Part shown: positions 1-50,056 of the stretch, piece after piece
Layout of the letters: each line of letters starts with the position of its first letter
Position numbering within the stretch: the stretch's first letter is position 1
Source: Bacteroidota bacterium
GTDB lineage: Bacteria; Bacteroidota; Bacteroidia; Bacteroidales; CAIXTV01
Reading direction: 5' to 3'
Assembly (NCBI GenBank): GCA_037144095.1
Contig: JBAWXL010000002.1
Coordinates: 1-50,056 of the forward strand
DNA length: 50,056 nt
Program-made: the position numbers and the translations under genes
The notes under the pieces: generated by a model
The model's database searches: none
What the model was told of the DNA's origin: nothing
Seen by the model: only the letters and a program-made list of their open reading frames with translations

Positions 1-247
1 TGTTTCCTTAGCCTGAAATCTGACCGGCGAAAAACAAATTAAATCTTTCAAAGAACAATGTTTATATGTTTAGTTTTTTGGTTTAAAAACGATGTTTTCT
101 GTTACGATGCCCATTTGAAATCATTAAAACTACATTTAGTTTGAATTAAATGGCAAAGTAAATCGCTACAAAGATATATATTATTTTTATTTGGTATGAA
201 AAATAACAAGCAAACAATAAAAATATTTTTTGCATCAATTAAATACC

Positions 248-255
248 TACATTTG
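248..255 (+). promoter_or_regulatory. Candidate Bacteroidota -7 promoter box (TACATTTG = TAnnTTTG)
   Basis: Exact TAnnTTTG match 26 nt upstream of ATG 281. Motif match only. Confidence 0.35.
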
Positions 256-280
256 TAGGGCTTTTCAATCCATTCATCTT

Positions 281-1270
281 ATGAAAAAATATCTCGTCAT
301 CTTATTGCTTTTTGTGTTGGGAGAAGGCTATGGGCAGAATTTGGTGCCGAATGGGAGTTTTGAGGATTATTCAGTATGTCCTACAAGTTTTGGTTCAATA
401 AATTTAGCAATTCCATGGTTTCAACCGGGTAATTCTTCTGATTATTTTAATTCCTGTGCTAATGATGCTTTAAATCCTTGTGGTGGATGTGGAGTTCCAA
501 ATAATAATCTGGGCTATCAAATTCCCAGAACAGGAAAAGCTTATGCAGGAATCGGCTTATGTGAGCCCGGTTGGCCTTATGGTGGTTATCGTGAGTACAT
601 TGAAGTGAAATTATTAGATACATTAATAGAAAACAAGTATTATTATGTTGAATTTTGGATTTCTTTATCTCGTTTTTGTATGAATCCTGTTCCAATAGGT
701 GTTGATGCCATAGGTGCTTATTTTTCTAAAGATTCGTTGAATTATATTGATTCTAATTCTGATACTATTATTTATGTATTTAATGTTATTCCCCAAATAG
801 AAAACCCTGAATGGAATATAATTACTGACACCACTAATTGGGTGAAAATATCGGGTGTATTTATGGCAAAAGGTGGAGAAGATTATATGATAATTGGGAA
901 TTTTAAGACCGATGAAAATACCCATACTCAAATTGCCTATACCAATACACCCGGTCCACCTGTGGGTAATGCTGCTTATTATTATATAGATGATGTTTCA
1001 GTGGTTGAGTATGATAGTTTAATGCCTGAGCCTTCTGATAATAGCATTATCCTCTACCCCAATCCAACCCAAGACGAACTAACAATAGAATCAAAAGGCA
1101 ACGCCACTCCAATAGATTTTGAGATTTTCAACACTATGGGTCAGCTTTTGTATAAAAACAGTATGATAGAAAAAACGCTGGTGCCCACTGCCGGCTTTGC
1201 TGCGGGCATCTATGTAATACGCCTGCAACATGGCGAGAGGATGGAGTTTAGAAAGTTGATGAAGAATTGA
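281..1270 (+). CDS. Secreted protein with T9SS type-A C-terminal sorting domain (Por_Secre_tail-like)
   Basis: ORF 230..1270. The internal ATG at 281 gives a signal peptide MKKYLVILLLFVLGEGYGQ. The C-terminus ILYPNPTQDELTIES...GIYVIRLQ is typical of T9SS CTDs. Confidence 0.8.
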   Translation: MKKYLVILLLFVLGEGYGQNLVPNGSFEDYSVCPTSFGSINLAIPWFQPGNSSDYFNSCANDALNPCGGCGVPNNNLGYQIPRTGKAYAGIGLCEPGWPYGGYREYIEVKLLDTLIENKYYYVEFWISLSRFCMNPVPIGVDAIGAYFSKDSLNYIDSNSDTIIYVFNVIPQIENPEWNIITDTTNWVKISGVFMAKGGEDYMIIGNFKTDENTHTQIAYTNTPGPPVGNAAYYYIDDVSVVEYDSLMPEPSDNSIILYPNPTQDELTIESKGNATPIDFEIFNTMGQLLYKNSMIEKTLVPTAGFAAGIYVIRLQHGERMEFRKLMKN

Positions 1271-1289
1271 CAGTGGAAATGAGGGAGGG

Positions 1290-1305
1290 AAATTCCCGGG
1301 AATTT
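1290..1305 (+). terminator. 16-bp perfect palindrome AAATTCCCGGGAATTT downstream of the T9SS cargo gene; weak terminator candidate
   Basis: Self-complementary by eye. It lies 20 nt after the stop at 1270 and a T-rich stretch follows (acttttctttt). Confidence 0.3.
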
Positions 1306-1385
1306 ATTACACTTTTCTTTTGGGATTTGATTTTACACTCAAAAGCCACTAAACTCGCCTAAAACAACTAACAAATTATTTTTTC

Positions 1386-1393
1386 TATATTTG
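1386..1393 (+). promoter_or_regulatory. Candidate -7 promoter box TATATTTG for the glycan locus
   Basis: TAnnTTTG match about 225 nt upstream of the first locus gene (1619). Implies a long 5' leader. Confidence 0.35.
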
Positions 1394-1618
1394 CAGACTG
1401 TTTTCGGTCGGGTTAGTACTGCTTTTTATATGTAACTGACGCGGCGAAGCTGTGTAATCAGGTAACATTTATTCTTACTAAGTGTTTGAAAACCAAACGT
1501 GAAATTTTCCACTTTCATTAGGTCTTTCATCCATAAAAATGTATGTTACAACAGTGAAAAAAGAAGGCTTCAGAGCAATAGCGTTTGATAGCAAAATAAA
1601 ATTTAAGCATATCGTTTT

Positions 1619-2710
1619 TTGAATAAAATTAAAATACTCACCATTGTTGGTGCCCGTCCGCAATTCATAAAGGCTTCGGTGGTGAGTGCCGAAATGCTGA
1701 AACATCCGGCCTTGGAAGAAATCATTGTGCACACCGGACAGCATTTCGACCCGGTGATGAGCGAGGTGTTTTTCAATCAACTTCATATTCCTCAACCTAA
1801 ATATTCGCTCCACATCAATCAGCTTTCGCATGGCGCCATGACGGGTCGCATGATGGAAGAAATTGAAAAGATTATTTTGCACGAAAAACCAAACTTTGTG
1901 ATGCTCTATGGCGATGCCAATTCCACATTGGCAGGGGCATTAGCGGCAAAAAAGACCAACGCAAAAGTGGTGCACATAGAAGCCGGCCTAAGAAGCTTCA
2001 ACATGAAAATGCCTGAAGAAATCAACCGAATACTTACCGATAGAATCAGCGATATTTTGTTCTGCCCAACAGAGGTTGCAGTTGAGAATCTGCACAAGGA
2101 GGGCTTTTCAAATTTCGATTGTCTGATTGAAAACAGCGGAGATGTAATGTATGATGCCTGTTTGTTTTTCAAGCAATATGCCGTCGAACTCGATGTCACC
2201 TTGCCCGAAAACTATGCCTTAGCCACCCTGCATCGCCCCGAAAACACTGATGTTGAAGAAAACCTGCGCAATATTTTTGCTTCTTTAATTGAAATTAGTC
2301 AGACCCTGCCGGTGGTGATTCCCCTGCATCCCCGAACCATTCAATTAATTGAGAAATACAATATAAATTTAAGTTCGGCAAACCTAATGATGTTGCCTCC
2401 CCAAAGCTATTTAGAAATGCTGCACCTATTGCAGCATTGTCGTTTTTTGATGACCGATAGTGGGGGCTTGCAAAAGGAAGCTTATTTCTTACATAAACTT
2501 TGCCTCACCCTCCGCAACGAAACCGAATGGGTGGAGCTTTGCTCACAAAAAGCAAATGTTTTAGTGGGAAATACAAAAGAAGGCATACTCGCAGCTTACG
2601 AAAACATCAATCAGCTTGCAGCGAATGCTTGTTTTGATAAAGAATTTTATGGCAAAGGCAATGCAGCAAAAAAAATAATTGACACAATAGAAACCTATCA
2701 TTATAACTGA
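1619..2710 (+). CDS. wecB: UDP-N-acetylglucosamine 2-epimerase, non-hydrolysing (WecB family), paralog 1
   Basis: N-terminus KILTIVGARPQFIK, HTGQHFD, YGDANSTLAGALAA, HIEAGLRSFN..MPEEINR and DSGGLQKEA are classic epimerase_2 motifs. TTG start as given by the ORF track. Confidence 0.88.
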   Translation: MNKIKILTIVGARPQFIKASVVSAEMLKHPALEEIIVHTGQHFDPVMSEVFFNQLHIPQPKYSLHINQLSHGAMTGRMMEEIEKIILHEKPNFVMLYGDANSTLAGALAAKKTNAKVVHIEAGLRSFNMKMPEEINRILTDRISDILFCPTEVAVENLHKEGFSNFDCLIENSGDVMYDACLFFKQYAVELDVTLPENYALATLHRPENTDVEENLRNIFASLIEISQTLPVVIPLHPRTIQLIEKYNINLSSANLMMLPPQSYLEMLHLLQHCRFLMTDSGGLQKEAYFLHKLCLTLRNETEWVELCSQKANVLVGNTKEGILAAYENINQLAANACFDKEFYGKGNAAKKIIDTIETYHYN

Positions 2711-2788
2711 TAAGATATTTCTCTACGGCATTTTTCAAAAACACTAATATAAAGACAAAAAGTTCAAGAAATAATCACTTTATAGATT

Positions 2789-4219
2789 ATGCTTTTTAAC
2801 TCGTTTCATTTTCTGTTTTTTTTCATTGTAGTCACGACGCTTTATTTCGTGCTGCCTTTTAGCAAACGTTGGATTCTTCTTTTAGCAAGCAGTTGCTATT
2901 TTTATATGGCATTCATTCCGGTGTATATCCTGATTTTGGGATTCACCATCGTGATAGATTATTTTGCCGGAATATACATTGAAAATGCCGAGGGTGCCCG
3001 GCGAAAGCTTTTCCTCACATTTAGTTTAATTGCAAACATTGGGGTTCTGGCCGTTTTTAAATATTATAATTTCCTGAACCTTAACTTCACCTTTCTGCTA
3101 CATGGTTTTGGACTGTCAAATCCCGTCCCGTTTTTAGCAATTCTGTTGCCCATAGGGCTTTCCTTTCATACGTTTCAGGCAATGAGCTATACGATTGAAG
3201 TATATCGGGGTCGTCAGAAAGCCGAGCGGCATTTTGGCATCTATTCATTATATGTGATGTTCTATCCCCAACTTGTTGCCGGACCCATCGAACGACCTCA
3301 AAATCTCCTTCACCAATTCAGAGAAAAATACTATTTCGAATATTTCCGGGTAGTCGAAGGACTCAAACTGATGCTGTGGGGGTTCTTCAAAAAAATCGTG
3401 ATAGCCGATCGCCTCGCCATATATGTAAATGCGGTGTATAACAATCCCGATCAGCATACCGGAATGACCCTTTTATTAGCCACCATATTTTTCGCTTTTC
3501 AAATATATTGCGATTTTTCGGGCTATTCAGACATCGCCATTGGGGCAGCAAAAGTTATGGGGTTTAAATTAATGACCAATTTTAATCGTCCTTATTTTGC
3601 CCGAAACATTTCTGAATTCTGGAAACGCTGGCACATTTCATTGTCCACCTGGTTTAAAGACTATTTATATATTTCGCTTGGGGGCAACCGCACTTCAATT
3701 CCGCGTTGGTATTTAAACCTGTTTTTAGTTTTCCTCATCAGTGGTCTATGGCATGGAGCCAATTGGACCTATATAATATGGGGTGGTCTGAATGGTTTTT
3801 ATCTGGTTTTCGCCATCATTTCTCAAGGCTACAGAAATAAGTTTAATAAACTAACAGGTATAGATAAACTTCCCAAATTAAACCACTTGTTTCAGGTGCT
3901 AATTACATTTTTCTTATCCTGTTTTGCCTGGATATTTTTCAGAGCCAACAATGTAACTGATGCTTTCACTATCATTAAGAAAATCTCAAAGCTTGATGGG
4001 GCGGTCTTTATCGACAACCCATCTATCATGATTTATTCCTTTTTAGGTATCCTGATTTTATTCTTGGTTGAGTTTAAAAAAGAGTTTTACAAAGGTGATT
4101 TTTCATTTATGGAGAATAAAAGCTGGGTGGTGCGCAATTTTTCATACGCAGTTTTATTGATTCTAATATTGCTAATTGGCGTTTTCGATGGCGGACAATT
4201 TATTTATTTTCAATTTTAA
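2789..4219 (+). CDS. MBOAT family O-acyltransferase (AlgI/DltB/PatA-like)
   Basis: Polytopic membrane protein. Motifs: FWKRWHISLSTWFKDYLYISLGGNR and the conserved His in LISGLWHGANW. Confidence 0.88.
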   Translation: MLFNSFHFLFFFIVVTTLYFVLPFSKRWILLLASSCYFYMAFIPVYILILGFTIVIDYFAGIYIENAEGARRKLFLTFSLIANIGVLAVFKYYNFLNLNFTFLLHGFGLSNPVPFLAILLPIGLSFHTFQAMSYTIEVYRGRQKAERHFGIYSLYVMFYPQLVAGPIERPQNLLHQFREKYYFEYFRVVEGLKLMLWGFFKKIVIADRLAIYVNAVYNNPDQHTGMTLLLATIFFAFQIYCDFSGYSDIAIGAAKVMGFKLMTNFNRPYFARNISEFWKRWHISLSTWFKDYLYISLGGNRTSIPRWYLNLFLVFLISGLWHGANWTYIIWGGLNGFYLVFAIISQGYRNKFNKLTGIDKLPKLNHLFQVLITFFLSCFAWIFFRANNVTDAFTIIKKISKLDGAVFIDNPSIMIYSFLGILILFLVEFKKEFYKGDFSFMENKSWVVRNFSYAVLLILILLIGVFDGGQFIYFQF

Positions 4220-4227
4220 GATGAATC

Positions 4228-5181
4228 ATGATTAAGAAATTGATTTATAAAATAAAAAAGAATCCATTTCAATACTTTCTATTGAAGTTGCTTGTTTTCA
4301 TTGCAATTGTATTTGTCATTGACTTTGCGGTAGGAAATGTTCTCCGCTACTTATACTTCAAACAAGAAAGTGGCTTACTCTATCGGACTACCTATTCAAT
4401 TGAAAAAACCACTGCCGATGTATTGGTCTTTGGTTCATCAAGGGCCAATCATCATTATCATCCTGAAGTATTAGAAAAACGATTACATCTTTCTTACTAT
4501 AACGTTGGAAGAGATGGTAATTTTATGTTCTATCATTATGCTGTTCTAAAAGGAATTTTGAAAAGATATTCACCTAAACTCATCATTCTTGATTTTGTGA
4601 AAGGTGAATTTAAACCAAGTCAGGAAAGCTACGACCGGCTATCATCATTGCTGCCTTACTATCATAGCCATCCCGAAATGCGATCCATCATCGAACTTAA
4701 AAGCAAATATGAATGGTTGAAATTAGTCTCATCCATCTACCCCTACAATTCTTCAATTTTCACCATAGCTGCCGGTAATGCTGAGTTTAATAAAACAAGA
4801 AAAGGAGACATTCAGGGTTATGTGCCACTCAGCAAAACGTGGAATGGGCCCCTTCAAATTGATAGCAGTTCGACAAATAAAGAAATTGATAGTAATAAAG
4901 TAAACATGTATGCTTCGTTCATTAAGGATTGCATTTCATCGAAAGTAAAACTAATTGTTGTCTGTTCACCTTATTATCACAAATCCCTTCACCCCGATTA
5001 TTCCCTTACATTAGGACAAGAAATTGCAAGAAAATATAATGTTCCCTTCTTCGATTATTCATCGGATTCGATGTTTGTAAATAACGTCAAATATTTTGCT
5101 GATATTAATCATTTGAACGATGGAGGCGCAATGGTTTTTTCAAATATACTTGTTGATAAGATAAGTAAAACGAATGATTGA
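4228..5181 (+). CDS. SGNH-like partner of the MBOAT (AlgJ/AlgX/DltD/PatB-like acyl transfer protein)
   Basis: N-terminal TM anchor. VLVFGSSRANHHY resembles SGNH block I and the C-terminal DINHLNDGG resembles the block V DxxH. Lies immediately after the MBOAT gene. Confidence 0.55.
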   Translation: MIKKLIYKIKKNPFQYFLLKLLVFIAIVFVIDFAVGNVLRYLYFKQESGLLYRTTYSIEKTTADVLVFGSSRANHHYHPEVLEKRLHLSYYNVGRDGNFMFYHYAVLKGILKRYSPKLIILDFVKGEFKPSQESYDRLSSLLPYYHSHPEMRSIIELKSKYEWLKLVSSIYPYNSSIFTIAAGNAEFNKTRKGDIQGYVPLSKTWNGPLQIDSSSTNKEIDSNKVNMYASFIKDCISSKVKLIVVCSPYYHKSLHPDYSLTLGQEIARKYNVPFFDYSSDSMFVNNVKYFADINHLNDGGAMVFSNILVDKISKTND

Positions 5182-5190
5182 TAAGTAAAA

Positions 5191-6177
5191 ATGACTTACC
5201 AAAGAATACAAAACGCTCGTGTACTTGTCACCGGTGGTGCAGGATTTATCGGTTCAAACCTATGTGAGGATTTATTAAATTACAATAATGAAGTTGTTTG
5301 TTTAGATAATTTTTCAACCGGAAGGATTGAGAATATCAAGGATTTTCTTAGCCACAAAAATTTCAATTTAGTAGTGGGTGATATTCGAAATCTTGATGAT
5401 TGTCTAAAGGCAATGGAGGGTGTCGATATCATTCTACATCAAGCAGCCTTAGGTTCTGTTCCACGTTCAATAAACGATCCTATTACAAGTAATGCTGTAA
5501 ATATAAGTGGCTTTTTAAATATATTGGTTGCAGCACGGGATGCCAAAATAAAACGTCTTGTTTATGCCGCAAGTTCTTCTACTTATGGCGACTCACCTAA
5601 TCTTCCAAAAGTGGAAGAAATTATTGGCATACCACTTTCACCTTATGCAGTAACAAAATATGTAAATGAATTGTATGCCCAGGTGTTTTGTTTGAACTAC
5701 GGAATGGATGTTATAGGCTTGCGATATTTCAATGTGTTCGGACGACGACAAAATCCAAATGGAGCTTATGCGGCAGTAATTCCAAAGTTTACAATGTTGT
5801 TAAAGGCACACGAATCACCTTTAATCCATGGAGATGGATCAAATTCACGCGACTTTACTTATATTGACAATGTAATTCAAATGAACCATCTTGCAGCAAC
5901 TACAAAAAACAAAGATGCAGTTGGACAGGTTTTTAATACTGCCGTTGGCGAACGAAATGATTTAAATATGTTAACTCACTATTTGAAAAAATATCTGAGT
6001 GAATATGATTCAGCCATTCAGCAGGTGGAAATTAAATACGGACCTGCAAGGGCAGGAGATATCCCGCATTCACTTGCCAGTATAGATAAAGCTAAAAATA
6101 TGCTAAGTTATAAGCCAACACATAATCTTCAGGAAGGGTTGAAAGAAGCAGTGAAATGGTATTGGAATAATTTGTAA
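5191..6177 (+). CDS. SDR C4-epimerase of the WbpP/TviC type (UDP-GlcNAc/GalNAc(A) 4-epimerase-like)
   Basis: VLVTGGAGFIGSNL, DNFSTGR, SPYAVTKYVNE (YxxxK), LRYFNVFGRRQ. Confidence 0.75.
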   Translation: MTYQRIQNARVLVTGGAGFIGSNLCEDLLNYNNEVVCLDNFSTGRIENIKDFLSHKNFNLVVGDIRNLDDCLKAMEGVDIILHQAALGSVPRSINDPITSNAVNISGFLNILVAARDAKIKRLVYAASSSTYGDSPNLPKVEEIIGIPLSPYAVTKYVNELYAQVFCLNYGMDVIGLRYFNVFGRRQNPNGAYAAVIPKFTMLLKAHESPLIHGDGSNSRDFTYIDNVIQMNHLAATTKNKDAVGQVFNTAVGERNDLNMLTHYLKKYLSEYDSAIQQVEIKYGPARAGDIPHSLASIDKAKNMLSYKPTHNLQEGLKEAVKWYWNNL

Positions 6178-6179
6178 AG

Positions 6180-7208
6180 ATGGATAAACAAAAAATATTA
6201 GTCACAGGAGGAACAGGTTATATTGGTTCTCATACAGTTGTCGAACTGCAGCAAGCAGGTTTCGAAGTTTTCATTATTGATAATTTGTCCAATTCAAATG
6301 TTGCGGTAGTAGATCAAATTGAGAAAATCACAGGAATTCGTCCTTATTTTAAAAAGCTTGATTTATTAGACAAGAAAGATCTCTTTCGATTTTTTAATGA
6401 AAATAAACCATTTGCCGGAATAATACATTTCGCAGCATCAAAAGCTGTGGGCGAATCAGTTGAAAAGCCTTTATTTTATTACGAAAATAATTTGTTGAGC
6501 TTAATTAATTTGCTTAATGCAATGATAGAATTCAACACTTCGAATTTAGTATTTTCTTCTTCTTGCACTGTTTATGGCCAACCAGAAATGCTTCCCGTAA
6601 CTGAAGATTCACCATTATTGCCGGCAACATCTCCATATGGAAACACCAAAAAGATTGCAGAAGATATTATTAAGGATACCGTAAATGCTTATAATGGTTT
6701 AAATTCAATAGCATTGCGTTATTTTAATCCGGTAGGAGCTCATGAATCTGCTTTAATTGGAGAATTGCCAAATGGTATTCCAAATAATTTAATGCCATTT
6801 ATAACTCAAACAGCTATCGGAAAACGTGAATTACTTCGTGTTTTTGGAAATGATTATGATACACCCGACGGAACAGCCGTACGTGATTACATTCATGTGG
6901 TTGACCTTGCAAAAGCTCATATTGCTGCATTAAATCGTCTTTTAAATAATAAATCAAACAGTAAGATTGAATTTTATAATATTGGTGCAGGCAAAGGATA
7001 TTCTGTGTTAGAAGTAGTAAATGCATTCGAAAGCTCAACAGGTGTCACATTAAATTGGAAGTTTTTCCCAAGACGAAAAGGTGACATTGAAAAAATTTGG
7101 GCTGATAGTTCTTTTTCTAACAATATCCTTCAATGGAAAGCAAGTAAAAGCTTAGAAGAAATGGTTCAAAGTGCATGGAAATGGGAAAATACATTGAAAA
7201 ATGAATAA
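6180..7208 (+). CDS. galE: UDP-glucose 4-epimerase
   Basis: ILVTGGTGYIGSHTVVEL, DNLSNS, HFAASKAVGES, SPYGNTKKIAE, RYFNPVGAH, GIPNNLMPFI, GTAVRDYIHVVDLA. Full-length GalE pattern. Confidence 0.9.
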   Translation: MDKQKILVTGGTGYIGSHTVVELQQAGFEVFIIDNLSNSNVAVVDQIEKITGIRPYFKKLDLLDKKDLFRFFNENKPFAGIIHFAASKAVGESVEKPLFYYENNLLSLINLLNAMIEFNTSNLVFSSSCTVYGQPEMLPVTEDSPLLPATSPYGNTKKIAEDIIKDTVNAYNGLNSIALRYFNPVGAHESALIGELPNGIPNNLMPFITQTAIGKRELLRVFGNDYDTPDGTAVRDYIHVVDLAKAHIAALNRLLNNKSNSKIEFYNIGAGKGYSVLEVVNAFESSTGVTLNWKFFPRRKGDIEKIWADSSFSNNILQWKASKSLEEMVQSAWKWENTLKNE

Positions 7209-8184
7209 AAGAGTTTTAGTTACCGGGGCCGACGGTTTCATCGGTTCACATTTAACTGAATTATTACTTGAAAAAGGATATAAGGTAAGAGCTTTATCAT
7301 ATTATAATTCATTTAACTATTGGGGTTGGTTGGAAGATATTTCTACAAATCCAAATTTAGAAGTCGTAACTGGAGACATACGAGACCCGCATTATGTGAA
7401 ACATATAATGAAGGATATTGACATTGTCTTTCATCTTGCTGCATTAATTGCAATTCCCTATTCATATCACGCTCCGGATAGTTATGTCGATACAAATATC
7501 AGAGGCACCTTAAATGTTTGCCAGTCAGCAAAAGAGTTAGGGGGCATCAGGGTGATTAATACTTCAACATCTGAAGTTTATGGAACAGCACAATATGTTC
7601 CCATCGACGAAAAACATCCAAAGCAAGCACAATCGCCATATTCTGCTTCTAAAATTGGAGCAGATGCGATGGCAATGAGTTTTTTTAATGCCTTTAACCT
7701 GCCGGTTACTATTGCAAGACCCTTTAATACGTATGGTCCTCGCCAATCAGCAAGAGCAATTATTCCAACCATTATTTCTCAAATTGCCAGTGGGATGAAA
7801 GAAATTAATTTGGGCGATTTAACACCTACACGTGATTTTAACTTTGTAAAAGATACTTGCAACGGATTTTTAGCTGTAGCTGAATGCAATGAAACAATTG
7901 GAAAAGAAATCAATATTTGTTCTAATTTTGAAATATCAATGGCTGATACCCTCGCTTTGATAAAAGAAATTATGCAAAGCGAGGTCAAATTAATAACTGA
8001 TGAACAACGTATTCGTCCTGAAAACTCTGAAGTGTTCAGGTTGTGGGGCGATAATACACTTTTGAAAAGCTTAACCGCATTCAAACCCGAATACGATATC
8101 AAAAAAGGATTAGAAATCACATGTAATTGGTTTCTGAAAGAAGAAAATTTGAAAAAGTATAAAGCTGGAATTTATAATTTATAA
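7201..8184 (+). CDS. NAD-dependent sugar 4,6-dehydratase/epimerase (LegB-like SDR)
   Basis: VLVTGADGFIGSHLTE, YNSFNYWGWLE, SPYSASKIGAD (YxxxK). Overlaps the galE stop by 8 nt. Confidence 0.7.
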   Translation: MNKRVLVTGADGFIGSHLTELLLEKGYKVRALSYYNSFNYWGWLEDISTNPNLEVVTGDIRDPHYVKHIMKDIDIVFHLAALIAIPYSYHAPDSYVDTNIRGTLNVCQSAKELGGIRVINTSTSEVYGTAQYVPIDEKHPKQAQSPYSASKIGADAMAMSFFNAFNLPVTIARPFNTYGPRQSARAIIPTIISQIASGMKEINLGDLTPTRDFNFVKDTCNGFLAVAECNETIGKEINICSNFEISMADTLALIKEIMQSEVKLITDEQRIRPENSEVFRLWGDNTLLKSLTAFKPEYDIKKGLEITCNWFLKEENLKKYKAGIYNL

Positions 8185-8270
8185 GAGGTCAAGATTAAGG
8201 ATGAGGTTAAGAATAACTTCGATTTTCTGACTTCTTCTCTGTCTTAACCTTTATCGCAACCTTAGCCTCA
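8185..8270. repeat. Left boundary of the hexamer-repeat cassette: GAGGTYAAG-type inverted copies followed by direct CTTAACCT/AACCTTAGCCTC copies
   Basis: 8185..8211 (gaggtcaagattaaggatgaggttaag) matches the reverse complement of 8649..8675 at 22/27 positions (hand alignment). It starts 1 nt after the stop codon at 8184. Confidence 0.75.
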
Positions 8271-8281
8271 ATTTTAATTCA

Positions 8282-8647
8282 ATGTTCAAAAGTTTTTCGG
8301 AAATGCCAATTTGGCAAACAGCACATGAGTTATCAATTGACGTATTTAAAAGGACAACGCATTTGCCTCGTTCTGAAGATTATGGATTAACATCGCAAAT
8401 CCGAAGATCAGCTAATAGTGTATCTGCAAATGTAGCTGAAGCTTTTGGAAGAAGCTCAAGTAAAGATAAAAGTAATTTTTACATTTATGCAAGAGGTTCT
8501 GTTACTGAAACTCAGAACCATTTAATTTATGGCTTAGATGTAGGATATTTTGAAAAACAGGGAGTAGAACTACTCTTAAACAAATACAATGTTTTGATTT
8601 ATGATTTAAATAAGGTTCTAAAAGCCCTATCACAACCCCAACCTTAA
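8282..8647 (+). CDS. Four-helix-bundle protein (23S rRNA intervening-sequence protein / Avd family, PF05635-like)
   Basis: 121 aa. Motifs LTSQIRRSANSVSANVAEAFGR and YIYARGSVTETQNHL are typical of the family. The C-terminal SQPQP runs into the hexamer repeat. Confidence 0.8.
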   Translation: MFKSFSEMPIWQTAHELSIDVFKRTTHLPRSEDYGLTSQIRRSANSVSANVAEAFGRSSSKDKSNFYIYARGSVTETQNHLIYGLDVGYFEKQGVELLLNKYNVLIYDLNKVLKALSQPQP

Positions 8648-8675
8648 CCTCAACCTCAACCTTAACCTCAACCTC
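8633..8675. repeat. Right boundary of the cassette: 7 tandem CAACCT/TAACCT hexamers
   Basis: caaccc caacct taacct caacct caacct taacct caacct c. Ends 4 nt before ATG 8680. Confidence 0.85.
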
Positions 8676-8679
8676 TTGC

Positions 8680-9924
8680 ATGACCAAGTTTCAACCCATC
8701 GTCAACTTTATTCGCAAGACCTTTAACTCTCCGAAGGATTTTATTCCTCTTCATGCCCCCGTGTTCTGTGGAAATGAAAAAAAGTATCTGGAGGAATGTA
8801 TTGACACAACTTTCGTTTCCAGCGTAGGTAAATTCGTCGATCGTTTCGAAGCCATGGTTGCTGAATACACAGGTGCAACAAAAGCTGTTGTTTGCGTTAA
8901 TGGCACGAATGCCCTTCATTTAGCCATGCTACTCTTAGGAGTCAAACAGGATGATGAAGTAATCACCCAGCCATTGACTTTTATTGCAACTTGCAATGCC
9001 ATAAGTTATATTGGAGCCCATCCTGTGTTTGTTGACGTTGATTTAGACACATTAGGTATGTCGCCAAAAGCTTTAAGAAAGTGGCTTGCCGAAAACGTAG
9101 AATTTAAGAATCAGGCTGAGGATAAGGTTAATAATTTCCAATCTCAACCACAACCTCAACCTCAATCTCAACCTCAGCCTCAACCTCAGCCTCAACCTCA
9201 ATCTCAACCTTACAATAAAACCACAGGCAGGCGAATTAAAGCCTGCATTCCAATGCATACTTTCGGGCATCCCTGTCGCATTGATGAGATTGTTGAAATT
9301 TGCAAAGAATATCATATCGAATTAATTGAAGATGCAGCCGAAAGCCTGGGAAGTTTTTATAAAGAAAAGCACACCGGTACATTCGCAAAAATAGCCGCCC
9401 TGAGTTTTAATGGAAACAAAACAATTACAACCGGAGGCGGGGGAATGCTTTTGTTTCAAGACGAAGACTTAGCAAAATCAGCAAAACATCTAACCACACA
9501 AGCCAAAGTTCCCCATCCATGGAATTTCGTTCATGACCAAATTGGCTATAATTATCGCATGCCCAACATAAATGCTGCTTTAGGCTGTGCTCAAATGGAA
9601 CAACTCCCTCAATTTCTCTCAGCCAAACGACAATTAGCTCATCAATACGAACAATTCTTCTCAACCTTAAACTCAACCTCAACCTTTTTCAAAGAACCCC
9701 AAAACGCAAAGTCAAACTATTGGTTAAATGTAATTATTCTAAAGGACAGAGATGAACGTGATGAATTTTTAAAATTCGCCAACGACAATGGAGTAATGAC
9801 TCGTCCTGCCTGGCAATTGATGAATAAATTGCCGATGTTTGTAGATTGTCAATGTGGCGAACTCCCTAATTCAGAATGGTTGGAAGATAGAATTGTAAAC
9901 ATCCCCAGCAGCGCGATAATATGA
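8680..9924 (+). CDS. DegT/DnrJ/EryC1/StrS-family sugar aminotransferase (LegC-like) carrying an in-frame repeat insertion
   Basis: IPLHAPVFCGNEKKYLEECIDTTFVSSVG, LSFNGNKTITTGGGGMLL (PLP Lys region), GYNYRMPNINAALG. The 24-aa QS/QP tract is atypical for the family. Confidence 0.85.
   Translation: MTKFQPIVNFIRKTFNSPKDFIPLHAPVFCGNEKKYLEECIDTTFVSSVGKFVDRFEAMVAEYTGATKAVVCVNGTNALHLAMLLLGVKQDDEVITQPLTFIATCNAISYIGAHPVFVDVDLDTLGMSPKALRKWLAENVEFKNQAEDKVNNFQSQPQPQPQSQPQPQPQPQPQSQPYNKTTGRRIKACIPMHTFGHPCRIDEIVEICKEYHIELIEDAAESLGSFYKEKHTGTFAKIAALSFNGNKTITTGGGGMLLFQDEDLAKSAKHLTTQAKVPHPWNFVHDQIGYNYRMPNINAALGCAQMEQLPQFLSAKRQLAHQYEQFFSTLNSTSTFFKEPQNAKSNYWLNVIILKDRDERDEFLKFANDNGVMTRPAWQLMNKLPMFVDCQCGELPNSEWLEDRIVNIPSSAII
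9139..9210 (+). repeat. 12 tandem hexamers (CAACCT and CAATCT/CAGCCT/CAACCA variants) inside the aminotransferase CDS
   Basis: Read directly. Encodes QSQPQPQPQSQPQPQPQPQPQSQP; the antisense reads (RL)n. An inverted arm GAGGATAAGGTTAA lies at 9118..9131. Confidence 0.95.
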
Positions 9925-10985
9925 TAATTGGAGGAGAACATTTTTTCTCACCTGGCTTTTTGTTCAGAAAATCAAAAGCTTATGTTGACAATTTAATCAA
10001 AGAATTTCAACCAAATTACAAAGTGAATTTTACTTTTGGTGGCTTCTACTCCATTTTAGCCATCATCGACGAAATTAAACCAAAAATGGATGAAGCCTCA
10101 GTCGTTTTATTGCCTTCCTATTTGTGTCCCAGCATATTGTTGCCTTTTAAAATCAGAGGCATTTCCTATAAGTTCTACAAAGTAGATGATGATTTGTTGA
10201 TCGATACCGATTATTTGCTGTCAATTATTGATGAAAACGTAAAAGCAGTATTTTTTGTCGATTATTTTGGGGCGTCCCAATTAGATAGATTACAAGCTGT
10301 ATTAGAAACACTTAGATTAAAAAACATTGCCATCATCCAGGATATAGTTCAATGTCTCGAAATCAAAAATGAATTTTTATTTGGCGATTATATTTTCAAT
10401 AGTTTCCGCAAATTTTTCCCATTCGAAGGCAGCATTATTTTATCTAAAAAAGATATGAATATTAATTATGCTGAAAAAAGAAATATCTTTATAAAACCTA
10501 AGCGGATTGGGCAATTGCTGAGGTATTTTCATATTAAATACAATCTGTTTTCGAGCAAACTTTTCTTAAAATACTTGCATAAAGCAGAAGAAAACTATCA
10601 TCAGGATGGCATTTTCAAAATGCCAAAGTGCAACATAAAGCAGCTTAACAAATATGATGTTCAGCAAATGTCAGCGAACCAAAAGCATTATAGCAATCTG
10701 CTGAAAAATCTCTTCGAGAGCCTACAACCTCGTTTATTACAACACAATAATTTCGTGCCCTTGGGCTTTGTCATTAAGTTGAATAAGCGCGATTTCGTCA
10801 GAATGGAATTGTTCGCTCAAAACATTTTTCCACCCATTCATTGGCTATTAAATGAAGAATTTGACAAGCCTCTTTGCGAAAAAAGCATCCAACTTTCAAA
10901 ATCAATTTTGACCATTCCGCTAATAAATCTGACCAAAGAAAAATACAACTATCTATCCGAAAATCTAATTAAAATATTAAAATGA
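9921..10985 (+). CDS. Divergent DegT-like PLP-fold protein (function unknown)
   Basis: LLPSYLCPSILLPF, FFVDYFGAS...IIQDIVQCL and FNSFRKFFPFEGSIILS loosely parallel the DegT blocks (compare FSFHPRKAITTGEGGMV in ORF 36632). ATGA overlap with the upstream gene. Confidence 0.4.
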   Translation: MIIGGEHFFSPGFLFRKSKAYVDNLIKEFQPNYKVNFTFGGFYSILAIIDEIKPKMDEASVVLLPSYLCPSILLPFKIRGISYKFYKVDDDLLIDTDYLLSIIDENVKAVFFVDYFGASQLDRLQAVLETLRLKNIAIIQDIVQCLEIKNEFLFGDYIFNSFRKFFPFEGSIILSKKDMNINYAEKRNIFIKPKRIGQLLRYFHIKYNLFSSKLFLKYLHKAEENYHQDGIFKMPKCNIKQLNKYDVQQMSANQKHYSNLLKNLFESLQPRLLQHNNFVPLGFVIKLNKRDFVRMELFAQNIFPPIHWLLNEEFDKPLCEKSIQLSKSILTIPLINLTKEKYNYLSENLIKILK

Positions 10986-11509
10986 GAGTATATCTAAGAG
11001 CATTTGAATTAGACGATTATGTCATTATAAATAAGTGGCGTAGCGATCCCGAAATCACTAAATATCTTGGCGGAAATGTTTTCATGGTTTCATCAGAAAG
11101 GGAAAAAAAATCAGTAGAAAATAAAATATTCGACGATAAAAAGGATATTTACTTCGCAATCTGTGATTCCGAATCAAACAAATTCATCGGATATTCGAGT
11201 ATTAATAATATTGATTTAAGAAACCAAAAAGCCGAGTGGGGCGGAACGCTAATAGGCGACAAAGATTATATCGGCAAAGGTTTAGGCAAAGAAGCATCGG
11301 GCTTAATGCTTCGATTTTTGTTCGATCAATACCCCATCAACAAGGTGTATGCCTATTGTTTAGAAGAACACCCCTCTACCGCTAAATTATTTTTTGGTCT
11401 TGGTTTTCAACGCGATGGAATTTTAAGAAGAGAGATTTTTAAAAACGGAGAATTTAAAGACATCTTATTGTTTTCGATTTTAAGAGACGAAATAAATGGC
11501 AAATTTTGA
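10982..11509 (+). CDS. GNAT family N-acetyltransferase (RimJ/RimL-like)
   Basis: 175 aa. LRAFELDDYVIINKWRSDPEI, IGYSSINNIDLRNQKAEWG, GKGLGKEA. ATGA overlap with the upstream gene. Confidence 0.75.
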   Translation: MRVYLRAFELDDYVIINKWRSDPEITKYLGGNVFMVSSEREKKSVENKIFDDKKDIYFAICDSESNKFIGYSSINNIDLRNQKAEWGGTLIGDKDYIGKGLGKEASGLMLRFLFDQYPINKVYAYCLEEHPSTAKLFFGLGFQRDGILRREIFKNGEFKDILLFSILRDEINGKF

Positions 11510-12560
11510 AATATTAGATTTAACAAAATCAGATATTTGGAACACCTTACTTCAAAAGTTGCCTCCCGAACAACAAGATATTTACTTCACACCCCAATAC
11601 TATTCACTATATGAACAATTAGGCGATGGCAAAGCGCAATGTTTTGTTTATGAAAAAGATAACGAGCTTGCCTTATATCCATTTTTGCTAAATTCAGTAA
11701 ACAACCTTGGCTACGATTTAGATAAACCCTATTCTGATATTCAGGGAGCTTATGGTTACAACGGAATCACCGCCAATTCAAACCGTCCCGAATTCATTTC
11801 TTCTTTTTACAGAGAATTTGATAATTACATTTCACAAAACAATATCATTGCCGAGTTCACACGATTTCATCCCTTGCTAAATAATTATAGATTTTCGCAG
11901 CAGAACATGATGGTTGTTTTTGATAGAAAAACGATGTTTCTTTCTTTGGAAAATAACTACGAAAATATTTTCAAAACCTTTCAAACCACCACCCGAAAAC
12001 AAATCAAACGTTGCAGCCATAAGCATCATCTCGAAGTAGAAATCGTCGAAAACAATACCACTCAAATAGATACATTTTATTCCATTTATCAAGAGGCAAT
12101 GGACAGAGTGCAATCTTCAAAATACTTATACTTCAACACCGAATATTTCAAAAATCTGATACAAAACACCCCTTCTGTTCTGTTTATCGCAACACTCGAA
12201 ACCAAACCCATAGCAGCCATAATCGCATTCTACAATCATACCTACCTCCATGGCCATCTCGGAGGAGCATTAACCGATTATCTCTACACATCTTCCTACA
12301 GTTTGTTATACAGCGAAATGATTAAATTCGGAATCGAAAAAAACTGTAAATATTTTCATGCAGGTGGAGGCACAACCAATCATAATGATGATCCACTTCT
12401 TCAATTTAAACTCAATTTTTCAGCAACCACTGCCGATTTTTATCTGGGTAAAAAAATCCACAACATGCCGATTTATGAAGAAGTGACAAAACAATGGGCA
12501 AAAAGGTATCCCGAAAAAGCAGAAAACTATCAACATTTCATATTGAAATACAGATATTAG
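11496..12560 (+). CDS. FemAB / Acetyltransf_6-like GNAT-fold transferase (possible aminoacyl or acyl transferase acting on an amino sugar)
   Basis: About 350 aa. TRKQIKR, FYSIYQEAMDRV, IAAIIAF...LHGHLGGA and KYFHAGGG resemble FemX/CelD-like proteins. Confidence 0.55.
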   Translation: MANFEILDLTKSDIWNTLLQKLPPEQQDIYFTPQYYSLYEQLGDGKAQCFVYEKDNELALYPFLLNSVNNLGYDLDKPYSDIQGAYGYNGITANSNRPEFISSFYREFDNYISQNNIIAEFTRFHPLLNNYRFSQQNMMVVFDRKTMFLSLENNYENIFKTFQTTTRKQIKRCSHKHHLEVEIVENNTTQIDTFYSIYQEAMDRVQSSKYLYFNTEYFKNLIQNTPSVLFIATLETKPIAAIIAFYNHTYLHGHLGGALTDYLYTSSYSLLYSEMIKFGIEKNCKYFHAGGGTTNHNDDPLLQFKLNFSATTADFYLGKKIHNMPIYEEVTKQWAKRYPEKAENYQHFILKYRY

Positions 12561-12651
12561 CAAAACAAATAAGCTGTTTTTATGTTGAATAAAAACAAAC
12601 AATAAAAAGCAATAGCTCATAAATCATAAAGCCCTCATAAAGTTGGAAACA

Positions 12652-12861
12652 AGCTCCCACATCTCGGAAAAACCCTCCCGCATCCCGGAAAAACCCTTCC
12701 GCATTTCGGAAAAATCCTTCCGAATTTTGGAGAAACCCTTCCGCATTTCGGAAAAACTCATCCGCATTTCGGAAAAACCCTTCAACATGCTGGAAAAACC
12801 TTTCCGCATTTCGGAAAAACTCATCCGCATGCTGGAGAGACCCTTCCGCATGCACTATTTA
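12652..12861. repeat. Array A: 10 tandem 21-bp units, consensus CCCTTCCGCATTTCGGAAAAA
   Basis: Units parsed by hand in exact 21-nt register. Each has a TTCCG-N5-CGGAA dyad and a terminal A5 tract. Intergenic (12560/13151). Confidence 0.95.
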
Positions 12862-12981
12862 ACCATACTTATCAAGGGAAAATATTAAGCTAAATAAAAA
12901 ACGCAAATCTCACAAATTCAAACAAATAAGACTAAAATTAGTTTTTATTTTCATTAATAACAAACATTACACACTTATATT

Positions 12982-12989
12982 TACTTTTG
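12982..12989 (+). promoter_or_regulatory. Candidate -7 box TACTTTTG upstream of module 2
   Basis: TAnnTTTG match about 160 nt upstream of ATG 13151. Motif match only. Confidence 0.3.
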
Positions 12990-13150
12990 TTCCTTCATTA
13001 ATAAGAAACAATAACACAAAGCGAGGAACCACAAAATCATTCTTCAATAAAAGTCACTCAAACACGAAAATTGTTCAACTATAGCTCATTCAAGCATTAT
13101 AATTGTAAAAAAATAGAAATTAATCTATCGCATAAGCCAAACGTAATAAA

Positions 13151-13699
13151 ATGAACAGAGAAATAAAAGCAGATCTCTATCGCTATGGCGGATTAACCGG
13201 CACCAAAGGCTTTCTTCGCGGTCTTCGCATCCCGGGATTCAGATATATGTATCTATTACGAAAAGCCTCAAAGCTTCGAAAATACTCTCCACTGTGGATT
13301 ATATGTATTTATTTAAAAAGAAAATACAGCTATAAATACGGATTTCAAATTCCAACTGCCACTCAAATTGCCGAAGGCTTCTTCATCGGACATTATGGAG
13401 CAATTGTAATTAACGCAAAAGCGAAAATCGGGAAAAATTGCACCATTTCCCCTGGAATCACTATAGGACAAGCCAACCGCGGCAAGCTAAAAGGTTATCC
13501 AACCATAGGCGACAATGTCTGGATCGGAACAAACTCAGTAATAGTTGGGAATGTTAATATAGGATCTAATGTTTTAATTGCCCCAAACTCATTTGTAAAC
13601 ACCGACATTCCCGATCACTCTCTTGTCATCGGAAATCCCTCCAAAATTATTGAAAAACAAAACCCCTGCGAAGGATATATCAATTTTGTATTAGAATAA
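13151..13699 (+). CDS. Hexapeptide-repeat O-acetyltransferase (serine acetyltransferase/EpsC-like)
   Basis: IKADLYRYGG, GFFIGHYGAIVINAKAKIGKNCTISPGITIG, IGDNVWIGTNSVIVGNVNIGSNVLIAPNSFV. Confidence 0.8.
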   Translation: MNREIKADLYRYGGLTGTKGFLRGLRIPGFRYMYLLRKASKLRKYSPLWIICIYLKRKYSYKYGFQIPTATQIAEGFFIGHYGAIVINAKAKIGKNCTISPGITIGQANRGKLKGYPTIGDNVWIGTNSVIVGNVNIGSNVLIAPNSFVNTDIPDHSLVIGNPSKIIEKQNPCEGYINFVLE

Positions 13700-13784
13700 C
13701 AAACCACCACTATAAAAGGATACCCATAATTTTCCTCGAAAAATCAATCAGCACTCCCCGAAACATAAAGCAGTAAAAGAAAAC

Positions 13785-14840
13785 ATGCCTGAAATAAAAA
13801 TTAAGAGACGAATAATTTCCGAAAACACAACACTTCTTGATGCTCTGAAGTTGATGGATTCGACAGGCTTTCGATCTCTATTGGTTTTAAACGCAACTAA
13901 TAAGTTTAAAGGCATTCTTAGTATTGGCGATATCCAAAGAGCCATTATAAAAGACAACAAACTCGAGACACACGTAATAGATATACTCCGAAAAAACCCT
14001 CTTATAGCAAACAATAAAACTCCATTCGAAGAAATTAAAGAAATCATGATTAAATTCCGAATGGAATTTTTACCCATCATTAATTCTGACAATGAAGTAG
14101 AAACTGTTTATTTTTGGGAAGATTTATTTGATATTTATACTCATATTCCGCTAACGCAATTTGATGTTCCGGTAGTAATAATGGCAGGAGGTTTTGGCAC
14201 GCGCTTAAAACCTCTAACCAATGTTTTACCCAAACCTTTAATTCCCATTGGAGAAAAAACAATACTTGAAGATATTTTTGAACGATTTTCAAACCATGGA
14301 TGCAATACTTTTTATGTTTCAGTAAATTATAAAGCAGAATTAATAGAATATTATATTCAAAATCAAAAATTGCCTTATACTATTCACTTTTTCAAAGAAG
14401 AAAAACCTATGGGAACCGCAGGAAGTTTATCTTTGTTAAAAGAACAAATAAATAATACCTTCTTTGTAAGCAATTGCGACATTCTTATTGAACAAGATTA
14501 CTCAGATATATTAGAATACCATCGATCCAATAATAACGAAATTACTATTGTTGCAGCATTAAAGCATTATCCTTTAGCATATGGAACAATTGAAACCGGA
14601 GAAAACGGACGTTTATTAAAGCTTGTGGAAAAACCAGAATTAACCTTCAAAATTAATAGTGGAATGTATATTCTTGAGTCTCATCTTTTAAAAGACATTC
14701 CCGAAAATGAGTTTTTCCATATTACCCAATTAATTGATCAAGTGTTAGACAGAAAAGGAAATGTCGGAGTTTTTCCGGTAAGTCAAAAATCATGGAAAGA
14801 TTTAGGTAGTTGGGAAGAATATCAAAATTATATACAATAA
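13785..14840 (+). CDS. CBS-domain sugar-phosphate nucleotidyltransferase (PtmE-like)
   Basis: N-terminal CBS pair (LLVLNATNKFKGILSIGDIQRA) followed by VVIMAGGFGTRLKPLT..LPKPLIPIG, a nucleotidyltransferase signature. Confidence 0.8.
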   Translation: MPEIKIKRRIISENTTLLDALKLMDSTGFRSLLVLNATNKFKGILSIGDIQRAIIKDNKLETHVIDILRKNPLIANNKTPFEEIKEIMIKFRMEFLPIINSDNEVETVYFWEDLFDIYTHIPLTQFDVPVVIMAGGFGTRLKPLTNVLPKPLIPIGEKTILEDIFERFSNHGCNTFYVSVNYKAELIEYYIQNQKLPYTIHFFKEEKPMGTAGSLSLLKEQINNTFFVSNCDILIEQDYSDILEYHRSNNNEITIVAALKHYPLAYGTIETGENGRLLKLVEKPELTFKINSGMYILESHLLKDIPENEFFHITQLIDQVLDRKGNVGVFPVSQKSWKDLGSWEEYQNYIQ

Positions 14841-14864
14841 CCATTTTACAATAATTTTATTCTA

Positions 14865-16220
14865 GTGATTTATAATCAATTTAAATCTTTCTTTTCCAGA
14901 GGTGCTGAAAGAAGCAAATTGGCAAAGAAACATATATTATATTCTTTTTTCTTGAAAGGGATTAGTATTATTGTTGGTTTAATGTTGGTTCCTTTACTTC
15001 TTAATTACTTAGATGCAGAAAGATATGGAATATGGTTAACATTAACATCAATTGTCGGTTGGTTTACCTTTTTTGATGCAGGTTTAGGAAATGGATTAAG
15101 GAATAAACTTACTGAAGCTCTTGCCAAAGGAGAATTTCAACTTGCAAATGAATATGTCAGTACAACCTATGCAATAATTTCAATTATATTTATTGGAGTA
15201 TTAATTATTTTTTACTGCATCAATCCTTTCTTACACTGGAATGAAATCTTAAACACCACACTAGTTCCCGAAAAAGAGCTTAGTCTTTTAGCATTAATTG
15301 TATTTACTTTTTTCCTTTTGCGATTTATTTTCAATTTGATAGGAATTATCCTAATGGCTGATCAAAAACCGGCTCTAAACAATGCTTTTAATCCAATAGG
15401 CAACATTGTTTCAATTGTTATCATTTACATACTCTCAATTACAATGAAAGGAGCTTTAGTACTTATGGGGTTTGTATTGAGTATAATTCCTGTTCTGGTT
15501 TTACTTATTGCCACGTTTTTCTTATTTAGAAATAGATACCGATTCTTAAAACCTACTTTTAAAAATATTAAATGGAAACATTCTAGATCATTATTAAGTT
15601 TAGGAGTTAAATTTTTTATCATCCAAATTGCTGCAATTGTACTTTTCACTACCTCCAATATAATTATAAGTCAGATATTAGGTGCTGACCAAGTTGCGAT
15701 TTATAATATAGCTTTTAAATATTTTCAAGTGCCGGTTATGGTTTATGGAATTATTATGACTCCTATATGGTCTGCAGTTACAGATGCTTATACTCGAAAA
15801 GATTTTGCATGGCTTAAAAGTACTTTAAGAAAGTTAAATCAATTCTCATTAATAGTATTTATTGGTATTATTATAATGCTTATTGCAAGTCCTTATGTTT
15901 ATTCACTATGGGTAGGCCAAAAAGTAGATATACCTTTTGCTGTTTCTGCAACAATGGCCTTATATGCCGCAATTAGTGTGTTTCTTTCTCCATATTCTCA
16001 ATATACAAATGGAATGGGAAAATTATATTTAAGTTCAAGATTAGTCTTTTCCGTTTTTATTCTTTATATTCCTTTGGCAATTGTCTTTGCAAAAAGTCCT
16101 TTACAATTAGCCGGAGTCATGTTAGCAACTTGTATTATTAACGCTATTGGTATTCCTATTCAAATTTATCAAACTAATCAACTAATTAACCAAAAAGCTC
16201 ATGGAGTCTGGAACAAGTAG
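14865..16220 (+). CDS. wzx: Wzx-type oligosaccharide flippase (MOP superfamily), copy 1
   Basis: About 12 predicted TM segments. N-terminus LAKKHILYSFFLKGISIIVGLMLVPLLLNYLDAERYGIW is typical. GTG start per the ORF track. Confidence 0.75.
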   Translation: MIYNQFKSFFSRGAERSKLAKKHILYSFFLKGISIIVGLMLVPLLLNYLDAERYGIWLTLTSIVGWFTFFDAGLGNGLRNKLTEALAKGEFQLANEYVSTTYAIISIIFIGVLIIFYCINPFLHWNEILNTTLVPEKELSLLALIVFTFFLLRFIFNLIGIILMADQKPALNNAFNPIGNIVSIVIIYILSITMKGALVLMGFVLSIIPVLVLLIATFFLFRNRYRFLKPTFKNIKWKHSRSLLSLGVKFFIIQIAAIVLFTTSNIIISQILGADQVAIYNIAFKYFQVPVMVYGIIMTPIWSAVTDAYTRKDFAWLKSTLRKLNQFSLIVFIGIIIMLIASPYVYSLWVGQKVDIPFAVSATMALYAAISVFLSPYSQYTNGMGKLYLSSRLVFSVFILYIPLAIVFAKSPLQLAGVMLATCIINAIGIPIQIYQTNQLINQKAHGVWNK

Positions 16221-17436
16221 TAAACCCTTGAAAATTGTATGGCTTTGCCATTTCGCAAATAAAGAGTTTAAAGAGCATTTTAAAACTCCTCATATAAAAG
16301 AATTTGCCCCATGGATAACTAATACACTTGCTGTTTTTCAAAATAATACTGAAGTCGATTTACATGTGGTTTCACCAAATGTTTTTACAAATCAAGATTG
16401 TTGTATAAAAAAAAATGGGGTTACCTATCATTTCTATAAAGTAACTCCAATGTTTTTAAGGAATAGGTTATTAAAAAAAGCATATAATGTGTTAGACCTT
16501 AATTCTAGAACCAATTTTTGGTGGGTAAAACGAAAAATAGCAACAACAATTCGTAACATTCAGCCAGATCTAATCCACCTTCATGGAGCTGAAAATCCAT
16601 ATTATTCAATCGGAATTTTGCCTCTAATAGAATCATACCCCTCCTTAACAACAATTCAGGGTTTTGCAAGAAATGCTTCTTTCGATAATTTTAAGCTCAG
16701 AAAGAAAATCGAAATAGAAGAAAAAATATTAAAAAAAGTCAAACATATTGGCACTAGAACCAAGGAAATGAGTGAGATTGCCCTTCAAATAAATCCTAAT
16801 GCAATTCTACATTTTCATAACTATACTGCCGAAACACCTTCAGTAATGAAAAACAATATTGAGGGAAATGAACCCATTGACTGTCTGTTTTTCGCTCGTA
16901 TTTGTAAAGACAAAGGGATAGAAGACTTATTATCTGCAATTTCTATTGCCAAAAAACAAATTCCGGATATTTCTTTATCTGTAATAGGAAGCTCAAGTGT
17001 AAATTATCTTGAATATTTGAAAAAACTTTGTTTAGACTTAAAGATTGAAAACAACGTTAAGTTTCTAGGATTTTTCCCTACACAAGATGATATATTTCAA
17101 TATGCCATTAATGCAAAAATGTGTGTTTTACCAACTTACCATGATGTAATTCCTGGTACTATTATTGAAAGTATGCTAATAAAATTACCCGTGGTAGCTT
17201 ATGCCGTTGGTGGAATTCCTGAGTTAAACAGGAGTAAAGAAACAATAGTATTGGTTGAAAAACACAACATTAATCAATTGGCAGAAAAAATCCTTCAATT
17301 AATAAAGAATTCTGTTCTTCGAAAAACACTTTCGGAAGATGCGTATGTTCATGTAAATCAATTATTAGATAAAAATAAATTGGCAACAGACCTTCTGAAT
17401 GCATATAAATCAATTTTAAGCGAAAATAGTATTTGA
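16201..17436 (+). CDS. GT4-family glycosyltransferase
   Basis: GT-B C-terminal half with LPTYHDVIPGTIIESMLIKLPVVAYAVGGIPE (EX7E-like region). Overlaps wzx by 20 nt. Confidence 0.75.
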   Translation: MESGTSSKPLKIVWLCHFANKEFKEHFKTPHIKEFAPWITNTLAVFQNNTEVDLHVVSPNVFTNQDCCIKKNGVTYHFYKVTPMFLRNRLLKKAYNVLDLNSRTNFWWVKRKIATTIRNIQPDLIHLHGAENPYYSIGILPLIESYPSLTTIQGFARNASFDNFKLRKKIEIEEKILKKVKHIGTRTKEMSEIALQINPNAILHFHNYTAETPSVMKNNIEGNEPIDCLFFARICKDKGIEDLLSAISIAKKQIPDISLSVIGSSSVNYLEYLKKLCLDLKIENNVKFLGFFPTQDDIFQYAINAKMCVLPTYHDVIPGTIIESMLIKLPVVAYAVGGIPELNRSKETIVLVEKHNINQLAEKILQLIKNSVLRKTLSEDAYVHVNQLLDKNKLATDLLNAYKSILSENSI

Positions 17437-17447
17437 TAATTAGCAAT

Positions 17448-18767
17448 ATGCAAACTACTTCAAATCATAAACACTTATACTACATTGCTTTTATGTTAAT
17501 GGCAAGCACATTCTTGCCTTTGGTGTTCAACAATTTACCTCCTTTAATTCGAAGCCATCATATTTGGACAATTATTTGGGGCGTTTCGTTGCTTGCTTCT
17601 TACCCAAAAATCTTTTTGAACAAAGCAATGAAATATCTATTGTTTTATGCCTTTTTTTTGATTATTGCATTAAATACAATATTGAGCAGTATTGATGAAT
17701 GGAATTATAAAACCCTTCTAACCGAACTATATCAAATTGCAATTGGCCTTTCTGTCTTTACTTATTTTATTGAAAAAAAAGACTATATAGGTTTAGCCAA
17801 TCTTACTAAATGGGCTATTGTGTTTATTATTATCACTGCAGTAATGACTATAATATCGTCTGCAATTGATCCATTGTATGCAAGGAAAATTATTGGAGTA
17901 TCTGGAGTTTCTAATGAGTCAGAAATAGAAAACTTGATAACTTTTAAACGCTTTGGAGGAGGAGGTTATTCGACTGCCGGAGCCTTTATGTGCCTTTTCC
18001 CTATCTTTATTTATTACTATAAAAATATCGAATTAAGCATTGTTTCAAAAAGAATTATAATTCTTTTTTCAATTCTTGTTTTTCTAGCTTTAACAGGTAT
18101 GCAAATATTTTCTAACCTCCTTATTGCAGCTTGCTTTAGTATTATTGCCTTTCTTGGAATGAAAAAAATAAAACAATCTATTGCAGCCATTGTTTTATTT
18201 TTATCCATCTTGATTTTTGTTCCTAAAGAAGCATATGTTAACAGTTTACTCTTCATTGGAAGCAATTTCACAAAGGGCTCTGAGTTAGATTTAAAATTTA
18301 AAGATTTAGCTATGTTTATTGAATTAGGAAGTGAAATTGAAGAAGGAGGTACTGGCGCAGGGGATAGAGCTGTAAGATATGTCGAATTATCAGAAACATT
18401 TGTTCAGGCTCCAATTTTGGGATGTTATTTCCTGCCTGTAAATAATGCTTATGGCTATTTTGATCACACGATTAATTATGGTGAAATCATTCAGGTTGAA
18501 GGAACACACCTTCATTGGATGAACAAATTGGTTATTACTGGAATTATTGGAATGGCTATTTTCTTTTTTATTCCATTTAATTTTATAAAAAACAATTTTC
18601 GTCGTTTCGACCAAACATTTAAATTCTATTATATTCTCGCATCTTTAAGTATTATTAGTTATGGTTTTTTTAAAACTGTTGCAGGACGCGAAACATGGTA
18701 TGCGTTTTTTATTCTGATACCGGGTCTATATTACCTTCCATTATTAAAAAAAGAAAATAAAGATTAA
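17448..18767 (+). CDS. wzy: Wzy-like O-antigen/capsule repeat-unit polymerase (O-antigen ligase-like membrane protein)
   Basis: Polytopic membrane protein with a large loop (GSEIEEGGTGAGDRAVRY) and no enzyme motifs, in a wzx/GT context. The ORF opens at TTG 17433; ATG 17448 is the more likely start. Confidence 0.55.
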   Translation: MQTTSNHKHLYYIAFMLMASTFLPLVFNNLPPLIRSHHIWTIIWGVSLLASYPKIFLNKAMKYLLFYAFFLIIALNTILSSIDEWNYKTLLTELYQIAIGLSVFTYFIEKKDYIGLANLTKWAIVFIIITAVMTIISSAIDPLYARKIIGVSGVSNESEIENLITFKRFGGGGYSTAGAFMCLFPIFIYYYKNIELSIVSKRIIILFSILVFLALTGMQIFSNLLIAACFSIIAFLGMKKIKQSIAAIVLFLSILIFVPKEAYVNSLLFIGSNFTKGSELDLKFKDLAMFIELGSEIEEGGTGAGDRAVRYVELSETFVQAPILGCYFLPVNNAYGYFDHTINYGEIIQVEGTHLHWMNKLVITGIIGMAIFFFIPFNFIKNNFRRFDQTFKFYYILASLSIISYGFFKTVAGRETWYAFFILIPGLYYLPLLKKENKD

Positions 18768-18799
18768 AAAAAGTCTGATTATTTGAACAAAAATAAAAA

Positions 18800-19810
18800 A
18801 TGAAAACAAAAAAAAACCTACTCATTACCGGTGGTACAGGCTCTTTTGGAAATGCAGTTTTAAAACGCTTTCTATCCAGTGACGAATATCAAGAAATCCG
18901 CATTTTTAGTCGCGATGAAAAGAAGCAGGACGACATGCGACAGTTTTATCTAAATGATAAAATTAAATATTATATTGGGGATGTAAGAGATAAAAGAAGT
19001 TTAGTGAACGCTATGTCAGGTGTTGATTATGTTTTTCATGCTGCAGCTTTAAAACAAGTCCCGTCTTGCGAGTTCTTTCCTATGGAAGCTGTAAAAACAA
19101 ATGTAAATGGAACTGAAAACGTAATTGATGCAGCAATCCAGGAAGGAGTTAGTAAACTTATACTTCTAAGCACTGATAAAGCTGTTTATCCAATTAATGC
19201 TATGGGTATGTCAAAAGCAATTGCCGAAAAAGTGCTTATTGCTAAAAGCAGAAACCTTAACAGATCAGATATTACACTTTGTGGCACCAGATACGGAAAT
19301 GTTATGGCTTCACGGGGTAGCGTAATACCCTTATTTGTTGAGCAGATAAAGAAAAACAAATCAATTACCATTACTGATCCCAATATGACTAGATTTATGA
19401 TGTCATTAAATGAGGCTGTTGATTTAGTTTTTTATGCCTTTAATCATGGCGAACAAGGTGATATTTTTGTTCAAAAAGCCCCTGCCGCCACTATTCATGA
19501 TTTAGCAATATCTCTTCAGGAAATATTTAATTGCAATAATGAAATAAAAATCATTGGCACCCGACATGGCGAAAAACTTTATGAAACCCTCGTAAACAGA
19601 GAGGAAATGGTAAAAGCTATCGACATGGGAGATTATTATAGAATTCCTGCCGATACAAGAGATCTGAATTACGACAAATATTTTTCCGAAGGAAGTGAAA
19701 ATGTTGCCTTTGTCGAAGACTATCATTCACATAACACCTATCGATTAAACATAAACGAGCTGAAAGAAATATTACTAAAATTAGATTATATTAAAAACGA
19801 ACTAAAATAA
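18800..19810 (+). CDS. UDP-GlcNAc 4,6-dehydratase/5-epimerase of the CapE/FnlA/WbjB/WbvB type
   Basis: LLITGGTGSFGNAVLKRFL and FHAAALKQVPSCE. MGMSK gives MxxxK in place of YxxxK, as in CapE-type enzymes. Confidence 0.8.
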   Translation: MKTKKNLLITGGTGSFGNAVLKRFLSSDEYQEIRIFSRDEKKQDDMRQFYLNDKIKYYIGDVRDKRSLVNAMSGVDYVFHAAALKQVPSCEFFPMEAVKTNVNGTENVIDAAIQEGVSKLILLSTDKAVYPINAMGMSKAIAEKVLIAKSRNLNRSDITLCGTRYGNVMASRGSVIPLFVEQIKKNKSITITDPNMTRFMMSLNEAVDLVFYAFNHGEQGDIFVQKAPAATIHDLAISLQEIFNCNNEIKIIGTRHGEKLYETLVNREEMVKAIDMGDYYRIPADTRDLNYDKYFSEGSENVAFVEDYHSHNTYRLNINELKEILLKLDYIKNELK

Positions 19811-19817
19811 AATTGTA

Positions 19818-20945
19818 ATGAAAATAATGACAATTGTCGGCACACGTCCCGAAATCATTAAGTTAAGCAGAGTAATTGCTCAATTAGAAAAGCACACCGA
19901 ACATGTATTAGTTCATACAGGACAAAATTATGCGTATGAATTGAATGAATTGTTTTTCGAAGAAATGGAGATTAGAAAACCCGACATTTTTTTAGATGCT
20001 GTCGGGAAAACCACCGCTGAAACTATTGGCAATGTAATTGCAAAGTCAGATGAGGTTATGGAAATTGAAAAACCTGATGCAGTATTATTATATGGCGACA
20101 CAAATAGTTGCTTAGCTGTAATTTCAGCAAAAAGAAAAAAAATTCCAATTTTCCATTTTGAAGCAGGCAATAGATGTTTCGACCTGAGAGTCCCTGAAGA
20201 AATCAACCGCAAAATTGACGATCATTTAAGCGACATTAATATGCCTCTAACCGAGCATGCCCGACGGTATTTGTTGAATGAAGGATTAAAACCCGAAACG
20301 GTTATTAAAATAGGTTCTCCAATGAAAGAAATTTTAATCTATAATATGCCAAAGATTGAAAAATCCAACATTTTAGATAGATTAAATTTAAAAGAAAGAG
20401 GATATTTTGTTCTCAGCACTCACAGAGAAGAAAATGTTGATTCTGAAGAAAACTTTTCCGATCTACTCAATTCTTTAAATGAAATAGCTTCAAAATACGA
20501 TAAAAGAATAATAGTTTCTACCCACCCTCGTACAATGAAAAAGCTCAATGAATTAAAAGATAAAATTTTAGACAAACGAATTGAGTTTATGAAACCAATG
20601 GGCTTTTTCGATTATGTAAAACTTCAGCTAAAAGCCTTTTGTGTAATTTCCGATAGCGGAACCATTACCGAAGAATCCTCAATCTTAAATTTCCCCGCAA
20701 TAACAATTAGGCAGGCACACGAGCGCCCCGAAGGAATGGATGAAGGCACTTTAATTATGTCAGGACTAAAAACCGACCTGGTTCTAAAGGCAATAGAGGT
20801 TGTAACCTCAGAACATGATTTCGAAAACAGAAAATTCAAACTGGTGAACGATTATGATGTCGATAATTTTTCATTAAAAGTAACCAGAATCATATTTAGC
20901 TACGTCGATTATATAAACAGAACTGTTTGGCACAAAACAAACTAA
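19818..20945 (+). CDS. UDP-2-acetamido-2,6-dideoxy-hexose 2-epimerase (FnlC/CapG/WbjD/WbvD-type), 2-epimerase paralog 2
   Basis: IMTIVGTRPEIIKLSRV, VHTGQNYAYELN, YGDTNSCLA, FEAGNRCFDLRVPEEINR, SDSGTITEE. Confidence 0.8.
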   Translation: MKIMTIVGTRPEIIKLSRVIAQLEKHTEHVLVHTGQNYAYELNELFFEEMEIRKPDIFLDAVGKTTAETIGNVIAKSDEVMEIEKPDAVLLYGDTNSCLAVISAKRKKIPIFHFEAGNRCFDLRVPEEINRKIDDHLSDINMPLTEHARRYLLNEGLKPETVIKIGSPMKEILIYNMPKIEKSNILDRLNLKERGYFVLSTHREENVDSEENFSDLLNSLNEIASKYDKRIIVSTHPRTMKKLNELKDKILDKRIEFMKPMGFFDYVKLQLKAFCVISDSGTITEESSILNFPAITIRQAHERPEGMDEGTLIMSGLKTDLVLKAIEVVTSEHDFENRKFKLVNDYDVDNFSLKVTRIIFSYVDYINRTVWHKTN

Positions 20946-20947
20946 AA

Positions 20948-21802
20948 ATGGAATTCAAAAAAATATTGATATTAGACGCAACAGGAATGGCAGGTCATGT
21001 CATTAGTCAATATCTAAATTCATTACACAAATATCAAATCACAAATTTGAATTTAGATAATCCTTCGCCTAACGATATACTTATTGATATTTATAACACG
21101 AAGCAATTAAAAGAAACAATTCTTCGCGAAAAACCCGCCATTATTATAAATTGTCTGCGATTATTAATTGAGGAGTCAGAGGCAAATCCTGATAAAGCAA
21201 TTTATTTCAACAGCTATATTCCACATTATCTATCGAAAGTTGCTAGTGAAATAAATGCAAAAGTAATTCAACTAAGCACCGATTGTGTTTTTTCGGGTAA
21301 AAAGGGAGCATATAACGAAGATGACTTTAAAGATGGAGAAAATTATTATGCCCGCACCAAAGCTTTAGGCGAACTTGTTAATGAGAGGGATCTCACTCTA
21401 CGCACTTCTTTCATTGGACCTAATATTAATAACAAAAACGAAGAACTATTTCATTGGTTTTTGATGCAAAAAGGAGAAATAAATGGCTATTCAAATGCCT
21501 ATTGGACAGGTGTAACAACTTTAGAATTAGCGAAATCTATCGAAAAGGCAATTGAGTTAAATTTGACTGGCTTACATCATGTAGTTCCTTCCGAAAAAAT
21601 TTCCAAGTTCGATTTACTGAATCTGATAAAAGAAATTTGGCAGAAAGATGATGTTTCAATAAAGGAGTGCAATACGGTTTCTATTGATAAAAGTCTAATC
21701 AACAATAAAAAAGCAATCGCAGTAGCCAACTACACCACAATGTTCTCCGAGTTAAATCAGTGGATGCTAAACAACAAAGAATTATATGGAAGCTACATCT
21801 AA
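20948..21802 (+). CDS. RmlD-like SDR reductase (WbvR/FnlB-role candidate)
   Basis: ILILDATGMAGH, STDCVFSG, YARTKALGE. ATG 20948 lies just after the upstream stop; the ORF track starts earlier at TTG 20927. Confidence 0.65.
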   Translation: MEFKKILILDATGMAGHVISQYLNSLHKYQITNLNLDNPSPNDILIDIYNTKQLKETILREKPAIIINCLRLLIEESEANPDKAIYFNSYIPHYLSKVASEINAKVIQLSTDCVFSGKKGAYNEDDFKDGENYYARTKALGELVNERDLTLRTSFIGPNINNKNEELFHWFLMQKGEINGYSNAYWTGVTTLELAKSIEKAIELNLTGLHHVVPSEKISKFDLLNLIKEIWQKDDVSIKECNTVSIDKSLINNKKAIAVANYTTMFSELNQWMLNNKELYGSYI

Positions 21803-23015
21803 AACAGAAAAAACTTCATTTATAAAAATCATTTTCTTTGGAAATTTCCCATTTGGTGGACCATCAGCCAATCTGGTGCGGAATTTCGCTATGTCTCTTA
21901 CCGAAAACAAGAATAATCAACTCGAAATAATTTTACCCACAGGCAACTGTTACGGCAAAACAGATGACATTGAATCAAAACGTAAAGCAAAATTTGGAAG
22001 CGTAAATTATAGATACATGAGTTATAAAAATCATCCAAAAAATATTTTCGCAAAAATATTTGAAATGTTTTTTGGGGTTTTAAACACCCTGATTTATCTG
22101 ATAATATGCAGAATTAAAGAAAGAAAAAACATCACAATATTTTATAATACAGAATTTTCCTTTCCTTTCCTTCTATTAAGCAAATTGCTGAATAATAAAT
22201 TCATTTTCATATTACCCGAATTCTACGAAAAACCAAATTCTGATAACTATGCAATGTCAGGTTTTAAATGGAAAATCTTCTATTTTCACATGAAGCATAT
22301 TATCAAATATGCCGATCGGTTTTTTGTAGCATCATATTATTTGAAAGATTATATACAGAATACATTAAAAAGCAAAAAAGAAGTTTATGTATTACCAAAT
22401 GTCATTGATCCATCTATCTTTGAATTAGAAAACATAAAGCCATTTAAAGAAAACATAATAACCATTGGCTATACCGGAAATCCAACCAGAAAAGATGGTA
22501 TACTGGATTTAATCAAAAGCTTTAGCATCCTGAATAAGAAATTTCCCAACACCCACCTGCTGGTTATTGGCGATCGAACCAATGGCGAAAGTCTTGTGCC
22601 ACAACTACTCCAATATGCAACCGAAAATGGTTCTGAAAAAAACATCACCTTTACAGGTTTAGTTGCATTTAGTAAAATCCCCGAACTACTCAACTCTTGT
22701 CAAATATTAGCCTTAACCCGACCCAACGGGGTGTTTGCCGAAGCAGGATTTCCCACCAAGCTTGGCGAGTATTTTTCCTGCAAAAAACCGGTCCTTATTA
22801 CCAAAGTTGGCGACATCCCACGCTATTTCACCAACCATGAACAAGTAGTTTTAGCCGACCCCGAAAACATTGAGTCTATTGTCAAAGGCTTTGAAGCAAT
22901 AATTACCGATAATGCACTTTCCAATCGATTGGGCTTAAGTGGATATAAATGGATGAATGACAATTTAAACTATCTTAATATATCAAAGAAAATATCAGAT
23001 TTTATTTCTGCCTAA
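21786..23015 (+). CDS. GT4-family glycosyltransferase (WbuB-like position after the 6-deoxy-L-HexNAc genes)
   Basis: GYTGNPTRKDGILDLI, FAEAGFPTKLGEYFSCKKPVLITKVGDIP. Confidence 0.7.
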   Translation: MEATSKTEKTSFIKIIFFGNFPFGGPSANLVRNFAMSLTENKNNQLEIILPTGNCYGKTDDIESKRKAKFGSVNYRYMSYKNHPKNIFAKIFEMFFGVLNTLIYLIICRIKERKNITIFYNTEFSFPFLLLSKLLNNKFIFILPEFYEKPNSDNYAMSGFKWKIFYFHMKHIIKYADRFFVASYYLKDYIQNTLKSKKEVYVLPNVIDPSIFELENIKPFKENIITIGYTGNPTRKDGILDLIKSFSILNKKFPNTHLLVIGDRTNGESLVPQLLQYATENGSEKNITFTGLVAFSKIPELLNSCQILALTRPNGVFAEAGFPTKLGEYFSCKKPVLITKVGDIPRYFTNHEQVVLADPENIESIVKGFEAIITDNALSNRLGLSGYKWMNDNLNYLNISKKISDFISA

Positions 23016-23156
23016 CATATTAAAAAACTTGAATTTAATTCCTCTAATTTTTTTTAATTCATTTTTATTGATATAAAATGAATATTATTAAAGGATATTC
23101 CCTGAAATAAATTCATTTTATCCGGTTTCGAATAAAAAAAATCCAATTTTATTCTC

Positions 23157-23382
23157 ACAACAGCGAGGTTCATTGTTAAAACAAGAGGGCTTATTGTTAC
23201 GACAGCGAGGTTCATTGTTAAAACAAGAAGGTTTATTGTTACGACAGCGAGGTTCATTGTTAAAACAGGAAGGTTTATTGTTACGACAGCGAGGTTCGTT
23301 GTTAAAACAGGAGGGTTTATTGTTACGACAGCGAGGTTTATTGTTAAAAAAACAAGGATGATTTTCACGATAGCGAGCATAG
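23157..23382. repeat. Array B: about 5.4 tandem 42-bp units (ACGACAGCGAGGTTCATTGTT + AAAACAAGAAGGTTTATTGTT)
   Basis: Parsed by hand. The two 21-nt halves of a unit match at 15/21 positions, so the base period is 21. Intergenic (23015/23586). Confidence 0.95.
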
Positions 23383-23585
23383 ATATTACATTTTAATACC
23401 TTGGTTATGAGACAAATAAATCAGACAATACAACCTTTTTCTATATTTATCGAACCAAAATCGAGGATTGCTATATGTAAAGATGAATCTACACGAATTA
23501 CGGTATTGGTATAAAATGCTGATTATTTGAAGAAATAAAGAACATTTTAATAGTTGTAAAACATTTCATGCATTTGTAAAATAAT

Positions 23586-24128
23586 ATGAGACTTATAAAG
23601 AACAGTAAGTTTAAAGTAGTTATGTCATTATTAAGGTTTATTATAATTAAACTATATTGTTATAATAAACTACACACAAAAGGCTTGTCATTAATTGGTT
23701 ATAAGTCAGCTGTATTTATTTCCGGATCTTGCAATATTGGTAAAAAAGCACAAGTTGACGATTATGTTGAAATTCAATCTAAAGGGAAACTAACAATTGG
23801 AGATAACTTTTCTATTAATAAATACTCACGAATAATTTGCTATGACAATATTTCAATTGGAAATAATTGCGTTATGGCACAGTTTGTCAGCATCATCGAC
23901 CATGATCACAGTTTCTATAAAGAAGGAGAAAACATCAAATTCAGTAATTACTTAACAAGCCCTATTTCCATTGGCAATAATGTATGGATAGCAGATAAAG
24001 TCACCATCCTCAAGGGAATAAATATTGGAAGCAATGTAATTATCGGGGCAAACTCAGTTGTAACAAAGCATATACCTTCAAATTCCATTGCAGCAGGTAA
24101 TCCTTGTCGTGTAATTAAATCAATTTAA
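23586..24128 (+). CDS. Hexapeptide-repeat acetyltransferase (maltose/galactoside O-acetyltransferase-like)
   Basis: IGNNCVMAQFVSIIDHDH, IGNNVWIADKVTILKGINIGSNVIIGANSVV, AAGNPCRVIK. Confidence 0.8.
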   Translation: MRLIKNSKFKVVMSLLRFIIIKLYCYNKLHTKGLSLIGYKSAVFISGSCNIGKKAQVDDYVEIQSKGKLTIGDNFSINKYSRIICYDNISIGNNCVMAQFVSIIDHDHSFYKEGENIKFSNYLTSPISIGNNVWIADKVTILKGINIGSNVIIGANSVVTKHIPSNSIAAGNPCRVIKSI

Positions 24129-24139
24129 AAACATTTGTT

Positions 24140-25228
24140 ATGAAAAGAAGGAACCCTGGAGTATTAATGGTTGGCTCAGATCTGACTTCAAATGGAGGCA
24201 TTGCAAGTGTCATAAAAACATTATATGCTTCCTACTCAAAATCTGATTTTCCCTTTCGTTTATTCTTGCTTAAAACATGTTATTATAACGACAAAGGTAT
24301 TCTATGGGAGCTTTTTATACTAATTAAAGCCATTCTGGTTTTCACTCCAATTATAATTAAACATAATGTCAAGATTGTCCACCTACACACATCCAGTAAT
24401 CTAAGTTATTATCGGACAATAATATTTTTCTTTATTTCTAAATTACTAAGACGAAAAACTATTTTACATTTTCATGCAAGTAATTTTTCCGATTTTTTCA
24501 TTCATAACAACAAATCCTACAAGCTTAATAAATTCGTATTTAAACATACCGACCAAATACTGGTATTATGCAATGAGTGGAAAAATCAGCTAATGGATAA
24601 ATATGGTATTGACAATGCAACATTCCTGCCTAATCCAATCCCAAACATCCCACAAGAAGTAGTTAAAGAGACTGAAGCTAAAAGCAACAAATGTTTCCAA
24701 ATTTTGTTTATTGGTTTTCTAATTAAAACAAAAGGTATTATAGAAATAATTGAATTAGCAACATTACTGAAAAAGAATAAAGTAAATGCCAAAATAATTA
24801 TTGCAGGAAAAGGATTACTTCATGATTTTATTATTACAGAAATAGAGAACAAAGAACTATCTGAGTATTTAGAATACTTTGGTTGGGCAAATGAGGTTTC
24901 CAAAACGACACTTTACCTTAATAGTGATTTGTTTTTATTACCCTCATATAAAGAAGGAATGCCAATTACCATACTTGAAGCAATGACTTATGGTTTGCCA
25001 ATCATTTCTACAAACATTGCAGGTATTCCTGATGAAGTTGTTCATGCTAAAAATGGCTTTTTATATCAGCCAGGCGATGTATCAGGATTTTATAATGGAA
25101 TAACCACACTAATAAACAACAAAGAACTGCGAGTCGAAATGAGAAAAGAAAGTCTTAAGAAAGTAAAATCATTTGACAGCTCCGTAATATTTAATCGATT
25201 ATTATTAATTTATAAAGAATTACTATAA
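24140..25228 (+). CDS. GT4-family glycosyltransferase
   Basis: LLPSYKEGMPITILEAMTYGLPIISTNIAGIPDEV, an EX7E-type motif. Confidence 0.8.
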   Translation: MKRRNPGVLMVGSDLTSNGGIASVIKTLYASYSKSDFPFRLFLLKTCYYNDKGILWELFILIKAILVFTPIIIKHNVKIVHLHTSSNLSYYRTIIFFFISKLLRRKTILHFHASNFSDFFIHNNKSYKLNKFVFKHTDQILVLCNEWKNQLMDKYGIDNATFLPNPIPNIPQEVVKETEAKSNKCFQILFIGFLIKTKGIIEIIELATLLKKNKVNAKIIIAGKGLLHDFIITEIENKELSEYLEYFGWANEVSKTTLYLNSDLFLLPSYKEGMPITILEAMTYGLPIISTNIAGIPDEVVHAKNGFLYQPGDVSGFYNGITTLINNKELRVEMRKESLKKVKSFDSSVIFNRLLLIYKELL

Positions 25229-25238
25229 ACTATTCACT

Positions 25239-27374
25239 ATGCAACAGTTAACTCAACAACTAAAGTCAGGACAAATGGAAATAATGGAAGTGCCTTTTCC
25301 TTCATTAGGCGATAATGAAATAATGGTTAGAAATCATTATTCTGTCATTTCGGCTGGCACAGAAGGGAAAAACGTATCAGATGCCCGTAAAGGGTATATT
25401 GCAAAAGCAAAAAGCAGACAAAAAGAAGTCAAGATGGTCATTGAAATGATTAAATCTCAAGGCTTCAAAGAAACATACGATTTTGTAATGAACAAACTGG
25501 AAGCTGCTTCCCCTTTAGGATATAGTTGTGCAGGAGAGGTAATAGCAGTTGGGAATAACATCAAATCTATCGCCGTTGGAGACAGAGTCGCATGCGGTGG
25601 TGATGGAGCTTTCCATGCTGATGTGGTGGTTGTAACAGAAAATCTATGTGTCAAAATTAAAGATAATGTTTCATTTAAACATGCTGCATTTGCTACTATT
25701 GCCGCTATTGCTATTCAGGGAATACGACAGGCAGAATTAAATTTCGGATCAAACTGTACTATAATTGGATTAGGATTAATTGGTCAGCTAACCATTCAAA
25801 TTTTAAAAGCATCAGGTATTCACTCAATTGGAATTGATATTAATCAGGAACAAGTAAATGCAGCCAAGCTATGTGGTGCAGATTTAGCTTTAAACCGCAA
25901 TGATTTGGGTTTGGAACAACTTATCAATACTTATACAGATGGCTTTGGAACTGATGCTGTTATTATAACAGCTGGTTCAAGTTCATTAGACCCTGTTGAA
26001 CTTGCCGGAATTCTTTGCCGTAAAAAAGGGAAGGTGGTGATTGTCGGAGCAGTTCCTACCGGATTTAGCCGTGCAAATTATTACAAAAAAGAATTAGACC
26101 TAAAGATGGCAATGTCGTATGGTCCTGGCAGGTATGACATTAATTATGAAGAAAAAGGGATTGACTATCCGATTGGTTATGTTCGATTTACTGAACAAAG
26201 AAACATGAAAACTTTTGTTGATTTCATAGCAGAGGATAAATTAAATTTAGATTTAATTGTAACTCACGAATTTGAACTACAAGACGCTGAGAAGGCTTAT
26301 GACATGATTCTGGCAAAGAATGAACCATTTTCAGGAATTGTAATTAAATATGATCAGGAATCTATTCTCCAAAAGGTTGTTATTAAAGAAAGAACAGCAA
26401 AGAATACAAGCAAACCCAGAGTGGGCTTGATTGGTGCTGGAAATTTTGCGCAAGGGACACTTCTTCCCAGAATGAAAGACTTATGTGAGATTGTTGGTGT
26501 TGCAACAGCTACAGGAAATCAATCAAAGTATGTATCAAATAAGTATAATATTCCTTATTGTTTTGATGGAGGAGAAAGACTAATAGAATGCGAGGATATT
26601 AACACAGTTTTCATAACAACAAGGCACAATTTACATGCAAAATATATAATTGAATCACTTAAGGCTGGAAAACATGTTTTTGTGGAGAAACCTCTAGCTA
26701 TGACCATTAATGAACTTGAAGAAATTCATTCAGTTTATGAAGAATTAAATGCAAAATCCAAGAATCTGCTAATGGTAGGTTTTAATAGAAGATTTGCACC
26801 TGCAATTCAAAAAATAAAAACCATGTTTAATGATAATCAGCAAAAATCTATAAATATCAGGATTAACGCAGGAGCTGTTCCTGCTGAACATTGGGTAAAC
26901 GATCCTGTATTGGGCGGAGGAAGAATGATTGGAGAAGGATGTCATTTTATAGATTTAGCAATGTTTTTAGCTGGTGGTTTAATAACTTCTGTTTCAGCAG
27001 AAAGTTTCACAGGTGCAAGTAATTTACAAGACACTATGGTTGTCAGTCTTCGTTTTGAAAACGGAAGCATTGCCAACCTTTCTTATTTTTCTAATGGAAA
27101 TAAAGCATTGCCCAAAGAATATATTGAAGTTTTTTGTGGAGGAGCGGTTGCAATTATAGATGATTTCAAAAGTCTTACTCTTTACGGAAAAAACAAATCA
27201 AAAATCAAATTAAAGGGTCAGGATAAAGGACACTCAAATGAATTAAAAACCTTCTTAAATGCTATTGAAAAAGGGGATAGTAATCCAATTCCTTTTAATG
27301 AAAGTTATCATAGTACCTTGGTTACATTTAAAGTTTTAGAATCTCTGCGTGAAAACCGAAAGATTTTAATTTAA
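25239..27374 (+). CDS. Bi-domain oxidoreductase: N-terminal zinc-type alcohol dehydrogenase (MDR) fused to C-terminal Gfo/Idh/MocA
   Basis: N-terminal half: GYSCAGEV..VGDRVAC, IIGLGLIGQL. C-terminal half: RVGLIGAGNFA, EKPLA, GFNRRFAP. Confidence 0.8.
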   Translation: MQQLTQQLKSGQMEIMEVPFPSLGDNEIMVRNHYSVISAGTEGKNVSDARKGYIAKAKSRQKEVKMVIEMIKSQGFKETYDFVMNKLEAASPLGYSCAGEVIAVGNNIKSIAVGDRVACGGDGAFHADVVVVTENLCVKIKDNVSFKHAAFATIAAIAIQGIRQAELNFGSNCTIIGLGLIGQLTIQILKASGIHSIGIDINQEQVNAAKLCGADLALNRNDLGLEQLINTYTDGFGTDAVIITAGSSSLDPVELAGILCRKKGKVVIVGAVPTGFSRANYYKKELDLKMAMSYGPGRYDINYEEKGIDYPIGYVRFTEQRNMKTFVDFIAEDKLNLDLIVTHEFELQDAEKAYDMILAKNEPFSGIVIKYDQESILQKVVIKERTAKNTSKPRVGLIGAGNFAQGTLLPRMKDLCEIVGVATATGNQSKYVSNKYNIPYCFDGGERLIECEDINTVFITTRHNLHAKYIIESLKAGKHVFVEKPLAMTINELEEIHSVYEELNAKSKNLLMVGFNRRFAPAIQKIKTMFNDNQQKSINIRINAGAVPAEHWVNDPVLGGGRMIGEGCHFIDLAMFLAGGLITSVSAESFTGASNLQDTMVVSLRFENGSIANLSYFSNGNKALPKEYIEVFCGGAVAIIDDFKSLTLYGKNKSKIKLKGQDKGHSNELKTFLNAIEKGDSNPIPFNESYHSTLVTFKVLESLRENRKILI

Positions 27375-27415
27375 AGTATACTTTTTACGAAAAGCACCCA
27401 ATATAATCATTTGAA

Positions 27416-28570
27416 ATGAACCAAAATCAGGCTGTTTCATTTTCTAAGCTTAAAGCTTATGTCGAAAAAGAAAAATTTATAGGATATGATCCTTATGATA
27501 TTTTAAATTCGAAAATTCCTTTTAAGTCTTTTGGGAAATGGCCAGGTGCAATATTAACTCAAATACAAAAAAGAAATCCTATCAATATTCGTCCTTTACT
27601 TGGAATAAATAAAGAAATTAACCCAAAAGCATTTGGGATTTTCTTGCAGGCATACTCAATTTTATATCAAAAAACACAAGAAGTAGAATATTTAGAACGA
27701 GCAAACTACTTTTATCAATATCTAAAGCAAAACTATAGTAAAGGATATTCAGGATATGCATGGGGATACAATTTTTCGTGGGCTAGTCCGGTTAAAATAG
27801 TTGAACCTTTTATCCCTTCTTCTGTAGTTACTGGTTTTATTTGCAGGGGACTTTGGCAATACTATCAGATTACGCAAAATCAGGAAGTTGCAGATATACT
27901 CATAAGTGCAGCTAAATTCATCAGAAAGGATCTTTCTGTGTTTTCTGATAAAACAGGTAAATGTATTAGCTATACACCTATAATGCAGGACATCTGTTAC
28001 AATTCAAGTTTGTTAGCAGCCGAAATACTTGCCATAAATTATTGCTTAACTTCAGATGTTTTATTGAAAAATTATTGCATTGAGTTAGTCGATTTTGTTG
28101 TATCGCGCCAAAAATCGGACGGTAAATGGAATTATAGCGAGAGCATTAATGCAGGTATTGAGAGAAGTCAGATCGATTTTCATCAGGGATATGTATTAGA
28201 AAGTATTTTTGAAATACAAAAACTATTGAACCTTAATAACGATAAGTGGAATAAAGCTTTAGAAATAGGACTTGATTTTTATTACCACCATCAGTTCTTT
28301 GAAAATGGACGATCTCTTTGGCGTTTACCAAAAGAATATCCGGTTGATATACACAATCAGAGTCAGGGAATAATTACATTTTCAAAATTGAATCAATTCA
28401 ATAAAGACTATTCTGAATTTGCAAGTGTCATTGTTAATTGGACCATTGATAACATGCAAGCAAAAGACGGTCACTTTTATTACCGAAATTTGAAGTTTTA
28501 CAAAAATAAAATTTCTTATATGCGATGGAGTCAGGCATGGATGTTTTTAGCTTTAAGTTATCAATATTAA
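27416..28570 (+). CDS. Hypothetical protein, possibly an alpha/alpha-toroid glycan-modifying enzyme
   Basis: No signal peptide or TM segment. Helix-rich with recurrent aromatic motifs (GYAWGYNFSWAS, DGKWNYSE, MRWSQAWMF). Function not recognisable from sequence. Confidence 0.3.
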   Translation: MNQNQAVSFSKLKAYVEKEKFIGYDPYDILNSKIPFKSFGKWPGAILTQIQKRNPINIRPLLGINKEINPKAFGIFLQAYSILYQKTQEVEYLERANYFYQYLKQNYSKGYSGYAWGYNFSWASPVKIVEPFIPSSVVTGFICRGLWQYYQITQNQEVADILISAAKFIRKDLSVFSDKTGKCISYTPIMQDICYNSSLLAAEILAINYCLTSDVLLKNYCIELVDFVVSRQKSDGKWNYSESINAGIERSQIDFHQGYVLESIFEIQKLLNLNNDKWNKALEIGLDFYYHHQFFENGRSLWRLPKEYPVDIHNQSQGIITFSKLNQFNKDYSEFASVIVNWTIDNMQAKDGHFYYRNLKFYKNKISYMRWSQAWMFLALSYQY

Positions 28571-28628
28571 TCTGACCATATAAAGATCTTATATACCAAT
28601 TAAAACATATAATTCAAAAATTTAACGA

Positions 28629-29639
28629 ATGAAAGTAATAAGCAATCCGAATCAGATTGACCGAAAGGAGTGGAGTGATTTTATTGCTAATCATCCAAAT
28701 GGAAATATTTTTCAAACTCCTGAAATGTTTGATGTTTATAAGGACACTTGCAATTTTGAACCTATATTTGTTTCCATAATTGAAGATAATAAGATAGAAG
28801 CGATTTTGCTCGCGGTCATTCAAAAGGAAAACTATGGAACCTTAAGCTTTTTAACAGCAAGAGCAATTATAAATGGAGGACCTATCTTTAATATTGATAA
28901 ACCAAATTTGCTTGATTCCATCTTAAATGAGTACAATAAACTGATTAAAAATAAAGTCATTTATTCCCAAATAAGAAACTTTTGGATTTGCAAAGAGGAA
29001 GAAGCGACATTTAAAAAGTATGGATTCATTTTTGAAGATCATTTGAATATTATAAACGACCTGACTATTTCTAATGAAGATCAATGGAGTAATCTTTCAA
29101 GAAAAAGGCGCAGAGGAATTGTTAAAGCAAAAGAGCATGAGTTTGTTATTGAAACTCCAAACGTGAATTTAGCTCTTTCTAAATTCTTCGAACTTCTTAC
29201 CAATCTCTATTCAAGAGTTAAATTGCCTTTCCCCTCATTACAATATTTCGAGAATGTAGTAAACATATTTGACCAAACAAGTCAGGTTATAATATTCAAT
29301 TTGAAAAATAAGGATGAGGTTTTAATTTCATTTTTGGGGCTACTGCATAAAAAAACAATTTTTGGAGTGTGGGTTGCCCATACTGATGATGATTTTGTGA
29401 AGACCACAAAGGCAATGGATTTGTTTTTTTGGGAAATAATGAATTGGGGTTCCTTAAATGGGTACGAAAAATTTGATTGGATGGGCGCTGGCAAACCCGA
29501 TAAAGATTATGGTGTTAGAGATTTTAAACTTCAATTTGGTGGAGAACTTCTAAATTTGGGCAGGTTTGAAAAAGTCCACAGTCGTTTATTGTTTAAATTA
29601 GGAAAAGTAGGGTTAAAAATTTGGCAGAAACTAAAATAA
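28629..29639 (+). CDS. FemAB-family (FemX-like) peptidyl/aminoacyl transferase homolog, copy 2
   Basis: WSDFIANHPNGNIFQTPEM, WSNLSRKRRRGIVKA, FDWMGAGKPDKDYGVRDFKLQFGG. Confidence 0.65.
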   Translation: MKVISNPNQIDRKEWSDFIANHPNGNIFQTPEMFDVYKDTCNFEPIFVSIIEDNKIEAILLAVIQKENYGTLSFLTARAIINGGPIFNIDKPNLLDSILNEYNKLIKNKVIYSQIRNFWICKEEEATFKKYGFIFEDHLNIINDLTISNEDQWSNLSRKRRRGIVKAKEHEFVIETPNVNLALSKFFELLTNLYSRVKLPFPSLQYFENVVNIFDQTSQVIIFNLKNKDEVLISFLGLLHKKTIFGVWVAHTDDDFVKTTKAMDLFFWEIMNWGSLNGYEKFDWMGAGKPDKDYGVRDFKLQFGGELLNLGRFEKVHSRLLFKLGKVGLKIWQKLK

Positions 29640-29641
29640 AA

Positions 29642-30733
29642 ATGAGAATATTAATAGACATAGGACATCCGGCACATGTGCACTATTACCGAAATCTTGC
29701 TGTTGAGCTAGAAAAGAAAGGTCATAATACTTTTTGGTTCGTAAAAGAACTGGAAGTAGCAAGGCATTTACTCGACTTTTATGGAATAAAGTACATAATA
29801 CTTCGCCAAAAAGCTGATAGCATATTCGGTAAAATATGGATGCAATTGCAATACGATTTTATCATATATAAATTCTGTTTACTCAATAAAATTGATATTG
29901 CAATAGGTTCTTCGGTTTCGGTGGCACATGTGTCAAAAATATCAAGGGTTAAATCAATTATTTTCGATGATGATGATGATGGCGTTCAACCATTGGTGAC
30001 AAAATATGTAAATCCTTATGCCGATTATCTCATTTCGCCTGAAGCCCTACTAGGAAAAAGAAAGCGTACAGACACTATCTATTATCCTGGCTATCATGAA
30101 TTAGCCTATCTTCATCCAAATAGATTCAGTCCCGACCCAAATGTATTGGCTGAAGGGGGCATTAGTCCCGGAGATCCTTTTTTCATTATGCGGTTCAATG
30201 TTTTCAAAGCGCATCACGATACCGGTATTATTGGACTTACATTGGATCAGAAACTTCAACTAATTGATATTCTAAAACCTCACGGAAAGGTCTTTATTAC
30301 TACTGAACGCAATATCGAACCCGAACTTAAAGAATATCAACTTAAAGTAAGTCCCGAAAAAATTCATTCTCTGATGGCGTATTCAACTATGTTTATAGGT
30401 GATAGTCAAACCATGACTTCTGAAGCAGCAGTTTTGGGAATTCCTTCTCTAAGATGTAATTCCTTCTGTGGACGCATCGCTTATATTGAAGAAGAAGAGC
30501 ACAAATATCAACTTACTTTCGGATTTAAACCAGAGAACTTTCCGCAAATGGTATTAAAACTAAAAGAACTAATGGCAATGCCTAATTTGAAAGAAGAATG
30601 GCAATTGCGCAGAAAAAAGATGCTTAACGAAAAGATTGATGTTACCTCTTTCTGGTCTTGGTTCATCGAAAACTTCCCTCTAAGCGCTAAATTAACTAAA
30701 AATGAACAAGAATTCTGGCAAGACTTTAAATAA
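29642..30733 (+). CDS. DUF354 family protein (GT-B-like fold, uncharacterised)
   Basis: MRILIDIGHPAHVHYYRNLAVELEKKGH is the hallmark DUF354 N-terminus. ATG 29642 chosen because it lies just past the upstream stop. Confidence 0.7.
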   Translation: MRILIDIGHPAHVHYYRNLAVELEKKGHNTFWFVKELEVARHLLDFYGIKYIILRQKADSIFGKIWMQLQYDFIIYKFCLLNKIDIAIGSSVSVAHVSKISRVKSIIFDDDDDGVQPLVTKYVNPYADYLISPEALLGKRKRTDTIYYPGYHELAYLHPNRFSPDPNVLAEGGISPGDPFFIMRFNVFKAHHDTGIIGLTLDQKLQLIDILKPHGKVFITTERNIEPELKEYQLKVSPEKIHSLMAYSTMFIGDSQTMTSEAAVLGIPSLRCNSFCGRIAYIEEEEHKYQLTFGFKPENFPQMVLKLKELMAMPNLKEEWQLRRKKMLNEKIDVTSFWSWFIENFPLSAKLTKNEQEFWQDFK

Positions 30734-30737
30734 AGAA

Positions 30738-31934
30738 ATGAAAATCATCTCAGTAGTGGGTGCTCGCCCCAATTTCATGAAAATAGCTCCCTTTATTAAG
30801 GCTATAAGCTCATATAATTCACAGATTTCAATAAATTCTGCTAAACTTGAAGCTATCAATTCGACTTCAATTCAGCATATTCTTGTGCATACTGGTCAGC
30901 ATTATGACGACCGCATGTCTAAAACATTTTTCGAAGAATTAGGAATTCCTGAAGCTGATATTAACCTAGGTGTTGGCTCTGGAACACATGCCGAACAGGT
31001 GGGACAAACCATGATTGAATTCGAAAAAGTGCTTAAAGCAGAGAAACCCGATTGGGTGGTGGTGGTAGGTGATGTGAATGCAACGCTTGCTTGTTCGGTT
31101 ACAGCTAAAAAAGAGTGGATTAAATGCTGTCATATTGAAGCCGGTTTGCGTTCGGGTGACATCCGTATGCCTGAAGAGGTCAATCGTTTGGTAACGGATA
31201 GGCTATCAGACCTTCTTCTGACTCCTGACAAGTTATCGTCAGAAAACCTCTTAAAAGAAGGCACTTCTGAGGATCGTATTGTGTTCGTAGGCAATATAAT
31301 GATAGACACACTTGAATCGAATCGCGAAAAAGCCTCTAATTTGGACATCTTACAAATTATTGAAGATAATTTATACGTTGAAAACTCATTTGCGCCTAAG
31401 GATAAGAACCTTTTCCGAGATGGAAACATTGCTGCAATAACGCTTCATCGACCATCAAATGTTGATGAAAAGGATGTGTTGACTCAACTGGTTTCTTTTC
31501 TTTTGGATGAAGTGTGCACAAAAACGCCTTTATTGTGGCCCATTCATCCACGTGCCGAAAACAAGCTTAAAACATTTGGTTTATGGGAGAAAGTACTCAA
31601 CACACATAATCTTATCTTGTTGAAACCTTTAGGATATCACGAGATGCTTCGGGTAAATATGGCATCTCAATTCATGATTACTGACAGTGGTGGCTTACAG
31701 GAGGAATGCACTGTGCTTGGCACGCCCTGCCTAACGCTTCGTTGGAACACTGAACGACCCATTACCCTGGTGGAACATGGTGGCGCAAGCGTATTAGTGG
31801 GTAACAATGTTGAACAAATCAGAAAGGAATACAATATTGTAATTTCAAAAAGCAGAGTTCCGGTTAGACCTCCTCTTTGGGATGGGAAAACTGCCGAAAG
31901 ATGCCTTCAGGCAATCTTAAATTACGGAAAGTAA
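30738..31934 (+). CDS. UDP-N-acetylglucosamine 2-epimerase, non-hydrolysing, paralog 3
   Basis: IISVVGARPNFMK, VHTGQHYD, VVGDVNATLA, HIEAGLRSGDIRMPEEVNR, DSGGLQEE. It has about 16 extra residues between FMK and VHTGQH relative to paralog 1. Confidence 0.85.
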   Translation: MKIISVVGARPNFMKIAPFIKAISSYNSQISINSAKLEAINSTSIQHILVHTGQHYDDRMSKTFFEELGIPEADINLGVGSGTHAEQVGQTMIEFEKVLKAEKPDWVVVVGDVNATLACSVTAKKEWIKCCHIEAGLRSGDIRMPEEVNRLVTDRLSDLLLTPDKLSSENLLKEGTSEDRIVFVGNIMIDTLESNREKASNLDILQIIEDNLYVENSFAPKDKNLFRDGNIAAITLHRPSNVDEKDVLTQLVSFLLDEVCTKTPLLWPIHPRAENKLKTFGLWEKVLNTHNLILLKPLGYHEMLRVNMASQFMITDSGGLQEECTVLGTPCLTLRWNTERPITLVEHGGASVLVGNNVEQIRKEYNIVISKSRVPVRPPLWDGKTAERCLQAILNYGK

Positions 31935-32069
31935 AGAGGAATTTTAAGATTTCAAATGCGATGAGCGATTGAATTGAGGGTCTCTTTAAAATTAAAAAAA
32001 TAGTAAAAGTCGATAGACTCCAGTCTCCAAACCGTAATAAGCCAAATGCTCAAATTTAGTCTCTTACTG

Positions 32070-32099
32070 TTGGCAGGCTGCTGACTGTCGGCTTTTTTT
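32070..32099 (+). terminator. Candidate intrinsic terminator
   Basis: UUGGCAG / CUGUCGG stem (7 bp including G-U pairs), 8-nt loop, then T7 (32093..32099). Confidence 0.45.
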
Positions 32100-32121
32100 A
32101 ATTCATACAAAGTCACAAACG

Positions 32122-32892
32122 ATGGATTTCACAATTAATATTTATAGCAAACTCTTAGATGCACTTCGGAGGGAGGGTTATGCTTTTCAAACATTTTCGG
32201 ATTTTATCCAAAACCCGTCAGCTAAGACGATTGTGCTTCGTCATGATGTGGATTTGTTGCCTTACAACTCTTTGCGTTTTGCAAAAATACAGTCTCAGCT
32301 TGAAATTAAAGGAACCTATTATTTTAGGGCAGTGCCTGAAAGCTGGGACGAAAAGGTGATTTCGGAAATTGCTGCCCTGGGACATGAAGTTGGTTATCAC
32401 TACGAAACGATGGACACTGCTAATGGCAATTTGGATGAGGCTTGGAGCCAATTTTGTTTCCATTTGGGTGAATTACGAAAACTGACCACAGTAAGTTCAA
32501 TTTGTATGCATGGAAGTCCACGTTCGAAGTTTGATAATAGGCGGATTTGGGAGAAATATGATTATAAAACGTTGGAATTGGTGGCCGAGCCTTATTTTGA
32601 TGTAGATTTCAGTTCGGTTTTTTATTTGACGGATACGGGAAGACGGTGGGATGGATACAAAGTTAGTGTGCGCGATAAGATTCCTATGCATCAGGAGCGT
32701 TGGAATGCACAGGGGTTGGCATTTCATTCGACTGAGGAGATTATAGGTAAGGCAGATAGCTTGCCTAATCAAATCATGTTTACGTTTCATCCGCAGCGAT
32801 GGCATGATAGTTTTTATTTGTTGACACGCGAAATGCTCGTTCAACGGATAAAAAATATGGTTAAGTTCCTTTTGATTAACATCAAGAAATAA
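32122..32892 (+). CDS. Polysaccharide deacetylase-like protein (NodB-related family)
   Basis: VLRHDVDLLPYNSLRFA, GHEVGYHYE, ICMHGSP. Confidence 0.55.
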   Translation: MDFTINIYSKLLDALRREGYAFQTFSDFIQNPSAKTIVLRHDVDLLPYNSLRFAKIQSQLEIKGTYYFRAVPESWDEKVISEIAALGHEVGYHYETMDTANGNLDEAWSQFCFHLGELRKLTTVSSICMHGSPRSKFDNRRIWEKYDYKTLELVAEPYFDVDFSSVFYLTDTGRRWDGYKVSVRDKIPMHQERWNAQGLAFHSTEEIIGKADSLPNQIMFTFHPQRWHDSFYLLTREMLVQRIKNMVKFLLINIKK

Positions 32893-32942
32893 GATTATTC
32901 CTGCATAAAGGCTAATTCAATTCTTCTAAATCAATTAATAAA

Positions 32943-34622
32943 ATGAAAAAAACAACTATCTTTCTTCTTCTTTCCTTTTTAAGTTTTCATCTTTATTCAC
33001 AAACGGTTTATCAACATATTAGTGATCAATCGCTTTACGAGTTTTTGGATGAGCTTGCCAATGAACATTTAATAAACTTAAACACAACTATTAAGCCTTA
33101 CAGCAGGAAACTGATTGCTGAAAAGTTGGTTGAAGCTAACGGAAAGAATGAACTCCTGACAAAACGTCAGACGCAGGAAATTGAATATTATTTGAACGAA
33201 TTTAGCCTTGAAACAGGCAATCTTCCCAAATCGACACTAAATCTCTATCATAAAGGTGACAGTCTTAAAATTGGCGTGTTAATTCCTGAAGTGGCTTGGA
33301 ACACAAAGCTTTCGAAAATTCTGGTTCGACCGATATATGGCGTACGCTTCTTCTCGAAAGCGAAGGACAATTTCTATGCTACTTATGGCGGGCTGGAGGC
33401 TTCGGCTTATTTAGGAAAGAATTTTGGCATATATGCCAGTCTGAGAGACAATTATCAGGATAAATATCTGCTTGCAAAACCGACTTATTTCACGCAGGAA
33501 ATGGGGGGAAACTATAAGGTGAACGAAGGTGGACGGCTTGGAGGGGACTTTAGCGAAATGCGCGGGGGCTTGACCTATACGTGGAAATGGGGCGACATTG
33601 GCTTAATTAAAGATCACCTTGAGTGGGGGGACAACTACAATGGCGCGAATATTTTCTCGGGGAGGACGCCCTCGTTTGCGATGATTAAATTGCATTTGAA
33701 GCCTGCTAAATGGTTTGATTTTAATTATTTCCATGGATGGCTGGTGTCGGAAGTGACGGATAGCGCTCAGTCGTATATTACTAGCAATGGAGATTATCGC
33801 GCTGTTTTCACCCAAAAATATATTGCGGCTAATATGTACACGATTTCGCCATGGGAAAGGTTTAATTTATCGATTGGTAACTCGATTGTGTACGGGGATA
33901 TGCCTGTACAGGCGGCTTATTTGATTCCGTTCATGTTTTTCAAGTCGATGGACCATACGATTAATCATAATATTGATAATCAAAACTCGCAGCTGTTTTT
34001 GAACGTTAATAGTCGGAATATTAAACATCTGCATCTGTTTCTTTCTTATTATATTGATGAGTTTTCGTTGCATCGTGTGACAAGTTCGACGCGATATAAC
34101 TTTGTGAGCACGAAGGTGGGCTTCCGGCTGTCGGATTTCCCGTTGAGAAATATTGCTCTGACTTCTGAGTTTACGCAGACGATGCCGATTACGTATAAAC
34201 ATCGGGTTCCGAGCATTACTTTTGAGACAAATCAATTTAATTTGGGTCATTATTTAAGAGATAATTCGCAGGAGTTGTATGTTGCGCTGGAAGCGAAACC
34301 TTATCGAACGCTGAAAATCAAATTATCGTACCTGACGGCGTTTCACGGAAACGAAATTAAATACTTGACGGTGACGCCTGTGCCGATTGATGCGTATCCG
34401 GTGTTGAAAAATAAGACGTGGAGCAATGAAACGTTGCAGTTGAGGGTGGAATATCGGCCTTTTGCGAACACGAGTGTATTTTTGGAATATGCCAACAGCA
34501 ATATTCAGGGGTATGATATGGATATGAAAACGGCGAAATATTATTTGGATATGTATACTTCTGAATATCTGCAGGGAAAGAACAACATTTTAACGTTGGG
34601 TTTTGCTTTCGGATTTCAATAG
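32943..34622 (+). CDS. Outer-membrane beta-barrel, capsule assembly Wzi-like
   Basis: Signal peptide MKKTTIFLLLSFLSFHLYSQ. N-terminal YEFLDELANEHLINLNTTIKPYSRKLIAEKL is Wzi-like. Alternating-strand pattern with a C-terminal LTLGFAFGFQ. Confidence 0.55.
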   Translation: MKKTTIFLLLSFLSFHLYSQTVYQHISDQSLYEFLDELANEHLINLNTTIKPYSRKLIAEKLVEANGKNELLTKRQTQEIEYYLNEFSLETGNLPKSTLNLYHKGDSLKIGVLIPEVAWNTKLSKILVRPIYGVRFFSKAKDNFYATYGGLEASAYLGKNFGIYASLRDNYQDKYLLAKPTYFTQEMGGNYKVNEGGRLGGDFSEMRGGLTYTWKWGDIGLIKDHLEWGDNYNGANIFSGRTPSFAMIKLHLKPAKWFDFNYFHGWLVSEVTDSAQSYITSNGDYRAVFTQKYIAANMYTISPWERFNLSIGNSIVYGDMPVQAAYLIPFMFFKSMDHTINHNIDNQNSQLFLNVNSRNIKHLHLFLSYYIDEFSLHRVTSSTRYNFVSTKVGFRLSDFPLRNIALTSEFTQTMPITYKHRVPSITFETNQFNLGHYLRDNSQELYVALEAKPYRTLKIKLSYLTAFHGNEIKYLTVTPVPIDAYPVLKNKTWSNETLQLRVEYRPFANTSVFLEYANSNIQGYDMDMKTAKYYLDMYTSEYLQGKNNILTLGFAFGFQ

Positions 34623-34645
34623 AGATAAAATTAATTTTTGAATTG

Positions 34646-34680
34646 GAAAAAGCCTTGTGAAAACGGGGCTTTTTCTGTTT
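34646..34680 (+). terminator. Intrinsic terminator after the OMP gene
   Basis: GAAAAAGCC (34646..34654) pairs with GGCTTTTTC (34667..34675), with a 12-nt loop and a T-rich tail. Confidence 0.6.
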
Positions 34681-34974
34681 TATGTGTGAAGGTGGGGTTG
34701 TTATAAATGCAAGTTTTGGTGTAATAAAAAAAATAATTGGTTTTTTATTGCTGCATTTTATTATTCTTCTATTTCTATAAATTACTTTTATTTATAACTA
34801 AAATGTATTCAAGTAATTAACTAACTATTCTATTGTCTGGAATATTATTTTTTGAAATAAAAAACTATTTTTACAAACTTACCTTAACCTTGATTAACTT
34901 TTTTACAATGAAGATTTATATTGTTCATTCATTCCTAAGATTCTTTAAAAAAGGAAAATTCAGCCAAAATTTGA

Positions 34975-35142
34975 GGTAGAAACGACATACTCTTACAAGA
35001 ATCTGTCGGTTCTTCTGATAGAAACGACAGGATGGTGCAAAAATCTGTCGTTTCTTCTGGTATAAACGACAGGATGGCGTAAAAATCTGTCAGTTCTTTT
35101 GGTACAAACGACAGGATGGTGCACCATCCTGTCGTTTGTACC
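34975..35142. repeat. Array C: 4 tandem 42-bp units, each a hairpin (AAACGACAG..CTGTCGTTT); the last unit is a perfect 42-nt palindrome
   Basis: Units at 34975, 35017, 35059 and 35101. I checked 35101..35142 (ggtacaaacgacaggatggtgcaccatcctgtcgtttgtacc) base by base and it is fully self-complementary. Confidence 0.95.
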
Positions 35143-35342
35143 AGTATTTTTAGCCTCTTTTTTCATCAAAAAACAGCTTTTTAATATGCAAATAATCATT
35201 TAAAACACATATTATCATTGCTTTAGCATTAAATGATCCCACCACCACAACAATGCCCTTATTGAATGTCTGTTCAATTCCAATAAAAGACACTCGGATT
35301 TACCGGTTTGGTAGTAGTTTTTTTTACACTTCAAACAAAAAC

Positions 35343-35350
35343 TAATTTTG
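35343..35350 (+). promoter_or_regulatory. Candidate -7 box TAATTTTG upstream of module 4
   Basis: TAnnTTTG match about 95 nt upstream of ATG 35444. Confidence 0.3.
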
Positions 35351-35443
35351 CTGCCAAAGCGACTGAATTTCCTTTACATCCCTACACTTGCCTATATCAC
35401 AAAATATATGTACTTTCGCCCCTCTAAATTAACATCAACAGAA

Positions 35444-36439
35444 ATGAATCAACATGCAACGGACCAGGCTTTTCCATTATCGGGGGCTAAGGTATTAGTG
35501 ATAGGAGGAGCCGGTTTTATTGGCGGCTTTGTGGTAAGCGAGCTATTAAAAGAGGAGGTGAAAGAAGTAATCATCTACGATAATTTCACCCGCGGAAAGA
35601 TGAGCAATATAGCGGAATCGCTTAAAGACCCGCGCTGTTCGGTCTACGCTTATGGCGGCGATGTGAGAGACATCGATATCTTAAATACTGCCATGCAGGG
35701 GGTTGATTATGTGTTTCATTTGGCGGCTATGTGGCTGTTGCATTGCAAAGATTATCCGCGCACGGCTTTTCATGTCAATATCGAGGGCACTTTCAATGTG
35801 CTGGAAGCATGTGTAAATAATAAAGTTAAAAAGCTGCTGTATTCTTCTTCGGCTTCGGTTTATGGCGATGCGGTTGAAGTCCCCATGACAGAAGATCATC
35901 CTTTCAATAATCGTAACTTTTATGGTTCCACCAAGATTGCAGGCGAAGCCATGGGCACGGCTTTCAACGATCGTTATGGCTTGCCGATAGTGGGATTGCG
36001 CTATATGAATGTATACGGTCCCGGTCAGGATCAACATGCTGCCTACACCGGTGTGATACCCATTATGCTGAATAAAATTGATGCCAATGAACCACCCATG
36101 ATTAATGGAGACGGAAGTCAGGCTTATGATTTTATTTATGTGGAAGATGTTGCCCGTTGCAATGTGGCTGCTTTGAAGAGTGCTGTTACACACGGATATT
36201 ACAATGTAGGCACCGAAGTGCAAACTTCCATCCGCGAATTGTGTGATACGATTTTAGACTTAAAAAAATCTGCTTTGCAGGTAACTTATATTCCTTACAG
36301 CGAAGACGATGCCCGTCAGTTTGTTCAAAACCGCATAGGTTCGGCACAAAAAGCAAAGAACGAACTTGGGTTTGAATATAAATATTCTTTAACCGAAGGC
36401 TTGTTGAAATTGATTGAATGGCGTAACAAAACGCTTTAA
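35444..36439 (+). CDS. NAD-dependent sugar epimerase/dehydratase (SDR)
   Basis: VLVIGGAGFIGGFV, YGSTKIAGE, LRYMNVYGPGQ. ATG 35444 preferred over the upstream TTG-type start at 35348. Confidence 0.75.
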   Translation: MNQHATDQAFPLSGAKVLVIGGAGFIGGFVVSELLKEEVKEVIIYDNFTRGKMSNIAESLKDPRCSVYAYGGDVRDIDILNTAMQGVDYVFHLAAMWLLHCKDYPRTAFHVNIEGTFNVLEACVNNKVKKLLYSSSASVYGDAVEVPMTEDHPFNNRNFYGSTKIAGEAMGTAFNDRYGLPIVGLRYMNVYGPGQDQHAAYTGVIPIMLNKIDANEPPMINGDGSQAYDFIYVEDVARCNVAALKSAVTHGYYNVGTEVQTSIRELCDTILDLKKSALQVTYIPYSEDDARQFVQNRIGSAQKAKNELGFEYKYSLTEGLLKLIEWRNKTL

Positions 36440-36631
36440 TGTTTTAATGAATTTTAGTTTTATAAAGAATTCTTTGTGTAATTTTGTCTTGACTTTGAGT
36501 CCCTTTTGAGGAATTGACAAACTAATCTTCACGAAGAGAATTTACAAAATGAGAAATAAAATCAGCTTGTATTAAAATTTAAAAGTGAATATAACGTATT
36601 CTTTGCAAATAAATCAAACAGAAAATAACGA

Positions 36632-37807
36632 ATGAACATTCCCATTGCCCGCACTTCTTTCAACGAAAAGGATTTCGAAAACATCCTGCAACCTCTTCGA
36701 AGCGGATGGATTGTACAAGGACCTTTTGTAAAGGAATTTGAAGAAAAGTGGGAGAAATTCACCGGAATACCTCATGCGCTTGCCGTTTCAAATTGCACCA
36801 CTGCACTTACCTTATCGGTGTATGCTTTAGGAATTCGTCCGGGCGATGAAGTGATAGTGCCCTCTTTCACATGGATAGCCACTGCCAATGCTGTGGAAAC
36901 CCTGGGGGCAACGCCTGTCTTTTGTGATATTGATTTGGGAAGTTATAATATTAAGGTGGATGAGATTGAAAAGAAAATAACGTCACGCACTAAAGCCATT
37001 ATTCCTGTTCATCTTTTCGGTTTGGCTGCCGAAATGGATGCGGTGATGGAAATTGCCCATAAGTATAATTTGAAAGTTATTGAAGATGCTGCCTGTGGTT
37101 TTGCTGCTAAATATAAAGGAAAGCATGTGGGAGGTATTGGCGATACGGGCTGCTTTAGTTTTCATCCCCGCAAAGCCATCACCACGGGTGAAGGGGGAAT
37201 GGTCACTACAAACGACCCTGAAATGGCTACTCTCCTGCGTTCACTCAGAGACCACGGAGCTGCCACTTCAGATTTACAAAGACATCTCGGCAATAAACCC
37301 TATTTGTTGCCCGATTTCCCTTATGCAGGTTTCAATTTCCGCATGACGGATATACAAGCCTCAATAGGTTCTTCACAAATGGACAGGGCTGAGGAAATAT
37401 TTAACCTTCGTACACTATGGGCTAAGCAATACAACGACTTTCTGGTGAAGCATGATTGGCTGCAACCCACTGTGGTTAAAGAAGATTATGTGCATGGATA
37501 TCAATCCTTCGTGTGTCTTTTTGCTCCTGAAGAAATCACACAACAAAACATGGAAAGCATCCATCAGCAACGGAATGCTTTTATGGATTATCTTCAGCAA
37601 CAGGGTATTTCTACCCGTCCGGGGACACATGCCGTGCATGCATTAGATTATTATAAAAACAAATATCATATTCAGCCTGCTGATTATCTAAATTCACTCA
37701 TAGCAGATCGTTGTAGCATTGCTTTACCTTTGTTCCCGACCATGACTCAGGAAGAATTCGATTATATTGCTTTTCATATCGAGGCATTTAGCAAAAAAAT
37801 TAAATAA
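36632..37807 (+). CDS. DegT/DnrJ/EryC1/StrS-family sugar aminotransferase
   Basis: VIVPSFTWIATANAV, IPVHLFG, IEDAACG, FSFHPRKAITTGEGGMV, NFRMTDIQASIG. Confidence 0.88.
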   Translation: MNIPIARTSFNEKDFENILQPLRSGWIVQGPFVKEFEEKWEKFTGIPHALAVSNCTTALTLSVYALGIRPGDEVIVPSFTWIATANAVETLGATPVFCDIDLGSYNIKVDEIEKKITSRTKAIIPVHLFGLAAEMDAVMEIAHKYNLKVIEDAACGFAAKYKGKHVGGIGDTGCFSFHPRKAITTGEGGMVTTNDPEMATLLRSLRDHGAATSDLQRHLGNKPYLLPDFPYAGFNFRMTDIQASIGSSQMDRAEEIFNLRTLWAKQYNDFLVKHDWLQPTVVKEDYVHGYQSFVCLFAPEEITQQNMESIHQQRNAFMDYLQQQGISTRPGTHAVHALDYYKNKYHIQPADYLNSLIADRCSIALPLFPTMTQEEFDYIAFHIEAFSKKIK

Positions 37808-37816
37808 AGAAATTGT

Positions 37817-39691
37817 ATGTGCGGAATCACCGGAATATTTAATATCGACAAGAAACCCATTCCATTGGGCGTATTAAAGCACATGACCGATGTGATACAA
37901 CACAGAGGTCCGGATGGTGAAGGTTTTTGGAATGAGGGATATATAGGTTTCGGTCATCGTAGACTTTCGATTATTGATTTAAGTCCGGGTGGTCATCAAC
38001 CCATGATGAGCACCGATGGTAGATATATTATTACCTATAATGGGGAAGTTTATAACTTTCAGCAATTACGTGTGGAGTTAGAAAAAGCCGGGCAGCGCTT
38101 TCATTCTGATAGCGATACAGAAGTAGTGATAAATGCATTTGCCGAATGGGGCGAAAAAGCCATTCTACGCTTTAATGGCATGTTTGCTTTTGCACTTTGG
38201 GACACTCACGAGAAACGTCTTTGGCTTGTCCGCGACCGTTATGGCATAAAACCTTTGTATTATTTCTTTGATGGAAAAACATTGGTCTTTGGTTCTGAAA
38301 TTAAATCCATTATACAACATCCGGCTTATCAAACCAGAGTTTCTATTGAAGCTTTGAATGAATATTTCTCCTTCCAGAATATATTTTCCGACCTCACTCT
38401 TTTTGAAAACGTCAAACTGCTGCAACCCGCAACCTATTTAACATTTGAACTCGACAAAGGGCTTACCAAACAGCACATGTATTGGGACTATGACTTCGAA
38501 GAGCAGGAAAAGTTTTCGTCAGAAGAAGAATACATTGAAGAGCTTGACCGGTTATTCAGTCAGGCTGTAAACAGACAATTAATAAGTGATGTGGAAGTGG
38601 GTTCTTTTTTAAGTGGAGGCATGGATTCAGGTGGAATTACATGCATTGCTGCCAATAACTTTAAGAATCTAAAGACTTTTACCGCAGGTTTTGATCTAAC
38701 CTCCGCCTCCGGCCTTGAATTGGGTTTCGATGAAAGAGGGAAAGCTGAATTTCTTTCTAGTCTATATAAGACAGAACATTATGAAGTAGTCTTAAAGTCA
38801 GGAGATATGGAAAGAGTTATGCCGGAACTCATCTGGCATCTCGAAGATTTACGGGTTGGTCAATCCTATCCCAACTTCTATGTAAACCGTTTAGCCAGTA
38901 AATTTGTGAAAGTTGTCCTTTCTGGAACTGGAGGAGATGAACTTTTTGCAGGATATCCCTGGCGCTATTATATGACGGTCGTAAATGAAGATGCACAACA
39001 CTATGCAGAGAAATATTATCGCTACTGGCAACGATTAATCCCCGATAGTTATAAGCCGAAGTTCTACCAACAAGACATCTATCCCCGAATCTGGAACTAT
39101 CAAACCAAAGACATTTTTACGAAGGTATTAAATGTTGAGCATCCATACAGAACTCCTGAACAATACATCAATCATTCGCTGTATTTCGAGATAAAGACAT
39201 TTATGCATGGCTTGTTGATGGTGGAAGACAAGCTGAGTTTAGCACATAGCCTCGAAACTCGTGTGCCTTTCCTCGATAATGATTTAGTAGACTTCGCTAT
39301 GAAGGTCCCGATTCGATATAAGCTAAAGAACTTAGGCGAGGTGGTCCGAATAAATGAAAATGAACCCGGTCAAAAGACCCGAAAATATTTTGAAAAGACC
39401 AATGATGGGAAAATACTCCTCCGAAAAGCACTGGAGAAGTACGTTCCGCTAAATTATACAGAGGGAATCAAGCAAGGTTTCTCAGCTCCTGATGCAAGTT
39501 GGTTCAAAGGCGAGAGCATTGATTACATTAGGAATCTGTTGTTCGACAAAAAAGCAAGGATATACGATTATATACAACCGGAATTTGCGCATGAGTTAAT
39601 GAATGAGCATTTTAGTGGGCAAAACAACCGTCGACTGTTAATTTGGAGCTTGCTTAGTTTTGAATGGTGGCTTAAAACCTTTATGAAATAG
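37817..39691 (+). CDS. Asparagine synthase (glutamine-hydrolysing)-like amidotransferase
   Basis: MCGITGIF N-terminal nucleophile Cys, HRRLSIIDLS, SFLSGGMDSG (PP-loop), LSGTGGDELFAGY. Confidence 0.88.
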   Translation: MCGITGIFNIDKKPIPLGVLKHMTDVIQHRGPDGEGFWNEGYIGFGHRRLSIIDLSPGGHQPMMSTDGRYIITYNGEVYNFQQLRVELEKAGQRFHSDSDTEVVINAFAEWGEKAILRFNGMFAFALWDTHEKRLWLVRDRYGIKPLYYFFDGKTLVFGSEIKSIIQHPAYQTRVSIEALNEYFSFQNIFSDLTLFENVKLLQPATYLTFELDKGLTKQHMYWDYDFEEQEKFSSEEEYIEELDRLFSQAVNRQLISDVEVGSFLSGGMDSGGITCIAANNFKNLKTFTAGFDLTSASGLELGFDERGKAEFLSSLYKTEHYEVVLKSGDMERVMPELIWHLEDLRVGQSYPNFYVNRLASKFVKVVLSGTGGDELFAGYPWRYYMTVVNEDAQHYAEKYYRYWQRLIPDSYKPKFYQQDIYPRIWNYQTKDIFTKVLNVEHPYRTPEQYINHSLYFEIKTFMHGLLMVEDKLSLAHSLETRVPFLDNDLVDFAMKVPIRYKLKNLGEVVRINENEPGQKTRKYFEKTNDGKILLRKALEKYVPLNYTEGIKQGFSAPDASWFKGESIDYIRNLLFDKKARIYDYIQPEFAHELMNEHFSGQNNRRLLIWSLLSFEWWLKTFMK

Positions 39692-40267
39692 ATGGAAGAT
39701 CCAAAACTAATAGAATCCTTAAAAGCACTTTATCAAAGTCTTCGTGAGCAAACCCTCTCGAAGTGGAACAGAGACCTCCCTTTCGATGAACTTATGTTTG
39801 ATCGTTGGGAAAGAGCCTCGGCCTTAGGGTTTGGGGAGAAGTCATCTGTCTATCATAACTCTTATGTTTTTGGAAATGTAAAAGTTGGAGCCAACACCTG
39901 GGTGGGTCCTTTCACCTTGTTGGATGGAACCGGTGGATTGAGCATTGGTGATTACTGCAGTATATCAGCCGGCGTGCATATTTATTCGCATAACACTGTT
40001 AAATGGGCAGTTTCGGGTGGAAAAATGCCTTATGAGCATGCAGAAGTGGTGATTGAAGATTGTTGTTTTATCGGTCCGCAAAGCATAGTGTCTGCCGGCG
40101 TTCGCATTGGGAAGCATTCCGTTGTAGCTGCCAATAGTTTTGTAAATAAAGACCTCCCTCCTTTTTCAATTGCAGCCGGAAATCCTGCCATCATAATAGG
40201 AGAAGTTATTTTGGACGAGAATTCTCAGGTAAGTTTCTCATATTTCAACAAAGAACACAAGGATTAA
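39692..40267 (+). CDS. Hexapeptide-repeat acyltransferase
   Basis: VGANTWVGPFTLLDGTGGLSIGDYCSISAGVHIYSH, IGPQSIVSAGVRIGKHSVVAANSFV, AAGNPA. Confidence 0.75.
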   Translation: MEDPKLIESLKALYQSLREQTLSKWNRDLPFDELMFDRWERASALGFGEKSSVYHNSYVFGNVKVGANTWVGPFTLLDGTGGLSIGDYCSISAGVHIYSHNTVKWAVSGGKMPYEHAEVVIEDCCFIGPQSIVSAGVRIGKHSVVAANSFVNKDLPPFSIAAGNPAIIIGEVILDENSQVSFSYFNKEHKD

Positions 40268-40279
40268 TTCTAACTCATA

Positions 40280-41587
40280 ATGAAAGCTTTCCTGAAGTTT
40301 CTGATACATATTTGCATTTTCCCTTTCTTCATATTGGTACTAACCATTATTTATTTCTTTTCCCTTTTTACTGGAAAGAAAACGACTAAACCACGTCTGG
40401 TTTGGGGACCTGTGCCTCTCATCAGCAACAAATATTGGTCGGAAGCACTGAAGAAAGCAGGATATCCTTCAGAAACGCTGATGAGTAATTATTATTCTTC
40501 TATACACAAGAAAGAAGATTTCGACAAGTATACAGAAGACACATTATGTTTGGGCATTCTGAGGGATTTATTGAGGATACTCGGTCTGCTTGAGATAGGT
40601 AAGATGTATCGCAGCTTTATTTACGCTGTACTTCACTACGATATTTTCCACCATCACTTTCATGGCGGATTCATTGGGAACACTCCTTTCTGGGGATTGG
40701 AGGCTCCTATACTACATTGCTTTAAAAAGAAGATAGTCATCACGGCTTACGGACGAGACTTCTACAGATATTCTAAAGTTGAGGATGTTTCGTGGCGAAA
40801 TGGGCTGTTAAATTCTTATCCCGAGATGGCTAAAGAAGAAAAGCACATCGAACGGAAAGTACAATATTGGACTCGTCATGCAGATACGATTATAAATGGT
40901 CTGCAAATAGATGGTATGGGAAGATGGGATGTCATTCCTTATAATATGGTGACGATTAACACATCAGAATGGTTCCCTCGCGAGCAATACAGCCCTGCCG
41001 ATGGTAAAAACGGGACGGTTTATATCGCACATACTCCAAATCATCGTGGAGTTAAAGGCAGTGAGTTTATCATTCAGGCAGTGGAAATGCTCAAAAAGGA
41101 AGGTTTGCAGGTTGAGTTGTTGTTGATTGAAAAGATGCAGAACGATGAAGTGAGAAAGTTGCTTCAGGAGAAAGCAGACCTGCTGGTTGAGCAGCTTTTG
41201 TTGGGTTATGCACTGAGTGCTGTGGAAGGAATGGCTTGCGGATTGCCTGTTTTATCAAATCTTTCGAACGAAATCTATACAAGGATGTTCAGAAGGTTCT
41301 CCTACTTGAATGAATGTCCTATATTAAGTACAACTCCCGAAAACATATTGGATAATCTGAGGGTTTTGGTGACCAATCCACAACTAAGGGAAACCTTAGG
41401 CAAAGCCGGAAAGCAGTATGTTCAGAAATATCATTCAGAAAAGACCGCACAGTATATGTTTGGTGCTGTATATGATAAGATTTGGTTTGGAAAAGAGGTA
41501 AATCTGCTGAATTTGTTCCATCCCCTGCTTTCAAATCAGCCGGAGCCACCTGTAGTGCATCCGCTGCACGAAAACCGTCTTATCTAG
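40280..41587 (+). CDS. Membrane-anchored GT-B glycosyltransferase-like protein
   Basis: N-terminal TM segment. The C-terminal half (GVKGSEFIIQAV..., YALSAVEGMACGLPVLSN) resembles the GT4 donor-binding domain. Confidence 0.5.
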   Translation: MKAFLKFLIHICIFPFFILVLTIIYFFSLFTGKKTTKPRLVWGPVPLISNKYWSEALKKAGYPSETLMSNYYSSIHKKEDFDKYTEDTLCLGILRDLLRILGLLEIGKMYRSFIYAVLHYDIFHHHFHGGFIGNTPFWGLEAPILHCFKKKIVITAYGRDFYRYSKVEDVSWRNGLLNSYPEMAKEEKHIERKVQYWTRHADTIINGLQIDGMGRWDVIPYNMVTINTSEWFPREQYSPADGKNGTVYIAHTPNHRGVKGSEFIIQAVEMLKKEGLQVELLLIEKMQNDEVRKLLQEKADLLVEQLLLGYALSAVEGMACGLPVLSNLSNEIYTRMFRRFSYLNECPILSTTPENILDNLRVLVTNPQLRETLGKAGKQYVQKYHSEKTAQYMFGAVYDKIWFGKEVNLLNLFHPLLSNQPEPPVVHPLHENRLI

Positions 41588-41593
41588 TTGCTC

Positions 41594-43069
41594 ATGCTGC
41601 GGAATATTGTTAAAGATTCTTTGGTTTATGGAGCAAGCGACTTCGTGCTTAAGCTCATCAGTTTTTCGCTTTTCCCTATATATGCCCACATTTTCAGGGT
41701 GGATGAGTATGGTGTACTGACATTGGTGAGCACCATCGCCGGGTTTATCCTCTTACTCCTAAACTTGGGCATGAATAACGCTGTGCAACGTTTTTATTTC
41801 GAAAAAGACACCGGCGAACTTCATAAAAAAAAGATTATCAGCACAGGATTATGGGTGCTTATTAGTTGGTCGGTGAGCATAACTTTGATAGTGTTGGGGG
41901 TTTCCTGGTTTATGTCGGATGTTATCGCTACACGATACGGCGTTTCCTGGCTATTGCTTTGCATTGCGCTGATGGCGAACGTTCCGGCGCAGATATTACA
42001 GTTCACTCAAGACACATTAAGGCTTCATTTTTCTCCCTGGCGCTATGCTTTGGTTGCATTTGTGAAGAATGTTTCGGGCGCTATGATAGGTCTGCTATGC
42101 ATATTGGTCTTTGGCATGGGCATCATGGGCTTTTTTGCCGGAAACTTCATTGCATTTTTCGTCGCCCTGCCACTTGCGTTTGTATTTATCAGGAAAGACC
42201 TCGTCAGAGGGCTGGATAAAGAGCTCGCACGCAAGCTTATCAACTTCGGCTATCCATTTATCTTTGTAAGTTTGGCATATTGGATATTCGGTTCCATCGA
42301 CCGGCTAATGCTTGCCGAAATGAGCGACAAAACAAATGTCGGTTGGTTAGGAATCGCCTTTATGTTTGCCACCGTTTTATCGTTTATTAACAGTGCCTTC
42401 GGGCAGGCTTGGAGTCCGCATGCCTTTAAAATAGCCGGAGAAGACCAGGAAAATCACCGCAAGGTCTTCTCTAAAATACTCTCAAAATGGTTTTTCTTCA
42501 TTGCTTTTATTGGTGCTGGAGTAAGCCTCTTTTCAGAAGAACTTTTGATGCTGACGACCCCAAAAGAATACTGGCCTGCCAGTCTTTGTGTCATTTTTCT
42601 ATCGATGGGGCTCGTGTTGCAGGGCACAACGCAGATTACTGCTTTAGGCATCTCCCTGAAACACAAAACAGGCCTCCTCTCTCGTGCCGCATGGATCACA
42701 GCTGTGGTAAATGTCCTTATAAATCTTATACTCATCCCCGTTTGGGGCGCCGTTGGGTCCGCCATTTCAACCTTCCTCTCCTACATGACGCTCTCGGCTT
42801 TGTATATGTATTGGTCGCAGAAGCTCTACCCCTTACCTTTAGAGTATAAGAAACTGCTACTCATACTGATGAGCTGCTTTGTGGTCATTATTATTTCCAT
42901 ACTTTGCTATGTTTACATCGATAACATCTTATTGAAGATAGCACTTAAAGCCCTGGTCATAGCTGCCTTTGCTTTTACAGGAATATCTGCCAATATCATC
43001 TCCTGGCACGAAATCACTACCTTAATAAGAAATGGAATCGACCGCCTTCCGTTTAAAAATAAAGCGTAA
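41594..43069 (+). CDS. wzx: Wzx-type flippase (MOP superfamily), copy 2
   Basis: Polytopic membrane protein. LRNIVKDSLVYGASDFVLKLISFSLFPIYAHIFRVDEYG is a typical Wzx N-terminus. ATG 41594 preferred over TTG 41588. Confidence 0.75.
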   Translation: MLRNIVKDSLVYGASDFVLKLISFSLFPIYAHIFRVDEYGVLTLVSTIAGFILLLLNLGMNNAVQRFYFEKDTGELHKKKIISTGLWVLISWSVSITLIVLGVSWFMSDVIATRYGVSWLLLCIALMANVPAQILQFTQDTLRLHFSPWRYALVAFVKNVSGAMIGLLCILVFGMGIMGFFAGNFIAFFVALPLAFVFIRKDLVRGLDKELARKLINFGYPFIFVSLAYWIFGSIDRLMLAEMSDKTNVGWLGIAFMFATVLSFINSAFGQAWSPHAFKIAGEDQENHRKVFSKILSKWFFFIAFIGAGVSLFSEELLMLTTPKEYWPASLCVIFLSMGLVLQGTTQITALGISLKHKTGLLSRAAWITAVVNVLINLILIPVWGAVGSAISTFLSYMTLSALYMYWSQKLYPLPLEYKKLLLILMSCFVVIIISILCYVYIDNILLKIALKALVIAAFAFTGISANIISWHEITTLIRNGIDRLPFKNKA

Positions 43070-43092
43070 TTTTACCTGCTTATACAAAAAAC

Positions 43093-43983
43093 ATGAACAT
43101 ACTCATCACCGGTGCAACAGGATTACTTGGAATTCAGCTGGCAAACCAACTTGCTGAACAGCATACGATTTATGCTATCGACAGAGACAAGAGCCGTGCG
43201 CCAATGTTGCAGCATCCAGGCATTCAGCTCCTCGATATTGACCTGTTTAACCTCAATCCCGACATTCTTCCCAAGAACATTGACACGGTTTTTTATCTGG
43301 CTCAGTCAAAGCAGTTCAGAGATTTCCCGGGTGGGGCCATGGATATGTTTGCCATTAACGTAAAAGCGCCCCTCAGCATCATTCATTGGGCAGTTGAGCA
43401 GAAGGTTAAGAATTTTTTCTACACTTCTACCGGTGGGGTCTACAAGAATCCGACTGAACCCGTGAAAGAGTTCTTTGATATCAATGCAAATGAGAAGAAT
43501 GGCTTCTATATCGGTAGCAAACTTTCGGCAGAAATACTGCTGAAGAACTATTCTCACTTCTTTGAGAAGTTTGCCATACTGCGTCCCTTCTTTATTTACG
43601 GTCCGCATCAGGATGCTTCGATGTTAATTCCCAGACTTATACAAAGGGTGCAGAAGGGTGAAACTATTTTCCTCGATAGAGAAGAAGGCTTGCGCGTAAA
43701 CCCCATATTTGTGACCGATGCTGCCATGGCGTTCAGCAAGTTGCTACAGATTGAGGGCGAACATCTCTTTAACATCGCCGGAAAGGAAACGCTTTCGCTG
43801 ATGAGTCTATGTAAAATCATCGGTAAGACACTTGGCAAGACACCCATCTTCTCTATTAATGAGCAGATTGCATCCGATTTAATTGCCGATACTTCCCTTA
43901 TGCACCAATTGCTTCATTTTCCCCAAACCGACCTTCAGGAAGGCATTCGATTGACTGCGAAAGCTATGGGGTTGGTGGGTTAA
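43093..43983 (+). CDS. NAD-dependent epimerase/dehydratase/reductase (SDR)
   Basis: ILITGATGLLG Rossmann motif, YIGSKLSAE (YxxxK). Confidence 0.7.
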   Translation: MNILITGATGLLGIQLANQLAEQHTIYAIDRDKSRAPMLQHPGIQLLDIDLFNLNPDILPKNIDTVFYLAQSKQFRDFPGGAMDMFAINVKAPLSIIHWAVEQKVKNFFYTSTGGVYKNPTEPVKEFFDINANEKNGFYIGSKLSAEILLKNYSHFFEKFAILRPFFIYGPHQDASMLIPRLIQRVQKGETIFLDREEGLRVNPIFVTDAAMAFSKLLQIEGEHLFNIAGKETLSLMSLCKIIGKTLGKTPIFSINEQIASDLIADTSLMHQLLHFPQTDLQEGIRLTAKAMGLVG

Positions 43984-44050
43984 TGGAAATGTCGGGGTGA
44001 TGTTTCCTTATTTCACCAAATACTTATATCTGATTAAAAATTTAAAAAAA

Positions 44051-44302
44051 TGGAATTTGCATTCGAAATTTCCCGATGCACATGCGCATTTTCAGAATGC
44101 ACATTCGGAATTTCGGAATGCGCATTCAGAACTCCGGGATGCACATCCTGAATTTCGGGATGTACATCCCGAAAGTTGGAATTTACGTTCGGAATGTTGG
44201 GATGCATATTCAAACGTTCCGCATGTACGTCCAAGATTTTGGGATGTACATCTGAAACTTTCGAATGTGCGTTTTAACATTTGGCATGAAAGTCTGAAAA
44301 CA
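44051..44302. repeat. Array D: 12 tandem 21-bp units, consensus yGGRATGYRCATYCnGAAwTT
   Basis: Parsed by hand in exact register. Unit 6 contains the perfect 16-bp palindrome CGGGATGTACATCCCG (44156..44171) and unit 4 contains GAATGCGCATTC. Lies between convergent genes. Confidence 0.95.
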
Positions 44303-44377
44303 AATAACTATTGAAGATTAGGCAATTAATTATAATGCCCAATTTGCTTTCATTATTGTTGAGTCTTTCACGGTTCA

Positions 44378-46165
44378 CTAATCAATCTTCAACACCGCCA
44401 AAAATGCCGATTGAGGGACTTCCACATTTCCTATCTGTCGCATGCGTTTTTTCCCTTTTTTCTGTTTTTCAAGCAATTTACGCTTACGGGTAATATCTCC
44501 TCCATAACATTTTGAGGTTACATCTTTTCTAACAGCTTTAATGGTTTCGCGGGCAATGATTTTAGCTCCAATAGCTGCCTGAACCGCAATATCAAATTGG
44601 TGTCTCGGAATGAGTTCTCTAAGCTTCGAACAAATTTTTCTGCCAAATTCATAAGAATTATCTGCATGAATCAAGCAGGAAAGCGCATCAACGGGTTCGC
44701 CATTAAGCAATATATCTAATCGCACCAATTTAGCAGGCTGATAACTCGACTGAAAATAGTCGAAAGAAGCATAACCTCGTGAAATGCTTTTAAGTTTATC
44801 GTAAAAATCGAAAACGATTTCGCCCAAAGGAAGTTCGAAAGTGATTTCAATTCTATCAGTTGTAAGATAAACCTGATTTTTCAAAATCCCTCTTTTATCA
44901 ATGCAAAGTTTCATAATTGAACCCACATATTCAGACTTTGTAATAATCTGGGCAATGATATAGGGCTCTTCGATATGATCAATTTTACTGGGATTAGGCA
45001 GATTCAAGGGATTGTGAACGTCGATAGTTTCTCCTTTAGTTGTAATCACCTTATATGAAACGTTAGGAATTGTCGTAATCACATCCATATCGAACTCCCG
45101 GTCGAGACGTTCCTGAATGATATCCATGTGAAGCAAGCCTAAAAATCCACATCTGAAACCAAAGCCCAAAGCAATAGAAGATTCAGGTTCGAATGTTAAT
45201 GACGCATCATTTAATTGTAGTTTTTCAATTGACGAACGAAGCTCTTCGTAATCATCAGCACTCACCGGATAAATACCAGCAAACAACATGGGTTTAACAT
45301 TCTCAAAACCTTCAATAAAATCAGGACATGGATTGTTTACATGCGTGACCGTATCGCCAACTTTCACTTCGCGCGAAACTTTGATTCCTGAAATAATATA
45401 ACCCACATCTCCGGCATATAAAACGTCTTTAGCTTCGGGTTTCAGTTTTAAAACTCCAATTTCGTCTGCATTATATTCTTTTCCTGTTGCAACAAATTTC
45501 ACCAAATCGTTTTTATGAATCTGCCCGTTGAAAATTCTGAAATAAGCAATAATTCCGCGAAATGAATTAAAAACCGAATCAAAAATTAACGCTTGCAAGG
45601 GAGCATTAGGATCTCCGGATGGCGCAGGAATCCGATTAATGATATGATCAATAATCTCAGGTATTCCAAATCCGGTTTTAGCACTTGCTTCTAAAATATC
45701 GTCCCTTTTACAACCTAATAAATCAACAATTTGATCTTTCACTTCATCAGGCATGGCGTTTTCCATGTCCATTTTATTTAAAACCGGGATTATTTCCAGA
45801 TTGTTTTCTACTGCCAGATACAAATTTGAAATGGTTTGAGCCTGAATACCCTGAGTGGCATCAATTACCAATAAAGCTCCTTCACAAGCAGCAATAGACC
45901 GTGAAACTTCATAAGAAAAATCGACATGTCCGGGGGTGTCAATTAAATTCAATACATAAGGTTTGCCCTCATGAATATATTCCATCTGAATGGCATGACT
46001 CTTAATAGTGATGCCTCTTTCGCGTTCAAGGTCCATATCATCAAGTACCTGATCTTGTTGTTCTCTCTCGTTGATGGTTCCGGTATATTCAAGTAAACGG
46101 TCAGCAAGTGTGCTTTTGCCATGATCAATATGAGCAATAATACAAAAATTTCGAATGTTTTCCAT
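44378..46165 (-). CDS. lepA: Translation elongation factor 4
   Basis: [37 protein letters not shown] and C-terminal [22 protein letters not shown]. Full-length LepA. The ATG giving MENIRNF is preferred over the upstream TTG at 46174. Confidence 0.95.
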
Positions 46166-46287
46166 AGGCTGCAAAATTAATATAAAAAATCACAATGAGA
46201 GAAGCAACCCTTTGATTATTTTTTTCGTCTAAGCTGTATATTGAATTATTTATTATAACTTCGCATAATCATTTAAAAACAAAAATA

Positions 46288-46731
46288 ATGAAACGGAAAG
46301 CAATTTATCTAATGATTTTCATGATGTTGATGCCTTTTTTAATGGTTTCAGCACAAAATCGATCCTCTAAACTTACACCTGATAAACGACTGGAGGAAGT
46401 GTTTAGCAAACAAGAATTAAGCGATATGCTTACAAATCAACCGGAAAAAATTTCATATTACAATTATTTTCTGGAAAATGCCTATTATATCTCTGATATA
46501 GCAAAAGGTCCGGTTGTAAAGATTACAAATGTGAGTCTGAGAAACAATTTTAGCGTTTTTTTCAAAGAAGACGTGAATGCAATTTCTCCAAAAACCTTTA
46601 ATTATCTGAAATATAATTTCAAGATAGATAATAATCATTTTATTTCCTATTCTCTAGAAAATGGAAAATATTTGGTGTTTTATCCTAAAAATGAAACAGA
46701 AGCAAAATATAACTCAATTAATACTAAATAA
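46288..46731 (+). CDS. Small secreted hypothetical protein
   Basis: Signal peptide MKRKAIYLMIFMMLMPFLMVSAQ. No recognisable domain. Lies 9 nt upstream of the large T9SS gene. Confidence 0.5.
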   Translation: MKRKAIYLMIFMMLMPFLMVSAQNRSSKLTPDKRLEEVFSKQELSDMLTNQPEKISYYNYFLENAYYISDIAKGPVVKITNVSLRNNFSVFFKEDVNAISPKTFNYLKYNFKIDNNHFISYSLENGKYLVFYPKNETEAKYNSINTK

Positions 46732-46740
46732 TCAACTGAT

Positions 46741-49428
46741 ATGAAAAAAATAATCTTTCTATTAGTAAGCTTTATTTTCATCCAAACAGGTTTTTCTCAA
46801 ACCTATTGGTTGAATAATGGCTTTACAGATGGTGAAACCATCACTACCTGTGCCGGGATATTTTATGATGGCGGAGGTGCCTCTAATTATGCCGATAATG
46901 AATCTTGGACAGTAACTTTTCAGCCAAGCAGCACCACTCAACGAATGAGTATCTATTTTAATAGTTTTGCAGTTGATAATACAGATACCTTATGGATTTA
47001 TGACGGTAATAGTACCTCTGCGCCACTAATTCAAACCGGACAAACCAATCAACTTTTTTATAATAACAGCAATTCGCTGGTATTATTTCCGGTGAAAGCT
47101 ACACTTGCAAATTTATCAGGAGCATTAACTTTTAAGTTCAAATCGAATGCTGCAACTAATGCTGCAGGTTGGGATGCAACTATATCCTGTTATACTCCCT
47201 GCCAGATTGTATTAGCAGGAATCGATTCATTGGCAACTAATCCTATGCCTATCCCTTTTAATCCTATTGTAACTGATTCAAGTCATTATATTGATATTTG
47301 TTTTGGTGACCCAATTAAATTTATTGGAAAAGGCAATTATCCCGAAAATAATTTTGCATATTCACAATCAGATGCTTCTTCCACATTCATTTGGAACTTT
47401 GGCGATGGAGTGATTGATTCACTTACCGGCATGAATATTTTGCATACCTATAATCAAGTGAGAGGCTATGATGTTCAACTTACCATGCGTGATGCAAATG
47501 GCTGTAAAAGCCTCAACGCAATAAACTATAGAGTGCGAATTTCAGGTAACCCAATTGCCCATTTAAATGCCTTGCCTGATATTTGTAGCATCGATAGTAT
47601 TCTGGTTAATGTAGGTTACGATGCCGGATCAACATTTCTGATTTCTCCGATTGGTTCCACTCAGAGTTCCAGTCAACGATTTGATAGTACCATGTTTATT
47701 CCTGATGGACCCAATTGCAATCCTTCCGATCCATGTTATAATACTGATGTTAATTTTAATTGCTTTATGCCGGGTCAAACGATCACAGCCGCAACAGATA
47801 TTCTATCTGTTTGTGTAAACATCGAACACTCATTTAATGGAGACCTTAGTTTTACCATTATTTGTCCTAATGGCCAACAAGCAGTTTTGAAAACCTATTT
47901 AGGTTCAGCCGAAGTTAATTGTGGGGCATATTTAGGAGTTCCTTATGGTGGGGCAAGTCATGACCTTTATGATAATGGTTGTCTGCCTGCAGATAATCCT
48001 CCTGGCGTGGGATGGAATTATTGTTGGTCGCAGGTATATCCTCAAATAAGTACAATGAATACACAACCAAATGCCGGAACCATTGATTCGACAAATACCG
48101 TGAATCATACGCATTATTTTACTCCTGACCAGTCTTTTACTAACCTCATTGGGTGTCCATTAAACGGAACCTGGACTATTAAAATTTGCGACCAATGGGC
48201 AATTGATAATGGATATATCTTTTCATGGGATTTAAACCTCGATCCAAATTTATTACCTGTAGGCTGGCAATATAGCGTACCTATTGATACTGTTATGTGG
48301 ACTGGTCCTTATATTTTTGCATTAAATGATACTTCCGCAGTTATCAAACCTCCGGTAGGAAATAACTATAACTATACTTTTACATTGGTTGACGCATTTG
48401 GTTGTCATTATGACACTACATTCCTTGTGAATGTGCTTACACAACCTATTGTTAATTTAGGACCCGACACAGCTATTTGTGCAGGACAAATTATTGAATT
48501 AAATGGGGGAGGAGTTGGGACAAATTACACCTGGTCTACCGGTGCCACCGGCCCCGATTCAATTATATATGTTAATACCCCGGATCTCTATTGGGTAGTG
48601 GCTAACAATTCCAACGGAAATATCTCCTGCATTGCTTCCGATACTATTAATATTTTAATGCATCCGTCGCCGGTTGCTGCTTTTTCTGCAAACCCGCACA
48701 ATGGCTGTGAACCGCTTACAGTTAATTTCACTGATAATACACTCGATACGACTGTGGTGCTATGGAATTGGGATTTTGGAGATGGAAGCAACTCAACCGC
48801 GCATAATCCTACGCACACTTATATGACCCCCGGAACCTATTCTGTCTCACTTCATGTGAAAACTGCTTATGGTTGCGAAGATAACATAGTTATAAACAAT
48901 ATGATCACTGTTTATGATGTTCCTGAAGTGAGTTTTGTTGCTGACCCAACCGTTATTGATGTAAATGGAACCATTACCTTTACCGGTAGTTGCTCAGTTC
49001 CTAATGTTGCCAGCTGGAGTTGGGCATTCAATGATGGAAATACGGCAAGTGGTCAAGTGGTTACTAATACCTTCACTGTTGATGGAACCTATACGGTTAC
49101 ACTCACAGTGACAACTACTGATGGCTGTGTTAAAACCTATAGCAGTACTGTTACCGTTGAACCTGAATTTTTGTTCCCGAACGTAATTACACCTAATGGG
49201 GATAATACAAACGATAAATTTGAAATCAAAGGTTTACTCCCCGGACGAAATAACACTTTTGTTGTATACAACCGTTGGGGTAAAAAGATTTATGAAAAAG
49301 GAAGTTACGATAATTCGTGGACAGGCGAAGGAGCTGCCGATGGCGTATATTATTATATTTTCACCTGGCATAGTATGTCGAAAGATGCTGACCTTTCACA
49401 CTCAGGTTCGGTGACCATTATCCGATAA
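46741..49428 (+). CDS. Large T9SS type-B cargo (gliding-motility-associated C-terminal domain) with CUB-like, proprotein-convertase P-like and PKD-like modules
   Basis: Signal peptide. CAGIFYDGGGASNYADNE...LWIYDG (CUB-like). HSFNGDLSFTIICPNGQ (P-domain-like). WNWDFGDGSNS/WSWAFNDGNT (PKD-like). C-terminal FPNVITPNGDNTNDKF..YNRWGKKIYE..GVYYY. Confidence 0.8.
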   Translation: MKKIIFLLVSFIFIQTGFSQTYWLNNGFTDGETITTCAGIFYDGGGASNYADNESWTVTFQPSSTTQRMSIYFNSFAVDNTDTLWIYDGNSTSAPLIQTGQTNQLFYNNSNSLVLFPVKATLANLSGALTFKFKSNAATNAAGWDATISCYTPCQIVLAGIDSLATNPMPIPFNPIVTDSSHYIDICFGDPIKFIGKGNYPENNFAYSQSDASSTFIWNFGDGVIDSLTGMNILHTYNQVRGYDVQLTMRDANGCKSLNAINYRVRISGNPIAHLNALPDICSIDSILVNVGYDAGSTFLISPIGSTQSSSQRFDSTMFIPDGPNCNPSDPCYNTDVNFNCFMPGQTITAATDILSVCVNIEHSFNGDLSFTIICPNGQQAVLKTYLGSAEVNCGAYLGVPYGGASHDLYDNGCLPADNPPGVGWNYCWSQVYPQISTMNTQPNAGTIDSTNTVNHTHYFTPDQSFTNLIGCPLNGTWTIKICDQWAIDNGYIFSWDLNLDPNLLPVGWQYSVPIDTVMWTGPYIFALNDTSAVIKPPVGNNYNYTFTLVDAFGCHYDTTFLVNVLTQPIVNLGPDTAICAGQIIELNGGGVGTNYTWSTGATGPDSIIYVNTPDLYWVVANNSNGNISCIASDTINILMHPSPVAAFSANPHNGCEPLTVNFTDNTLDTTVVLWNWDFGDGSNSTAHNPTHTYMTPGTYSVSLHVKTAYGCEDNIVINNMITVYDVPEVSFVADPTVIDVNGTITFTGSCSVPNVASWSWAFNDGNTASGQVVTNTFTVDGTYTVTLTVTTTDGCVKTYSSTVTVEPEFLFPNVITPNGDNTNDKFEIKGLLPGRNNTFVVYNRWGKKIYEKGSYDNSWTGEGAADGVYYYIFTWHSMSKDADLSHSGSVTIIR

Positions 49429-49450
49429 ATATCTAAAACATTATGAACAA

Positions 49451-49482
49451 AAAAGGCTGCCTTAATTAAGACAGCCTTTTTT
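49451..49482. terminator. Bidirectional intrinsic terminator
   Basis: A-run, AAGGCTG...CAGCCTT stem, then T6. Sits between the convergent adhesin gene and tRNA-Phe. Confidence 0.7.
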
Positions 49483-49485
49483 ATG

Positions 49486-49558
<73 letters not shown>

Positions 49559-49640
49559 AGCAATAGGCGGCAAAAGTAATAAAAATATTTAAAATACAAA
49601 GAAAATATTTTTTTTCTACAATTAATGATGCAGAAAAGAG

Positions 49641-49960
49641 GTTTAGCTGTTTAGATAACTAGACTTTTAGCTGTTTAGACATTTAGACTTTTAGGAAGAA
49701 GCTCCAAACCTACCAGGTTTCCAAAACCTGTTAGGTTTTTTTAAAAAGGTTGAAGGCTATTAGGCTGTAGACTGAAGTAAGCTAATAGACTTTTAGCTGT
49801 TTAGTCATTTAGGCTTTTAGGAAGAAGCCCCAAACCTACCAGGTTTCCAAAACCTGTTAGGTTTTTTTAAAAGACTGAAGGCTATTAGGCTGTAGACTGA
49901 AGGAGGCTAATAGACTTTTAGCTGTTTAGACTTTTAGGCTTTTAGGAAGAAGCCACAAAC
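49641..49960. repeat. About 2.4 tandem copies of a 125-126-bp unit containing TTTAG-rich short repeats and two AAACCT..AGGTTT hairpins
   Basis: Copies start at 49660, 49786 and 49911. Hairpins in copy 1: AAACCTaccAGGTTT (49706..49720) and AAAACCTgttAGGTTTT plus T-run (49723..49742). Confidence 0.9.
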
Positions 49961-49974
49961 ACTACACTCTTTGG

Positions 49975-50056
49975 AATTTGAAATTTGAAATTTGGGTCTT
50001 TGGACTTCTTTACTATTAACCCAATAACCTATTAACTTAATAACCAATAATTATCA
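49975..50056. repeat. Short-period repeats at the window edge: AATTTGA x3, then an 8-nt-period TATTAACC/CAATAACC tract
   Basis: 49975..49995 holds three heptamers. 50014..50053 holds five related octamers. Truncated by the window end. Confidence 0.6.

Follow-up and report, generated by a model that had tools for sequence, protein, structure and literature searches.

Four-helix-bundle cassettes with complementary repeat arms at operon junctions: a probable mRNA counterpart of rRNA intervening sequences between legB and legC

The segment at approximately 8185–8679 of the window (the whole 50,056-nt stretch of DNA that was analyzed) is probably one of a large family of cassettes of ~0.45–0.6 kb, of the type known from rRNA intervening sequences (IVS), which lie in mRNA operons and would be processed by RNase III. 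As judged from the comparison with homologous loci, a cassette of this kind comprises a 5' arm of purine-rich tandem repeats, a four-helix-bundle gene (PF05635) and a 3' arm of complementary repeats, and the one described here occupies, in the sense orientation, the gap between two cistrons, legB and legC (Table 1). In the polycistronic RNA, the arms are expected to pair as a double-stranded stem of at least 25 bp, which RNase III would cut by analogy with rRNA intervening sequences; the cut would free the cassette RNA and split the legB from the legC message. Since both cistrons would be left undamaged by such cleavage, operon junctions would be tolerated landing sites.

Table 1. Coordinates of the cassette, its flanking cistrons and related repeats in the window.
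Feature	Position	Strand	Description	Match
legB	7201..8184	+	NAD-dependent 4,6-dehydratase, upstream cistron	TIGR04180 511.7 bits (cut-off 475); Pfam Epimerase/GDP_Man_Dehyd
5' arm	8185..8211	+	purine-rich degenerate hexamers GAGGTC AAGATT AAGGAT GAGGTT AAG, (RAGGTT)n type	
Partial internal C-type array	8243..8271	+	in the 5' leader, CTTAACCTTTATCGCAACCTTAGCCTCAA	direct-repeat family D1
Four-helix-bundle gene	8282..8647	+	121 aa	PF05635/TIGR02436, '23S rRNA intervening sequence protein'
3' arm	8633..8678	+	(CAACCT)7 array, (AACCTY)n type, complementary to the 5' arm	TRF period 6, 7.2 copies
legC	8680..9924	+	LegC-family aminotransferase, downstream cistron	TIGR04181 550.4 bits (cut-off 420); Pfam DegT
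Gene-less hairpin in legC	9113..9211	+	in-frame; G-type stub aGGCTGAGGATAAGGTT, then (CAACCT)12 encoding QSQPQPQPQSQPQP...	
Short C-type run in legC	9663..9686	+	three to four hexamers, encodes STLNSTST	

The host operon of the window cassette is of the legionaminic-acid/polysaccharide type, and the four-helix-bundle ORF lies on the same strand as legB and legC. A preliminary description of this DNA had placed the cassette 1 nt past the legB stop, with its end 4 nt before the ATG at 8680, and these coordinates proved exact. The base of the predicted stem takes in the legB stop codon (TAA, 8182–8184); at the other end, the 3' arm encodes the final codons (SQPQP and the stop) of the four-helix-bundle ORF, and the gap from the arm end to the legC ATG is 1–4 nt. 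A scan of positions 7000–10500 against Rfam gave neither an rRNA nor any other match, and a terminator scan returned nothing relevant. A sigma-70-type promoter match was present at 8149–8178, a promoter type that is uninformative for Bacteroidota. As no evident promoter of its own was seen for the window cassette, read-through transcription from the host operon is most likely.

The complementarity of the two arms was then quantified. The claim that 8185–8211 matches the reverse complement of 8649–8675 at 22 of 27 positions was reproduced exactly, and a shift of one hexamer gave 23/27. Repeat finding delimited 34-nt arms at 8183–8216 and 8644–8677 that are 79% complementary, and the hexamer pattern occurred 26 times in the window vs. 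0.94 matches expected. The window ORF reached an ungapped inverted-repeat score of 15, the maximum among 1000 shuffles being 13; the other window ORFs (n = 40) scored ≤13, and all but one of them ≤9. The arm duplex 8182–8211/8649–8678 was predicted to contain 25 bp at −31.0 kcal/mol, an energy that none of 1000 shuffled arm duplexes attained (−12.5 ± 3.1 kcal/mol). In the ensemble fold of a 531-nt transcript, the mean left–right arm pairing probability was 0.70 and the minimum free energy structure closed the ends, with a z-score for the whole-region fold of only −2.1. Alternatively, the 5' arm may form a local hairpin with 8243–8271 (predicted at −21.6 to −24.1 kcal/mol), a competing partner that is transcribed before the 3' arm. 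The corresponding layout, in which a G-type array is followed by a C-type array, the ORF and a second C-type array, was also found at loci L014, L025 and L034. Other intergenic tandem arrays of the window have 21/42-nt periods.

With regard to RNA pairing, a signal specific to the sense strand was not detected in 76 stems (151 G·U vs. 181 A·C mismatches). With no G·U and five A·C mismatches, the stem in the window would be slightly better paired on the antisense strand. Both the 25-bp window stem and the median arm of the family (33 nt) are long enough for a nuclease specific for double-stranded RNA.

In a locus search, the diverse alignment A3 proved too divergent and the narrower alignment A4 worked. 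For the comparison with controls, an ungapped inverted-repeat score replaced the RNA duplex energy over 130-nt/150-nt flanks; with long flanks, the median duplex energy of the cassettes differed from that of the controls, but ordinary window ORFs reached similar values. Other copies of the gene had been predicted to lie between repeats of the GAGGTTAAG/CTTAACCTC type, and this was widely true: the median score was 13.5 for 84 homologous genes vs. 7 for 142 control ORFs, with 64% of the homologues above the 95th percentile of the controls and 26% above their maximum, counts which are not independent events since the relatives were sampled by similarity to the window protein and one repeat class dominates. 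About one third of the homologues had no clear bracketing repeat or were flanked on either side by arrays in the same orientation (L004, L007, L016, L022 and L056). Of 215 hexamer arrays, 154 had a four-helix-bundle gene no more than 400 nt away.

The arm units (6–7 nt) vary by cassette lineage, while complementarity inside each cassette is kept. Pairs formed by a cassette's own arms had complementarity scores of 16–17.5, as opposed to 7 for non-self pairs. Units include GTTGAGAAG, GTGATCAGTAAT, CAAAGTT and AAAGATAAAAG; arms were present at 10–11 of 13 IMG/VR loci (GGGAGTA, GTAGGGA, AGAAGGC, GGAAGAA and GGGGCTT), and finished cyanobacterial plasmids carried CAGGAGT, ACAGGTG and GAGGAGATAAG. 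GGGAGTA, AGAAGGC, CAGGAGT and ACAGGTG are units of distant subfamilies. The architecture is also polar: a strict order of G-array before C-array was found in 34 cassettes and the reverse order in one, and the 5' arm exceeded 60% purine in 69/80 cassettes. Median cassette size was 492 nt, with a median of 4 nt from the upstream stop to the 5' arm and of 16 nt from the 3' arm to the next ATG. The upstream gene was co-oriented with the cassette in 76/77 cases and the downstream gene in 60/75.

Among the upstream neighbors at 77 loci, Wzm occurred nine times, NusG/UpxY-like proteins six times and Polysacc_synt_2 five times, and downstream neighbors included DegT (13) and Wzt (9). Long polysaccharide operons may tolerate cassettes especially well, a notion which would fit the NusG/UpxY-like neighbors. 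Sites of other kinds were cas/cmr operons, the gmk–nadD gap, rRNA and a PAPS-reductase-family/APS-kinase gap of the sulfate-assimilation type (four loci). Membership of the four-helix-bundle gene in the leg pathway was considered and rejected in view of the cas/cmr, gmk/nadD and PAPS-reductase-family/APS-kinase sites.

Arms were also encountered without a gene between them. The hairpin at 9113–9211, predicted at −19.8 kcal/mol, lengthens LegC by approximately 30 aa, and the TIGR04181 match to legC falls into two stretches with an insertion between them. An insertion of this type is missing from LegC of L091, L010 and L023; L050, L018 and L046 do have one, its length differing from locus to locus. 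The L046 insertion, likewise in frame, has the sequence ...KVKVKVKAEVKQSQPQPLPQP, where G-type units (KV repeats) are followed by C-type units (QP repeats), which amounts to a full hairpin. The run at 9663–9686 corresponds to a 2-aa length difference from LegC of L091, its relation to the element being uncertain. Two near-identical gene-less hairpins were found in L025, and the copy number of the repeats differs among relatives. Were all stems of this kind cut by RNase III, the in-frame legC hairpin would be a target as well, which counts against processing by this enzyme.

An insertion had been postulated at this junction, and relative L091 indeed has legB and legC joined by TAA-gtc-ATG without a cassette (LegB 80% and LegC 68% identical to the window). 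In line with the tight junction anticipated for the excised state, removal of 8185–8675 leaves TAA-ttgc-ATG. The more distant L010 and L023 (LegB 73%, LegC 63–64%) have a cassette at the legB|legC junction; the three closest LegB orthologues examined (86–89%) were unusable as empty sites because legC does not follow. The suggestion that the insertion is mobile gained support from two kinds of observation. Firstly, L006 and L012 share 469 nt from arm to arm at 91.9% identity and otherwise have no detectable similarity, which indicates that the cassette moves as a unit. Secondly, at the geneA|wzm junction a full cassette is carried by L011, and L017 and L079 have a bare hairpin there; L011 and L017 hold two different cassette types at the wzm|wzt junction. 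An orthologous junction can thus hold a cassette, lack it or retain just the bare hairpin. L012 and L060 have a 98% identical gene downstream of the cassette and unrelated upstream genes (28% over 150 aa), so that similarity breaks at the cassette, and related loci have cassettes at many different junctions.

The window protein had been assigned to the IVS-protein family, and the profile matches support this (PF05635, E 1.2e-30, 106.2 bits with a cut-off of 33.8; TIGR02436, 103 bits with a cut-off of 24). Its PDB relatives, 2gsc and 2rld, are solved pentameric four-helix bundles (2gsc at E 1.1e-12 in a single-sequence search; 2gsc at E 2.3e-35 and 2rld at E 1.7e-19 in a profile search). The R-x3-S-x3-N-x2-E core, a conserved motif of the four-helix-bundle family (PMC3936711), is found as RRSANSVSANVAE, and alignment A3 shows little or no variation at S46, N50 and E53. 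Values of dN/dS of 0.05–0.12 among close homologues indicate that the ORF is under strong purifying selection. An exact search with the window protein returned no record. The best homologue in the GTDB representative set is 66% identical, a second homologue was not found within the window, and PF05635 comprises ~14,000 clusters at 50% identity. No match to PADLOC defence families was obtained at E ≤ 0.01.

The ends of the mobile unit coincide exactly with the arms, as would also be the case in a DNA-level transposon, where the arms would be terminal inverted repeats used either by the four-helix-bundle protein or by a transposase acting in trans, the RNA stem a by-product and the bare hairpins MITE-like derivatives. 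The duplicated gene-less hairpins inside L025, the lack of a G·U bias on the sense strand and the strong conservation of the protein fit this scenario too, as does the finding that the repeat unit tracks the protein subfamily, expected if the protein recognizes its own arms. We nevertheless consider it unlikely. No target-site duplication was visible at 8184/8185 and 8679/8680, the inspected cassettes and their surroundings were without a transposase, although an enzyme acting in trans may be involved, and, in contrast to the defined ends of transposons, the arms are tandem arrays that vary in length and register. Moreover, a transposon has no need for the strict polarity and upstream co-orientation described above, and rRNA IVS, the sole characterized setting of the family, undergo RNA processing.

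The purine-rich 5' arm could instead serve translation. Shine-Dalgarno-like motifs in it (GAGG, AGGAG and GGAG) would drive translation of the four-helix-bundle gene and the 3' arm, which resembles an anti-Shine-Dalgarno sequence, would mask them, so that the stem would tune the cassette's own expression rather than act as a nuclease site. Shine-Dalgarno core 4-mers were indeed present in 55/80 5' arms vs. 3/80 3' arms, the median distance from the 5' arm end to the ATG was 33.5 nt, and the repeats of the Coxiella IVS adjoin an AG-rich putative Shine-Dalgarno sequence (PMC4990558). However, this explanation appears distinctly improbable, given that CAAAGTT, AAAGATAAAAG, GTGATCAGTAAT and ACAGGTG lack such a core, that arms of 30–100 nt far exceed the length needed and that gene-less hairpins persist although there is nothing to translate. 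Shine-Dalgarno pairing is, in addition, little used in Bacteroidota.

The enrichment of surface-polysaccharide genes among the neighbors may reflect tolerance and not benefit, in a sample biased to relatives of the window protein. This bears on a further alternative, namely that the element has been domesticated and its cassette or stem kept as a benefit to the polysaccharide operon, whether by setting the legB:legC expression ratio, by stabilizing mRNA segments or by offering shared homology for module recombination. The enrichment itself, the break in similarity between L012 and L060 at the cassette and the many different junctions occupied in related loci would be compatible with such a role. 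It is, however, very improbable, as cassettes also lie in cas/cmr, sulfate-assimilation-type, gmk/nadD and rRNA contexts and a junction of 3 nt suffices in the L091 operon. Finally, slippage-prone simple-sequence DNA that builds up in AT-rich intergenic gaps, with a functionless inverted layout, would agree with the 21/42-nt arrays and the variable copy number, but is hardly credible, being already contradicted by the bracketing (absent from control ORFs of the same loci), the own-arm matching and the joint movement of ORF and arms, with complementarity, polarity and placement recurring across unrelated units, unrelated phyla and different GC contents.

We found no description in the literature of repeat arms around four-helix-bundle genes outside rRNA. 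Returning to the IVS-type reading, the results suggest that rRNA IVS represent one special case within a far larger set of four-helix-bundle cassettes bounded by hairpins, which would reside mainly between cistrons of ordinary operons and move arm to arm, leaving bare hairpins. Where rRNA IVS come from and what their conserved ORF does has been a standing question since the early 1990s; for the Coxiella IVS, a 'remnant of transposition' and a 'mobile element whose ORF aids mobility' are among the ideas named (PMC4990558). With the present cassettes, this question becomes testable in culturable Bacteroidota and model cyanobacteria, candidate carriers being Mangrovibacterium lignilyticum BM_7 (L001), Anaerophaga thermohalophila DSM 12881 (L020), Nostoc punctiforme PCC 73102 with plasmid pNPUN02 (L107), Picosynechococcus PCC 7003, where the four-helix-bundle gene lies between cmr2 and cmr3 (L109), and Bacteroides thetaiotaomicron with its 2RLD homologues. 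A bolder proposal, which we put forward tentatively and regard as doubtful, is that PF05635 cassettes form a distinct and very widespread class of mobile elements, with an Avd-like gene in the hairpin loop of inverted short-tandem-repeat arms. If so, the element would invade transcribed DNA wherever two cistrons meet, in rRNA helices and even in the loops of proteins, possibly via an RNA or hairpin intermediate with participation of the protein. A single element family would then have produced the 23S rRNA IVS, many of the 'orphan' intergenic hexamer/heptamer arrays known from Bacteroidota and Cyanobacteria, and the in-frame QP/KV repeat insertions in enzymes. The cassettes would also explain assembly breaks at junctions (the Logan contig L081 ends in a cassette), odd intergenic hexamer/heptamer arrays and the QP/KV insertions of low complexity seen in LegC-like cases among enzymes, and might add a layer of post-transcriptional segmentation to long polysaccharide and CRISPR-Cas operons.

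Several known systems share some of these traits. The link to the Avd family made in the preliminary description rests on CDD, where cd16375 groups Avd and IVS proteins, and on structural statements in the literature, which ascribe a related pentameric four-helix-bundle fold to Avd of diversity-generating retroelements (PMC10053308); Avd was not recovered by our own sequence or profile searches of the PDB. The annotated neighbors of the window cassette are sugar-nucleotide and polysaccharide enzymes, with no reverse transcriptase among the annotated genes around it and no template/variable repeat pair seen, a setting different from that of diversity-generating retroelements. To our knowledge, Avd genes have not been described as bracketed by inverted tandem arrays.

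In phage T7 early mRNA and the rpsO-pnp transcript of E. coli, RNase III cuts an intercistronic hairpin, which yields separate mRNAs with defined ends, as is proposed here for the cassettes. Unlike the cassettes, these hairpins are short and immobile, with a gene-free loop and no tandem-repeat arrays. MITEs, Rickettsia palindromic elements and REPINs resemble the cassette family in that gene-less hairpins of one family are scattered at junctions, some of them in-frame (as in legC and in L046), and Rickettsia palindromic elements are known to insert in frame. Those elements, however, are unique sequences and not arrays of 6–7-nt units, and the full-length partner of the bare hairpins encodes a four-helix-bundle protein and no transposase of a known family. 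In Cyanobacteria, Beggiatoaceae and a few Bacteroidetes, heptamer tandem arrays (cyanobacterial STRR heptamers and TAACTGA repeats) adjoin start or stop codons, and their horizontal distribution is unexplained (PMC4679880). Heptamer arms also occur in cyanobacterial four-helix-bundle cassettes. The published arrays, however, were described as direct repeats, and neither an inverted partner nor four-helix-bundle genes were connected with them (PMC4679880).

The closest parallel, already drawn in the preliminary description, is with the S23p-type IVS of 23S rRNA (Leptospira, Coxiella, Brucella and Xanthomonas), and it is a real one. As in the window cassette, an ORF of the same family reads in the direction of host transcription and is enclosed by inverted repeats that can fold into a long stem, the size is ~0.4–0.5 kb and the sporadic distribution suggests mobility (PMC4990558). 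The 5' arm of the Coxiella 23S IVS likewise contains tandem heptamers (two to three strain-variable copies of GACAGAT), and RNase III cuts at the first repeat (PMC4990558). The host, however, is a 23S rRNA helix in S23p-type IVS and a protein-coding operon here, where the window cassette lies outside rRNA, between legB and legC; and excision by RNase III, demonstrated for rRNA IVS, is extended to the mRNA cassettes by analogy. The Coxiella IVS ORF, moreover, is decaying and probably untranslated, in contrast to the cassette ORFs, on which strong purifying selection acts.

The whole window is a polysaccharide biosynthesis locus (36% GC) with all genes on a single strand. The gap between legB and legC holds a four-helix-bundle gene of the IVS family, as the preliminary description had stated; its PF05635 and TIGR02436 matches are above cut-off. 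Solved structures related to its product include pentameric Xcc0516 (2gsc) and a Bacteroides protein (2rld). The inverted repeat reported for the flanks was reproduced exactly (22/27 between 8185-8211 and the reverse complement of 8649-8675), and shifting the alignment by one hexamer raised the match to 23/27.

Features of the legB-legC region, with the evidence for each
Feature	Position	Strand	Evidence or content
LegB	7201-8184	+	TIGR04180, 511.7 bits (cut-off 475)
legB stop codon	8182-8184	+	read from sequence
5' arm, degenerate (RAGGTT)n array	8185-8211	+	read from sequence
Four-helix-bundle protein, 121 aa	8282-8647	+	PF05635, E 1.2e-30; TIGR02436, 103 bits (cut-off 24)
3' arm, (CAACCT)7 array	8633-8675	+	tandem-repeat detection
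legC ATG	8680	+	read from sequence
LegC-family aminotransferase	8680-9924	+	TIGR04181, 550.4 bits (cut-off 420)
In-frame insertion in legC, 30 aa	9113-9211	+	G-type stub + (CAACCT)12, read QSQPQPQP...

Removing 8185-8675 leaves TAA-ttgc-ATG, the tight operon junction that had been foreseen. In L091, a homologous locus whose LegB and LegC are 80% and 68% identical to those of the window, the cassette is absent and the junction naturally consists of the legB TAA, gtc and the legC ATG. Yet two loci farther from the window (L010 and L023; LegB 73%, LegC 63-64%) carry a cassette at legB|legC, so the presence of the cassette does not track flanking-gene similarity. By this comparison of syntenic relatives, we regard the window cassette as an insertion at legB|legC. 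The only public contig found with the window's exact LegB, a Logan contig of 5516 nt (L081), stops just inside the 3' repeat of the cassette, which suggests that arm arrays break short-read assemblies.

Hexamers of the arm family also occur within legC itself, where the in-frame insertion is missing from LegC of L091, L010 and L023 and the same site has other lengths in L050, L018 and L046, the last of these containing a complete hairpin translated as KVKVKV...QPQP. A second short C-type run (9663-9686) encodes STLNSTST, differs in length by 2 aa from L091 and may be a remnant or have arisen by chance. A near-consensus sigma-70-type promoter match (TTGAAA-18-TATAAT, 11/12; 8149-8178) in the final part of legB, immediately ahead of the cassette, is probably not meaningful, the genome being Bacteroidota-like. 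Tandem arrays of 21- or 42-nt period are present in other intergenic gaps of the window (12660-12853, 23148-23377, 34996-35123 and 44060-44211), a repeat type distinct from the hexamer arms. A perfect palindrome of 44 nt (35100-35143) belongs to the third, and these gaps yielded no four-helix-bundle gene. Near the window end, a 125-nt unit is repeated 2.4 times at 93% identity (49660-49965), with smaller repeats around it.

The window flanks had an ungapped inverted-repeat score of 15, against a maximum of 13 in 1000 shuffles, and all but one of the other window ORFs (n=40) scored 9 or less. In silico folding of the cassette region paired the arms: a predicted 25-bp duplex joins 8182-8211 with 8649-8678 at -31.0 kcal/mol, a value reached by 0/1000 shuffles (-12.5 +/- 3.1 kcal/mol), and left-right pairing had a mean probability of 0.70 in the ensemble of a 531-nt RNA. 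As a caveat, the z-score for folding the whole region was no stronger than -2.1. The 5' arm also has a competing local partner of lower stability (-21.6 to -24.1 kcal/mol), namely a partial C-type array at 8243-8271, which would be transcribed before the 3' arm.

A scan of species-representative genomes provided 80 homologue loci (52-66% identical); most belong to Bacteroidota and the rest to other phyla. Protein similarity was the basis for choosing these relatives, and one repeat class dominates the sample; many loci come from metagenome-assembled genomes, and isolates and finished plasmids agree. The flanks repeatedly showed (RAGGTT)n before the gene and (AACCTY)n after it, this G...C order being found, under strict definitions, in 34 cassettes versus 1 with C...G. 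In the 545 kb examined, 154 of 215 arrays were no more than 400 nt away from a four-helix-bundle gene. The median inverted-repeat score was 13.5 for 84 such genes versus 7 for 142 control ORFs drawn from the same loci. In line with the bracketing anticipated for other copies, 64% of the 84 genes exceeded the 95th percentile of the controls, and a clear bracket was missing, or the layout was another one, in about a third of the homologues. Where both arms were present (37 cassettes), the median arm-to-arm size was 492 nt (491-495 in the window), the 5' arm starting a median of 4 nt past the upstream stop and the 3' arm ending a median of 16 nt ahead of the next ATG. Neighbours shared the cassette strand in 76/77 cases upstream and 60/75 downstream. 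As judged from sequence, the bracketed architecture belongs to the protein family as a whole.

In a subgroup (L004, L007, L016 and L022), G-type arrays stand on both sides of the gene, and between array and ATG lie about 55 nt of conserved, AT-rich spacer, which contains TTTG...TAnnTTT-like motifs and could be a Bacteroidota-type promoter owned by the cassette. In locus L053 (about 3620-4520), repeats of ~50-nt period lie on both sides of the gene; every unit consists of a small GC hairpin (ctgcctgaggcagg) plus hexamer units, so that the array is more elaborate than simple arms.

The arm-to-arm unit moves as a unit. Loci L006 and L012, from different Bacteroidales species, have in common 469 nt (3951-4419 in both, 91.9% identity), which begin with the first G-type unit and end with the last C-type unit, and BLASTN of the 8.3-kb loci found similarity nowhere outside this stretch, as would befit the mobile IVS-like insertion proposed earlier; the pairs L006/L060 and L006/L056 show the same pattern. 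Cassettes also decay to bare hairpins. At the geneA|wzm junction of related loci, L011 has a full cassette and L017 and L079 a gene-less G-loop-C hairpin; at wzm|wzt, L017 has a hexamer-arm cassette, and in L011 heptamer arms enclose a divergent four-helix-bundle gene. This gene (5285-5828), which fills the junction and was missed by tblastn, has (TAATTAT)n as its upstream arm and a long (AACCATT)n array as its downstream arm. Strict criteria identified nine gene-less hairpins, two of which, near-identical, lie 2 kb apart in locus L025. In loci with LegB orthologues (86% identical), several other junctions are occupied by cassettes, by a frameshifted copy and by bare hairpins.

Arms vary between lineages, and complementarity within a cassette is kept. 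Other units occur both in paralogues at the same loci and in cassettes that occupy different junctions of related polysaccharide loci; examples are the arm pairs (CAAAGTT)n/(AACTTTG)n, (AAAGATAAAAG)/(CTTTTATCTTT), (GTGATCAGTAAT)/(ATTACTGATCAC) and (GTTGAGAAG...)/(CTTCTCAAC...). In a 20 x 20 arm matrix, own arms reached 16-17.5 versus 7 for other-class arms. Polarity was constant, the purine share of the 5' arm being >60% in 69/80 cassettes and <40% in 3. Among independent distant homologues on IMG/VR contigs, 10-11 of 13 loci had bracketing arrays, with units including GGGAGTA, GTAGGGA, AGAAGGC, GGAAGAA, GGGGCTT and GGTACGC. Finished cyanobacterial plasmids repeat the complementary-arm pattern, with (CAGGAGT)n/(ACTCCTG)n in Nostoc punctiforme, a cassette between cmr2 and cmr3 in Picosynechococcus PCC 7003, and (ACAGGTG)n/(CACCTGT)n between cas6 and cas4 in Anabaena sp. 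90. In the last (L110, plasmid pANA02, 1908-2030), the 3' arm (CACCTGT)4 falls within the 5' end of cas4 as annotated, which implies a translated arm or a mis-annotated cas4 start. Plasmids gamma and alpha of Nostoc sp. PCC 7120 (L105 and L106) encode one four-helix-bundle protein, WP_010994075.1; both copies retain the 3' arm (CTTCTGCCCTCTGCC...), a 5' arm was found at neither, and on gamma the gene lies 78 nt downstream of the end of an ISL3-family transposase gene.

A sense-oriented four-helix-bundle gene and complementary tandem-repeat arms together fill the cistron junction. The cassette, with no evident promoter of its own, would be transcribed by read-through, and its arms would pair into a dsRNA stem at least 25 bp long. 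By analogy with rRNA intervening sequences, RNase III would cut this stem, release the cassette RNA and part the flanking messages. Stem mismatches count against an RNA-only reading, since G·U is not in excess over A·C (151 versus 181; 0 and 5 in the window), and the arms may thus act at the DNA level or be recognised by the protein. A translational role is also possible, in which the 5' arm, purine-rich and Shine-Dalgarno-like, promotes translation and the 3' arm masks it: Shine-Dalgarno core 4-mers occur in 55/80 5' arms versus 3/80 3' arms.

Surface-polysaccharide genes were enriched among the neighbours of the 80 homologues, with ABC-2 permease (Wzm, 9), NusG/UpxY-like (6 of 77 loci), Polysacc_synt_2 (5) and Poly_export (4) genes upstream and DegT (13) and ABC ATPase (Wzt, 9) genes downstream; junctions of long operons, such as those with a NusG/UpxY-like gene upstream, may be safe sites. 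Four loci are of sulfate-assimilation type (PAPS-reductase-family gene upstream, APS-kinase gene downstream), cas/cmr operons also house cassettes (an occurrence already in PMC3936711, where the repeats pass without comment), and gmk and nadD flank the gene in Flavobacterium columnare (gene table, PMC5524665). Such unrelated settings rule out the four-helix-bundle gene as a pathway component. The protein itself matters, given dN/dS values of 0.05-0.12 in close cassette pairs; its family comprises 14,272 clusters at 50% identity (E <= 1e-3).

Identity as a DGR Avd protein was rejected, as no reverse transcriptase is present among the annotated genes. In the openly accessible full-text literature, no account came to light of repeat arms flanking four-helix-bundle genes outside rRNA; more speculatively, the cassettes might be a separate class of mobile element that would also account for the intervening sequences of rRNA. 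In Coxiella, the 5' arm of the 23S intervening sequence holds tandem GACAGAT heptamers, 2-3 copies by strain, the first repeat being the site of RNase III cleavage (PMC4990558). The cassette resembles an S23p-type intervening sequence in look and, by analogy, probably in working, but it sits outside rRNA, the location that defines the S23p type.

Follow-up and report, generated by a model that had tools for sequence, protein, structure and literature searches.

A putative in-frame palindromic hexamer element in legC of a Bacteroidota bacterium and repeat turnover at two loops of the LegC aminotransferases

A 24-residue Q-P/Q-S tract within a LegC-family sugar aminotransferase of a Bacteroidota bacterium is probably the 3′ arm of a passenger that resembles the palindromic elements of Rickettsia: a palindromic hexamer element that is carried in frame, changes its length by slippage and occupies LegC loop sites at which insertion recurs. 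The gene lies in the 50,056-nt stretch of contig JBAWXL010000002.1 that we analyzed (the window), and an initial annotation of the window, made from its sequence alone, had remarked on the tract as a feature of this one gene. The phenomenon is broader than that: two loops of the enzyme (sites 1 and 2) are probably paired hot spots of recurrent insertion and turnover, and other orthologs carry unrelated repeat families there.

Results

The host gene, legC, is an intact open reading frame on the forward strand (8680..9924) encoding a PLP-dependent sugar aminotransferase of 414 aa, full length and with zero internal stops. Its product matches the Pfam family DegT_DnrJ_EryC1 (PF01041; 1.4e-88) in a match that the tract cuts in two, and the NCBIfam model TIGR04181, "LegC family aminotransferase," at 550.4 bits (curated cut-off 420), again in two stretches with the tract between them, which places it in the LegC family of the DegT/DnrJ/EryC1/StrS fold. 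Every invariant column of our alignment (A1) is retained, the lysine of SFNGNK included, and this PLP lysine motif, together with the fold matches of the predicted structure described below, marks the product as a fold-type I sugar aminotransferase. Judged from its sequence, legC is alive, with a full-length frame, a family score above the cut-off and all invariant residues kept; the decaying pseudogene that the initial annotation had named as a case against its reading does not fit this gene.

The gene upstream is legB (7201..8184, forward strand), an NAD-dependent 4,6-dehydratase (TIGR04180; 511.7 bits, cut-off 475), and orthologous loci carry NeuB, PglD-like and nucleotidyltransferase genes downstream of legC, neighbors that suggest a legionaminic-acid-type pathway. 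Between legB and legC lies a cassette, all of it on the forward strand: a left arm, GAGGTCAAGATTAAGGATGAGGTTAAG, identified in the sequence (8187..8213), begins right after the legB stop codon; a gene for a four-helix-bundle 23S_rRNA_IVP protein (8282..8647; Pfam PF05635, 1.2e-30) stands between the arms; and a right arm of 7 CAACCT/TAACCT units (8633..8675; from the sequence, TRF and a pattern count) stops 5 nt short of the legC ATG. This right arm and the tract inside legC are identical in unit and orientation. The cassette arrangement between legB and legC is orthologous in two other loci, L081 and L177.

Within legC, the expanded right arm at site 1 was delimited by TRF at 9139..9210 on the forward strand (period 6, 12.0 copies, 83% matches, score 102, consensus CAACCT), and its 12 CAACCT-type units, 72 nt in frame, translate to QSQPQPQPQSQPQPQPQPQPQSQP. 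The tract contains an internal 12-nt duplicate, CAACCTCAGCCT twice, and a sister gene retains just CAACATCAACCT. The coordinates and sequences of the initial annotation, these 12 in-frame units among them, were all correct, and the 14-nt inverted left-arm stretch that it had listed, GAGGATAAGGTTAA at 9118-9131, is present. This stretch belongs to a decayed left arm of 14–19 nt overall, AGGCTGAGGATAAGGTTAA (9113..9131, forward strand; translated QAEDKVN), which we recognized by its pairing in the minimum free energy fold and by its position, that of a (GAGGTT)n arm read as EVKV in orthologs. In the fold of 9097-9213 (−19.5 kcal/mol, z = −3.6, 1 of 200 shuffles as stable), nucleotides 9113-9121 and 9125-9129 pair with tract units (9+5 bp). 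With so weak a hairpin, the tract could today pass as a plain coding microsatellite. The TAACCT variant, which encodes a stop, is found in none of the 12 tract units, as opposed to 32 of 122 (26%) units in the other arrays of the genome (binomial p about 0.03), a further reason to count legC as alive.

The hexamer is a dispersed repeat family of the window genome and also forms the stem around the neighboring IVS-protein cassette. At ≤1 mismatch, the window contains 17 occurrences of CAACCTCAACCT where shuffles predict 0.14, and all of them are confined to 8633-8674, 9145-9210 and 9674-9685; the tract is thus built from the hexamer of the intergenic array, as had been proposed. The 4.7-Mb genome contains 24 arrays of at least three units at about 17 loci, with further in-frame copies in the tail of a 446-aa ORF (C328) and in a signal peptide (C295). 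Across the Bacteroidota the hexamer is patchy (12 of 401 genomes), and in-frame copies in other genomes include one in an RmlB-like dehydratase (G083) and those of L192 and L197. The genome has two Y1_Tnp matches, neither near an array, and our search found no transposase linked to the hexamer element. Searching Rfam returned only sub-threshold eukaryotic noise, and full-text literature searches on the hexamer, on IVS proteins and on hexanucleotide repeats yielded nothing relevant.

The AF2 model of LegC (pLDDT 82) matches the folds of 7b0m, GDP-perosamine synthase (3dr4/3bn1) and PglE (4ztc) with E about 1e-32. In this model the tract (residues 147-172, pLDDT <50) is a low-confidence, predicted disordered loop that caps a beta-hairpin and is flanked by strands 140-143 and 176-179; site 2 comes after helix 309-329. 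The PDB relatives in the 7b0m and 3bn1 alignments are unaligned across roughly residues 131-184, which supports the tract being inserted sequence by comparison with the two closest solved DegT structures as well as with the basal LegC loop, as the initial annotation expected an alignment and a structure model to indicate. The in-window paralog (36632-37807; 27% identity) likewise has the short loop that had been ascribed to it, only ...IEKKITSRTKAIIPVH at the equivalent place.

The best 120 of at least 8,000 homolog matches were placed in a phylogeny (FastTree, 357 columns, midpoint-rooted), in which two sister clades, each with support of 0.96, differ in their loops. Clade I has constant loops, with 6 aa of the VKGGEC type at site 1 and 7 aa at site 2, whereas clade II, which contains the window LegC, has 5-48 aa at site 1 and 7-39 aa at site 2. 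In about 30 members of clade II the site-1 sequence reads EVK..., ...QPQP or both, and several members have no insert at all. The expansion is therefore not private to the window genome, as had been supposed: about half of the best 120 homologs, a whole clade, share an insert at the identical codon position. Orthologs do carry Q/P-rich linkers, the other case that had been named as telling against an insertion; their DNA, however, is the same hexamer element and not an unrelated linker. It makes up a complete hairpin, (GAGGTT)n-loop-(AACCTC)n, whose translation is EVKV...QPQP, and more generally the element translates as (E/K)V...(Q/S/K)P, with a length that is a multiple of 3 throughout and with one reading frame and shared boundaries in all orthologs.

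Predicted site-1 folds are strong in L081 (−53 kcal/mol, z −4.5), L174 (−25.8, z −5.1), L176 (−28, z −4.9), L084 (−37.6, z −3.3) and L177 (−30), and such hairpins are kept between lineages that share only about 68% protein identity; those of the window, L082, L173 and L175 are decayed (z −0.35 to −3.6). The earlier suggestion that the insert follows the hairpin logic of the cassette termini holds in that both arms are intact in many orthologs, although the window keeps only a short, decayed left arm. Turnover at the loops is fast. Proteins that are 90–95% identical outside the loops differ at them by unit-multiple indels or by an entirely different insert (between P0014 and P0101 the difference is 12 nt at the first site and 30 nt at the second; P0023 and P0063 are another such pair), and the predicted change of length without frameshift is borne out by ortholog differences that are multiples of the unit. 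Broader ortholog scans of genome and metagenome contigs returned mainly clade I short-loop genes and few extra hairpins. A role of the repeats as recombination breakpoints is unsupported: segment-wise identities (N-terminal, middle and C-terminal, for all pairs) gave only mild outliers, and in P0058, the most evident mosaic, the switch falls near residue 280, not at site 2.

Site 2 of the window gene holds a second in-frame patch of the CAACCT-family unit, TCAACCTTAAACTCAACCTCAACCT (9661..9685, forward strand; TRF row 9660-9685), which corresponds to the ACC-TCA frame of the site-1 hexamer. The patch is in frame and reads STLNSTST, as initially described; it is a one-armed array, with no hairpin. 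Orthologs have 7 to 39 residues at site 2, in many cases stretches of S, T, L and N whose codons come from ACCTCA/ACCTTA units.

Other repeat families occupy the same two loops elsewhere, and two of these inserts belong to repeats scattered over the genome of the respective host. In the G035 gene, site 2 contains TGCCTGCCGGCAGGCAGG, which, counted strand by strand, is matched 29 times in that genome, at about 18 places, with ≤2 mismatches (control 0). At site 1 of Anaerophaga thermohalophila legC, TGGGGGGATTTAGGGGGC is nested in the right arm; the genome contains 6 exact copies and 13 at ≤1 mismatch, and the evidence here consists of these counts only, the reversed-pattern control being almost identical to the pattern itself. 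In L086, a 13-nt run at site 1, AAACTTATAAACC, recurs in the right arm of the adjacent cassette. In the window, L081, L177 and L086 the insert is of the type seen in the neighboring cassette arms; it differs from them in L083, L084 and L174, where PDDEXK_3 cassettes with ATTTGTG arms accompany hexamer or other inserts, while L176 has no cassette beside legC. A strict rule by which the in-gene insert type matches the neighboring cassette arms was consequently rejected. L173 and L175 have a solo left arm, with no cassette gene, in the legB-legC spacer.

Discussion

We propose that the ancestral element had the form (GAGGTT)n - short loop - (AACCTC)n, and that it sits in frame where a beta-hairpin or loop turns, in the segment by which the LegC family differs from the two closest solved DegT aminotransferases. 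In the window lineage its 5′ arm would have decayed to about 19 nt and its 3′ arm would have grown to 12 units through replication slippage, a route to which the duplicated CAACCTCAGCCT and the sister gene retaining only CAACATCAACCT both point. The element is presumably a tolerated passenger with no functional role in the enzyme, and selection may require only that the reading frame stays open. Both loop sites would be recurrent sinks or hot spots: within one LegC clade, the small repeats of each host genome would have entered them, grown, given way to others and been lost on many occasions. For the EVK/QP element itself, the common frame and boundaries fit one ancient, vertically inherited insertion at least as well as repeated insertion.

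That strong hairpins persist in orthologs with a protein identity of only about 68% is hard to explain if the element is purely neutral, and the structure of the RNA or DNA may itself be under selection. A (GAGGUU)n/(AACCUC)n stem might be selected in the leg operon mRNA, for instance if it pauses translation or if, as the stems of rRNA intervening sequences do, it serves RNase III-type processing or transcript stability, with the window tract as the remaining arm; unrelated palindromes in the same loops of other genomes, whose shared property would be hairpin formation, and hexamer arms that also flank the IVP cassette, from the stop codon on one side to the start codon on the other, agree with such a function. 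We nevertheless hold it to be unlikely, because the LegC proteins of clade I, and several in clade II, manage without any insert, the hairpin has decayed in four of the genes described above, the window among them, site 2 is one-armed, and no Rfam family rises above noise. The in-gene hairpin might also be an empty attachment site for, or an excision footprint of, IVS-like cassettes. The legB-legC cassette arms of the window, L081 and L177 are identical in kind, the spacers of L173 and L175 hold a solo left arm and no cassette gene, and the site-1 insert of L086 matches the right arm of the adjacent cassette, all of which would be expected of a docking site or scar. A cassette in the loop would, however, break the enzyme in two. 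Moreover, among the best 120 N-terminal LegC fragments not one has a left arm at its end with a cassette gene behind it (when legC genes split at site 1 were sought with the first 150 aa, only contig-end truncations and frameshifts came up), hairpin-bearing legC genes adjoin PDDEXK_3 cassettes with ATTTGTG arms or no cassette (L084, L174, L176), and only 1 of the 13 IVP genes in the window genome has CAACCT arms. A docking function thus seems quite improbable.

Selection on the protein, in which a Q/P-rich (or E/K/V-rich) flexible arm is functional and its resemblance to the intergenic repeats secondary, is very improbable. Many clade II homologs do have a Q/P-rich segment at the same place, yet its length ranges from 5 to 48 residues, unrelated sequences replace it in close relatives, it is predicted to be disordered and is absent from clade I, and what is conserved is the DNA hexamers and the complementarity of the arms rather than the peptide sequence. 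Least probable of all is an artefact or decay, that is, a mis-assembled repeat in a metagenome-assembled contig or a gene becoming a pseudogene: the assembly is in 471 contigs and a related fragment, P0134, is frameshifted directly after the QP tract, but the array is short (72 nt), the intact frame, conserved residues and family score recounted above point the other way, and equivalent tracts occur in many independent assemblies.

A more far-reaching hypothesis, to which we give a small but real chance, is that both loops are structure-targeted integration hot spots, into which Bacteroidota palindromes, and perhaps the hairpin-bounded IVS-like cassettes with the same arms, insert preferentially because hairpins already exist there. 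On this view, a hairpin once gained in frame by an ancestor would have served as a landing pad, which circulating palindromes repeatedly re-colonized, nested into and overwrote. If true, this would imply an attC- or REP-like, sequence-independent insertion mechanism acting inside coding sequence.

Among known systems, the closest parallel is with the Rickettsia palindromic elements (RPEs), reportedly described by Ogata and colleagues in 2000. RPEs are elements of 100-150 bp with a conserved family sequence, from an alphaproteobacterial genus. The likeness, which is one of analogy only, is apt: both are small dispersed palindromes found between genes and in frame within functional genes, translated, and surface-exposed without destroying the host protein. 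A palindrome in frame in a functional gene, at what the model predicts to be the protein surface, is also what we find in legC, with the window keeping only a remnant. Unlike RPEs, the elements described here have arms that are variable-number 6-nt arrays whose length shifts by slippage, reside in Bacteroidota and have arms that also bracket gene cassettes; in addition, several unrelated repeat families hit the same two loops of one enzyme family. The stems of 23S rRNA intervening sequences and PF05635 cassettes share the hairpin stem with the in-gene element, and its arms share the hexamer with the PF05635 cassette 0.5 kb upstream; the in-gene element, however, has a loop without a gene (short in every case, and gene-bearing in none of the 120 N-terminal fragments) and lies in a protein-coding frame instead of rRNA.

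Other repeat classes are more distant. REP/BIME sequences, such as the REPs with GTAG/CGTC tags (PMC3733652), are likewise short dispersed palindromes, often at operon junctions. They are 20-40 nt, extragenic, RAYT-linked and headed by GTAG/CGTC, whereas the legC element has no such head, has tandem hexamer arms and is intragenic and in frame, and falls outside that class. Coding microsatellites and VNTRs resemble it in a unit that is a multiple of 3, a copy number that shifts without frameshift and differences among close relatives; here, by contrast, the array is the arm of a palindrome from a dispersed family, it lies in a cytoplasmic biosynthetic enzyme rather than a surface protein, and there is no on/off phase variation. 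Nor is legC a contingency locus switched through its frame or promoter, given the 6-nt unit and length differences that are in frame in every observed case. PARCELs are coding repeats with DNA dyad symmetry and a patchy distribution too, but they are 25-residue domain repeats forming whole ORFs of unknown function, and the window element is a short insert in an enzyme loop. As for MITEs, which have a discrete, conserved length, inverted arms are present and the inserts vary widely in length (5-48 aa); a target-site duplication is unrecognizable within a 6-nt repeat.

In-frame colonization of working genes by palindromes is classically a Rickettsia curiosity. The Bacteroidota case would present the same outcome from a different kind of element, hairpins with arms of 6-nt arrays. 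It amounts to a natural experiment, in which at least four or five repeat families with no relation to one another have settled in two loops of LegC in dozens of lineages with the enzyme intact, and it gives a mapped pair of permissive sites usable for engineering as well as a route to measuring the rates at which such repeats are gained, expanded and lost. For annotation, it accounts for the EVKV/QPQP/STLTST low-complexity segments of LegC and for many of the legC genes that are called as frameshifted or truncated in metagenomes. For the Bacteroidota more widely, the legC loops offer a system for studying the movement of small palindromic repeats and of the IVS-like cassettes that share their arms.

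An In-Frame Hexamer Array within legC

The window is one complete contig (50,056 bp, C2) of a 4.70-Mb assembly (G000; 471 contigs, 36% G+C), and nucleotides 8680–9924 of its forward strand form an intact ORF encoding a LegC-family aminotransferase of 414 aa (Pfam DegT_DnrJ_EryC1, 1.4e-88; NCBIfam TIGR04181, 550 bits, cut-off 420); legB (TIGR04180 match) lies upstream of the small cassette that separates the two genes. Tandem Repeats Finder recovers a CAACCT array of period 6 and 12.0 copies at 9139–9210, which is translated as QSQPQPQPQSQPQPQPQPQPQSQP, and further CAACCT-unit arrays at 8633–8675 and 9660–9685. At ≤1 mismatch, CAACCTCAACCT occurs 17 times in the window (0.14 expected), confined to three array places. 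The left arm that the initial annotation had described is present at 9118–9131 (GAGGATAAGGTTAA), as is a second in-frame patch encoding STLNSTST (9661–9685), so that, with the array and its reading frame, every element of the original observation is confirmed. The tract interior holds CAACCTCAGCCT twice in tandem and CAATCTCAACC three times, internal duplicates such as would be expected from slippage by blocks of one or two units.

Loop Lengths across LegC Homologs

An approximate phylogeny of the best 120 of at least 8000 homologs (379–456 aa; FastTree, 357 columns, both repeat loops masked, midpoint root) separates two clades, each with support of 0.96. Clade I, about half of the 120 sequences and including proteins named for Odoribacter and Petrimonas, has loops of fixed length (6 residues, VKGGEC type, at site 1, the loop of the tract; 7 residues at site 2, the loop of the second patch), and clade II, which holds the window, has 5–48 and 7–39 residues, respectively. 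Site 1 reads ...E-V-K-V-E-V-K... and/or ...S-Q-P-Q-P-Q-P in ~30 clade II members spread over all subclades. The tract is an insertion, as had been proposed, when set against the fixed short loops of clade I, but with similar inserts in ~30 relatives it is not private to this genome. In the window's sister (P0002, 79% identity), site 1 is reduced to TTT CAA CAT CAA CCT TAC.

Other irregularities were seen among these proteins. The sisters P0027 and P0073 have a third insertion site, with 21 extra residues (SPHEISSENKTGLNKATISRG) between GSFY and KGQHTG (columns ~257–277 of homolog alignment A1). A LegC-relative fragment of 184 aa on a 12.5-kb contig (P0134) shifts frame directly after its QP tract (NVEFKSPPQPKPQPQPQPLSQP...), either by sequencing error at the repeat or by real inactivation. 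A homolog from an Acetofilamentum sp. MAG (L045, 3001–4369) is broken after ...HDVVAYN by ~230 nt of non-coding DNA and resumes in another frame; the interruption could represent a MITE, an intron or misassembly.

Different Repeats Occupy the Same Two Loops

Unrelated inserts are found at the same positions in clade II, including SPFGGIEGG/PPWGDLGG types, NxST types, NKEPRT arrays and ERSRS types, the last encoded by GAGCGAAGTCGAAG-like palindromes. Two of them match repeats dispersed through the genome that carries the gene. In genome G035, the insert at site 2 contains TGCCTGCCGGCAGGCAGG, which at ≤2 mismatches has 15 forward and 14 reverse matches there (control, 0); these 29 matches represent ~18 places, as most sites of this palindromic pattern are counted once per strand. 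At site 1 of Anaerophaga thermohalophila, TGGGGGGATTTAGGGGGC is nested in the right arm and has 6 exact genome copies (13 at ≤1 mismatch). In locus L086, site 1 and the neighboring cassette's right arm share a 13-nt run (AAACTTATAAACC).

Close relatives differ at these loops: the site-1 inserts of P0023 and P0063 differ despite 95% identity in the rest of the protein, P0014 and P0101 (90% identical) are 12 and 30 nt apart at sites 1 and 2, respectively, and the repeat families in P0020 and P0055 (86% identical) are not the same. Insert turnover at the LegC loops is thus fast. Separately, a palindromic motif, GAGCG(N)AGTCGA(R)G, has 20 copies in G000 (C11, 30–680, and elsewhere); other LegC genes have an element of this kind within the reading frame at site 2 (...ERSRS...), and one also lies upstream of legC in L178.

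The Hexamer Family in This Genome and across Bacteroidota

The genome contains 24 CAACCT arrays with three or more units, distributed over ~17 loci and mostly intergenic. Several CAACCT-type arrays stop 4–14 nt short of a start codon and AGGTTG-type arrays come after stop codons, so that the hairpin juxtaposes one gene's stop and the next gene's start; this orientation was seen in the window (8187–8213 and 8633–8675), on contigs C104, C3 and C295, and at loci L180 and L195 of other genomes, where the arrays lie just upstream of a gpsA-like gene and rmlA, respectively. Besides legC, two genes of the genome hold in-frame arrays. A 446-aa ORF (C328, 1618–2955), which from its sequence motifs looks like a glycoside-hydrolase-57-like enzyme, has an AGGTTG-orientation array in its lysine-rich C-terminal tail (KVEVKVEAKAEVEVKK), and a MORN-like secreted protein (C295, 4237–5070) has one inside its signal peptide (MKKIICFCFSTLTSTLTLTLTSTLILTSTLTLTSTSTFAQQ), where 14 CAACCT/TAACCT units encode 28 residues of (TLTS)n; a second 14-unit array (5177–5260) lies 14 nt upstream of the following gene's ATG. 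Arrays of an 8-nt TTTAGNCT-type unit adjoin CAACCT arrays in the window (49640–50050) and on C9 (~10110–10167), C152 (~5530–5584) and C295 (5' of both arrays), which suggests composite simple-repeat blocks.

Of 401 sampled Bacteroidota genomes, 12 (from 10 of 180 genera) contain a four-unit hexamer pattern at ≤1 mismatch, usually in many copies; the reversed control pattern had almost no matches. In-frame tracts recur in L192, L197 and L181 (G083:C12), the last encoding SQPQSQSQP (1128–1151) in an RmlB-like dTDP-glucose 4,6-dehydratase just before its YHVSTDEVFG motif; another array, of 10 units, is 360 nt away.

Only 1 of the genome's 13 PF05635 genes has CAACCT arms, the one between legB and legC. 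Elsewhere, a PDDEXK_3 (PF13366) gene with CCACAAAT/ATTTGTGG-type units repeated on either side replaces it in the spacer (L083, 3503–4000; L084, 2455–3000; L174, 1403–2000; L091, 5' of legC), a second cassette type with other arms at the same operon junction. On two metagenome contigs, a DarT/macrodomain (DarTG-like toxin–antitoxin) pair lies immediately 3' of legC (L081, 2453–4130; L082, 1797–3474).

Alternative Explanations and the Origin of the Tract

At the DNA level, site 1 of ten clade II genes, mostly from short metagenome contigs, reads (GAGGTT/AAGGTT)n, a short loop and (CAACCT/TAxCCT-free variants)n, all in frame. Predicted folds are strong in L081 (141 nt; −53.2 kcal/mol, z −4.5), L174 (−25.8, z −5.1), L176 (−28.0, z −4.9), L084 (−37.6, z −3.3) and L177 (−30 kcal/mol), and decayed in L082 (z −1.1), L173 (z −1.6) and L175 (z −0.35). 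The window is intermediate (−19.5 kcal/mol, z −3.6): nucleotides 9113–9129 pair with tract units in a stem of only 9+5 bp, indicating a decayed left arm and a long right arm. The hairpin logic first attributed to the insert thus holds for several orthologs with intact stems, but the window keeps only a decayed left arm. No hairpin was seen at site 2 of the clade II genes inspected, which always has a single arm of ACCTCA/ACCTTA units (read T-S/T-L or L-N). An RNA or DNA hairpin maintained by selection is an unlikely account of the tract. A docking site or scar of the cassette, whose arms in the window, L081 and L177 consist of the tract's hexamer, is a little less likely still; none of 120 N-terminal fragments represents a cassette-split legC.

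A functional protein linker seems highly improbable. The AlphaFold2 model (mean pLDDT 82, pTM 0.84), whose sugar-aminotransferase fold was confirmed by fold search, gives pLDDT <50 to residues 147–172, between a strand at 140–143 (with a short helix at 145–149) and one at 176–179; site 2 follows helix 309–329. The closest solved structures (7b0m, 3bn1) do not align over residues ~131–184 in either alignment, so the basal LegC loop is already a family-specific beta-hairpin with the repeat at its predicted tip, in keeping with the surface loop that had been expected. An artefact or pseudogene is the least credible alternative: window LegC keeps all invariant alignment residues, and none of the 12 tract units is the stop-encoding variant TAACCT, which accounts for 32 of the 122 units in arrays elsewhere in the genome (p ~0.03). 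Q-P-frame arms of orthologs also lack it, with TTACCT, TTGCCT, AAACCT and similar units instead. This avoidance offers modest support for a translated tract in a living gene.

The closest analogue is the Rickettsia palindromic element, and the likeness drawn at the outset is one of behavior rather than membership; the legC element falls outside the definitions of REP/BIME and of phase-variable repeats. Of the traits of a MITE, inverted arms are present, and the insert length is highly variable (5–48 residues). Our literature search found no earlier account of the CAACCT family or of LegC loops as hot spots for in-frame repeats. That frame and boundaries are identical everywhere is consistent with the hexamer element having entered once, at the root of clade II. 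Three features are consistent with repeated entry or with re-seeding by other copies: deeply diverged lineages retain intact stems and hexamers close to the consensus, loops of basal type (e.g., IKDGQT) are nested inside clade II, and the family is distributed patchily over genomes. Regardless of that history, the differing inserts in close relatives imply several independent colonization or replacement events. We consider it probable that the tract is an RPE-like palindromic hexamer element sitting in frame in a permissive loop, its 5' arm decayed and its 3' arm lengthened by slippage, which the enzyme would carry as a passenger, and that clade II legC has two hot spots, sites 1 and 2, at which repeats would be gained, expanded, replaced and lost.

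Follow-up and report, generated by a model that had tools for sequence, protein, structure and literature searches.

The window analysed here (the whole 50,056-nucleotide stretch of contig JBAWXL010000002.1) carries a glycan locus whose gene blocks are separated by short tandem arrays. The locus raises two questions: whether these arrays are tied to the boundaries of glycan modules, where a first-pass annotation had placed them, and why arrays of different sequence should share a period of 21 bp, or two turns of the helix.

The four arrays and their register

Arrays were detected with Tandem Repeats Finder, to which a wider repeat search, 21-mer register tables and autocorrelation were added. 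Their extents were as follows.

12639..12869, no strand assigned: array A, about 10 x 21 bp, consensus CATTTCGGAAAAACCCTTCCG
23148..23378, no strand assigned: array B, 5.5 x 42 bp, two direct 21-bp half-units per unit
34976..35143, no strand assigned: array C, 4 x 42 bp, 21-bp halves inverted
44041..44292, no strand assigned: array D, about 12 degenerate 21-bp units, consensus TTCGRAATTTCGGGATGCACA

Tandem Repeats Finder itself reported array A at 12660-12851 (period 21, 9.1 copies), array B at 23148-23377 (period 42, 5.5 copies, 89% matches, with period 21 scored too), array C at 34996-35123 (period 42; the repeat search found four copies over 34955-35147) and array D at 44060-44211 (period 21, with a degenerate continuation to about 44292). 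The edge units of array A are degenerate, and a higher-order period of 63 bp is superimposed on the array. The half-units of array B, TTTATTGTTACGACAGCGAGG and TTCATTGTTAAAACAAGAAGG, were alike at 15 of 21 positions, the same value on recount as had been given before, and the inversion of the halves in array C was evident when C1 was compared with the reverse complement of C2 as position matrices (p=0.003). Array D has quasi-palindromic unit cores (GGGATGyrCATCCC) and departs from its consensus by about 62 substitutions and 0 indels. Consecutive indel-free 21-mers numbered 10 in array A, 11 half-units in B, 8 half-units in C and 12 in D; autocorrelation peaked only at 21, 42 and 63 in A, B and D, and at 42 in C. 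The first-pass description of the four arrays, here with periods of 21, 42 (21), 42 and 21 bp, was correct, and no indels were seen; the arrays, being head-to-tail repeats with a unit within about 10-100 bp, are minisatellites.

The arrays had also been called intergenic, and each of them is indeed bracketed by Pfam-supported genes (at 12560 and 13151, 23015 and 23586, 34622 and 35444, and 43983 and 44378). Array A starts 79 bp past the stop codon of gene 11496-12560 and array B 133 bp past that of gene 21786-23015, while array D lies between the convergent genes 43093-43983 (plus strand) and lepA, 44378-46174 (minus strand). The arrays form GC- and CpG-rich islands within AT-rich spacers (48% GC in array A, 25% elsewhere in its spacer), and most start 50-130 bp past a stop codon.

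As a background for the period, 119 viral loci totalling about 1 Mb were scanned for arrays of four or more copies with a period of 9 or more; of the 100 such arrays, only 3 had a period of 21 or 42. The common register that had been noticed stands far above this level, and we conclude that the shared 21-bp period is not due to chance.

Arrays outside the glycan locus

A fifth array was found on the same contig, 200 bp past the window end, where it adjoins a tRNA outside the glycan locus.

L013 13526-13756 (window-equivalent 50266-50496), strand not given: array E, 21/42-bp register

An unrelated genome, a Prevotellaceae MAG, had two further 21-bp arrays within a single stretch of 8 kb (L006 4-309 and 5038-5299), inside and after a non-glycan operon (DUF4876/DUF6850/ABC/DUF4857). 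An ORF across one MAG array was fused in frame to the genuine DUF6850 gene and was wrongly assigned by Pfam to a family of antifreeze repeats.

The non-glycan contexts of array E and the MAG arrays argue against reading such arrays as a marker of glycan modules, and the special tie to module boundaries that had been proposed was not upheld; at this locus, the arrays should not serve as module markers. At 1271-1618, where the locus has its first boundary, there is no array, and none was detected at homologous fnl-glycosyltransferase modules in other genomes or at the boundaries of sampled capsule loci of Bacteroides finegoldii and Segatella copri. Arrays were likewise absent from about 60 kb around lepA in close relatives (LepA 92% and 84%) and from further relatives. 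The relative at 92% LepA identity, the closest in the databases, retains the lepA-PKD-tRNA synteny and lacks both the glycan locus and array D. The arrays are a lineage-specific type of intergenic minisatellite, and it is well supported that the four in the window belong to a larger 21-bp-register population in an uncultured Bacteroidales bacterium near Lentimicrobiaceae.

We compared the unit sequences as position matrices with column shuffles (45 pairs). The two sequence families that had been recognised by eye, A with D and B with C, did not reach significance (A-D, p=0.076; B1/B2-C2, p≈0.08). Three of the 45 pairs gave p<0.01, namely two within-array pairs and one pair similar by construction, and two further pairs gave p<0.05, the number expected by chance. 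All-against-all blastn-short of the spacers yielded only chance matches of 10-15 nt, with no shared flanks or inverted ends. Within the 59 kb of this genome that were covered, the five arrays of the contig are thus mutually unrelated in unit sequence.

These results bear on the suggestion that the arrays are recombination joints, that is, homologous arrays at module edges through which gene blocks are swapped between strains. Arrays do occupy the end of the locus and three of the boundaries between its blocks, block 4 stands apart in GC3 (0.44, compared with 0.27-0.32), and the entire locus is missing beside lepA in the relative just described. Mutually non-homologous arrays, however, are unable to pair; GC3 shifts within blocks 1 and 3 as well; and other genomes yielded no module close to identity, the best homologue being 67% identical and the homologue loci being free of arrays. 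The non-glycan contexts of array E and the MAG arrays likewise count against such joints, which we regard as very improbable.

An assembly artefact tied to k = 21 of de Bruijn assemblers is extremely improbable. SPAdes iterates from k=21 and the minimum k of MEGAHIT is 21, and we take the contig name to be SPAdes-style and that of the MAG contig to be MEGAHIT-style; nevertheless, the divergence between units (65-95% identity) could not be produced by graph cycles, and two unrelated studies both yielded such arrays. Array A was also base-identical in a second assembly made with a different assembler (Logan SRR12676967; k=31), these two assemblies, probably from related samples, being the only ones in which the locus is present. 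Arrays of this kind probably do break short-read assemblies.

Coding potential, dyads and protein binding

Seven codons span 21 bp, and the period would be explained if the arrays encoded small heptad-repeat proteins or relics of them. ORFs of 81-108 aa run across arrays A, B and D and one of 135 aa across array E, some of which were predicted by gene callers. An a/d-like pattern is seen in the minus-strand frame of array A, which reads FFRNAEG, and in the plus-strand frame of array D, which reads EFRDAHP; the D ORF matched generic coiled-coil proteins, and in Segatella copri we found a true coding 21-bp heptad array, in a 111-aa membrane protein. The codon log-odds of the arrays, however, were −0.01 to 0.10, below the 5th percentile of real genes (0.23±0.07), by a measure for which the true frame scored highest in 153 of 153 control gene chunks. 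Synonymous excess was absent in every frame, unit variability had no 3-periodicity, and multiple frames were open simultaneously, as expected of any stop-free 21-mer. Moreover, the A minus-strand and D plus-strand ORFs start with GTG, every heptad contains proline or glycine, and array C has no long spanning ORF. No Pfam family was detected in the array ORFs, the A minus-strand ORF had 0 homologues among 5.8 billion proteins, and the top "homologues" of the D ORF included a mollusc ORF and a 22/43-bp satellite. The arrays thus have neither the host-like coding statistics nor the homologues of a coding heptad array. A heptad-protein origin is improbable, and the conclusion that arrays A-D are non-coding, with no credible coding signal, is well supported; when genomes are annotated, arrays of this type give rise to spurious hypothetical proteins.

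Dyad symmetry, which had been ascribed to every unit, was scored as the longest perfect arm per consensus unit. The claim held for the seven arrays collectively (Fisher p=0.0085) but not individually (p 0.07-0.52 for the window arrays). When folded as RNA, arrays A, B, C and D gave z scores of −4.2, −4.3, −8.0 and −7.3 relative to shuffles, and array E, at −1.4, was no better than shuffles. Array D holds a perfect 16-bp palindrome, CGGGATGTACATCCCG, at 44152-44167. Strong curvature was predicted only in arrays A and E, and not in B or D, so the curved-DNA insulators that had been envisaged do not describe the arrays as a group. Signals predicted in or near the arrays were as follows.

12982..12989, plus strand: candidate Bacteroidota −7 box (putative promoter), TACTTTTG, between array A and gene 13151
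34644..34677, plus strand: predicted canonical intrinsic terminator of the operon ending at 34622, upstream of array C
35100..35153, plus strand: terminator-like palindrome closing array C, perfect 22+22 nt (35100-35143), then GTATTTTTAG
35343..35350, plus strand: candidate Bacteroidota −7 box (putative promoter), TAATTTTG, between array C and gene 35444

The −7 consensus of Bacteroides promoters is TAnnTTTG. Within the arrays, the pattern of an intrinsic terminator (GC-rich hairpin and T-run) occurred only at the 3' end of C; none was predicted in A or B, and the sole one near D precedes the array (43985-44007). The terminator at 34644..34677 shows that the block boundary here does not depend on the array.

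One could envisage that the arrays are phased binding sites for a nucleoid-associated or filament-forming protein, or for several dimeric regulators, each 21 bp offering a dyad on the same face of the helix. The cooperative complex would insulate or silence adjacent operons; this is the main idea of the first-pass annotation, freed of its specificity for glycan genes. Arrays of unrelated sequence share the exact two-turn period, each unit consists of a 12-16-bp quasi-palindrome and a 5-9-bp linker, the arrays are GC-rich islands within AT-rich spacers, and the old, degenerate array D has kept its register; the same geometry is seen in plasmid iterons, in F sopC (43 bp x 12) and in LytTR sites (9-bp repeats 21 bp apart). 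On the other hand, the protein would have to read DNA shape, or else a separate specificity would be needed for each of the seven unit sequences; the window genes include no regulator and no rep or par gene, predicted curvature is not common to the arrays, and the dyads of individual units do not exceed those of shuffles. We consider such binding sites possible though rather unlikely.

The maintenance of the array D register through its many substitutions hints at selection on phase, which a DNA-level role, through protein or geometry, fits better than neutral decay does. We infer that a geometric constraint or a ruler-like protein may lie behind the two-helical-turn period of unrelated arrays. 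In its strongest form, which we consider unlikely, this would make the arrays an undescribed Bacteroidales class of "phase-locked" intergenic elements, in which unrelated GC-rich dyad units are held at exactly 21 bp by a dedicated length-measuring mechanism and serve as operon insulators or nucleoid anchors. The mechanism would be either a protein filament or ruler whose pitch is two turns or the duplication of 21-bp stretches by a repair or recombination activity, and the factor would be present here and in the Prevotellaceae MAG and absent from array-free relatives. Should the 21-bp lock prove genome-wide in these lineages, the period, and not the repeat sequence, would be the selected or mechanistically fixed trait. 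Period is known as a trait in eukaryotic satellites (nucleosome length), but to our knowledge this is not an established idea in bacteria. If true, comparing the phylogenetic profiles of genomes rich in arrays with those of genomes free of them could reveal a factor in Bacteroidales that reads DNA geometry.

A proposed origin in place and comparison with known systems

The overall explanation that we favour, at somewhat less than even odds (about 45%), is that the arrays are non-coding minisatellites born in situ in long spacers, with a putative generic effect at operon ends. Each array may have been seeded in place by one stretch of about 21 bp with a short dyad, and would have grown and shrunk by replication slippage or unequal exchange between in-register units; in-register events of this kind would produce the strict register, the lack of indels and the higher-order units of 42 and 63 bp. 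The apparent marking of modules would arise because arrays are tolerated solely in long spacers, and the long spacers of the 43-kb co-directional train are operon boundaries. At the RNA level the arrays would form multi-hairpin operon ends and at the DNA level a phased row of dyads, and either form would hinder read-through or 3' decay, as enterobacterial REP/BIME clusters do. We tentatively suggest that the arrays, if active at all, are probably generic structured operon-end spacers. Several results fit this explanation poorly. Slippage accounts for the register within an array but not for a 21-bp period common to seven independent arrays, a role at the RNA level offers no reason for a 21-nt period, and array E folds at the level of shuffles. 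In addition, array C lies 300 bp past a normal terminator, which renders a terminator role for it redundant, and array D is still indel-free.

The arrays had not been recognised as a described element class, and no match was found to any class that could be tested. CRISPR arrays were rejected because the units abut without unique spacers. The only Rfam match at gathering score was tRNA-Phe, E-value scans returning only chance miRNA-like hairpins, and no viral sequence matched the arrays. Plasmid iterons and partition centromeres (for example F sopC, 12 x 43 bp) consist of direct repeats, about 21 or 42-43 bp long, that follow one another in tandem, each contain a dyad and are phased on the helix so that proteins bind cooperatively, and the present arrays resemble them as tandem 17-43-bp direct repeats in helical phase. 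Iterons and centromeres, however, adjoin plasmid rep/par genes, whereas here five different arrays occupy one chromosomal contig; this candidate was rejected, since the neighbouring genes identified with Pfam were only polysaccharide genes, lepA and genes of secreted proteins, and there was no plasmid match.

Enterobacterial REP/BIME clusters stabilise and delimit transcripts. Like them, the arrays are extragenic, GC-rich relative to the spacer and palindromic, and often lie just after a stop codon or between convergent genes; in arrays C and E orientation alternates, as in BIMEs. REPs, in contrast, form a single genome-wide family, are RAYT-linked and are irregularly spaced. The present units are in strict register, their sequences differ between arrays and do not form a single family of imperfect palindromes, and no RAYT (IS200/IS605-like) transposase was found among the window genes.

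An intergenic array in Segatella copri DSM 18205 (L151 38122-38232) consists of five near-perfect 20-bp palindromes, CTATAGTTGTACAACTATAG, each with a short linker. This array is likewise from Bacteroidales, intergenic and of a period near two turns, but its period is 22-23 bp, it has 3% indels, and it is single in the 50 kb examined; as far as could be seen, it has been neither annotated nor described.

Another likeness is to BrickBuilt/PgRS of Porphyromonas gingivalis, minisatellites of 23 and 41 nt (Klein et al. 2015, PMC4596501); tandem repeats of 22, 23 and 41 nt were reported in strain W83 (PMC4596501). Both they and the present arrays are Bacteroidales elements, always intergenic, whose tandem units adjoin without spacers and span about two (or four) helical turns, and both have had spurious ORFs called over them; BrickBuilt/PgRS copies number from 1 to about 23. 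BrickBuilt is one sequence family at 19 loci with up to 6% indels (PMC4596501), and the conserved leader and tail on either side of it, which carry IS5-like terminal inverted repeats, identify it as a MITE. In the 59 kb of this genome, by contrast, no one repeat sequence recurs at many loci, each array having its own sequence and 0 indels, and blastn-short of the spacers revealed no common leader or tail flanks with IS5-like inverted repeats. The period is exactly 21 and not 23, and the novelty of the arrays is confined to this one point.

The 21-bp register of the arrays

All four intergenic arrays of the window (A to D) were recovered by Tandem Repeats Finder with no indels, which bears out the 21/42-bp register proposed in the first-pass annotation; the likeness it gave for the half-units of array B (15/21) was also correct. 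A fifth array (E) lies on the same contig past the window end, and two further arrays (L6_1 and L6_2) lie in locus L006 of a Prevotellaceae MAG.

Tandem arrays with a period of 21 or 42 bp (A to D as scored by Tandem Repeats Finder)
Array A, 12660-12851: period 21 bp (also 63 bp), 9.1 copies, 0% indels
Array B, 23148-23377: period 42 bp (89% matches; also scored at 21), 5.5 copies, 0% indels
Array C, 34996-35123: period 42 bp, 3.0 copies, 0% indels
Array D, 44060-44211: period 21 bp, 7.2 copies, 0% indels
Array E, L013 13526-13756, equal to window 50266-50496 (L013 position + 36740): direct 21-mers, then a 42-bp unit with partly inverted halves; half-units GTCGATAGCGCAAAACCTTCG / GTCGTCGTCATGTTTTCGATT
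L6_1, L006 4-309 (JAIRMW010000004.1): 14.6 copies of GCGGACGCATTTCCCCGGAAT
L6_2, L006 5038-5299: 12.4 copies of the 21-bp unit GGGAACTCCCCGAGACTTTGG, unrelated to L6_1

A separate repeat search extended array C to four copies (34955-35147), and when the sequence was laid out in 21-base rows, A, B, C and D gave 10, 11, 8 and 12 consecutive 21-mers, each in a single register. Autocorrelation peaked solely at 21, 42 and 63 in A, B and D, and at 42 in C. Every unit of array D (12/12) aligned best with the consensus at offset 0, with 62 substitutions and no indels over the 12 units. An assembly artefact is very unlikely as the source of the arrays, because the Logan assembly of SRR12676967, made with another assembler, is identical base for base to the window over 9172-18123, array A included, and because the units differ from one another. 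The window is also contained in a 72-kb ENA metagenome contig (ERZ4200879 NODE_182). Over the part compared, the window and the public ENA contig are identical except at seven positions (18062, 18066, 18069, 18074, 18124, 18125 and 20218), six of which are T in the window and G in the ENA contig and fall within 64 bp inside the ORF 17433-18767.

The background for the period was a set of 119 viral-contig loci (~1 Mb) obtained by a variable-gap motif scan, in which Tandem Repeats Finder detected 100 arrays of 4 or more copies with a period of 9 or longer. Their periods were mainly 9, 12, 15 and 18, and three of the 100 were at 21 or 42; with a background of ~3%, four of four window arrays at 21/42 is improbable. 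A search of genome contigs with an A-type two-unit pattern returned seven stretches, one of which was a real array (L6_1), the other six being chance single matches within genes. L6_2 was found independently of the search pattern, five kb from L6_1. In total, seven arrays of unrelated sequence from two distant Bacteroidales lineages all have a period of 21 or 42, and their common 21-bp register is non-random.

Unit sequences, coding potential and structure

The arrays had been sorted by eye into two sequence families, A with D and B with C. We compared position matrices cyclically on both strands against column shuffles (45 pairs), and this grouping was unsupported (A-D, p=0.076; B-C, p~0.08). 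Only three pairs reached p<0.01, namely the half-units B1-B2 and C1-C2 (inverted) and the pair A-L6_1, the last being similar by construction; the number of remaining pairs with p<0.05 equalled the chance expectation. No common flanks were found among the spacers. The arrays matched no Rfam family, plasmid blastn with arrays A and B gave no match, and neither did viral scans with D- and B-type patterns.

ORFs of 81-108 aa (A, B, D) and 135 aa (E, placed by the gene caller) run over the arrays, and these mean little because any stop-free 21-mer yields open frames. In favour of coding, or of a relic of coding sequence, is the resemblance of the D(+) frame to generic coiled-coil heptads. The codon log-odds of the arrays (-0.01 to 0.10) lie below those of real genes (0.23±0.07 in the window) by a measure that scored the true frame best in 153/153 gene chunks. 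Pfam held no family for the array ORFs, the A(-) ORF gave 111 word-sharing candidates but no significant match among 5.8 billion proteins, an exact-sequence cluster look-up with four array ORFs returned no members, and there was no 3-periodicity in unit variability. Synonymous excess was absent in every frame, a result of low power given that the coding control had no excess either. Against 1.84 billion representatives the D(+) ORF had 36 matches, to generic heptad/coiled-coil proteins and minisatellite ORFs. These were rejected as evidence for a D family, since they are of mixed origin (including the mollusc Lottia) and the most D-like protein (P0250) comes from a gene-poor contig with a 22/43-bp satellite. 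We regard coding, or a relic of it, as very improbable; the arrays exist as described, do not encode protein and are unrelated to one another in sequence.

A separate observation concerns L006 3396-5342 (- strand), where L6_2 shares its reading frame with the DUF6850 gene that follows it. Gene callers yield a 648-aa fusion because no in-frame ATG exists other than one upstream of the array; a signal-peptide-like segment within the fusion lacks its own ATG, and Pfam spuriously assigns the repeat part to a grass antifreeze beta-roll family (E = 6e-12).

The dyad symmetry claimed for every unit held as a tendency across the seven arrays (Fisher combined p 0.0085), but is weak in the individual unit. 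Whole arrays folded more stably than their dinucleotide shuffles, with z values of -4.2 (A), -4.3 (B), -8.0 (C) and -7.3 (D), and array C closes with a perfect palindrome (22+22 nt), after which comes a T-run. The GC content is 38-48% in the arrays versus 22-29% in the spacers (36% for the spacer of E), and CpG observed/expected is 1.1-2.3 in the arrays versus 0.89 in the window. For A, E and L6_1 a dinucleotide wedge model predicted strong curvature; C was borderline, and no curvature was predicted for B, D or L6_2. Curvature was therefore rejected as the property common to the arrays.

Gene order, operon ends and relatives

The polysaccharide genes (1619-43983) form an unbroken train on the + strand. 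By Pfam they encode sugar-nucleotide epimerases, dehydratases, aminotransferases, acetyltransferases, GT4 glycosyltransferases, two Wzx-type flippases and an fnlABC-like set; 3' of the train are lepA (- strand), a PKD/CHU_C secreted protein and tRNA-Phe. Within the train, CAACCT hexamers run at 8633-8675, 9139-9210 and 9660-9685, spaced by ~500 bp. The first run is directly 3' of a 23S_rRNA_IVP-family gene (8282-8647), and the second is in frame in a DegT aminotransferase ORF (8680-9924), encoding ~(QP)12 between two Pfam-matched stretches; ATAAGGTT begins both at 8610 and at 9122.

Arrays A to D sit in the four longest spacers beyond 12 kb, which without the arrays still measure 375 (A), 339 (B), 653 (C) and 163 bp (D). 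These lengths, a canonical terminator upstream of array C (34644-34677) and candidate Bacteroidota -7 boxes downstream of A and C argue that the spacers are genuine operon boundaries, array or not. Terminator prediction gave nothing at A or B; near D it gave only one weak terminator-like hairpin, directly past the upstream stop codon. Most arrays start a short way past a stop codon, at +79 (A), +133 (B), +78 (D), +91 (L6_1) and +50 (L6_2), D being also 76 bp from the lepA stop, with convergent genes on its two sides. Array C starts at +354, past the terminator, and E is distant from all gene ends. The first locus boundary (1271-1618) has no array. GC3 is 0.44 in gene block 4 (35444-43983) and 0.27-0.32 in the other blocks, and it shifts within blocks 1 (1619-12560) and 3 (23586-34622) too, so the arrays do not mark compositional joints.

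Array E lies outside the glycan locus, with tRNA-Phe and small ORFs as neighbours; L6_1 follows a DUF4857 gene, and L6_2 lies between the DUF4876 and DUF6850 genes of a single operon. Adjoining tRNA-Phe (49486-49558, - strand), at 49660-49965, a 125-bp unit is repeated in tandem (2.4 copies, 93% matches); it is composed of the 8-bp sub-repeats TTTAGACT, TTTAGGCT and TTTAGCTG, each copy holding a terminator-like hairpin and a T-run. On L013, 14010-14165 and 15375-15520 are two copies of a ~150-bp element of MITE- or REP-like appearance, with GC-rich nested palindromes (…GCCTGCCTGACGGTAGTCAGGCCTGCCTGCCGTCAGGCAGG…), lying in an AT-rich spacer; the window contains no copy of this element.

Proteins labelled Lentimicrobiaceae or Bacteroidales share 81-82% identity with LepA of the window, and the closest relative (locus L012) shares 92%. 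This relative keeps the lepA-PKD-tRNA-Phe order and lacks the glycan locus, array D and the array E segment; an ECF sigma factor gene lies 76 bp after its lepA, so the 43-kb polysaccharide locus is an insertion or rearrangement relative to L012. The 125-bp repeat is missing there as well, the tRNA being ~160 bp from the next gene. Tandem Repeats Finder detected no such arrays in L010-L012 (62 kb) or in the lepA neighbourhoods of relatives with LepA 83-84% identical. The glycosyltransferase that precedes array B has its closest homologues at 67% and 63% identity, on contigs that share the fnl genes and have no arrays, and a metagenome search with the DUF6850 neighbour of L6_2 gave one locus, 33% identical, with no array. 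A related fnl-glycosyltransferase locus occurs in three independent assemblies (L135, L136, L137), all of which end at one sequence, 63-88 bp past the glycosyltransferase stop codon; this suggests a repeat that assemblers failed to span or a strain-variable junction. Two LepA homologues (P0002 and P0003, 754-774 aa) carry an exact internal duplication (L011 8791-9739, 474 bp x 2.0), probably an artefact of metagenome scaffold assembly.

As controls we used the capsule regions of two cultured Bacteroidales (50 kb each). That of Bacteroides finegoldii had no arrays. In Segatella copri DSM 18205 there was a single intergenic array, its five palindromic units repeating every 22-23 bp (L151 38122-38232, NZ_CP085933.1 138122-138232; near-perfect 20-bp palindrome CTATAGTTGTACAACTATAG), near an HU-family gene and adjoining the capsule locus, with no feature annotated over it. 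S. copri also has an evidently coding 21-bp array, which encodes the coiled-coil heptads of a membrane protein of 111 aa; this array (CTTCCGACATCTTCGAA) was rejected as kin of array A (CTTCCGCATTTCGGAA), being coding and giving p=0.63. From the array-free relatives and controls, the arrays are lineage-specific and not general to Bacteroidales glycan loci. The special link to glycan-module boundaries in the first-pass annotation did not survive array E outside the locus, L6_1 and L6_2 elsewhere and the array-free homologous loci: the arrays are not tied to glycan modules.

Origin, likely effect and known elements

Each array may have been born in place and evolved by in-register slippage or unequal exchange, which would account for the strict register and for the higher-order units of 42 and 63 bp. 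Their seeming tie to module boundaries would then arise because arrays are tolerated only in long spacers, and in large part it reflects where non-coding sequence is available. The most plausible effect of the arrays would be that of a structured spacer at operon ends, acting through multi-hairpin 3' ends on the RNA or through dyads set in phase; bearing on this are the terminator-like hairpin of C and the position of D between convergent genes. The main rival, a phased protein-binding array, explains the period naturally, but would need numerous binding specificities, or else a protein able to recognise DNA shape. The indel-free decay of array D hints at selection on phase.

The literature search turned up no description of such intergenic 21-bp arrays in Bacteroidota. 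REP/BIME, iterons, sopC and CRISPR each have some traits in common with the arrays, but each has at least one defining feature that the arrays lack. The known elements that come closest are BrickBuilt/PgRS of P. gingivalis, intergenic minisatellites of 23 and 41 nt over which spurious ORFs were called (PMC4596501), as over the arrays here. However, BrickBuilt has conserved leader/tail flanks with terminal inverted repeats and is a single sequence family, whereas the arrays have no such flanks and are mutually unrelated, and we therefore rejected membership. The arrays are bacterial intergenic minisatellites in which the new element is a common period rather than a common sequence.

What the first reader, a model, noticed from the sequence alone, without database searches (positions are those of the whole stretch)
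34975..35142. Array C: four consecutive 42-bp hairpin units ending in a perfect 42-nt palindrome
- Units 2 and 3 carry 9-bp inverted arms AAACGACAG / CTGTCGTTT around a 14-nt loop. Unit 1 is a degraded copy.
- Unit 4 (35101..35142) is fully self-complementary, giving a 21-bp stem with no loop. A long perfect palindrome of this kind is normally unstable in bacterial DNA, which argues for selection or recent formation.
- The array lies about 300 nt downstream of the OMP terminator and about 300 nt upstream of module 4. Hand-counted 60-nt samples suggest base composition differs on the two sides, but that is a small sample.
- Candidate roles are a cruciform or recombinase site, a replication or transcription barrier, or a processed structured RNA.
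Basis: partly seen in the sequence, partly recalled or inferred. Interest (0 to 1): 0.62.

Follow-up and report, generated by a model that had tools for sequence, protein, structure and literature searches.

The report
Orphaned hairpin-repeat head of gene cassette
The four 42-base repeats and the perfect palindrome are real, but they are the left-over front end of a small gene cassette whose protein gene has decayed here. It is one of about 290 non-coding repeat arrays in this bacterium that share a 21-base rhythm, so it is not a special marker of a genomic island border.

Summary
There are four 42-bp units, and the perfect palindrome is 44 nt long (35100-35143), not 42.

It is not a one-off. 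This uncultured Bacteroidales genome holds 471 tandem arrays with a period of 21 bp or a multiple, each with its own sequence. This class is already described but unexplained (Subirana & Messeguer; compare BrickBuilt/PgRS of Porphyromonas).

Array C has a 79%-identical paralogue on contig C72. There the same array, terminal hairpin, T-run and 90-nt spacer lead into an intact 327-aa gene. In the window only a start-less, frameshifted stub of that gene remains (about 35219-35376).

Cassettes of relatives of that protein, seven from other assemblies and the C72 paralogue, keep about four (G001: six) 42-nt dyad units, in some with the same core sequence. All end in a hairpin plus T5-9.

The palindrome is that conserved terminator-like hairpin with its two arms made identical. 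The stems differ between paralogues on both arms. Long perfect palindromes are enriched at array ends across the genome.

The protein belongs to a group of about 70 paralogues, probably one superfamily (helical domain plus prealbumin-like domain). Arrays lie upstream of 33 of the 57 members that have enough upstream sequence to judge.

The most likely present effect is a strong + strand terminator between glycan modules 3 and 4. Whether intact arrays act as RNA or as phased DNA sites is unresolved. This scan has found similar gene-linked arrays before, on other DNA.

The parts
34644..34677 (+). Intrinsic terminator of the upstream 559-aa outer-membrane-type gene (32943-34622). It shows that module 3 already ends before array C.
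   Evidence: Terminator-like site: 15 pairs, loop of 4, tail TTTTATGTGT.
34938..34974 (+). Conserved left flank of the cassette head (…TAAAAAAGGAAAATTCAGCCAAAA…). Homology with contig C72 begins here.
   Evidence: blastn of window 34938-35373 against C72:8055-8486 gives 79% identity. Alignment A4.
34975..35100 (+). Units 1-3 of the 42-bp array. Each carries inverted arms AAACGACAG / CTGTCGTTT that alternate in orientation with 23/19-bp spacing. Unit 1 is degraded.
   Evidence: Symmetric positions per unit are 15, 14 and 9 of 21.
35100..35143 (+). Terminal unit: a perfect 44-nt palindrome (22-nt arms). It is the symmetrised form of the cassette's conserved terminal hairpin.
   Evidence: I4. All 21 of 21 positions are symmetric. 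The 7 right-half differences from unit 2 all create complementarity. The C72 counterpart has a 14-bp stem at the same place.
35144..35153 (+). Tail GTATTTTTAG (T-run at 35147-35151). Together with the palindrome it forms an intrinsic-terminator-like site on the + strand.
   Evidence: RNA hairpin dG is -36.8 kcal/mol. All eight other cassettes examined (seven from other assemblies and the C72 paralogue) have T5-9 at the same place.
35144..35218 (+). Spacer between hairpin and former start codon. It is the best-conserved part of the duplicated segment. A third copy lies next to a different 48-nt palindrome on contig C38.
   Evidence: Alignment A4, columns 201-290. C38:22250-22340 is 80% identical.
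35219..35376 (+). Pseudogene stub of the 327-aa cassette gene (about codons 1-52). The start ATG has become ATT, there are two 2-nt indels, and two in-frame TAG stops.
   Evidence: tblastn 35249-35323 and 35320-35376 in two frames, 72-79% identity, E 4.5e-10. Also.
35343..35350 (+). TAATTTTG, an exact match to the Bacteroidota -7 promoter box TAnnTTTG, 94 nt upstream of the ATG of module 4's first gene. This is a candidate promoter (inference only).
   Evidence: Read. The motif is enriched between arrays and gene starts genome-wide.
35444..36439 (+). NAD-dependent epimerase/dehydratase, the first gene of glycan module 4.
   Evidence: Pfam PF01370, E 6.9e-55.

Best explanation
**What it is.** Array C is the orphaned non-coding head of a small gene cassette. 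Intact cassettes have four parts:
- about four (up to six) tandem 42-nt units, each made of two inverted arms
- a last unit extended into a long hairpin followed by a T-run
- a spacer of about 90-110 nt
- a gene of about 327 aa encoding an N-terminal long-helix bundle plus a C-terminal prealbumin/CarboxypepD_reg-like sandwich

In the window the gene has been reduced to a stub of about 155 bp with no start codon and with frameshifts. Module 4 of the glycan locus now follows it.

**Wider class.** The array belongs to this genome's population of 21-bp-period (here 2 x 21) arrays with variable sequence.

**The palindrome.** It is not a separate device. It is the cassette's conserved terminal hairpin whose two arms have been made identical. 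The most likely cause is intramolecular templated correction (quasi-palindrome template switching), which appears to have happened at the ends of other arrays too.

**How it works (inferred).**
- In intact cassettes, transcription entering or starting in the array ends at the terminal hairpin and T-run.
- The array and hairpin therefore gate or insulate expression of the gene behind them.
- The alternating arms allow two folding registers, and only one of them builds the terminator.
- In the window the 22-bp stem locks the terminating fold. The surviving element most probably acts only as a strong + strand intrinsic terminator and insulator between module 3 and module 4.

**Shown versus inferred.** Shown: the homology, the decay of the gene, conservation of the architecture, symmetry, and genome-wide statistics. 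Inferred: transcription, termination, the correction mechanism, and any regulatory role.
For: **Paralogue**
- Window 34938-35373 matches C72:8055-8486 at 79% identity, with the same flanks and T-run.
- In C72 the segment runs into an intact 327-aa ORF. In the window the ORF is broken.

**Cassettes of related proteins**
- All six F3 members in this genome have their own 42-bp array upstream, five of them 177-256 nt from the start and C72 74 nt.
- Proteins 45-65% identical, from a congener and from unrelated metagenome contigs, have about four (G001: six) 42-nt dyad units upstream.
- L025 and L033 share the exact core TGTCGTTTCTTCTGGnnnAAACGACAG with array C.
- All eight other cassettes examined (seven from other assemblies plus the C72 paralogue) end in a hairpin followed by T5-9. 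The example in L026 is GCTTCGACA-12 nt-TGTCGAAGC-TTTTTTT.

**Symmetry**
- The window palindrome scores as a terminator.
- Stems differ on both arms between copies: AAACGACAG/CTGTCGTTT versus GAGTCGACA/TGTCGACTC versus GAAGCTTCGACA/TGTCGAAGCTTC.
- 75.8% of cells are paired in register against 35-49% when the partner is slid.
- The terminal unit is the most symmetric in both paralogues: 21/21 and 17/21.
- 8 of the 15 longest perfect palindromes lie at arrays, which cover about 2% of the genome (binomial P 4e-10).

**Link between arrays and the protein group**
- Arrays lie upstream of 33 of 57 assessable members, against 188 of 3430 other genes (odds ratio 24, P 6e-26).
Against: - No transcript data could be consulted.
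- No canonical TAnnTTTG promoter was found upstream of the arrays of this family.
- Genome-wide there is no promoter enrichment upstream of arrays, and no bias in T-run orientation. A transcribed-array model therefore does not generalise.
- The strict 21/42-bp rhythm equals whole numbers of DNA helical turns. That points to a DNA-level constraint rather than an RNA-level one.
- The congener's orthologous array has partly broken right arms.
- The shuffle control of the covariation test is not significant: 92 of 500 shuffles reach the observed score.
- RNA folding shows no consistent strand preference.
- The upstream operon already has its own terminator, so a second one may be redundant.
Confidence: 0.6

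Rival explanations
1. The array is a phased row of DNA docking sites, similar to sopC, iterons or operators. A dimeric DNA-binding protein, either an unknown global factor or the product of the neighbouring gene, binds each dyad every four helical turns. The perfect palindrome is the strongest (nucleating) site. The array controls or silences the adjacent promoter.
For: - Periods are sharply 21, 42 or 63 bp across 471 arrays, that is, whole numbers of helical turns.
- Arrays generally sit upstream of the -7 promoter box rather than inside transcripts, and they show no strand polarity.
- The 5-nt outer cores TGTCG/CGACA are conserved across orthologues, like half-sites.
- The copy number of about four is conserved.
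- Dyad symmetry of units is moderately enriched genome-wide: 32% versus 11% expected reach at least 14 of 21 matching positions.
Against: - About 290 arrays with different sequences would need either very many specific binders or a shape-reading protein.
- The adjacent 327-aa proteins are acidic (pI 5.3-6.5). They have no recognisable DNA-binding domain and no hit in Pfam, NCBIfam, PADLOC or PHROGs.
- This model does not explain the hairpin plus T-run at the gene-proximal end of all nine cassettes of this type examined, the window's copy included.
Confidence: 0.28
2. The array is a selfish or neutral minisatellite, like the BrickBuilt (23 nt) and PgRS (41 nt) tandem repeats of Porphyromonas. 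It has no function for the cell. The palindrome is a replication error (strand switch) at the array edge that has not yet been removed.
For: - Arrays are frequent in all intergenic contexts, including 41 between convergent genes.
- 72 arrays sit at contig ends.
- Arrays A and B each have an ~80% identical copy elsewhere without flank homology.
- Such repeats are described as parts of MITEs in a related order (PMC4596501).
Against: - The array architecture, the unit number and even the 27-nt core are conserved upstream of proteins only 45-57% identical in unrelated assemblies.
- The extended terminal hairpin predates the C2/C72 split.
- No IS5-like terminal inverted repeats or leader/tail segments were seen when reading the flanks.
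Confidence: 0.1
3. The palindrome is a cruciform or recombinase target that marks a genomic-island or module border and mediates inversion, deletion or module exchange in the glycan locus.
For: - The array lies between a gene conserved in congeners (OMP, 72-73% nt identity) and genes that are not conserved in them.
- A truncation scar lies 230 bp downstream.
- All four arrays in the window sit at module boundaries.
Against: - The palindrome is unique in the assembly.
- No tyrosine recombinase gene lies on the contig.
- There is no composition break.
- Equivalent arrays occur about 290 times irrespective of islands.
- The element is explained by homology to a gene cassette.
Confidence: 0.04

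Closest known systems
Constant-size (20-22 nt and doubles), variable-sequence non-coding tandem repeats of bacteria (Subirana & Messeguer: PMC8161180, and their J Bacteriol 2020 paper cited there)
   Same: One genome holds many non-coding arrays with the same repeat length but unrelated sequences. Doubled periods (40-42 nt) are related to the 20-21-nt ones. The function is unknown, and the authors consider protein binding or small RNAs.
   Different: Those papers do not link the arrays to a particular gene family, do not describe terminal palindromes, and did not mention Bacteroidetes in the texts I searched.
BrickBuilt (23-nt) and MITE464/PgRS (41-nt) tandem repeats of Porphyromonas gingivalis (Klein et al. 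2015, PMC4596501)
   Same: Both are found in Bacteroidales. Both are intergenic minisatellites of about 21-23 or 41 nt, tens of copies per genome, lying 49-591 nt from genes, with effects on transcription.
   Different: Those elements are single sequence families bounded by IS5-like terminal inverted repeats with leader and tail segments. Here nearly every array has its own sequence, I saw no such inverted repeats, and the arrays are tied to a gene family.
Type III toxin-antitoxin loci (ToxIN, CptIN, TenpIN, AbiQ/antiQ; from my own knowledge of Fineran 2009 and Blower 2012)
   Same: The order of parts matches: tandem direct repeats of 35-45 nt (2-5.5 copies), then a Rho-independent terminator, then a protein gene. 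The repeat sequence is specific to each protein lineage while its length is fixed.
   Different: The protein is not a ToxN-type nuclease. It has a different predicted fold, is acidic, and has no PADLOC or Pfam hit, and PF13958 was not found in the genome. Neither toxicity nor RNA processing has been shown. The units are simple dyads, not known pseudoknots. In the window the gene is dead.
sopC centromere of plasmid F (12 x 43-bp repeats, each with a 7-bp inverted repeat bound by SopB) and iteron or parC arrays (my own knowledge)
   Same: Tandem units of about 42-43 bp, each carrying a short inverted repeat, lie next to a gene. The spacing is in helical phase.
   Different: The setting here is chromosomal, in dozens to hundreds of loci. 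There are no ParA/ParB or Rep genes, and the neighbouring protein shows no DNA-binding features.
REP/BIME clusters of enterobacteria
   Same: Both have imperfect palindromes in alternating orientation arranged in tandem in intergenic DNA. Some REP/BIME clusters act as terminators or mRNA stabilisers.
   Different: REPs are one sequence family per genome, spread by a RAYT transposase. Here the sequences are locus-specific. Two Y1 transposase genes exist in the genome but are not linked to the arrays.
Quasi-palindrome template-switch mutation (Ripley; Lovett laboratory; my own knowledge)
   Same: It converts an imperfect inverted repeat into a perfect one in a single templated event. This matches the seven right-half changes of unit 4, all of which move towards complementarity.
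   Different: It is a mutational mechanism, not an element. It was inferred here, not observed.

Membership tests
Constant-period, variable-sequence tandem repeats (Subirana & Messeguer class) | Many arrays in one genome share one repeat length (20-22 nt or its double) while their sequences differ. | tested here: met
   TRF rows: 457 of period 21, 222 of period 42 and 82 of period 63, against 35 of period 20 and 33 of period 22. These form 471 loci with different consensus units.
Constant-period, variable-sequence tandem repeats (Subirana & Messeguer class) | The arrays are non-coding. | tested here: met
   About 291 of 320 arrays of at least 84 bp lie outside credible ORFs. ORFs called across the arrays are repeat artefacts.
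Intrinsic (Rho-independent) terminator | A G+C-containing hairpin is followed directly by a T-run on the transcribed strand. | tested here: met
   20-pair stem, 4-nt loop, tail GTATTTTTAG on the + strand. dG is -36.8 kcal/mol. Actual termination was not measured.
Type III toxin-antitoxin system | Tandem direct repeats lie directly upstream of the protein gene, separated from it by a terminator. | tested here: met
   Met in the intact cassettes: C72, G001, L022, L025, L026, L029, L030 and L033. In the window the gene is only a stub.
Type III toxin-antitoxin system | The protein belongs to a ToxN/AbiQ/CptN/TenpN endoribonuclease family. | tested here: not met
   No Pfam, NCBIfam, PADLOC or PHROGs hit. 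The AlphaFold model is a helical bundle plus a prealbumin-like sandwich. PF13958 was not found in the genome, but that search's control was uninformative.
Type III toxin-antitoxin system | The repeat RNA is cut into units and neutralises the toxic protein. | not testable with these tools
   This needs expression experiments and RNA data.
REP/BIME-RAYT | One palindrome sequence family is dispersed in many copies. | tested here: not met
   The palindrome is unique, and the 14-nt core occurs only inside array C. Only 3 related loci exist: C72, C228 and C38.
MITE with internal minisatellite (BrickBuilt/PgRS) | IS-like terminal inverted repeats with leader and tail segments bound the array. | tested here: not met
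   Reading the flanks at 34900-35230 and their C72 counterpart showed no inverted ends. This was a reading by eye only.
Plasmid centromere or iteron array (sopC, parC, Rep iterons) | An adjacent gene encodes the DNA-binding partner (ParB/SopB, RHH ParR, Rep). | tested here: not met
   The neighbouring protein has no DNA-binding domain hit and is acidic, pI 6.0. Binding itself was not tested.
Recombinase or cruciform site at an island border | A cognate recombinase lies nearby, the site is repeated at other borders, and there is a composition break. | tested here: not met
   No PF00589 match on contig C2. The palindrome is unique. There is no GC step.

The most novel reading that the evidence does not exclude
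The constant-period arrays and the ~320-aa 'helical bundle plus prealbumin-like domain' proteins behind them may form a previously undescribed kind of paired module. There are about 70 paralogues in this genome, and DUF6261 genes show the same arrangement. In this reading each protein works with its own tandem-repeat RNA (type III toxin-antitoxin-like or attenuator-like) or with its own phased DNA array. That would give a function to the 'enigmatic' fixed-length, variable-sequence repeats of bacteria. Orphan heads such as array C would be the fossils of cassette turnover.
Probability: 0.15. Interest if true: 0.85.

Novelty: new variant of a known kind. Interest (0 to 1): 0.55.

Why it matters
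- Fixed-length, variable-sequence tandem repeats are a described but unexplained feature of many bacterial genomes.
- This case ties one such array to a conserved cassette design: array, terminator-like hairpin, then a gene of an uncharacterised family with many paralogues.
- The array core is conserved across assemblies whose proteins are only about 55% identical.
- Array ends are repeatedly converted into long perfect palindromes.
- Together these points give concrete, testable handles on what the repeats do: does the terminal hairpin terminate, is the array RNA made and processed, and does the protein need its array?
- For annotation, it warns that gene callers place spurious ~100-aa ORFs on these arrays, and that MAG contigs break at them.

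Tried and rejected
**Database searches with no result**
- Rfam at E-value threshold on 34000-36000 gave only sub-threshold chance hits.
- The 327-aa protein has no hit in Pfam, NCBIfam, PADLOC or PHROGs, even at E 10 for Pfam.
- It has no profile similarity to the genome's DUF6261 protein.
- Fold searches matched only the C-terminal beta-sandwich.

**Tests of RNA versus DNA function that were inconclusive or negative**
- RNA folds and G-U pair counts of both strands show no consistent strand preference.
- Genome-wide A5/T5-run orientation relative to the neighbouring gene shows no bias.
- T-runs after the proximal array end are not general: 9 of 33 and 39 of 188.
- The -7 promoter box is not enriched upstream of arrays. 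It is enriched only between array and gene.
- No consistent box was found in the cassettes of this family.
- The shuffle control of the covariation count is not significant.

**Other**
- An exact scan for the conserved right flank in metagenome contigs gave 0 hits. A scan for the unit core in genome contigs also gave 0 hits.
- Congeners were checked for an orthologous array after the OMP gene. There is none, and gene order differs.
- Reading the arrays as coding was rejected. The predicted peptides are repeat artefacts with unconserved N-termini, a 41-nt unit occurs, and the frame is broken in the window.

Full report
**1. The observation**

- The sequence at 34975-35143 reads as four 42-bp units.
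- The repeat finder places four copies at an exact 42-bp spacing. It also reports a perfect inverted repeat with 22-nt arms and no loop at 35100-35143. TRF agrees on the period of 42.
- The palindrome is therefore 44 nt, two more than reported.
- Units 2 and 3 carry AAACGACAG … CTGTCGTTT (unit 3: CTGTCAGTT). Because the arms alternate in orientation with 23/19-bp spacing, each 42-bp unit is a degenerate inverted dimer of a 21-bp half-unit.
- The palindrome sequence is unique in the 4.70-Mb, 471-contig assembly.
- LepA places the organism among uncultured Bacteroidales near Lentimicrobiaceae, at 80% amino-acid identity.

**2. Array C is one of hundreds**

- The window has three more arrays of period 21 or 42 at 12660-12853, 23148-23377 and 44060-44211. 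All are intergenic in a glycan-synthesis gene train.
- TRF on the whole genome gives 457 rows of period 21, 222 of period 42 and 82 of period 63, but only 35 of period 20 and 33 of period 22. These form 471 loci (82 kb) with unrelated unit sequences.
- About 291 arrays of at least 84 bp are non-coding.
- Among the 187 arrays with genes on both sides, 55 lie between divergent genes, 41 between convergent genes and 91 between co-directional genes. They are therefore not purely promoter elements.
- This is the 'constant repeat size, variable sequence' class of Subirana & Messeguer (PMC8161180), whose function is unknown.
- In Bacteroidales, the 23-nt BrickBuilt and 41-nt PgRS repeats of Porphyromonas are the nearest described relatives (PMC4596501).

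**3. Array C is a copy of a cassette head**

- Window 34938-35373 matches contig C72:8055-8486 at 79% identity.
- The two copies share the left flank, a four-unit 42-bp array, a long terminal hairpin, the tail AGTATTTTTAGCC and a highly conserved spacer.
- In C72 the homology runs into an intact 327-aa ORF.
- In the window the ATG has become ATT, two 2-nt indels shift the frame and two TAG codons interrupt it. Homology stops at about 35376, roughly 70 nt before the epimerase gene of module 4.
- The window therefore holds a cassette head whose gene has been lost.
- A weaker copy lies on C228.
- The 90-nt spacer also recurs on C38, next to a different 48-nt perfect palindrome, the longest in the genome.

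**4. The cassette is conserved**

- All six F3 family members in this genome have their own, differently sequenced 42-bp dyad array upstream, five of them 177-256 nt from the start and C72 74 nt.
- The congener G001 has an orthologue (65% identity) with an array carrying the same AGAGTCGAC arm as C72.
- Homologues from unrelated metagenome assemblies (45-57% identity) all have about four 42-nt units upstream.
- Two of them (L025, L033) contain the exact core TGTCGTTTCTTCTGGnnnAAACGACAG of array C. Non-coding sequence is thus kept while the protein has diverged by about 45%.
- In L026 the inner stem has changed on both arms (TGTCGAAGCTTC … GAAGCTTCGACA).
- In all nine cassettes of this type examined, the window's copy included, the last arm pair is followed by T5-9. 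The L025 and L026 ends are textbook terminator shapes.
- Public gene calls place 95-125-aa ORFs over these arrays. Their translations are repeat artefacts.

**5. The palindrome**

- Compared with internal unit 2, the terminal unit differs at seven positions in its right half, and all seven create complementarity to the left half.
- The terminal unit is the most symmetric unit in both paralogues: 21/21 in the window and 17/21 in C72.
- C72's right arm (CGTCATCC…CTACC) resembles the window's right arm rather than C72's own internal units. The extended terminal hairpin therefore predates the duplication.
- The copies differ by about 21% overall. About four substitutions would therefore be expected in 44 nt on one lineage, yet the arms show none that break symmetry. 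This argues for ongoing arm-to-arm correction or for selection (my estimate).
- Genome-wide, 8 of the 15 perfect palindromes with arms of at least 14 nt lie at arrays, usually at an end or where the array flips orientation (binomial P 4e-10).
- Symmetrised terminal units are also seen in C19 and in G001 C296.
- A single templated event (quasi-palindrome template switching; my own knowledge) explains this better than independent substitutions.

**6. What the palindrome probably does**

- On the + strand the palindrome plus GTATTTTTAG scores as an intrinsic terminator, with an RNA hairpin dG of -36.8 kcal/mol.
- Because arms alternate, the array RNA could fold in two registers, and only one of them builds the final terminator. 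In L025, L029 and L033 the competing short-loop hairpin is very stable.
- In the window the 22-bp stem would always win.
- I therefore read the intact design as a leader or stand-alone hairpin RNA closed by a terminator that gates or insulates the gene. I read the window copy as a fossil that now acts at most as a strong one-way terminator, 470 nt after module 3's own terminator.
- An exact -7 box (TAATTTTG, 35343-35350) inside the stub may drive module 4 (inference).

**7. What argues against an RNA reading**

- The 21-bp rhythm equals two helical turns.
- Genome-wide, the -7 box is enriched between array and gene (2.6-3.2 per kb against 0.77 per kb background) and not upstream of arrays.
- T-run and A-run orientation shows no bias.
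- Folding shows no strand preference.
- The shuffle control of the covariation count is not significant.
- A phased DNA docking array therefore remains a serious rival for the class as a whole.
- The neighbouring proteins are poor candidates for the binder. They are acidic (pI 5.3-6.5) and have no DNA-binding domain.
- AlphaFold (pLDDT 87) gives a long-helix bundle plus a prealbumin/CarboxypepD_reg-like sandwich.

**8. The gene link is broader**

- Several families of ~310-330-aa proteins in this genome carry arrays upstream: F1 8 of 14, F2 7 of 16, F3 6 of 6 and F5 4 of 5.
- F1, F5, F6 and F9 show a weak C-terminal CarboxypepD_reg match.
- hhalign links F1 to F5 (95%), F1 to F3 (87%) and F2 to F6 (99%).
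- HMM searches gather about 70 members. Of the 57 with enough upstream sequence, 33 have an array within 700 nt, against 188 of 3430 other genes (odds ratio 24, P 6e-26).
- Only about 11% of arrays sit next to this superfamily, so it does not explain the whole class.
- The genome's single DUF6261 gene also has a 42-bp array upstream. This fits earlier notes of this scan on other Bacteroidales genomes.

**9. The locus in relatives**

- Two congeners keep the OMP gene (72-73% nt identity) but have no array after it, and their downstream genes differ.
- No recombinase gene lies on the contig.

**10. Limits**

- No reads or RNA data could be examined.
- Gene calls for the statistics are my own ORF heuristic.
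- The assembly is an 87%-complete MAG, and 104 arrays touch or neighbour contig ends.

Noticed in passing
G000 contig C38:22339-22386 (own genome, not in the window): The longest perfect palindrome in the genome (48 nt, AACCCAAATCCGTCATTAGAAATT|AATTTCTAATGACGGATTTGGGTT) sits directly beside a copy of the same 90-nt spacer that follows array C's palindrome. It lies at a contig end, downstream of two FdtA-type sugar genes.
   Followed up: partly
window 12636-12851 and 23145-23370: Arrays A and B each have one ~80% identical array elsewhere in the genome (C146:9699-9914 and C144:5692-5925). The match is confined to the array, with no flank homology, unlike array C.
   Followed up: partly
window 34714-34803: An AT-rich stretch upstream of array C matches three places in the congener G001 (two at contig ends) at 79-81% identity. 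It also matches 33 nt on own contig C424, which carries a Y1 (IS200-like) transposase gene with a stop codon 1.7 kb away. It may be another small dispersed element.
   Followed up: no
window 49660-49965: Here there are 2.4 copies of a 125-bp repeat containing the motif AAACCTGTTAGGTTT. The same motif forms a 32-nt perfect palindrome at C177:7243-7274 and occurs upstream of the C19 array, so this may be a REP-like terminator family.
   Followed up: no
G000 contig C356:686-1820: The only DUF6261 (PF19775) gene of the genome has a 42-bp array (1648-1820) 230 nt upstream of its start. Two copies of a separate GGGACGG-containing inverted repeat lie between the array and the gene.
   Followed up: partly
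loci L022 2140-2454, L025 2095-2472, L026 2137-2472; own C72:7915-8301: Public gene callers and simple ORF lists place 100-128-aa 'hypothetical proteins' over the 42-nt arrays, because the period is a multiple of three. These look like annotation artefacts. Many contigs of the homologues also end inside the arrays.
   Followed up: yes
window 8633-8675 and 9139-9210: CAACCT hexamer runs appear in the TRF output. One lies inside the aminotransferase ORF 8680-9924. I did not examine them.
   Followed up: no
locus L033 7207-7480 (- strand): In one orthologous cassette, about 350 extra nt lie between terminator and gene. They include a long AAGTCTTAAGT-type palindrome and a canonical TATCTTTG box 8 nt before the ATG. 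An insertion appears to have brought the gene its own promoter.
   Followed up: no

What the first reader, a model, noticed from the sequence alone, without database searches (positions are those of the whole stretch)
44051..44302. Array D: twelve operator-like palindromes spaced exactly 21 bp apart between convergent genes
- The unit consensus is yGGRATGYRCATYCnGAAwTT.
- The best units are true palindromes: CGGGATGTACATCCCG (16 bp, 44156..44171) and GAATGCGCATTC (12 bp within 44114..44134).
- The pattern resembles binding sites for a dimeric helix-turn-helix-type protein, repeated on one face of the helix about 12 times.
- Its location is unusual for operators. It lies between the 3' end of the last glycan gene (43983) and the 3' end of lepA (44378).
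- This suggests nucleation of a nucleoprotein filament, a boundary or insulator, or a roadblock terminator for convergent transcription.
- No regulator gene is visible in the window.
Basis: partly seen in the sequence, partly recalled or inferred. Interest (0 to 1): 0.62.

Follow-up and report, generated by a model that had tools for sequence, protein, structure and literature searches.

The report
Period-locked 21-bp intergenic tandem repeat
Array D is a real run of twelve 21-base repeats, but it is one of about 290 such arrays in this genome that share the period and not the sequence, so it belongs to a published, still unexplained class of bacterial repeats and is not a dedicated operator site.

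Summary
There are twelve units in a strict 21-bp register at 44051-44302, with no indels. The palindromic core is perfect at 44156-44171. The array lies between the stop codons of an epimerase gene and lepA.

The operator and roadblock reading is not supported.
- The genome (4.7 Mb, uncultured Bacteroidales-like) holds 468 arrays of period 21/42/63 bp. Of these, 287 are at least 105 bp long. They are mostly intergenic, non-coding and unrelated in sequence.
- Array length has a mode of 210-272 bp; D is 252 bp.
- Arrays occur about equally often in convergent (11%) and divergent (14%) spacers.
- The D palindrome recurs only in one sibling array (C16:10660-10911).
- One congener has a sequence-unrelated 21-bp array after lepA, and another has none.
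- Palindromes are enriched in the class but show no compensatory maintenance and no strand bias.

D matches the constant-size (20-21 nt), variable-sequence tandem repeats of Subirana and Messeguer, whose function is unknown. This scan has met the class before, including in this genome.

My best guess is a DNA-level element that depends on helical phase and is kept uniform by slippage or unequal recombination. A neutral satellite is the main rival.

Two orphan paralog families keep arrays at a fixed side despite differing unit sequences. That is the best lead for a function.

The parts
44051..44302 (.). Array D: 12 units of 21 bp, consensus TGGAATGTACATTCGAAATTT
   Evidence: Units in register with no indel; self-identity 0.62 at lag 21. 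TRF core 44060-44211.
44156..44171 (.). Best unit core, the perfect 16-bp palindrome CGGGATGTACATCCCG
   Evidence: Pair counts over all units: 78.6% paired in register against 19-54% when slid.
44116..44127 (.). Perfect 12-bp palindrome GAATGCGCATTC (A-T variant of the stem)
   Evidence: Columns 4/13 vary as A-T in 5 units, G-C in 3 and G-T in 1.
44147..44159 (.). Second, weaker dyad centred on the AT-rich spacer (CCTGAATTTCGGG); it makes the array nearly strand-symmetric
   Evidence: Read from the sequence. Overlapping 64-nt inverted arms, 72% complementary (pair I1). The D consensus matches the sibling consensus at 16 of 21 in both orientations.
43985..44007 (+). Terminator-like hairpin plus T-rich tail directly after the epimerase stop, outside the array
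   Evidence: It is the only terminator-like site in 43700-44700, and 1.0 such site is expected by chance.
43093..43983 (+). Last gene of the glycan locus, an NAD-dependent epimerase/dehydratase
   Evidence: Pfam PF01370, E 2.9e-29.
44378..46174 (-). lepA (EF4). Homology to both congeners ends exactly at its stop codon
   Evidence: Pfam GTP_EFTU and LepA_C. G001 and G002 matches start at window 44379.
12660..12853 (.). Array A, same class (period 21/63), unrelated units
23148..23377 (.). Array B, same class (period 42), unrelated units
34996..35123 (.). Array C, same class (period 42, hairpin units)

Best explanation
Array D is a non-coding, period-locked tandem repeat. It belongs to the class of bacterial 'constant-size (20-21 nt), variable-sequence' repeats.

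Shown:
- D shares its 21-bp period and its length of about 250 bp with roughly 290 other arrays in this genome, and with many in one congener. Their unit sequences fall into about 170 unrelated families.
- The palindrome is a trait of D's own small family (two loci). It is not a conserved protein-recognition site.

Inferred:
- A founder 21-mer, here a short palindrome plus an AT-rich spacer, was amplified and is kept uniform by replication slippage or unequal recombination. Units then decay without repair of the dyad.
- The only property common to the class is a whole number of helical turns (21, 42, 63 bp). If the array does anything, it most likely acts as DNA, through phase and not through sequence. 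It puts the same surface or bend on one face of the helix every two turns over about 250 bp. That could serve as a platform for cooperative binding of a non-specific nucleoid protein, or as a structural spacer between transcription units.
- D itself probably has no role specific to lepA or to the glycan genes.
For: Class membership.
- TRF on the whole genome gives 457 rows of period 21 against 36 and 33 for periods 20 and 22. There are 222 rows at period 42 and 82 at period 63.
- These merge into 468 non-redundant arrays covering 1.6% of the genome. Of these, 287 are at least 105 bp and are mostly intergenic.
- Of 255 arrays of at least 126 bp, 151 have a plain 21-bp period and 97 a 42-bp period.
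- The arrays fall into 118 single-locus families and 50 multi-locus families.

Non-coding.
- Variation shows no codon phase (0.443 observed, 0.451 null).
- ORFs running through arrays look spurious and have no Pfam hit.

Length. The mode is 210-272 bp and D is 252 bp. Congener G001 shows the same mode.

Context is not specific. Arrays sit in 4.7% of co-directional, 13.9% of divergent and 11.1% of convergent spacers. They lie mid-spacer and rarely within 75 bp of a gene.

Lineage-specific and fast-changing.
- G001 has 47 arrays of at least 105 bp in 1.15 Mb. G002 has about 3 in 465 kb. None were found in 700 kb of more distant Bacteroidota lepA loci.
- The lepA-proximal arrays of G000 and G001 are unrelated, with 11 of 21 unit positions matching.
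- Arrays A-C are absent from the homologous glycan loci of both congeners.

Hints of retention.
- Two orphan paralog families keep an array on a fixed side although the units differ. FamC has 5 of 5 arrays 178-257 bp upstream. FamD has 5 of 5 arrays 44-253 bp downstream.
- 11 of 24 G001 array spacers have a G000 array at the orthologous flank, against 18 of 68 controls (p 0.07).

Literature. The class, its two-turn period and the nucleoid-protein idea are described in PMC8161180.
Against: - No binding, transcription or phenotype data exist.
- A wedge-model curvature estimate gives 62 degrees per 126 bp for arrays and 37-43 degrees for non-repeat DNA. Unit-permuted periodic controls reach 60 degrees, so arrays barely exceed them. 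D itself is predicted to be rather straight at 36 degrees (wedge parameters recalled from memory).
- G002 manages with about ten times fewer arrays.
- Positional conservation between species is weak (p 0.07), and about 9 of 12 co-located pairs share no units.
- No k-mer is shared by most arrays, whereas a characteristic short sequence was reported for Bacillus.
- All of this fits a neutral satellite equally well.
Confidence: 0.5

Rival explanations
1. D is a neutral or selfish satellite. The arrays are by-products of slippage or unequal recombination that accumulate in free intergenic DNA of this lineage. The 21-bp period and the length of about 250 bp reflect a bias of the mutational or repair machinery, or of short-read assembly, and not a function.
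For: - Turnover is rapid and sequence is not conserved.
- Arrays are nearly absent from congener G002.
- Arrays sit mid-spacer, away from gene ends.
- Dyads decay without compensation: 0.800 of stem cells form Watson-Crick pairs, against 0.798 in the null.
- There is no strand bias relative to flanking genes.
- 69 arrays end at contig ends, so the upper length limit may be an assembly effect.
Against: - The period is very sharp (457 rows at 21 against 36 and 33 at 20 and 22).
- There is a dip at 105-170 bp below the length mode, which assembly limits do not explain.
- Arrays fill about a tenth of intergenic DNA in a bacterial genome.
- Arrays stay on a fixed side of paralogs that are only 22-73% identical.
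- The same period is reported in distant phyla (PMC8161180).
Confidence: 0.3
2. D acts at the RNA level. It is transcribed as the 3' UTR of lepA or of the glycan operon. Its string of mini-hairpins, or one long hairpin, would block 3' exonucleases, end transcription, or stop convergent read-through.
For: - Both strands fold far better than shuffles (-99.9 and -88.6 kcal/mol; z -7.9 and -6.1).
- D starts 67 and 75 bp after the two stop codons.
- G-T pairs occur in the stem.
- Transcription of Bacillus satellites is reported in PMC8625621.
Against: - Strong folding on both strands is the expected result for a DNA palindrome.
- Class-wide, G.U-type and A.C-type mismatches are symmetric (270 against 302). 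On the sense strand against the antisense strand they are 123 against 112.
- Two thirds of arrays have no more stem than chance.
- Units lack U-tracts, and a separate terminator-like hairpin precedes D.
- The sibling array lies in a divergent promoter region.
- No Rfam family reaches its threshold.
Confidence: 0.1
3. D is a specific operator or centromere-like array. A dimeric DNA-binding protein recognises GGATGYRCATCC and polymerises on the twelve in-phase sites, as SopB does on sopC or Rep proteins do on iterons.
For: - Twelve in-phase dyads; the best is a perfect 16-mer.
- A sibling array with the same core exists at C16:10660-10911.
- There is weak covariation at two stem positions (31 of 500 shuffles reach the observed score).
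Against: - No isolated sites occur elsewhere.
- Neither array has an HTH or partition gene next to it. D is flanked by the epimerase and LepA. The sibling is flanked by two ORFs without Pfam hits, with SecDF and an OmpA-family protein next out.
- The core is not conserved in the congeners.
- About 170 unrelated unit families would need as many cognate proteins.
- Most D units are degenerate.
Confidence: 0.07

Closest known systems
Constant-size (20-21 nt), variable-sequence non-coding tandem repeats of bacteria (Subirana and Messeguer, J Bacteriol 2020, e00229-20; Int J Mol Sci 2021, PMC8161180)
   Same: - The period of 21 bp equals two helical turns.
- The repeats are non-coding.
- One genome holds many families with the same period and unrelated sequences.
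- The families are species-specific and very unevenly spread among related species.
- The function is unknown.
   Different: - This case is in an uncultured Bacteroidales-like lineage. The paper I could read covers Bacillus and, for other groups, names only Cyanobacteria and Actinobacteria 'etc.'. The J Bacteriol paper was not held.
- No short sequence is shared by most arrays here, unlike the B. weihaiensis example.
- A large share of arrays here have a 42-bp period whose halves are only 38% alike.
- I did not see the length mode of about 250 bp or the gene-side linkage mentioned in the sections I read.
Plasmid centromere and iteron arrays (F sopC: 12 tandem 43-bp units, each with a 16-bp inverted repeat bound by SopB; iterons of about 22 bp). 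Recalled from general knowledge, not tested here.
   Same: About a dozen direct repeats, each with a dyad core, placed on one face of the helix.
   Different: - Those arrays occur once per replicon, next to their par or rep genes, and keep a conserved motif.
- D has no such neighbour.
- D's motif is not conserved in the congeners.
- D is one of hundreds of arrays with unrelated units.
REP/BIME extragenic palindromes of enterobacteria
   Same: Intergenic, palindromic, often at the 3' ends of genes or between convergent genes, and present in hundreds of copies.
   Different: - REPs share one consensus per family and are dispersed or clustered with variable linkers. They are not strict head-to-tail arrays of 21 bp.
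- Y1 (RAYT/IS200-type) transposase genes number two in each of the three congeners, whatever the array load.
STRR heptamer repeats of cyanobacteria and other short intergenic tandem repeats
   Same: Intergenic tandem arrays of many unrelated units with one shared period.
   Different: - Their period is 7 nt.
- The 21-bp units here have no internal 7- or 14-bp periodicity.
- This genome also has separate 7- and 14-bp arrays.

Membership tests
Constant-size 20-21 nt variable-sequence tandem repeats (Subirana and Messeguer) | Head-to-tail repeats with a constant unit of 20-21 nt | tested here: met
   12 units of exactly 21 bp with no indel. Genome-wide there are 457 TRF rows at period 21 against 36 and 33 at periods 20 and 22.
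Constant-size 20-21 nt variable-sequence tandem repeats (Subirana and Messeguer) | Not part of a protein-coding gene | tested here: met
   D lies between two stop codons. The 105-aa ORF through D has no Pfam hit. Class-wide, variation shows no codon phase.
Constant-size 20-21 nt variable-sequence tandem repeats (Subirana and Messeguer) | [quoted passage not shown] | tested here: met
   255 arrays of at least 126 bp fall into 118 single-locus and 50 multi-locus families. D's family has two loci.
Constant-size 20-21 nt variable-sequence tandem repeats (Subirana and Messeguer) | Families are species-specific, with very uneven abundance among related species | tested here: met
   G001 is array-rich but its units are mostly unrelated. 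G002 has about ten times fewer arrays. More distant relatives have none in the sampled DNA.
Constant-size 20-21 nt variable-sequence tandem repeats (Subirana and Messeguer) | A characteristic short sequence present in most arrays of a species (reported for some Bacillus) | tested here: not met
   The most enriched 4- to 6-mers occur in 15% of arrays or fewer. The paper reports this as a frequent feature, not as part of the definition.
Operator, centromere or iteron array with a cognate dimeric binding protein | Recognition motif conserved at the orthologous site in related genomes | tested here: not met
   G001 has an unrelated array after lepA and G002 has none. No D-type units occur in G002, and G001 has only a loosely similar array.
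Operator, centromere or iteron array with a cognate dimeric binding protein | Gene for the binding protein (regulator, ParB/SopB or Rep) next to the array | tested here: not met
   D is flanked by the epimerase and LepA. The sibling array is flanked by two ORFs without Pfam hits, with SecDF and an OmpA-family protein next out.
Operator, centromere or iteron array with a cognate dimeric binding protein | Specific protein binding to the repeat | not testable with these tools
   This needs a pull-down, EMSA or ChIP.
Intrinsic terminator or roadblock between convergent genes | GC-rich hairpin followed by a U-tract, or a location restricted to 3' ends | tested here: not met
   The scan finds no terminator-like site inside D and one before it at 43985-44007. 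The class is as frequent in divergent spacers as in convergent ones. The sibling array lies in a divergent spacer.
REP/BIME | Many dispersed copies of one palindromic consensus, linked to a RAYT transposase | tested here: not met
   Units are unrelated between arrays. The D core is confined to two loci. Y1 transposase gene counts are equal in array-rich and array-poor congeners.
Structured RNA family (Rfam) | Match at the gathering score to a curated covariance model | tested here: not met
   The only hit in the window is a tRNA. Permissive-threshold hits on D are generic hairpin models far below their cut-offs.

The most novel reading that the evidence does not exclude
The 21/42-bp arrays are functional cis elements that are read by geometry and not by sequence. 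A phase-dependent DNA platform of about 250 bp would be retained at fixed positions next to particular genes while its sequence is free to turn over. The evidence for retention is the fixed side of the arrays in the famC and famD paralogs and downstream of lepA in two species. D would then be a boundary element between the glycan locus and lepA.
Probability: 0.2. Interest if true: 0.75.

Novelty: new member of a known kind. Interest (0 to 1): 0.35.

Why it matters
Array D by itself is an ordinary member of a repeat class that is already catalogued, and this scan has met the class several times, including in this genome. The class itself is still unexplained. It fills about a tenth of the intergenic DNA here and keeps an exact two-turn period and a preferred length, yet has no common sequence. 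This genus gives a natural comparison: two array-rich species and one array-poor species. It also has orphan gene families that always carry an array on the same side. Together these make a phase-reading mechanism testable by pull-downs with in-phase and out-of-phase arrays, by deletions and by Term-seq.

Tried and rejected
- **Coding heptad repeat.** Rejected: variation shows no codon phase, and the ORFs through arrays look spurious with no Pfam hit.
- **Selected hairpins (RNA or DNA).** Palindromes are enriched in founder units: a stem of at least 5 bp occurs in 34% of arrays against 14% expected. There is no compensatory maintenance and no G.U asymmetry. D alone shows only weak covariation.
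- **Intrinsic curvature as the selected property.** Arrays are no more curved than unit-permuted periodic controls, and D is predicted to be straight (model parameters from memory).
- **A shared short motif.** None found.
- **MITE or other mobile-element origin of D.** D has no bounding inverted repeats and unique flanks. A dispersed repeat of about 100 bp (about 35 copies) found in many other array flanks is not next to D.
- **Internal 7- or 10.5-bp sub-period.** Absent.
- **Reverse-transcriptase or RAYT-driven origin.** G000 has no RVT_1 gene, and Y1 transposase counts are equal in all three congeners.
- **Arrays mark synteny breaks.** Homology to both congeners does end at the lepA stop. 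Genome-wide the test is underpowered: 3 broken against 1 collinear for arrays, and 14 against 20 for controls (p 0.23).
- **Positional conservation between species.** An early count of 5 of 7 shrank to 11 of 24 against 18 of 68 (p 0.07).
- **An array-binding protein encoded next to arrays.** The famC model (pLDDT 87.6) is a long-helix bundle plus a CnaB/transthyretin-like sandwich, with no DNA-binding fold.
- **Strain-level comparison.** Two metagenome scans and one exact-protein look-up found nothing.

Full report
**1. The observation**

- Window 44051-44302 cut every 21 bp gives twelve units with no indel. The consensus is TGGAATGTACATTCGAAATTT, and units match it at 12-19 of 21 positions.
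- Self-identity is 0.62 at lag 21 and 0.59-0.60 at lags 42, 63 and 84. At lags 15-29 it is 0.10-0.33. TRF reports the better-kept core, 44060-44211.
- The two quoted palindromes are exact: 44156-44171 and 44116-44127.
- Pairing columns 1-7 with 10-16 gives 78.6% standard pairs, against 19-54% when the partner is slid.
- A second, weaker dyad sits on the AT-rich spacer (44147-44159). The array therefore reads much the same on both strands.
- The neighbours are an NAD-dependent epimerase gene ending at 43983 (+) and lepA ending at 44378 (-).

**2. D is not a singular object**

- The window's own genome has 4.70 Mb, 36% GC and 471 contigs. Its LepA is about 80% identical to Lentimicrobium and Bacteroidales MAGs.
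- TRF finds 457 rows of period 21, against 36 at period 20 and 33 at period 22. There are also 222 rows at period 42, 82 at 63 and 36 at 84.
- Merged, these are 468 arrays covering 1.6% of the genome. Of them, 287 are at least 105 bp, and nearly all are intergenic or inside short ORFs made of the repeat itself.
- Of 255 arrays of at least 126 bp, 151 have a plain 21-bp period. Another 97 have a 42-bp period whose halves are only 38% alike.
- There is no internal 7- or 10.5-bp sub-period.
- Unit sequences fall into 118 single-locus and 50 multi-locus families.
- Array length is bimodal. There are many stubs of 2-3 units and a distinct mode at 210-272 bp; D is 252 bp.
- The window itself holds three more arrays, A, B and C.

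**3. Tests of what the arrays are**

- *Coding?* No. Variation among units is not concentrated in one codon phase (0.443 observed, 0.451 null). The ORF through D has no Pfam hit.
- *Hairpins?*
  - Consensus units carry a stem of at least 5 bp in 34% of arrays, against 14% of shuffles. Palindromes are therefore enriched but far from universal.
  - Within arrays the dyads are not maintained. The paired fraction is 0.800 against 0.798 when partners are shuffled among units.
  - G.U-type and A.C-type mismatches are symmetric at 270 against 302. On the sense strand against the antisense strand they are 123 against 112.
  - D alone shows weak covariation at two stem columns (31 of 500 shuffles reach it). 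Descent of sub-families or hairpin-templated repair could produce this.
  - D folds strongly as RNA on both strands (z -7.9 and -6.1). That is expected of any DNA palindrome.
- *Strand bias relative to flanking genes?* None is convincing.
- *Shared motif?* None; the best k-mers occur in 15% of arrays or fewer.
- *Curvature?* A wedge model, with parameters recalled from memory, predicts 62 degrees per 126 bp for arrays and 37-43 degrees for non-repeat DNA. Periodic controls with permuted units give 60 degrees, and D gives only 36 degrees.
- *Context?* Arrays sit in 4.7% of co-directional, 13.9% of divergent and 11.1% of convergent spacers. They lie mid-spacer and rarely within 75 bp of a gene. 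A convergent location is therefore not unusual for the class.

**4. The operator idea**

- GGRATGYRCATYCC occurs only in D.
- The looser core recurs only in one sibling array of twelve units at C16:10660-10911. Its consensus matches D at 16 of 21 positions, and there is no unit-by-unit orthology.
- The sibling lies in a divergent spacer. It is flanked by two ORFs without Pfam hits, with SecDF and an OmpA-family gene next out.
- A terminator-like hairpin with a T-rich tail (43985-44007) already follows the epimerase gene, outside D.
- No Rfam family matches.

**5. Relatives**

- Two genomes of the same genus are held: G001 (LepA 96% identical) and G002 (92%).
- DNA homology of both to the window starts exactly at the lepA stop. 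The glycan locus lies on other contigs in both genomes, and there it has no arrays at the places of A, B and C.
- Downstream of lepA, G001 has a 21-bp array of about 380 bp that starts about 72 bp after the stop. Its units are unrelated to D's (11 of 21 positions match) and have their own near-palindromic core, AAATCCTAGGATTT.
- G002 has no array after lepA and goes straight into an ECF sigma factor gene.
- In 1.15 Mb of G001 there are 47 arrays of at least 105 bp, with the same period spectrum and the same length mode.
- In 465 kb of G002 there are about three. In 700 kb around lepA of 80 other Bacteroidota there are none of note.
- Position test: 11 of 24 G001 array spacers have a G000 array at the orthologous flank, against 18 of 68 long array-free spacers (p 0.07).
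- Only about 3 of 12 co-located pairs share units.
- In one pair the arrays are unrelated although the flank is 94% identical.
- G000 contigs end near the orthologue of G001 arrays more often than near controls (8 of 12 against 10 of 44 regions with both flanks mapped). This hints at unassembled arrays. It was not formally tested.

**6. Gene linkage (outside D)**

- Genes with type IX secretion tails are enriched next to arrays. 28 of 109 have one (p 1e-6), and 19 of those are on the 3' side.
- Orphan family famC (about 317 aa, 22-73% identical) has a 42-bp-period array 178-257 bp upstream in 5 of 5 paralogs.
- Orphan family famD (about 255 aa) has an array 44-253 bp downstream in 5 of 5 paralogs. 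The unit sequences differ between paralogs.
- Neither family has Pfam or PHROG hits.
- FamC has only 7 relatives among 5.8 billion proteins.
- The famC model (pLDDT 87.6) is a long-helix bundle plus a CnaB/transthyretin-like sandwich, and shows no DNA-binding fold.
- This is the best sign that arrays are retained at fixed places while their sequence is free.

**7. Comparison with what is known**

- Subirana and Messeguer describe tandem repeats of constant size (20-21 nt, and 52 nt in Firmicutes) and variable sequence.
- These repeats are non-coding and form species-specific families of the same length. The authors note that 21 nt is two helical turns. They suggest a nucleoid protein that polymerises on the repeat, or transcription into small RNA (PMC8161180; PMC8625621).
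- The J Bacteriol 2020 paper was not held.
- D meets the defining features. The optional 'characteristic short sequence' is not met.
- Earlier notes of this scan report the same class in this genome and in others.

**8. Verdict**

- D is a real, typical member of a known but unexplained class.
- The reading as a specific operator, roadblock or terminator is not supported.
- My preferred mechanism is inferred, not shown. D would be a DNA-level, phase-dependent element kept uniform by slippage or unequal recombination.
- A neutral satellite remains a strong rival.

Noticed in passing
G000 contigs: C125:143-1096(-), C19:152-1108(-), C104:629-1579(+), C82:12583-13569(-), C25:16831-17817(+): Orphan family 'famC' (about 317 aa, 22-73% identical; only 7 relatives in 5.8 billion proteins). 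All five paralogs have a 205-368 bp array of 42-bp period 178-257 bp upstream of the start, and the units mostly differ. The AF2 model (pLDDT 87.6) shows long helices plus a CnaB/transthyretin-like sandwich and no DNA-binding fold.
   Followed up: partly
G000 contigs: C116:7963-8730(+), C81:316-1080(+), C48:378-1145(-), C134:2843-3607(+), C183:7932-8741(-): Orphan family 'famD' (about 255 aa). All five paralogs have a 216-260 bp 21/42-bp array 44-253 bp after the stop codon, with unrelated units. There are no Pfam or PHROG hits.
   Followed up: partly
G000, genome-wide: Arrays with a period that is a multiple of 21 have a length mode of 210-272 bp (10-13 units) and a dip at 105-170 bp. Congener G001 shows the same mode. 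69 arrays touch contig ends, so longer arrays may be unassembled.
   Followed up: partly
G000, genome-wide: Genes with type IX secretion C-terminal sorting domains are enriched next to arrays. 28 of 109 have one (Fisher p 1e-6), mostly on their 3' side.
   Followed up: partly
window 12560-13815: Array A and the hexapeptide acetyltransferase gene that follows it (13151-13699) correspond to only about 24 bp in congener G002 (C4:40783-40759). The whole segment is therefore an insertion or deletion between species.
   Followed up: partly
window 49640-50056: A 125-bp tandem repeat built from 8-bp TTTAGACT/TTTAGGCT words. Short pieces match dozens of G001 contigs at 85-100% identity, so it is a dispersed repeat family distinct from the 21-bp arrays.
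   Followed up: no
G000 C5:40700-40800 and many array flanks: A dispersed element of about 100 bp (about 35 copies) links 132 of 459 array flanks by similarity. It is not present next to array D.
   Followed up: partly
G000 genome-wide; G002 locus L147:11046-11153 and 12152-12345: There are separate populations of 7- and 14-bp tandem repeats (131 and 132 TRF rows in G000). Long heptamer arrays are also present in array-poor G002.
   Followed up: no
window 8633-8675 and 9139-9210: CAACCT hexamer tracts lie inside or beside sugar-modification genes. Other notes of this scan already flagged them.
   Followed up: no
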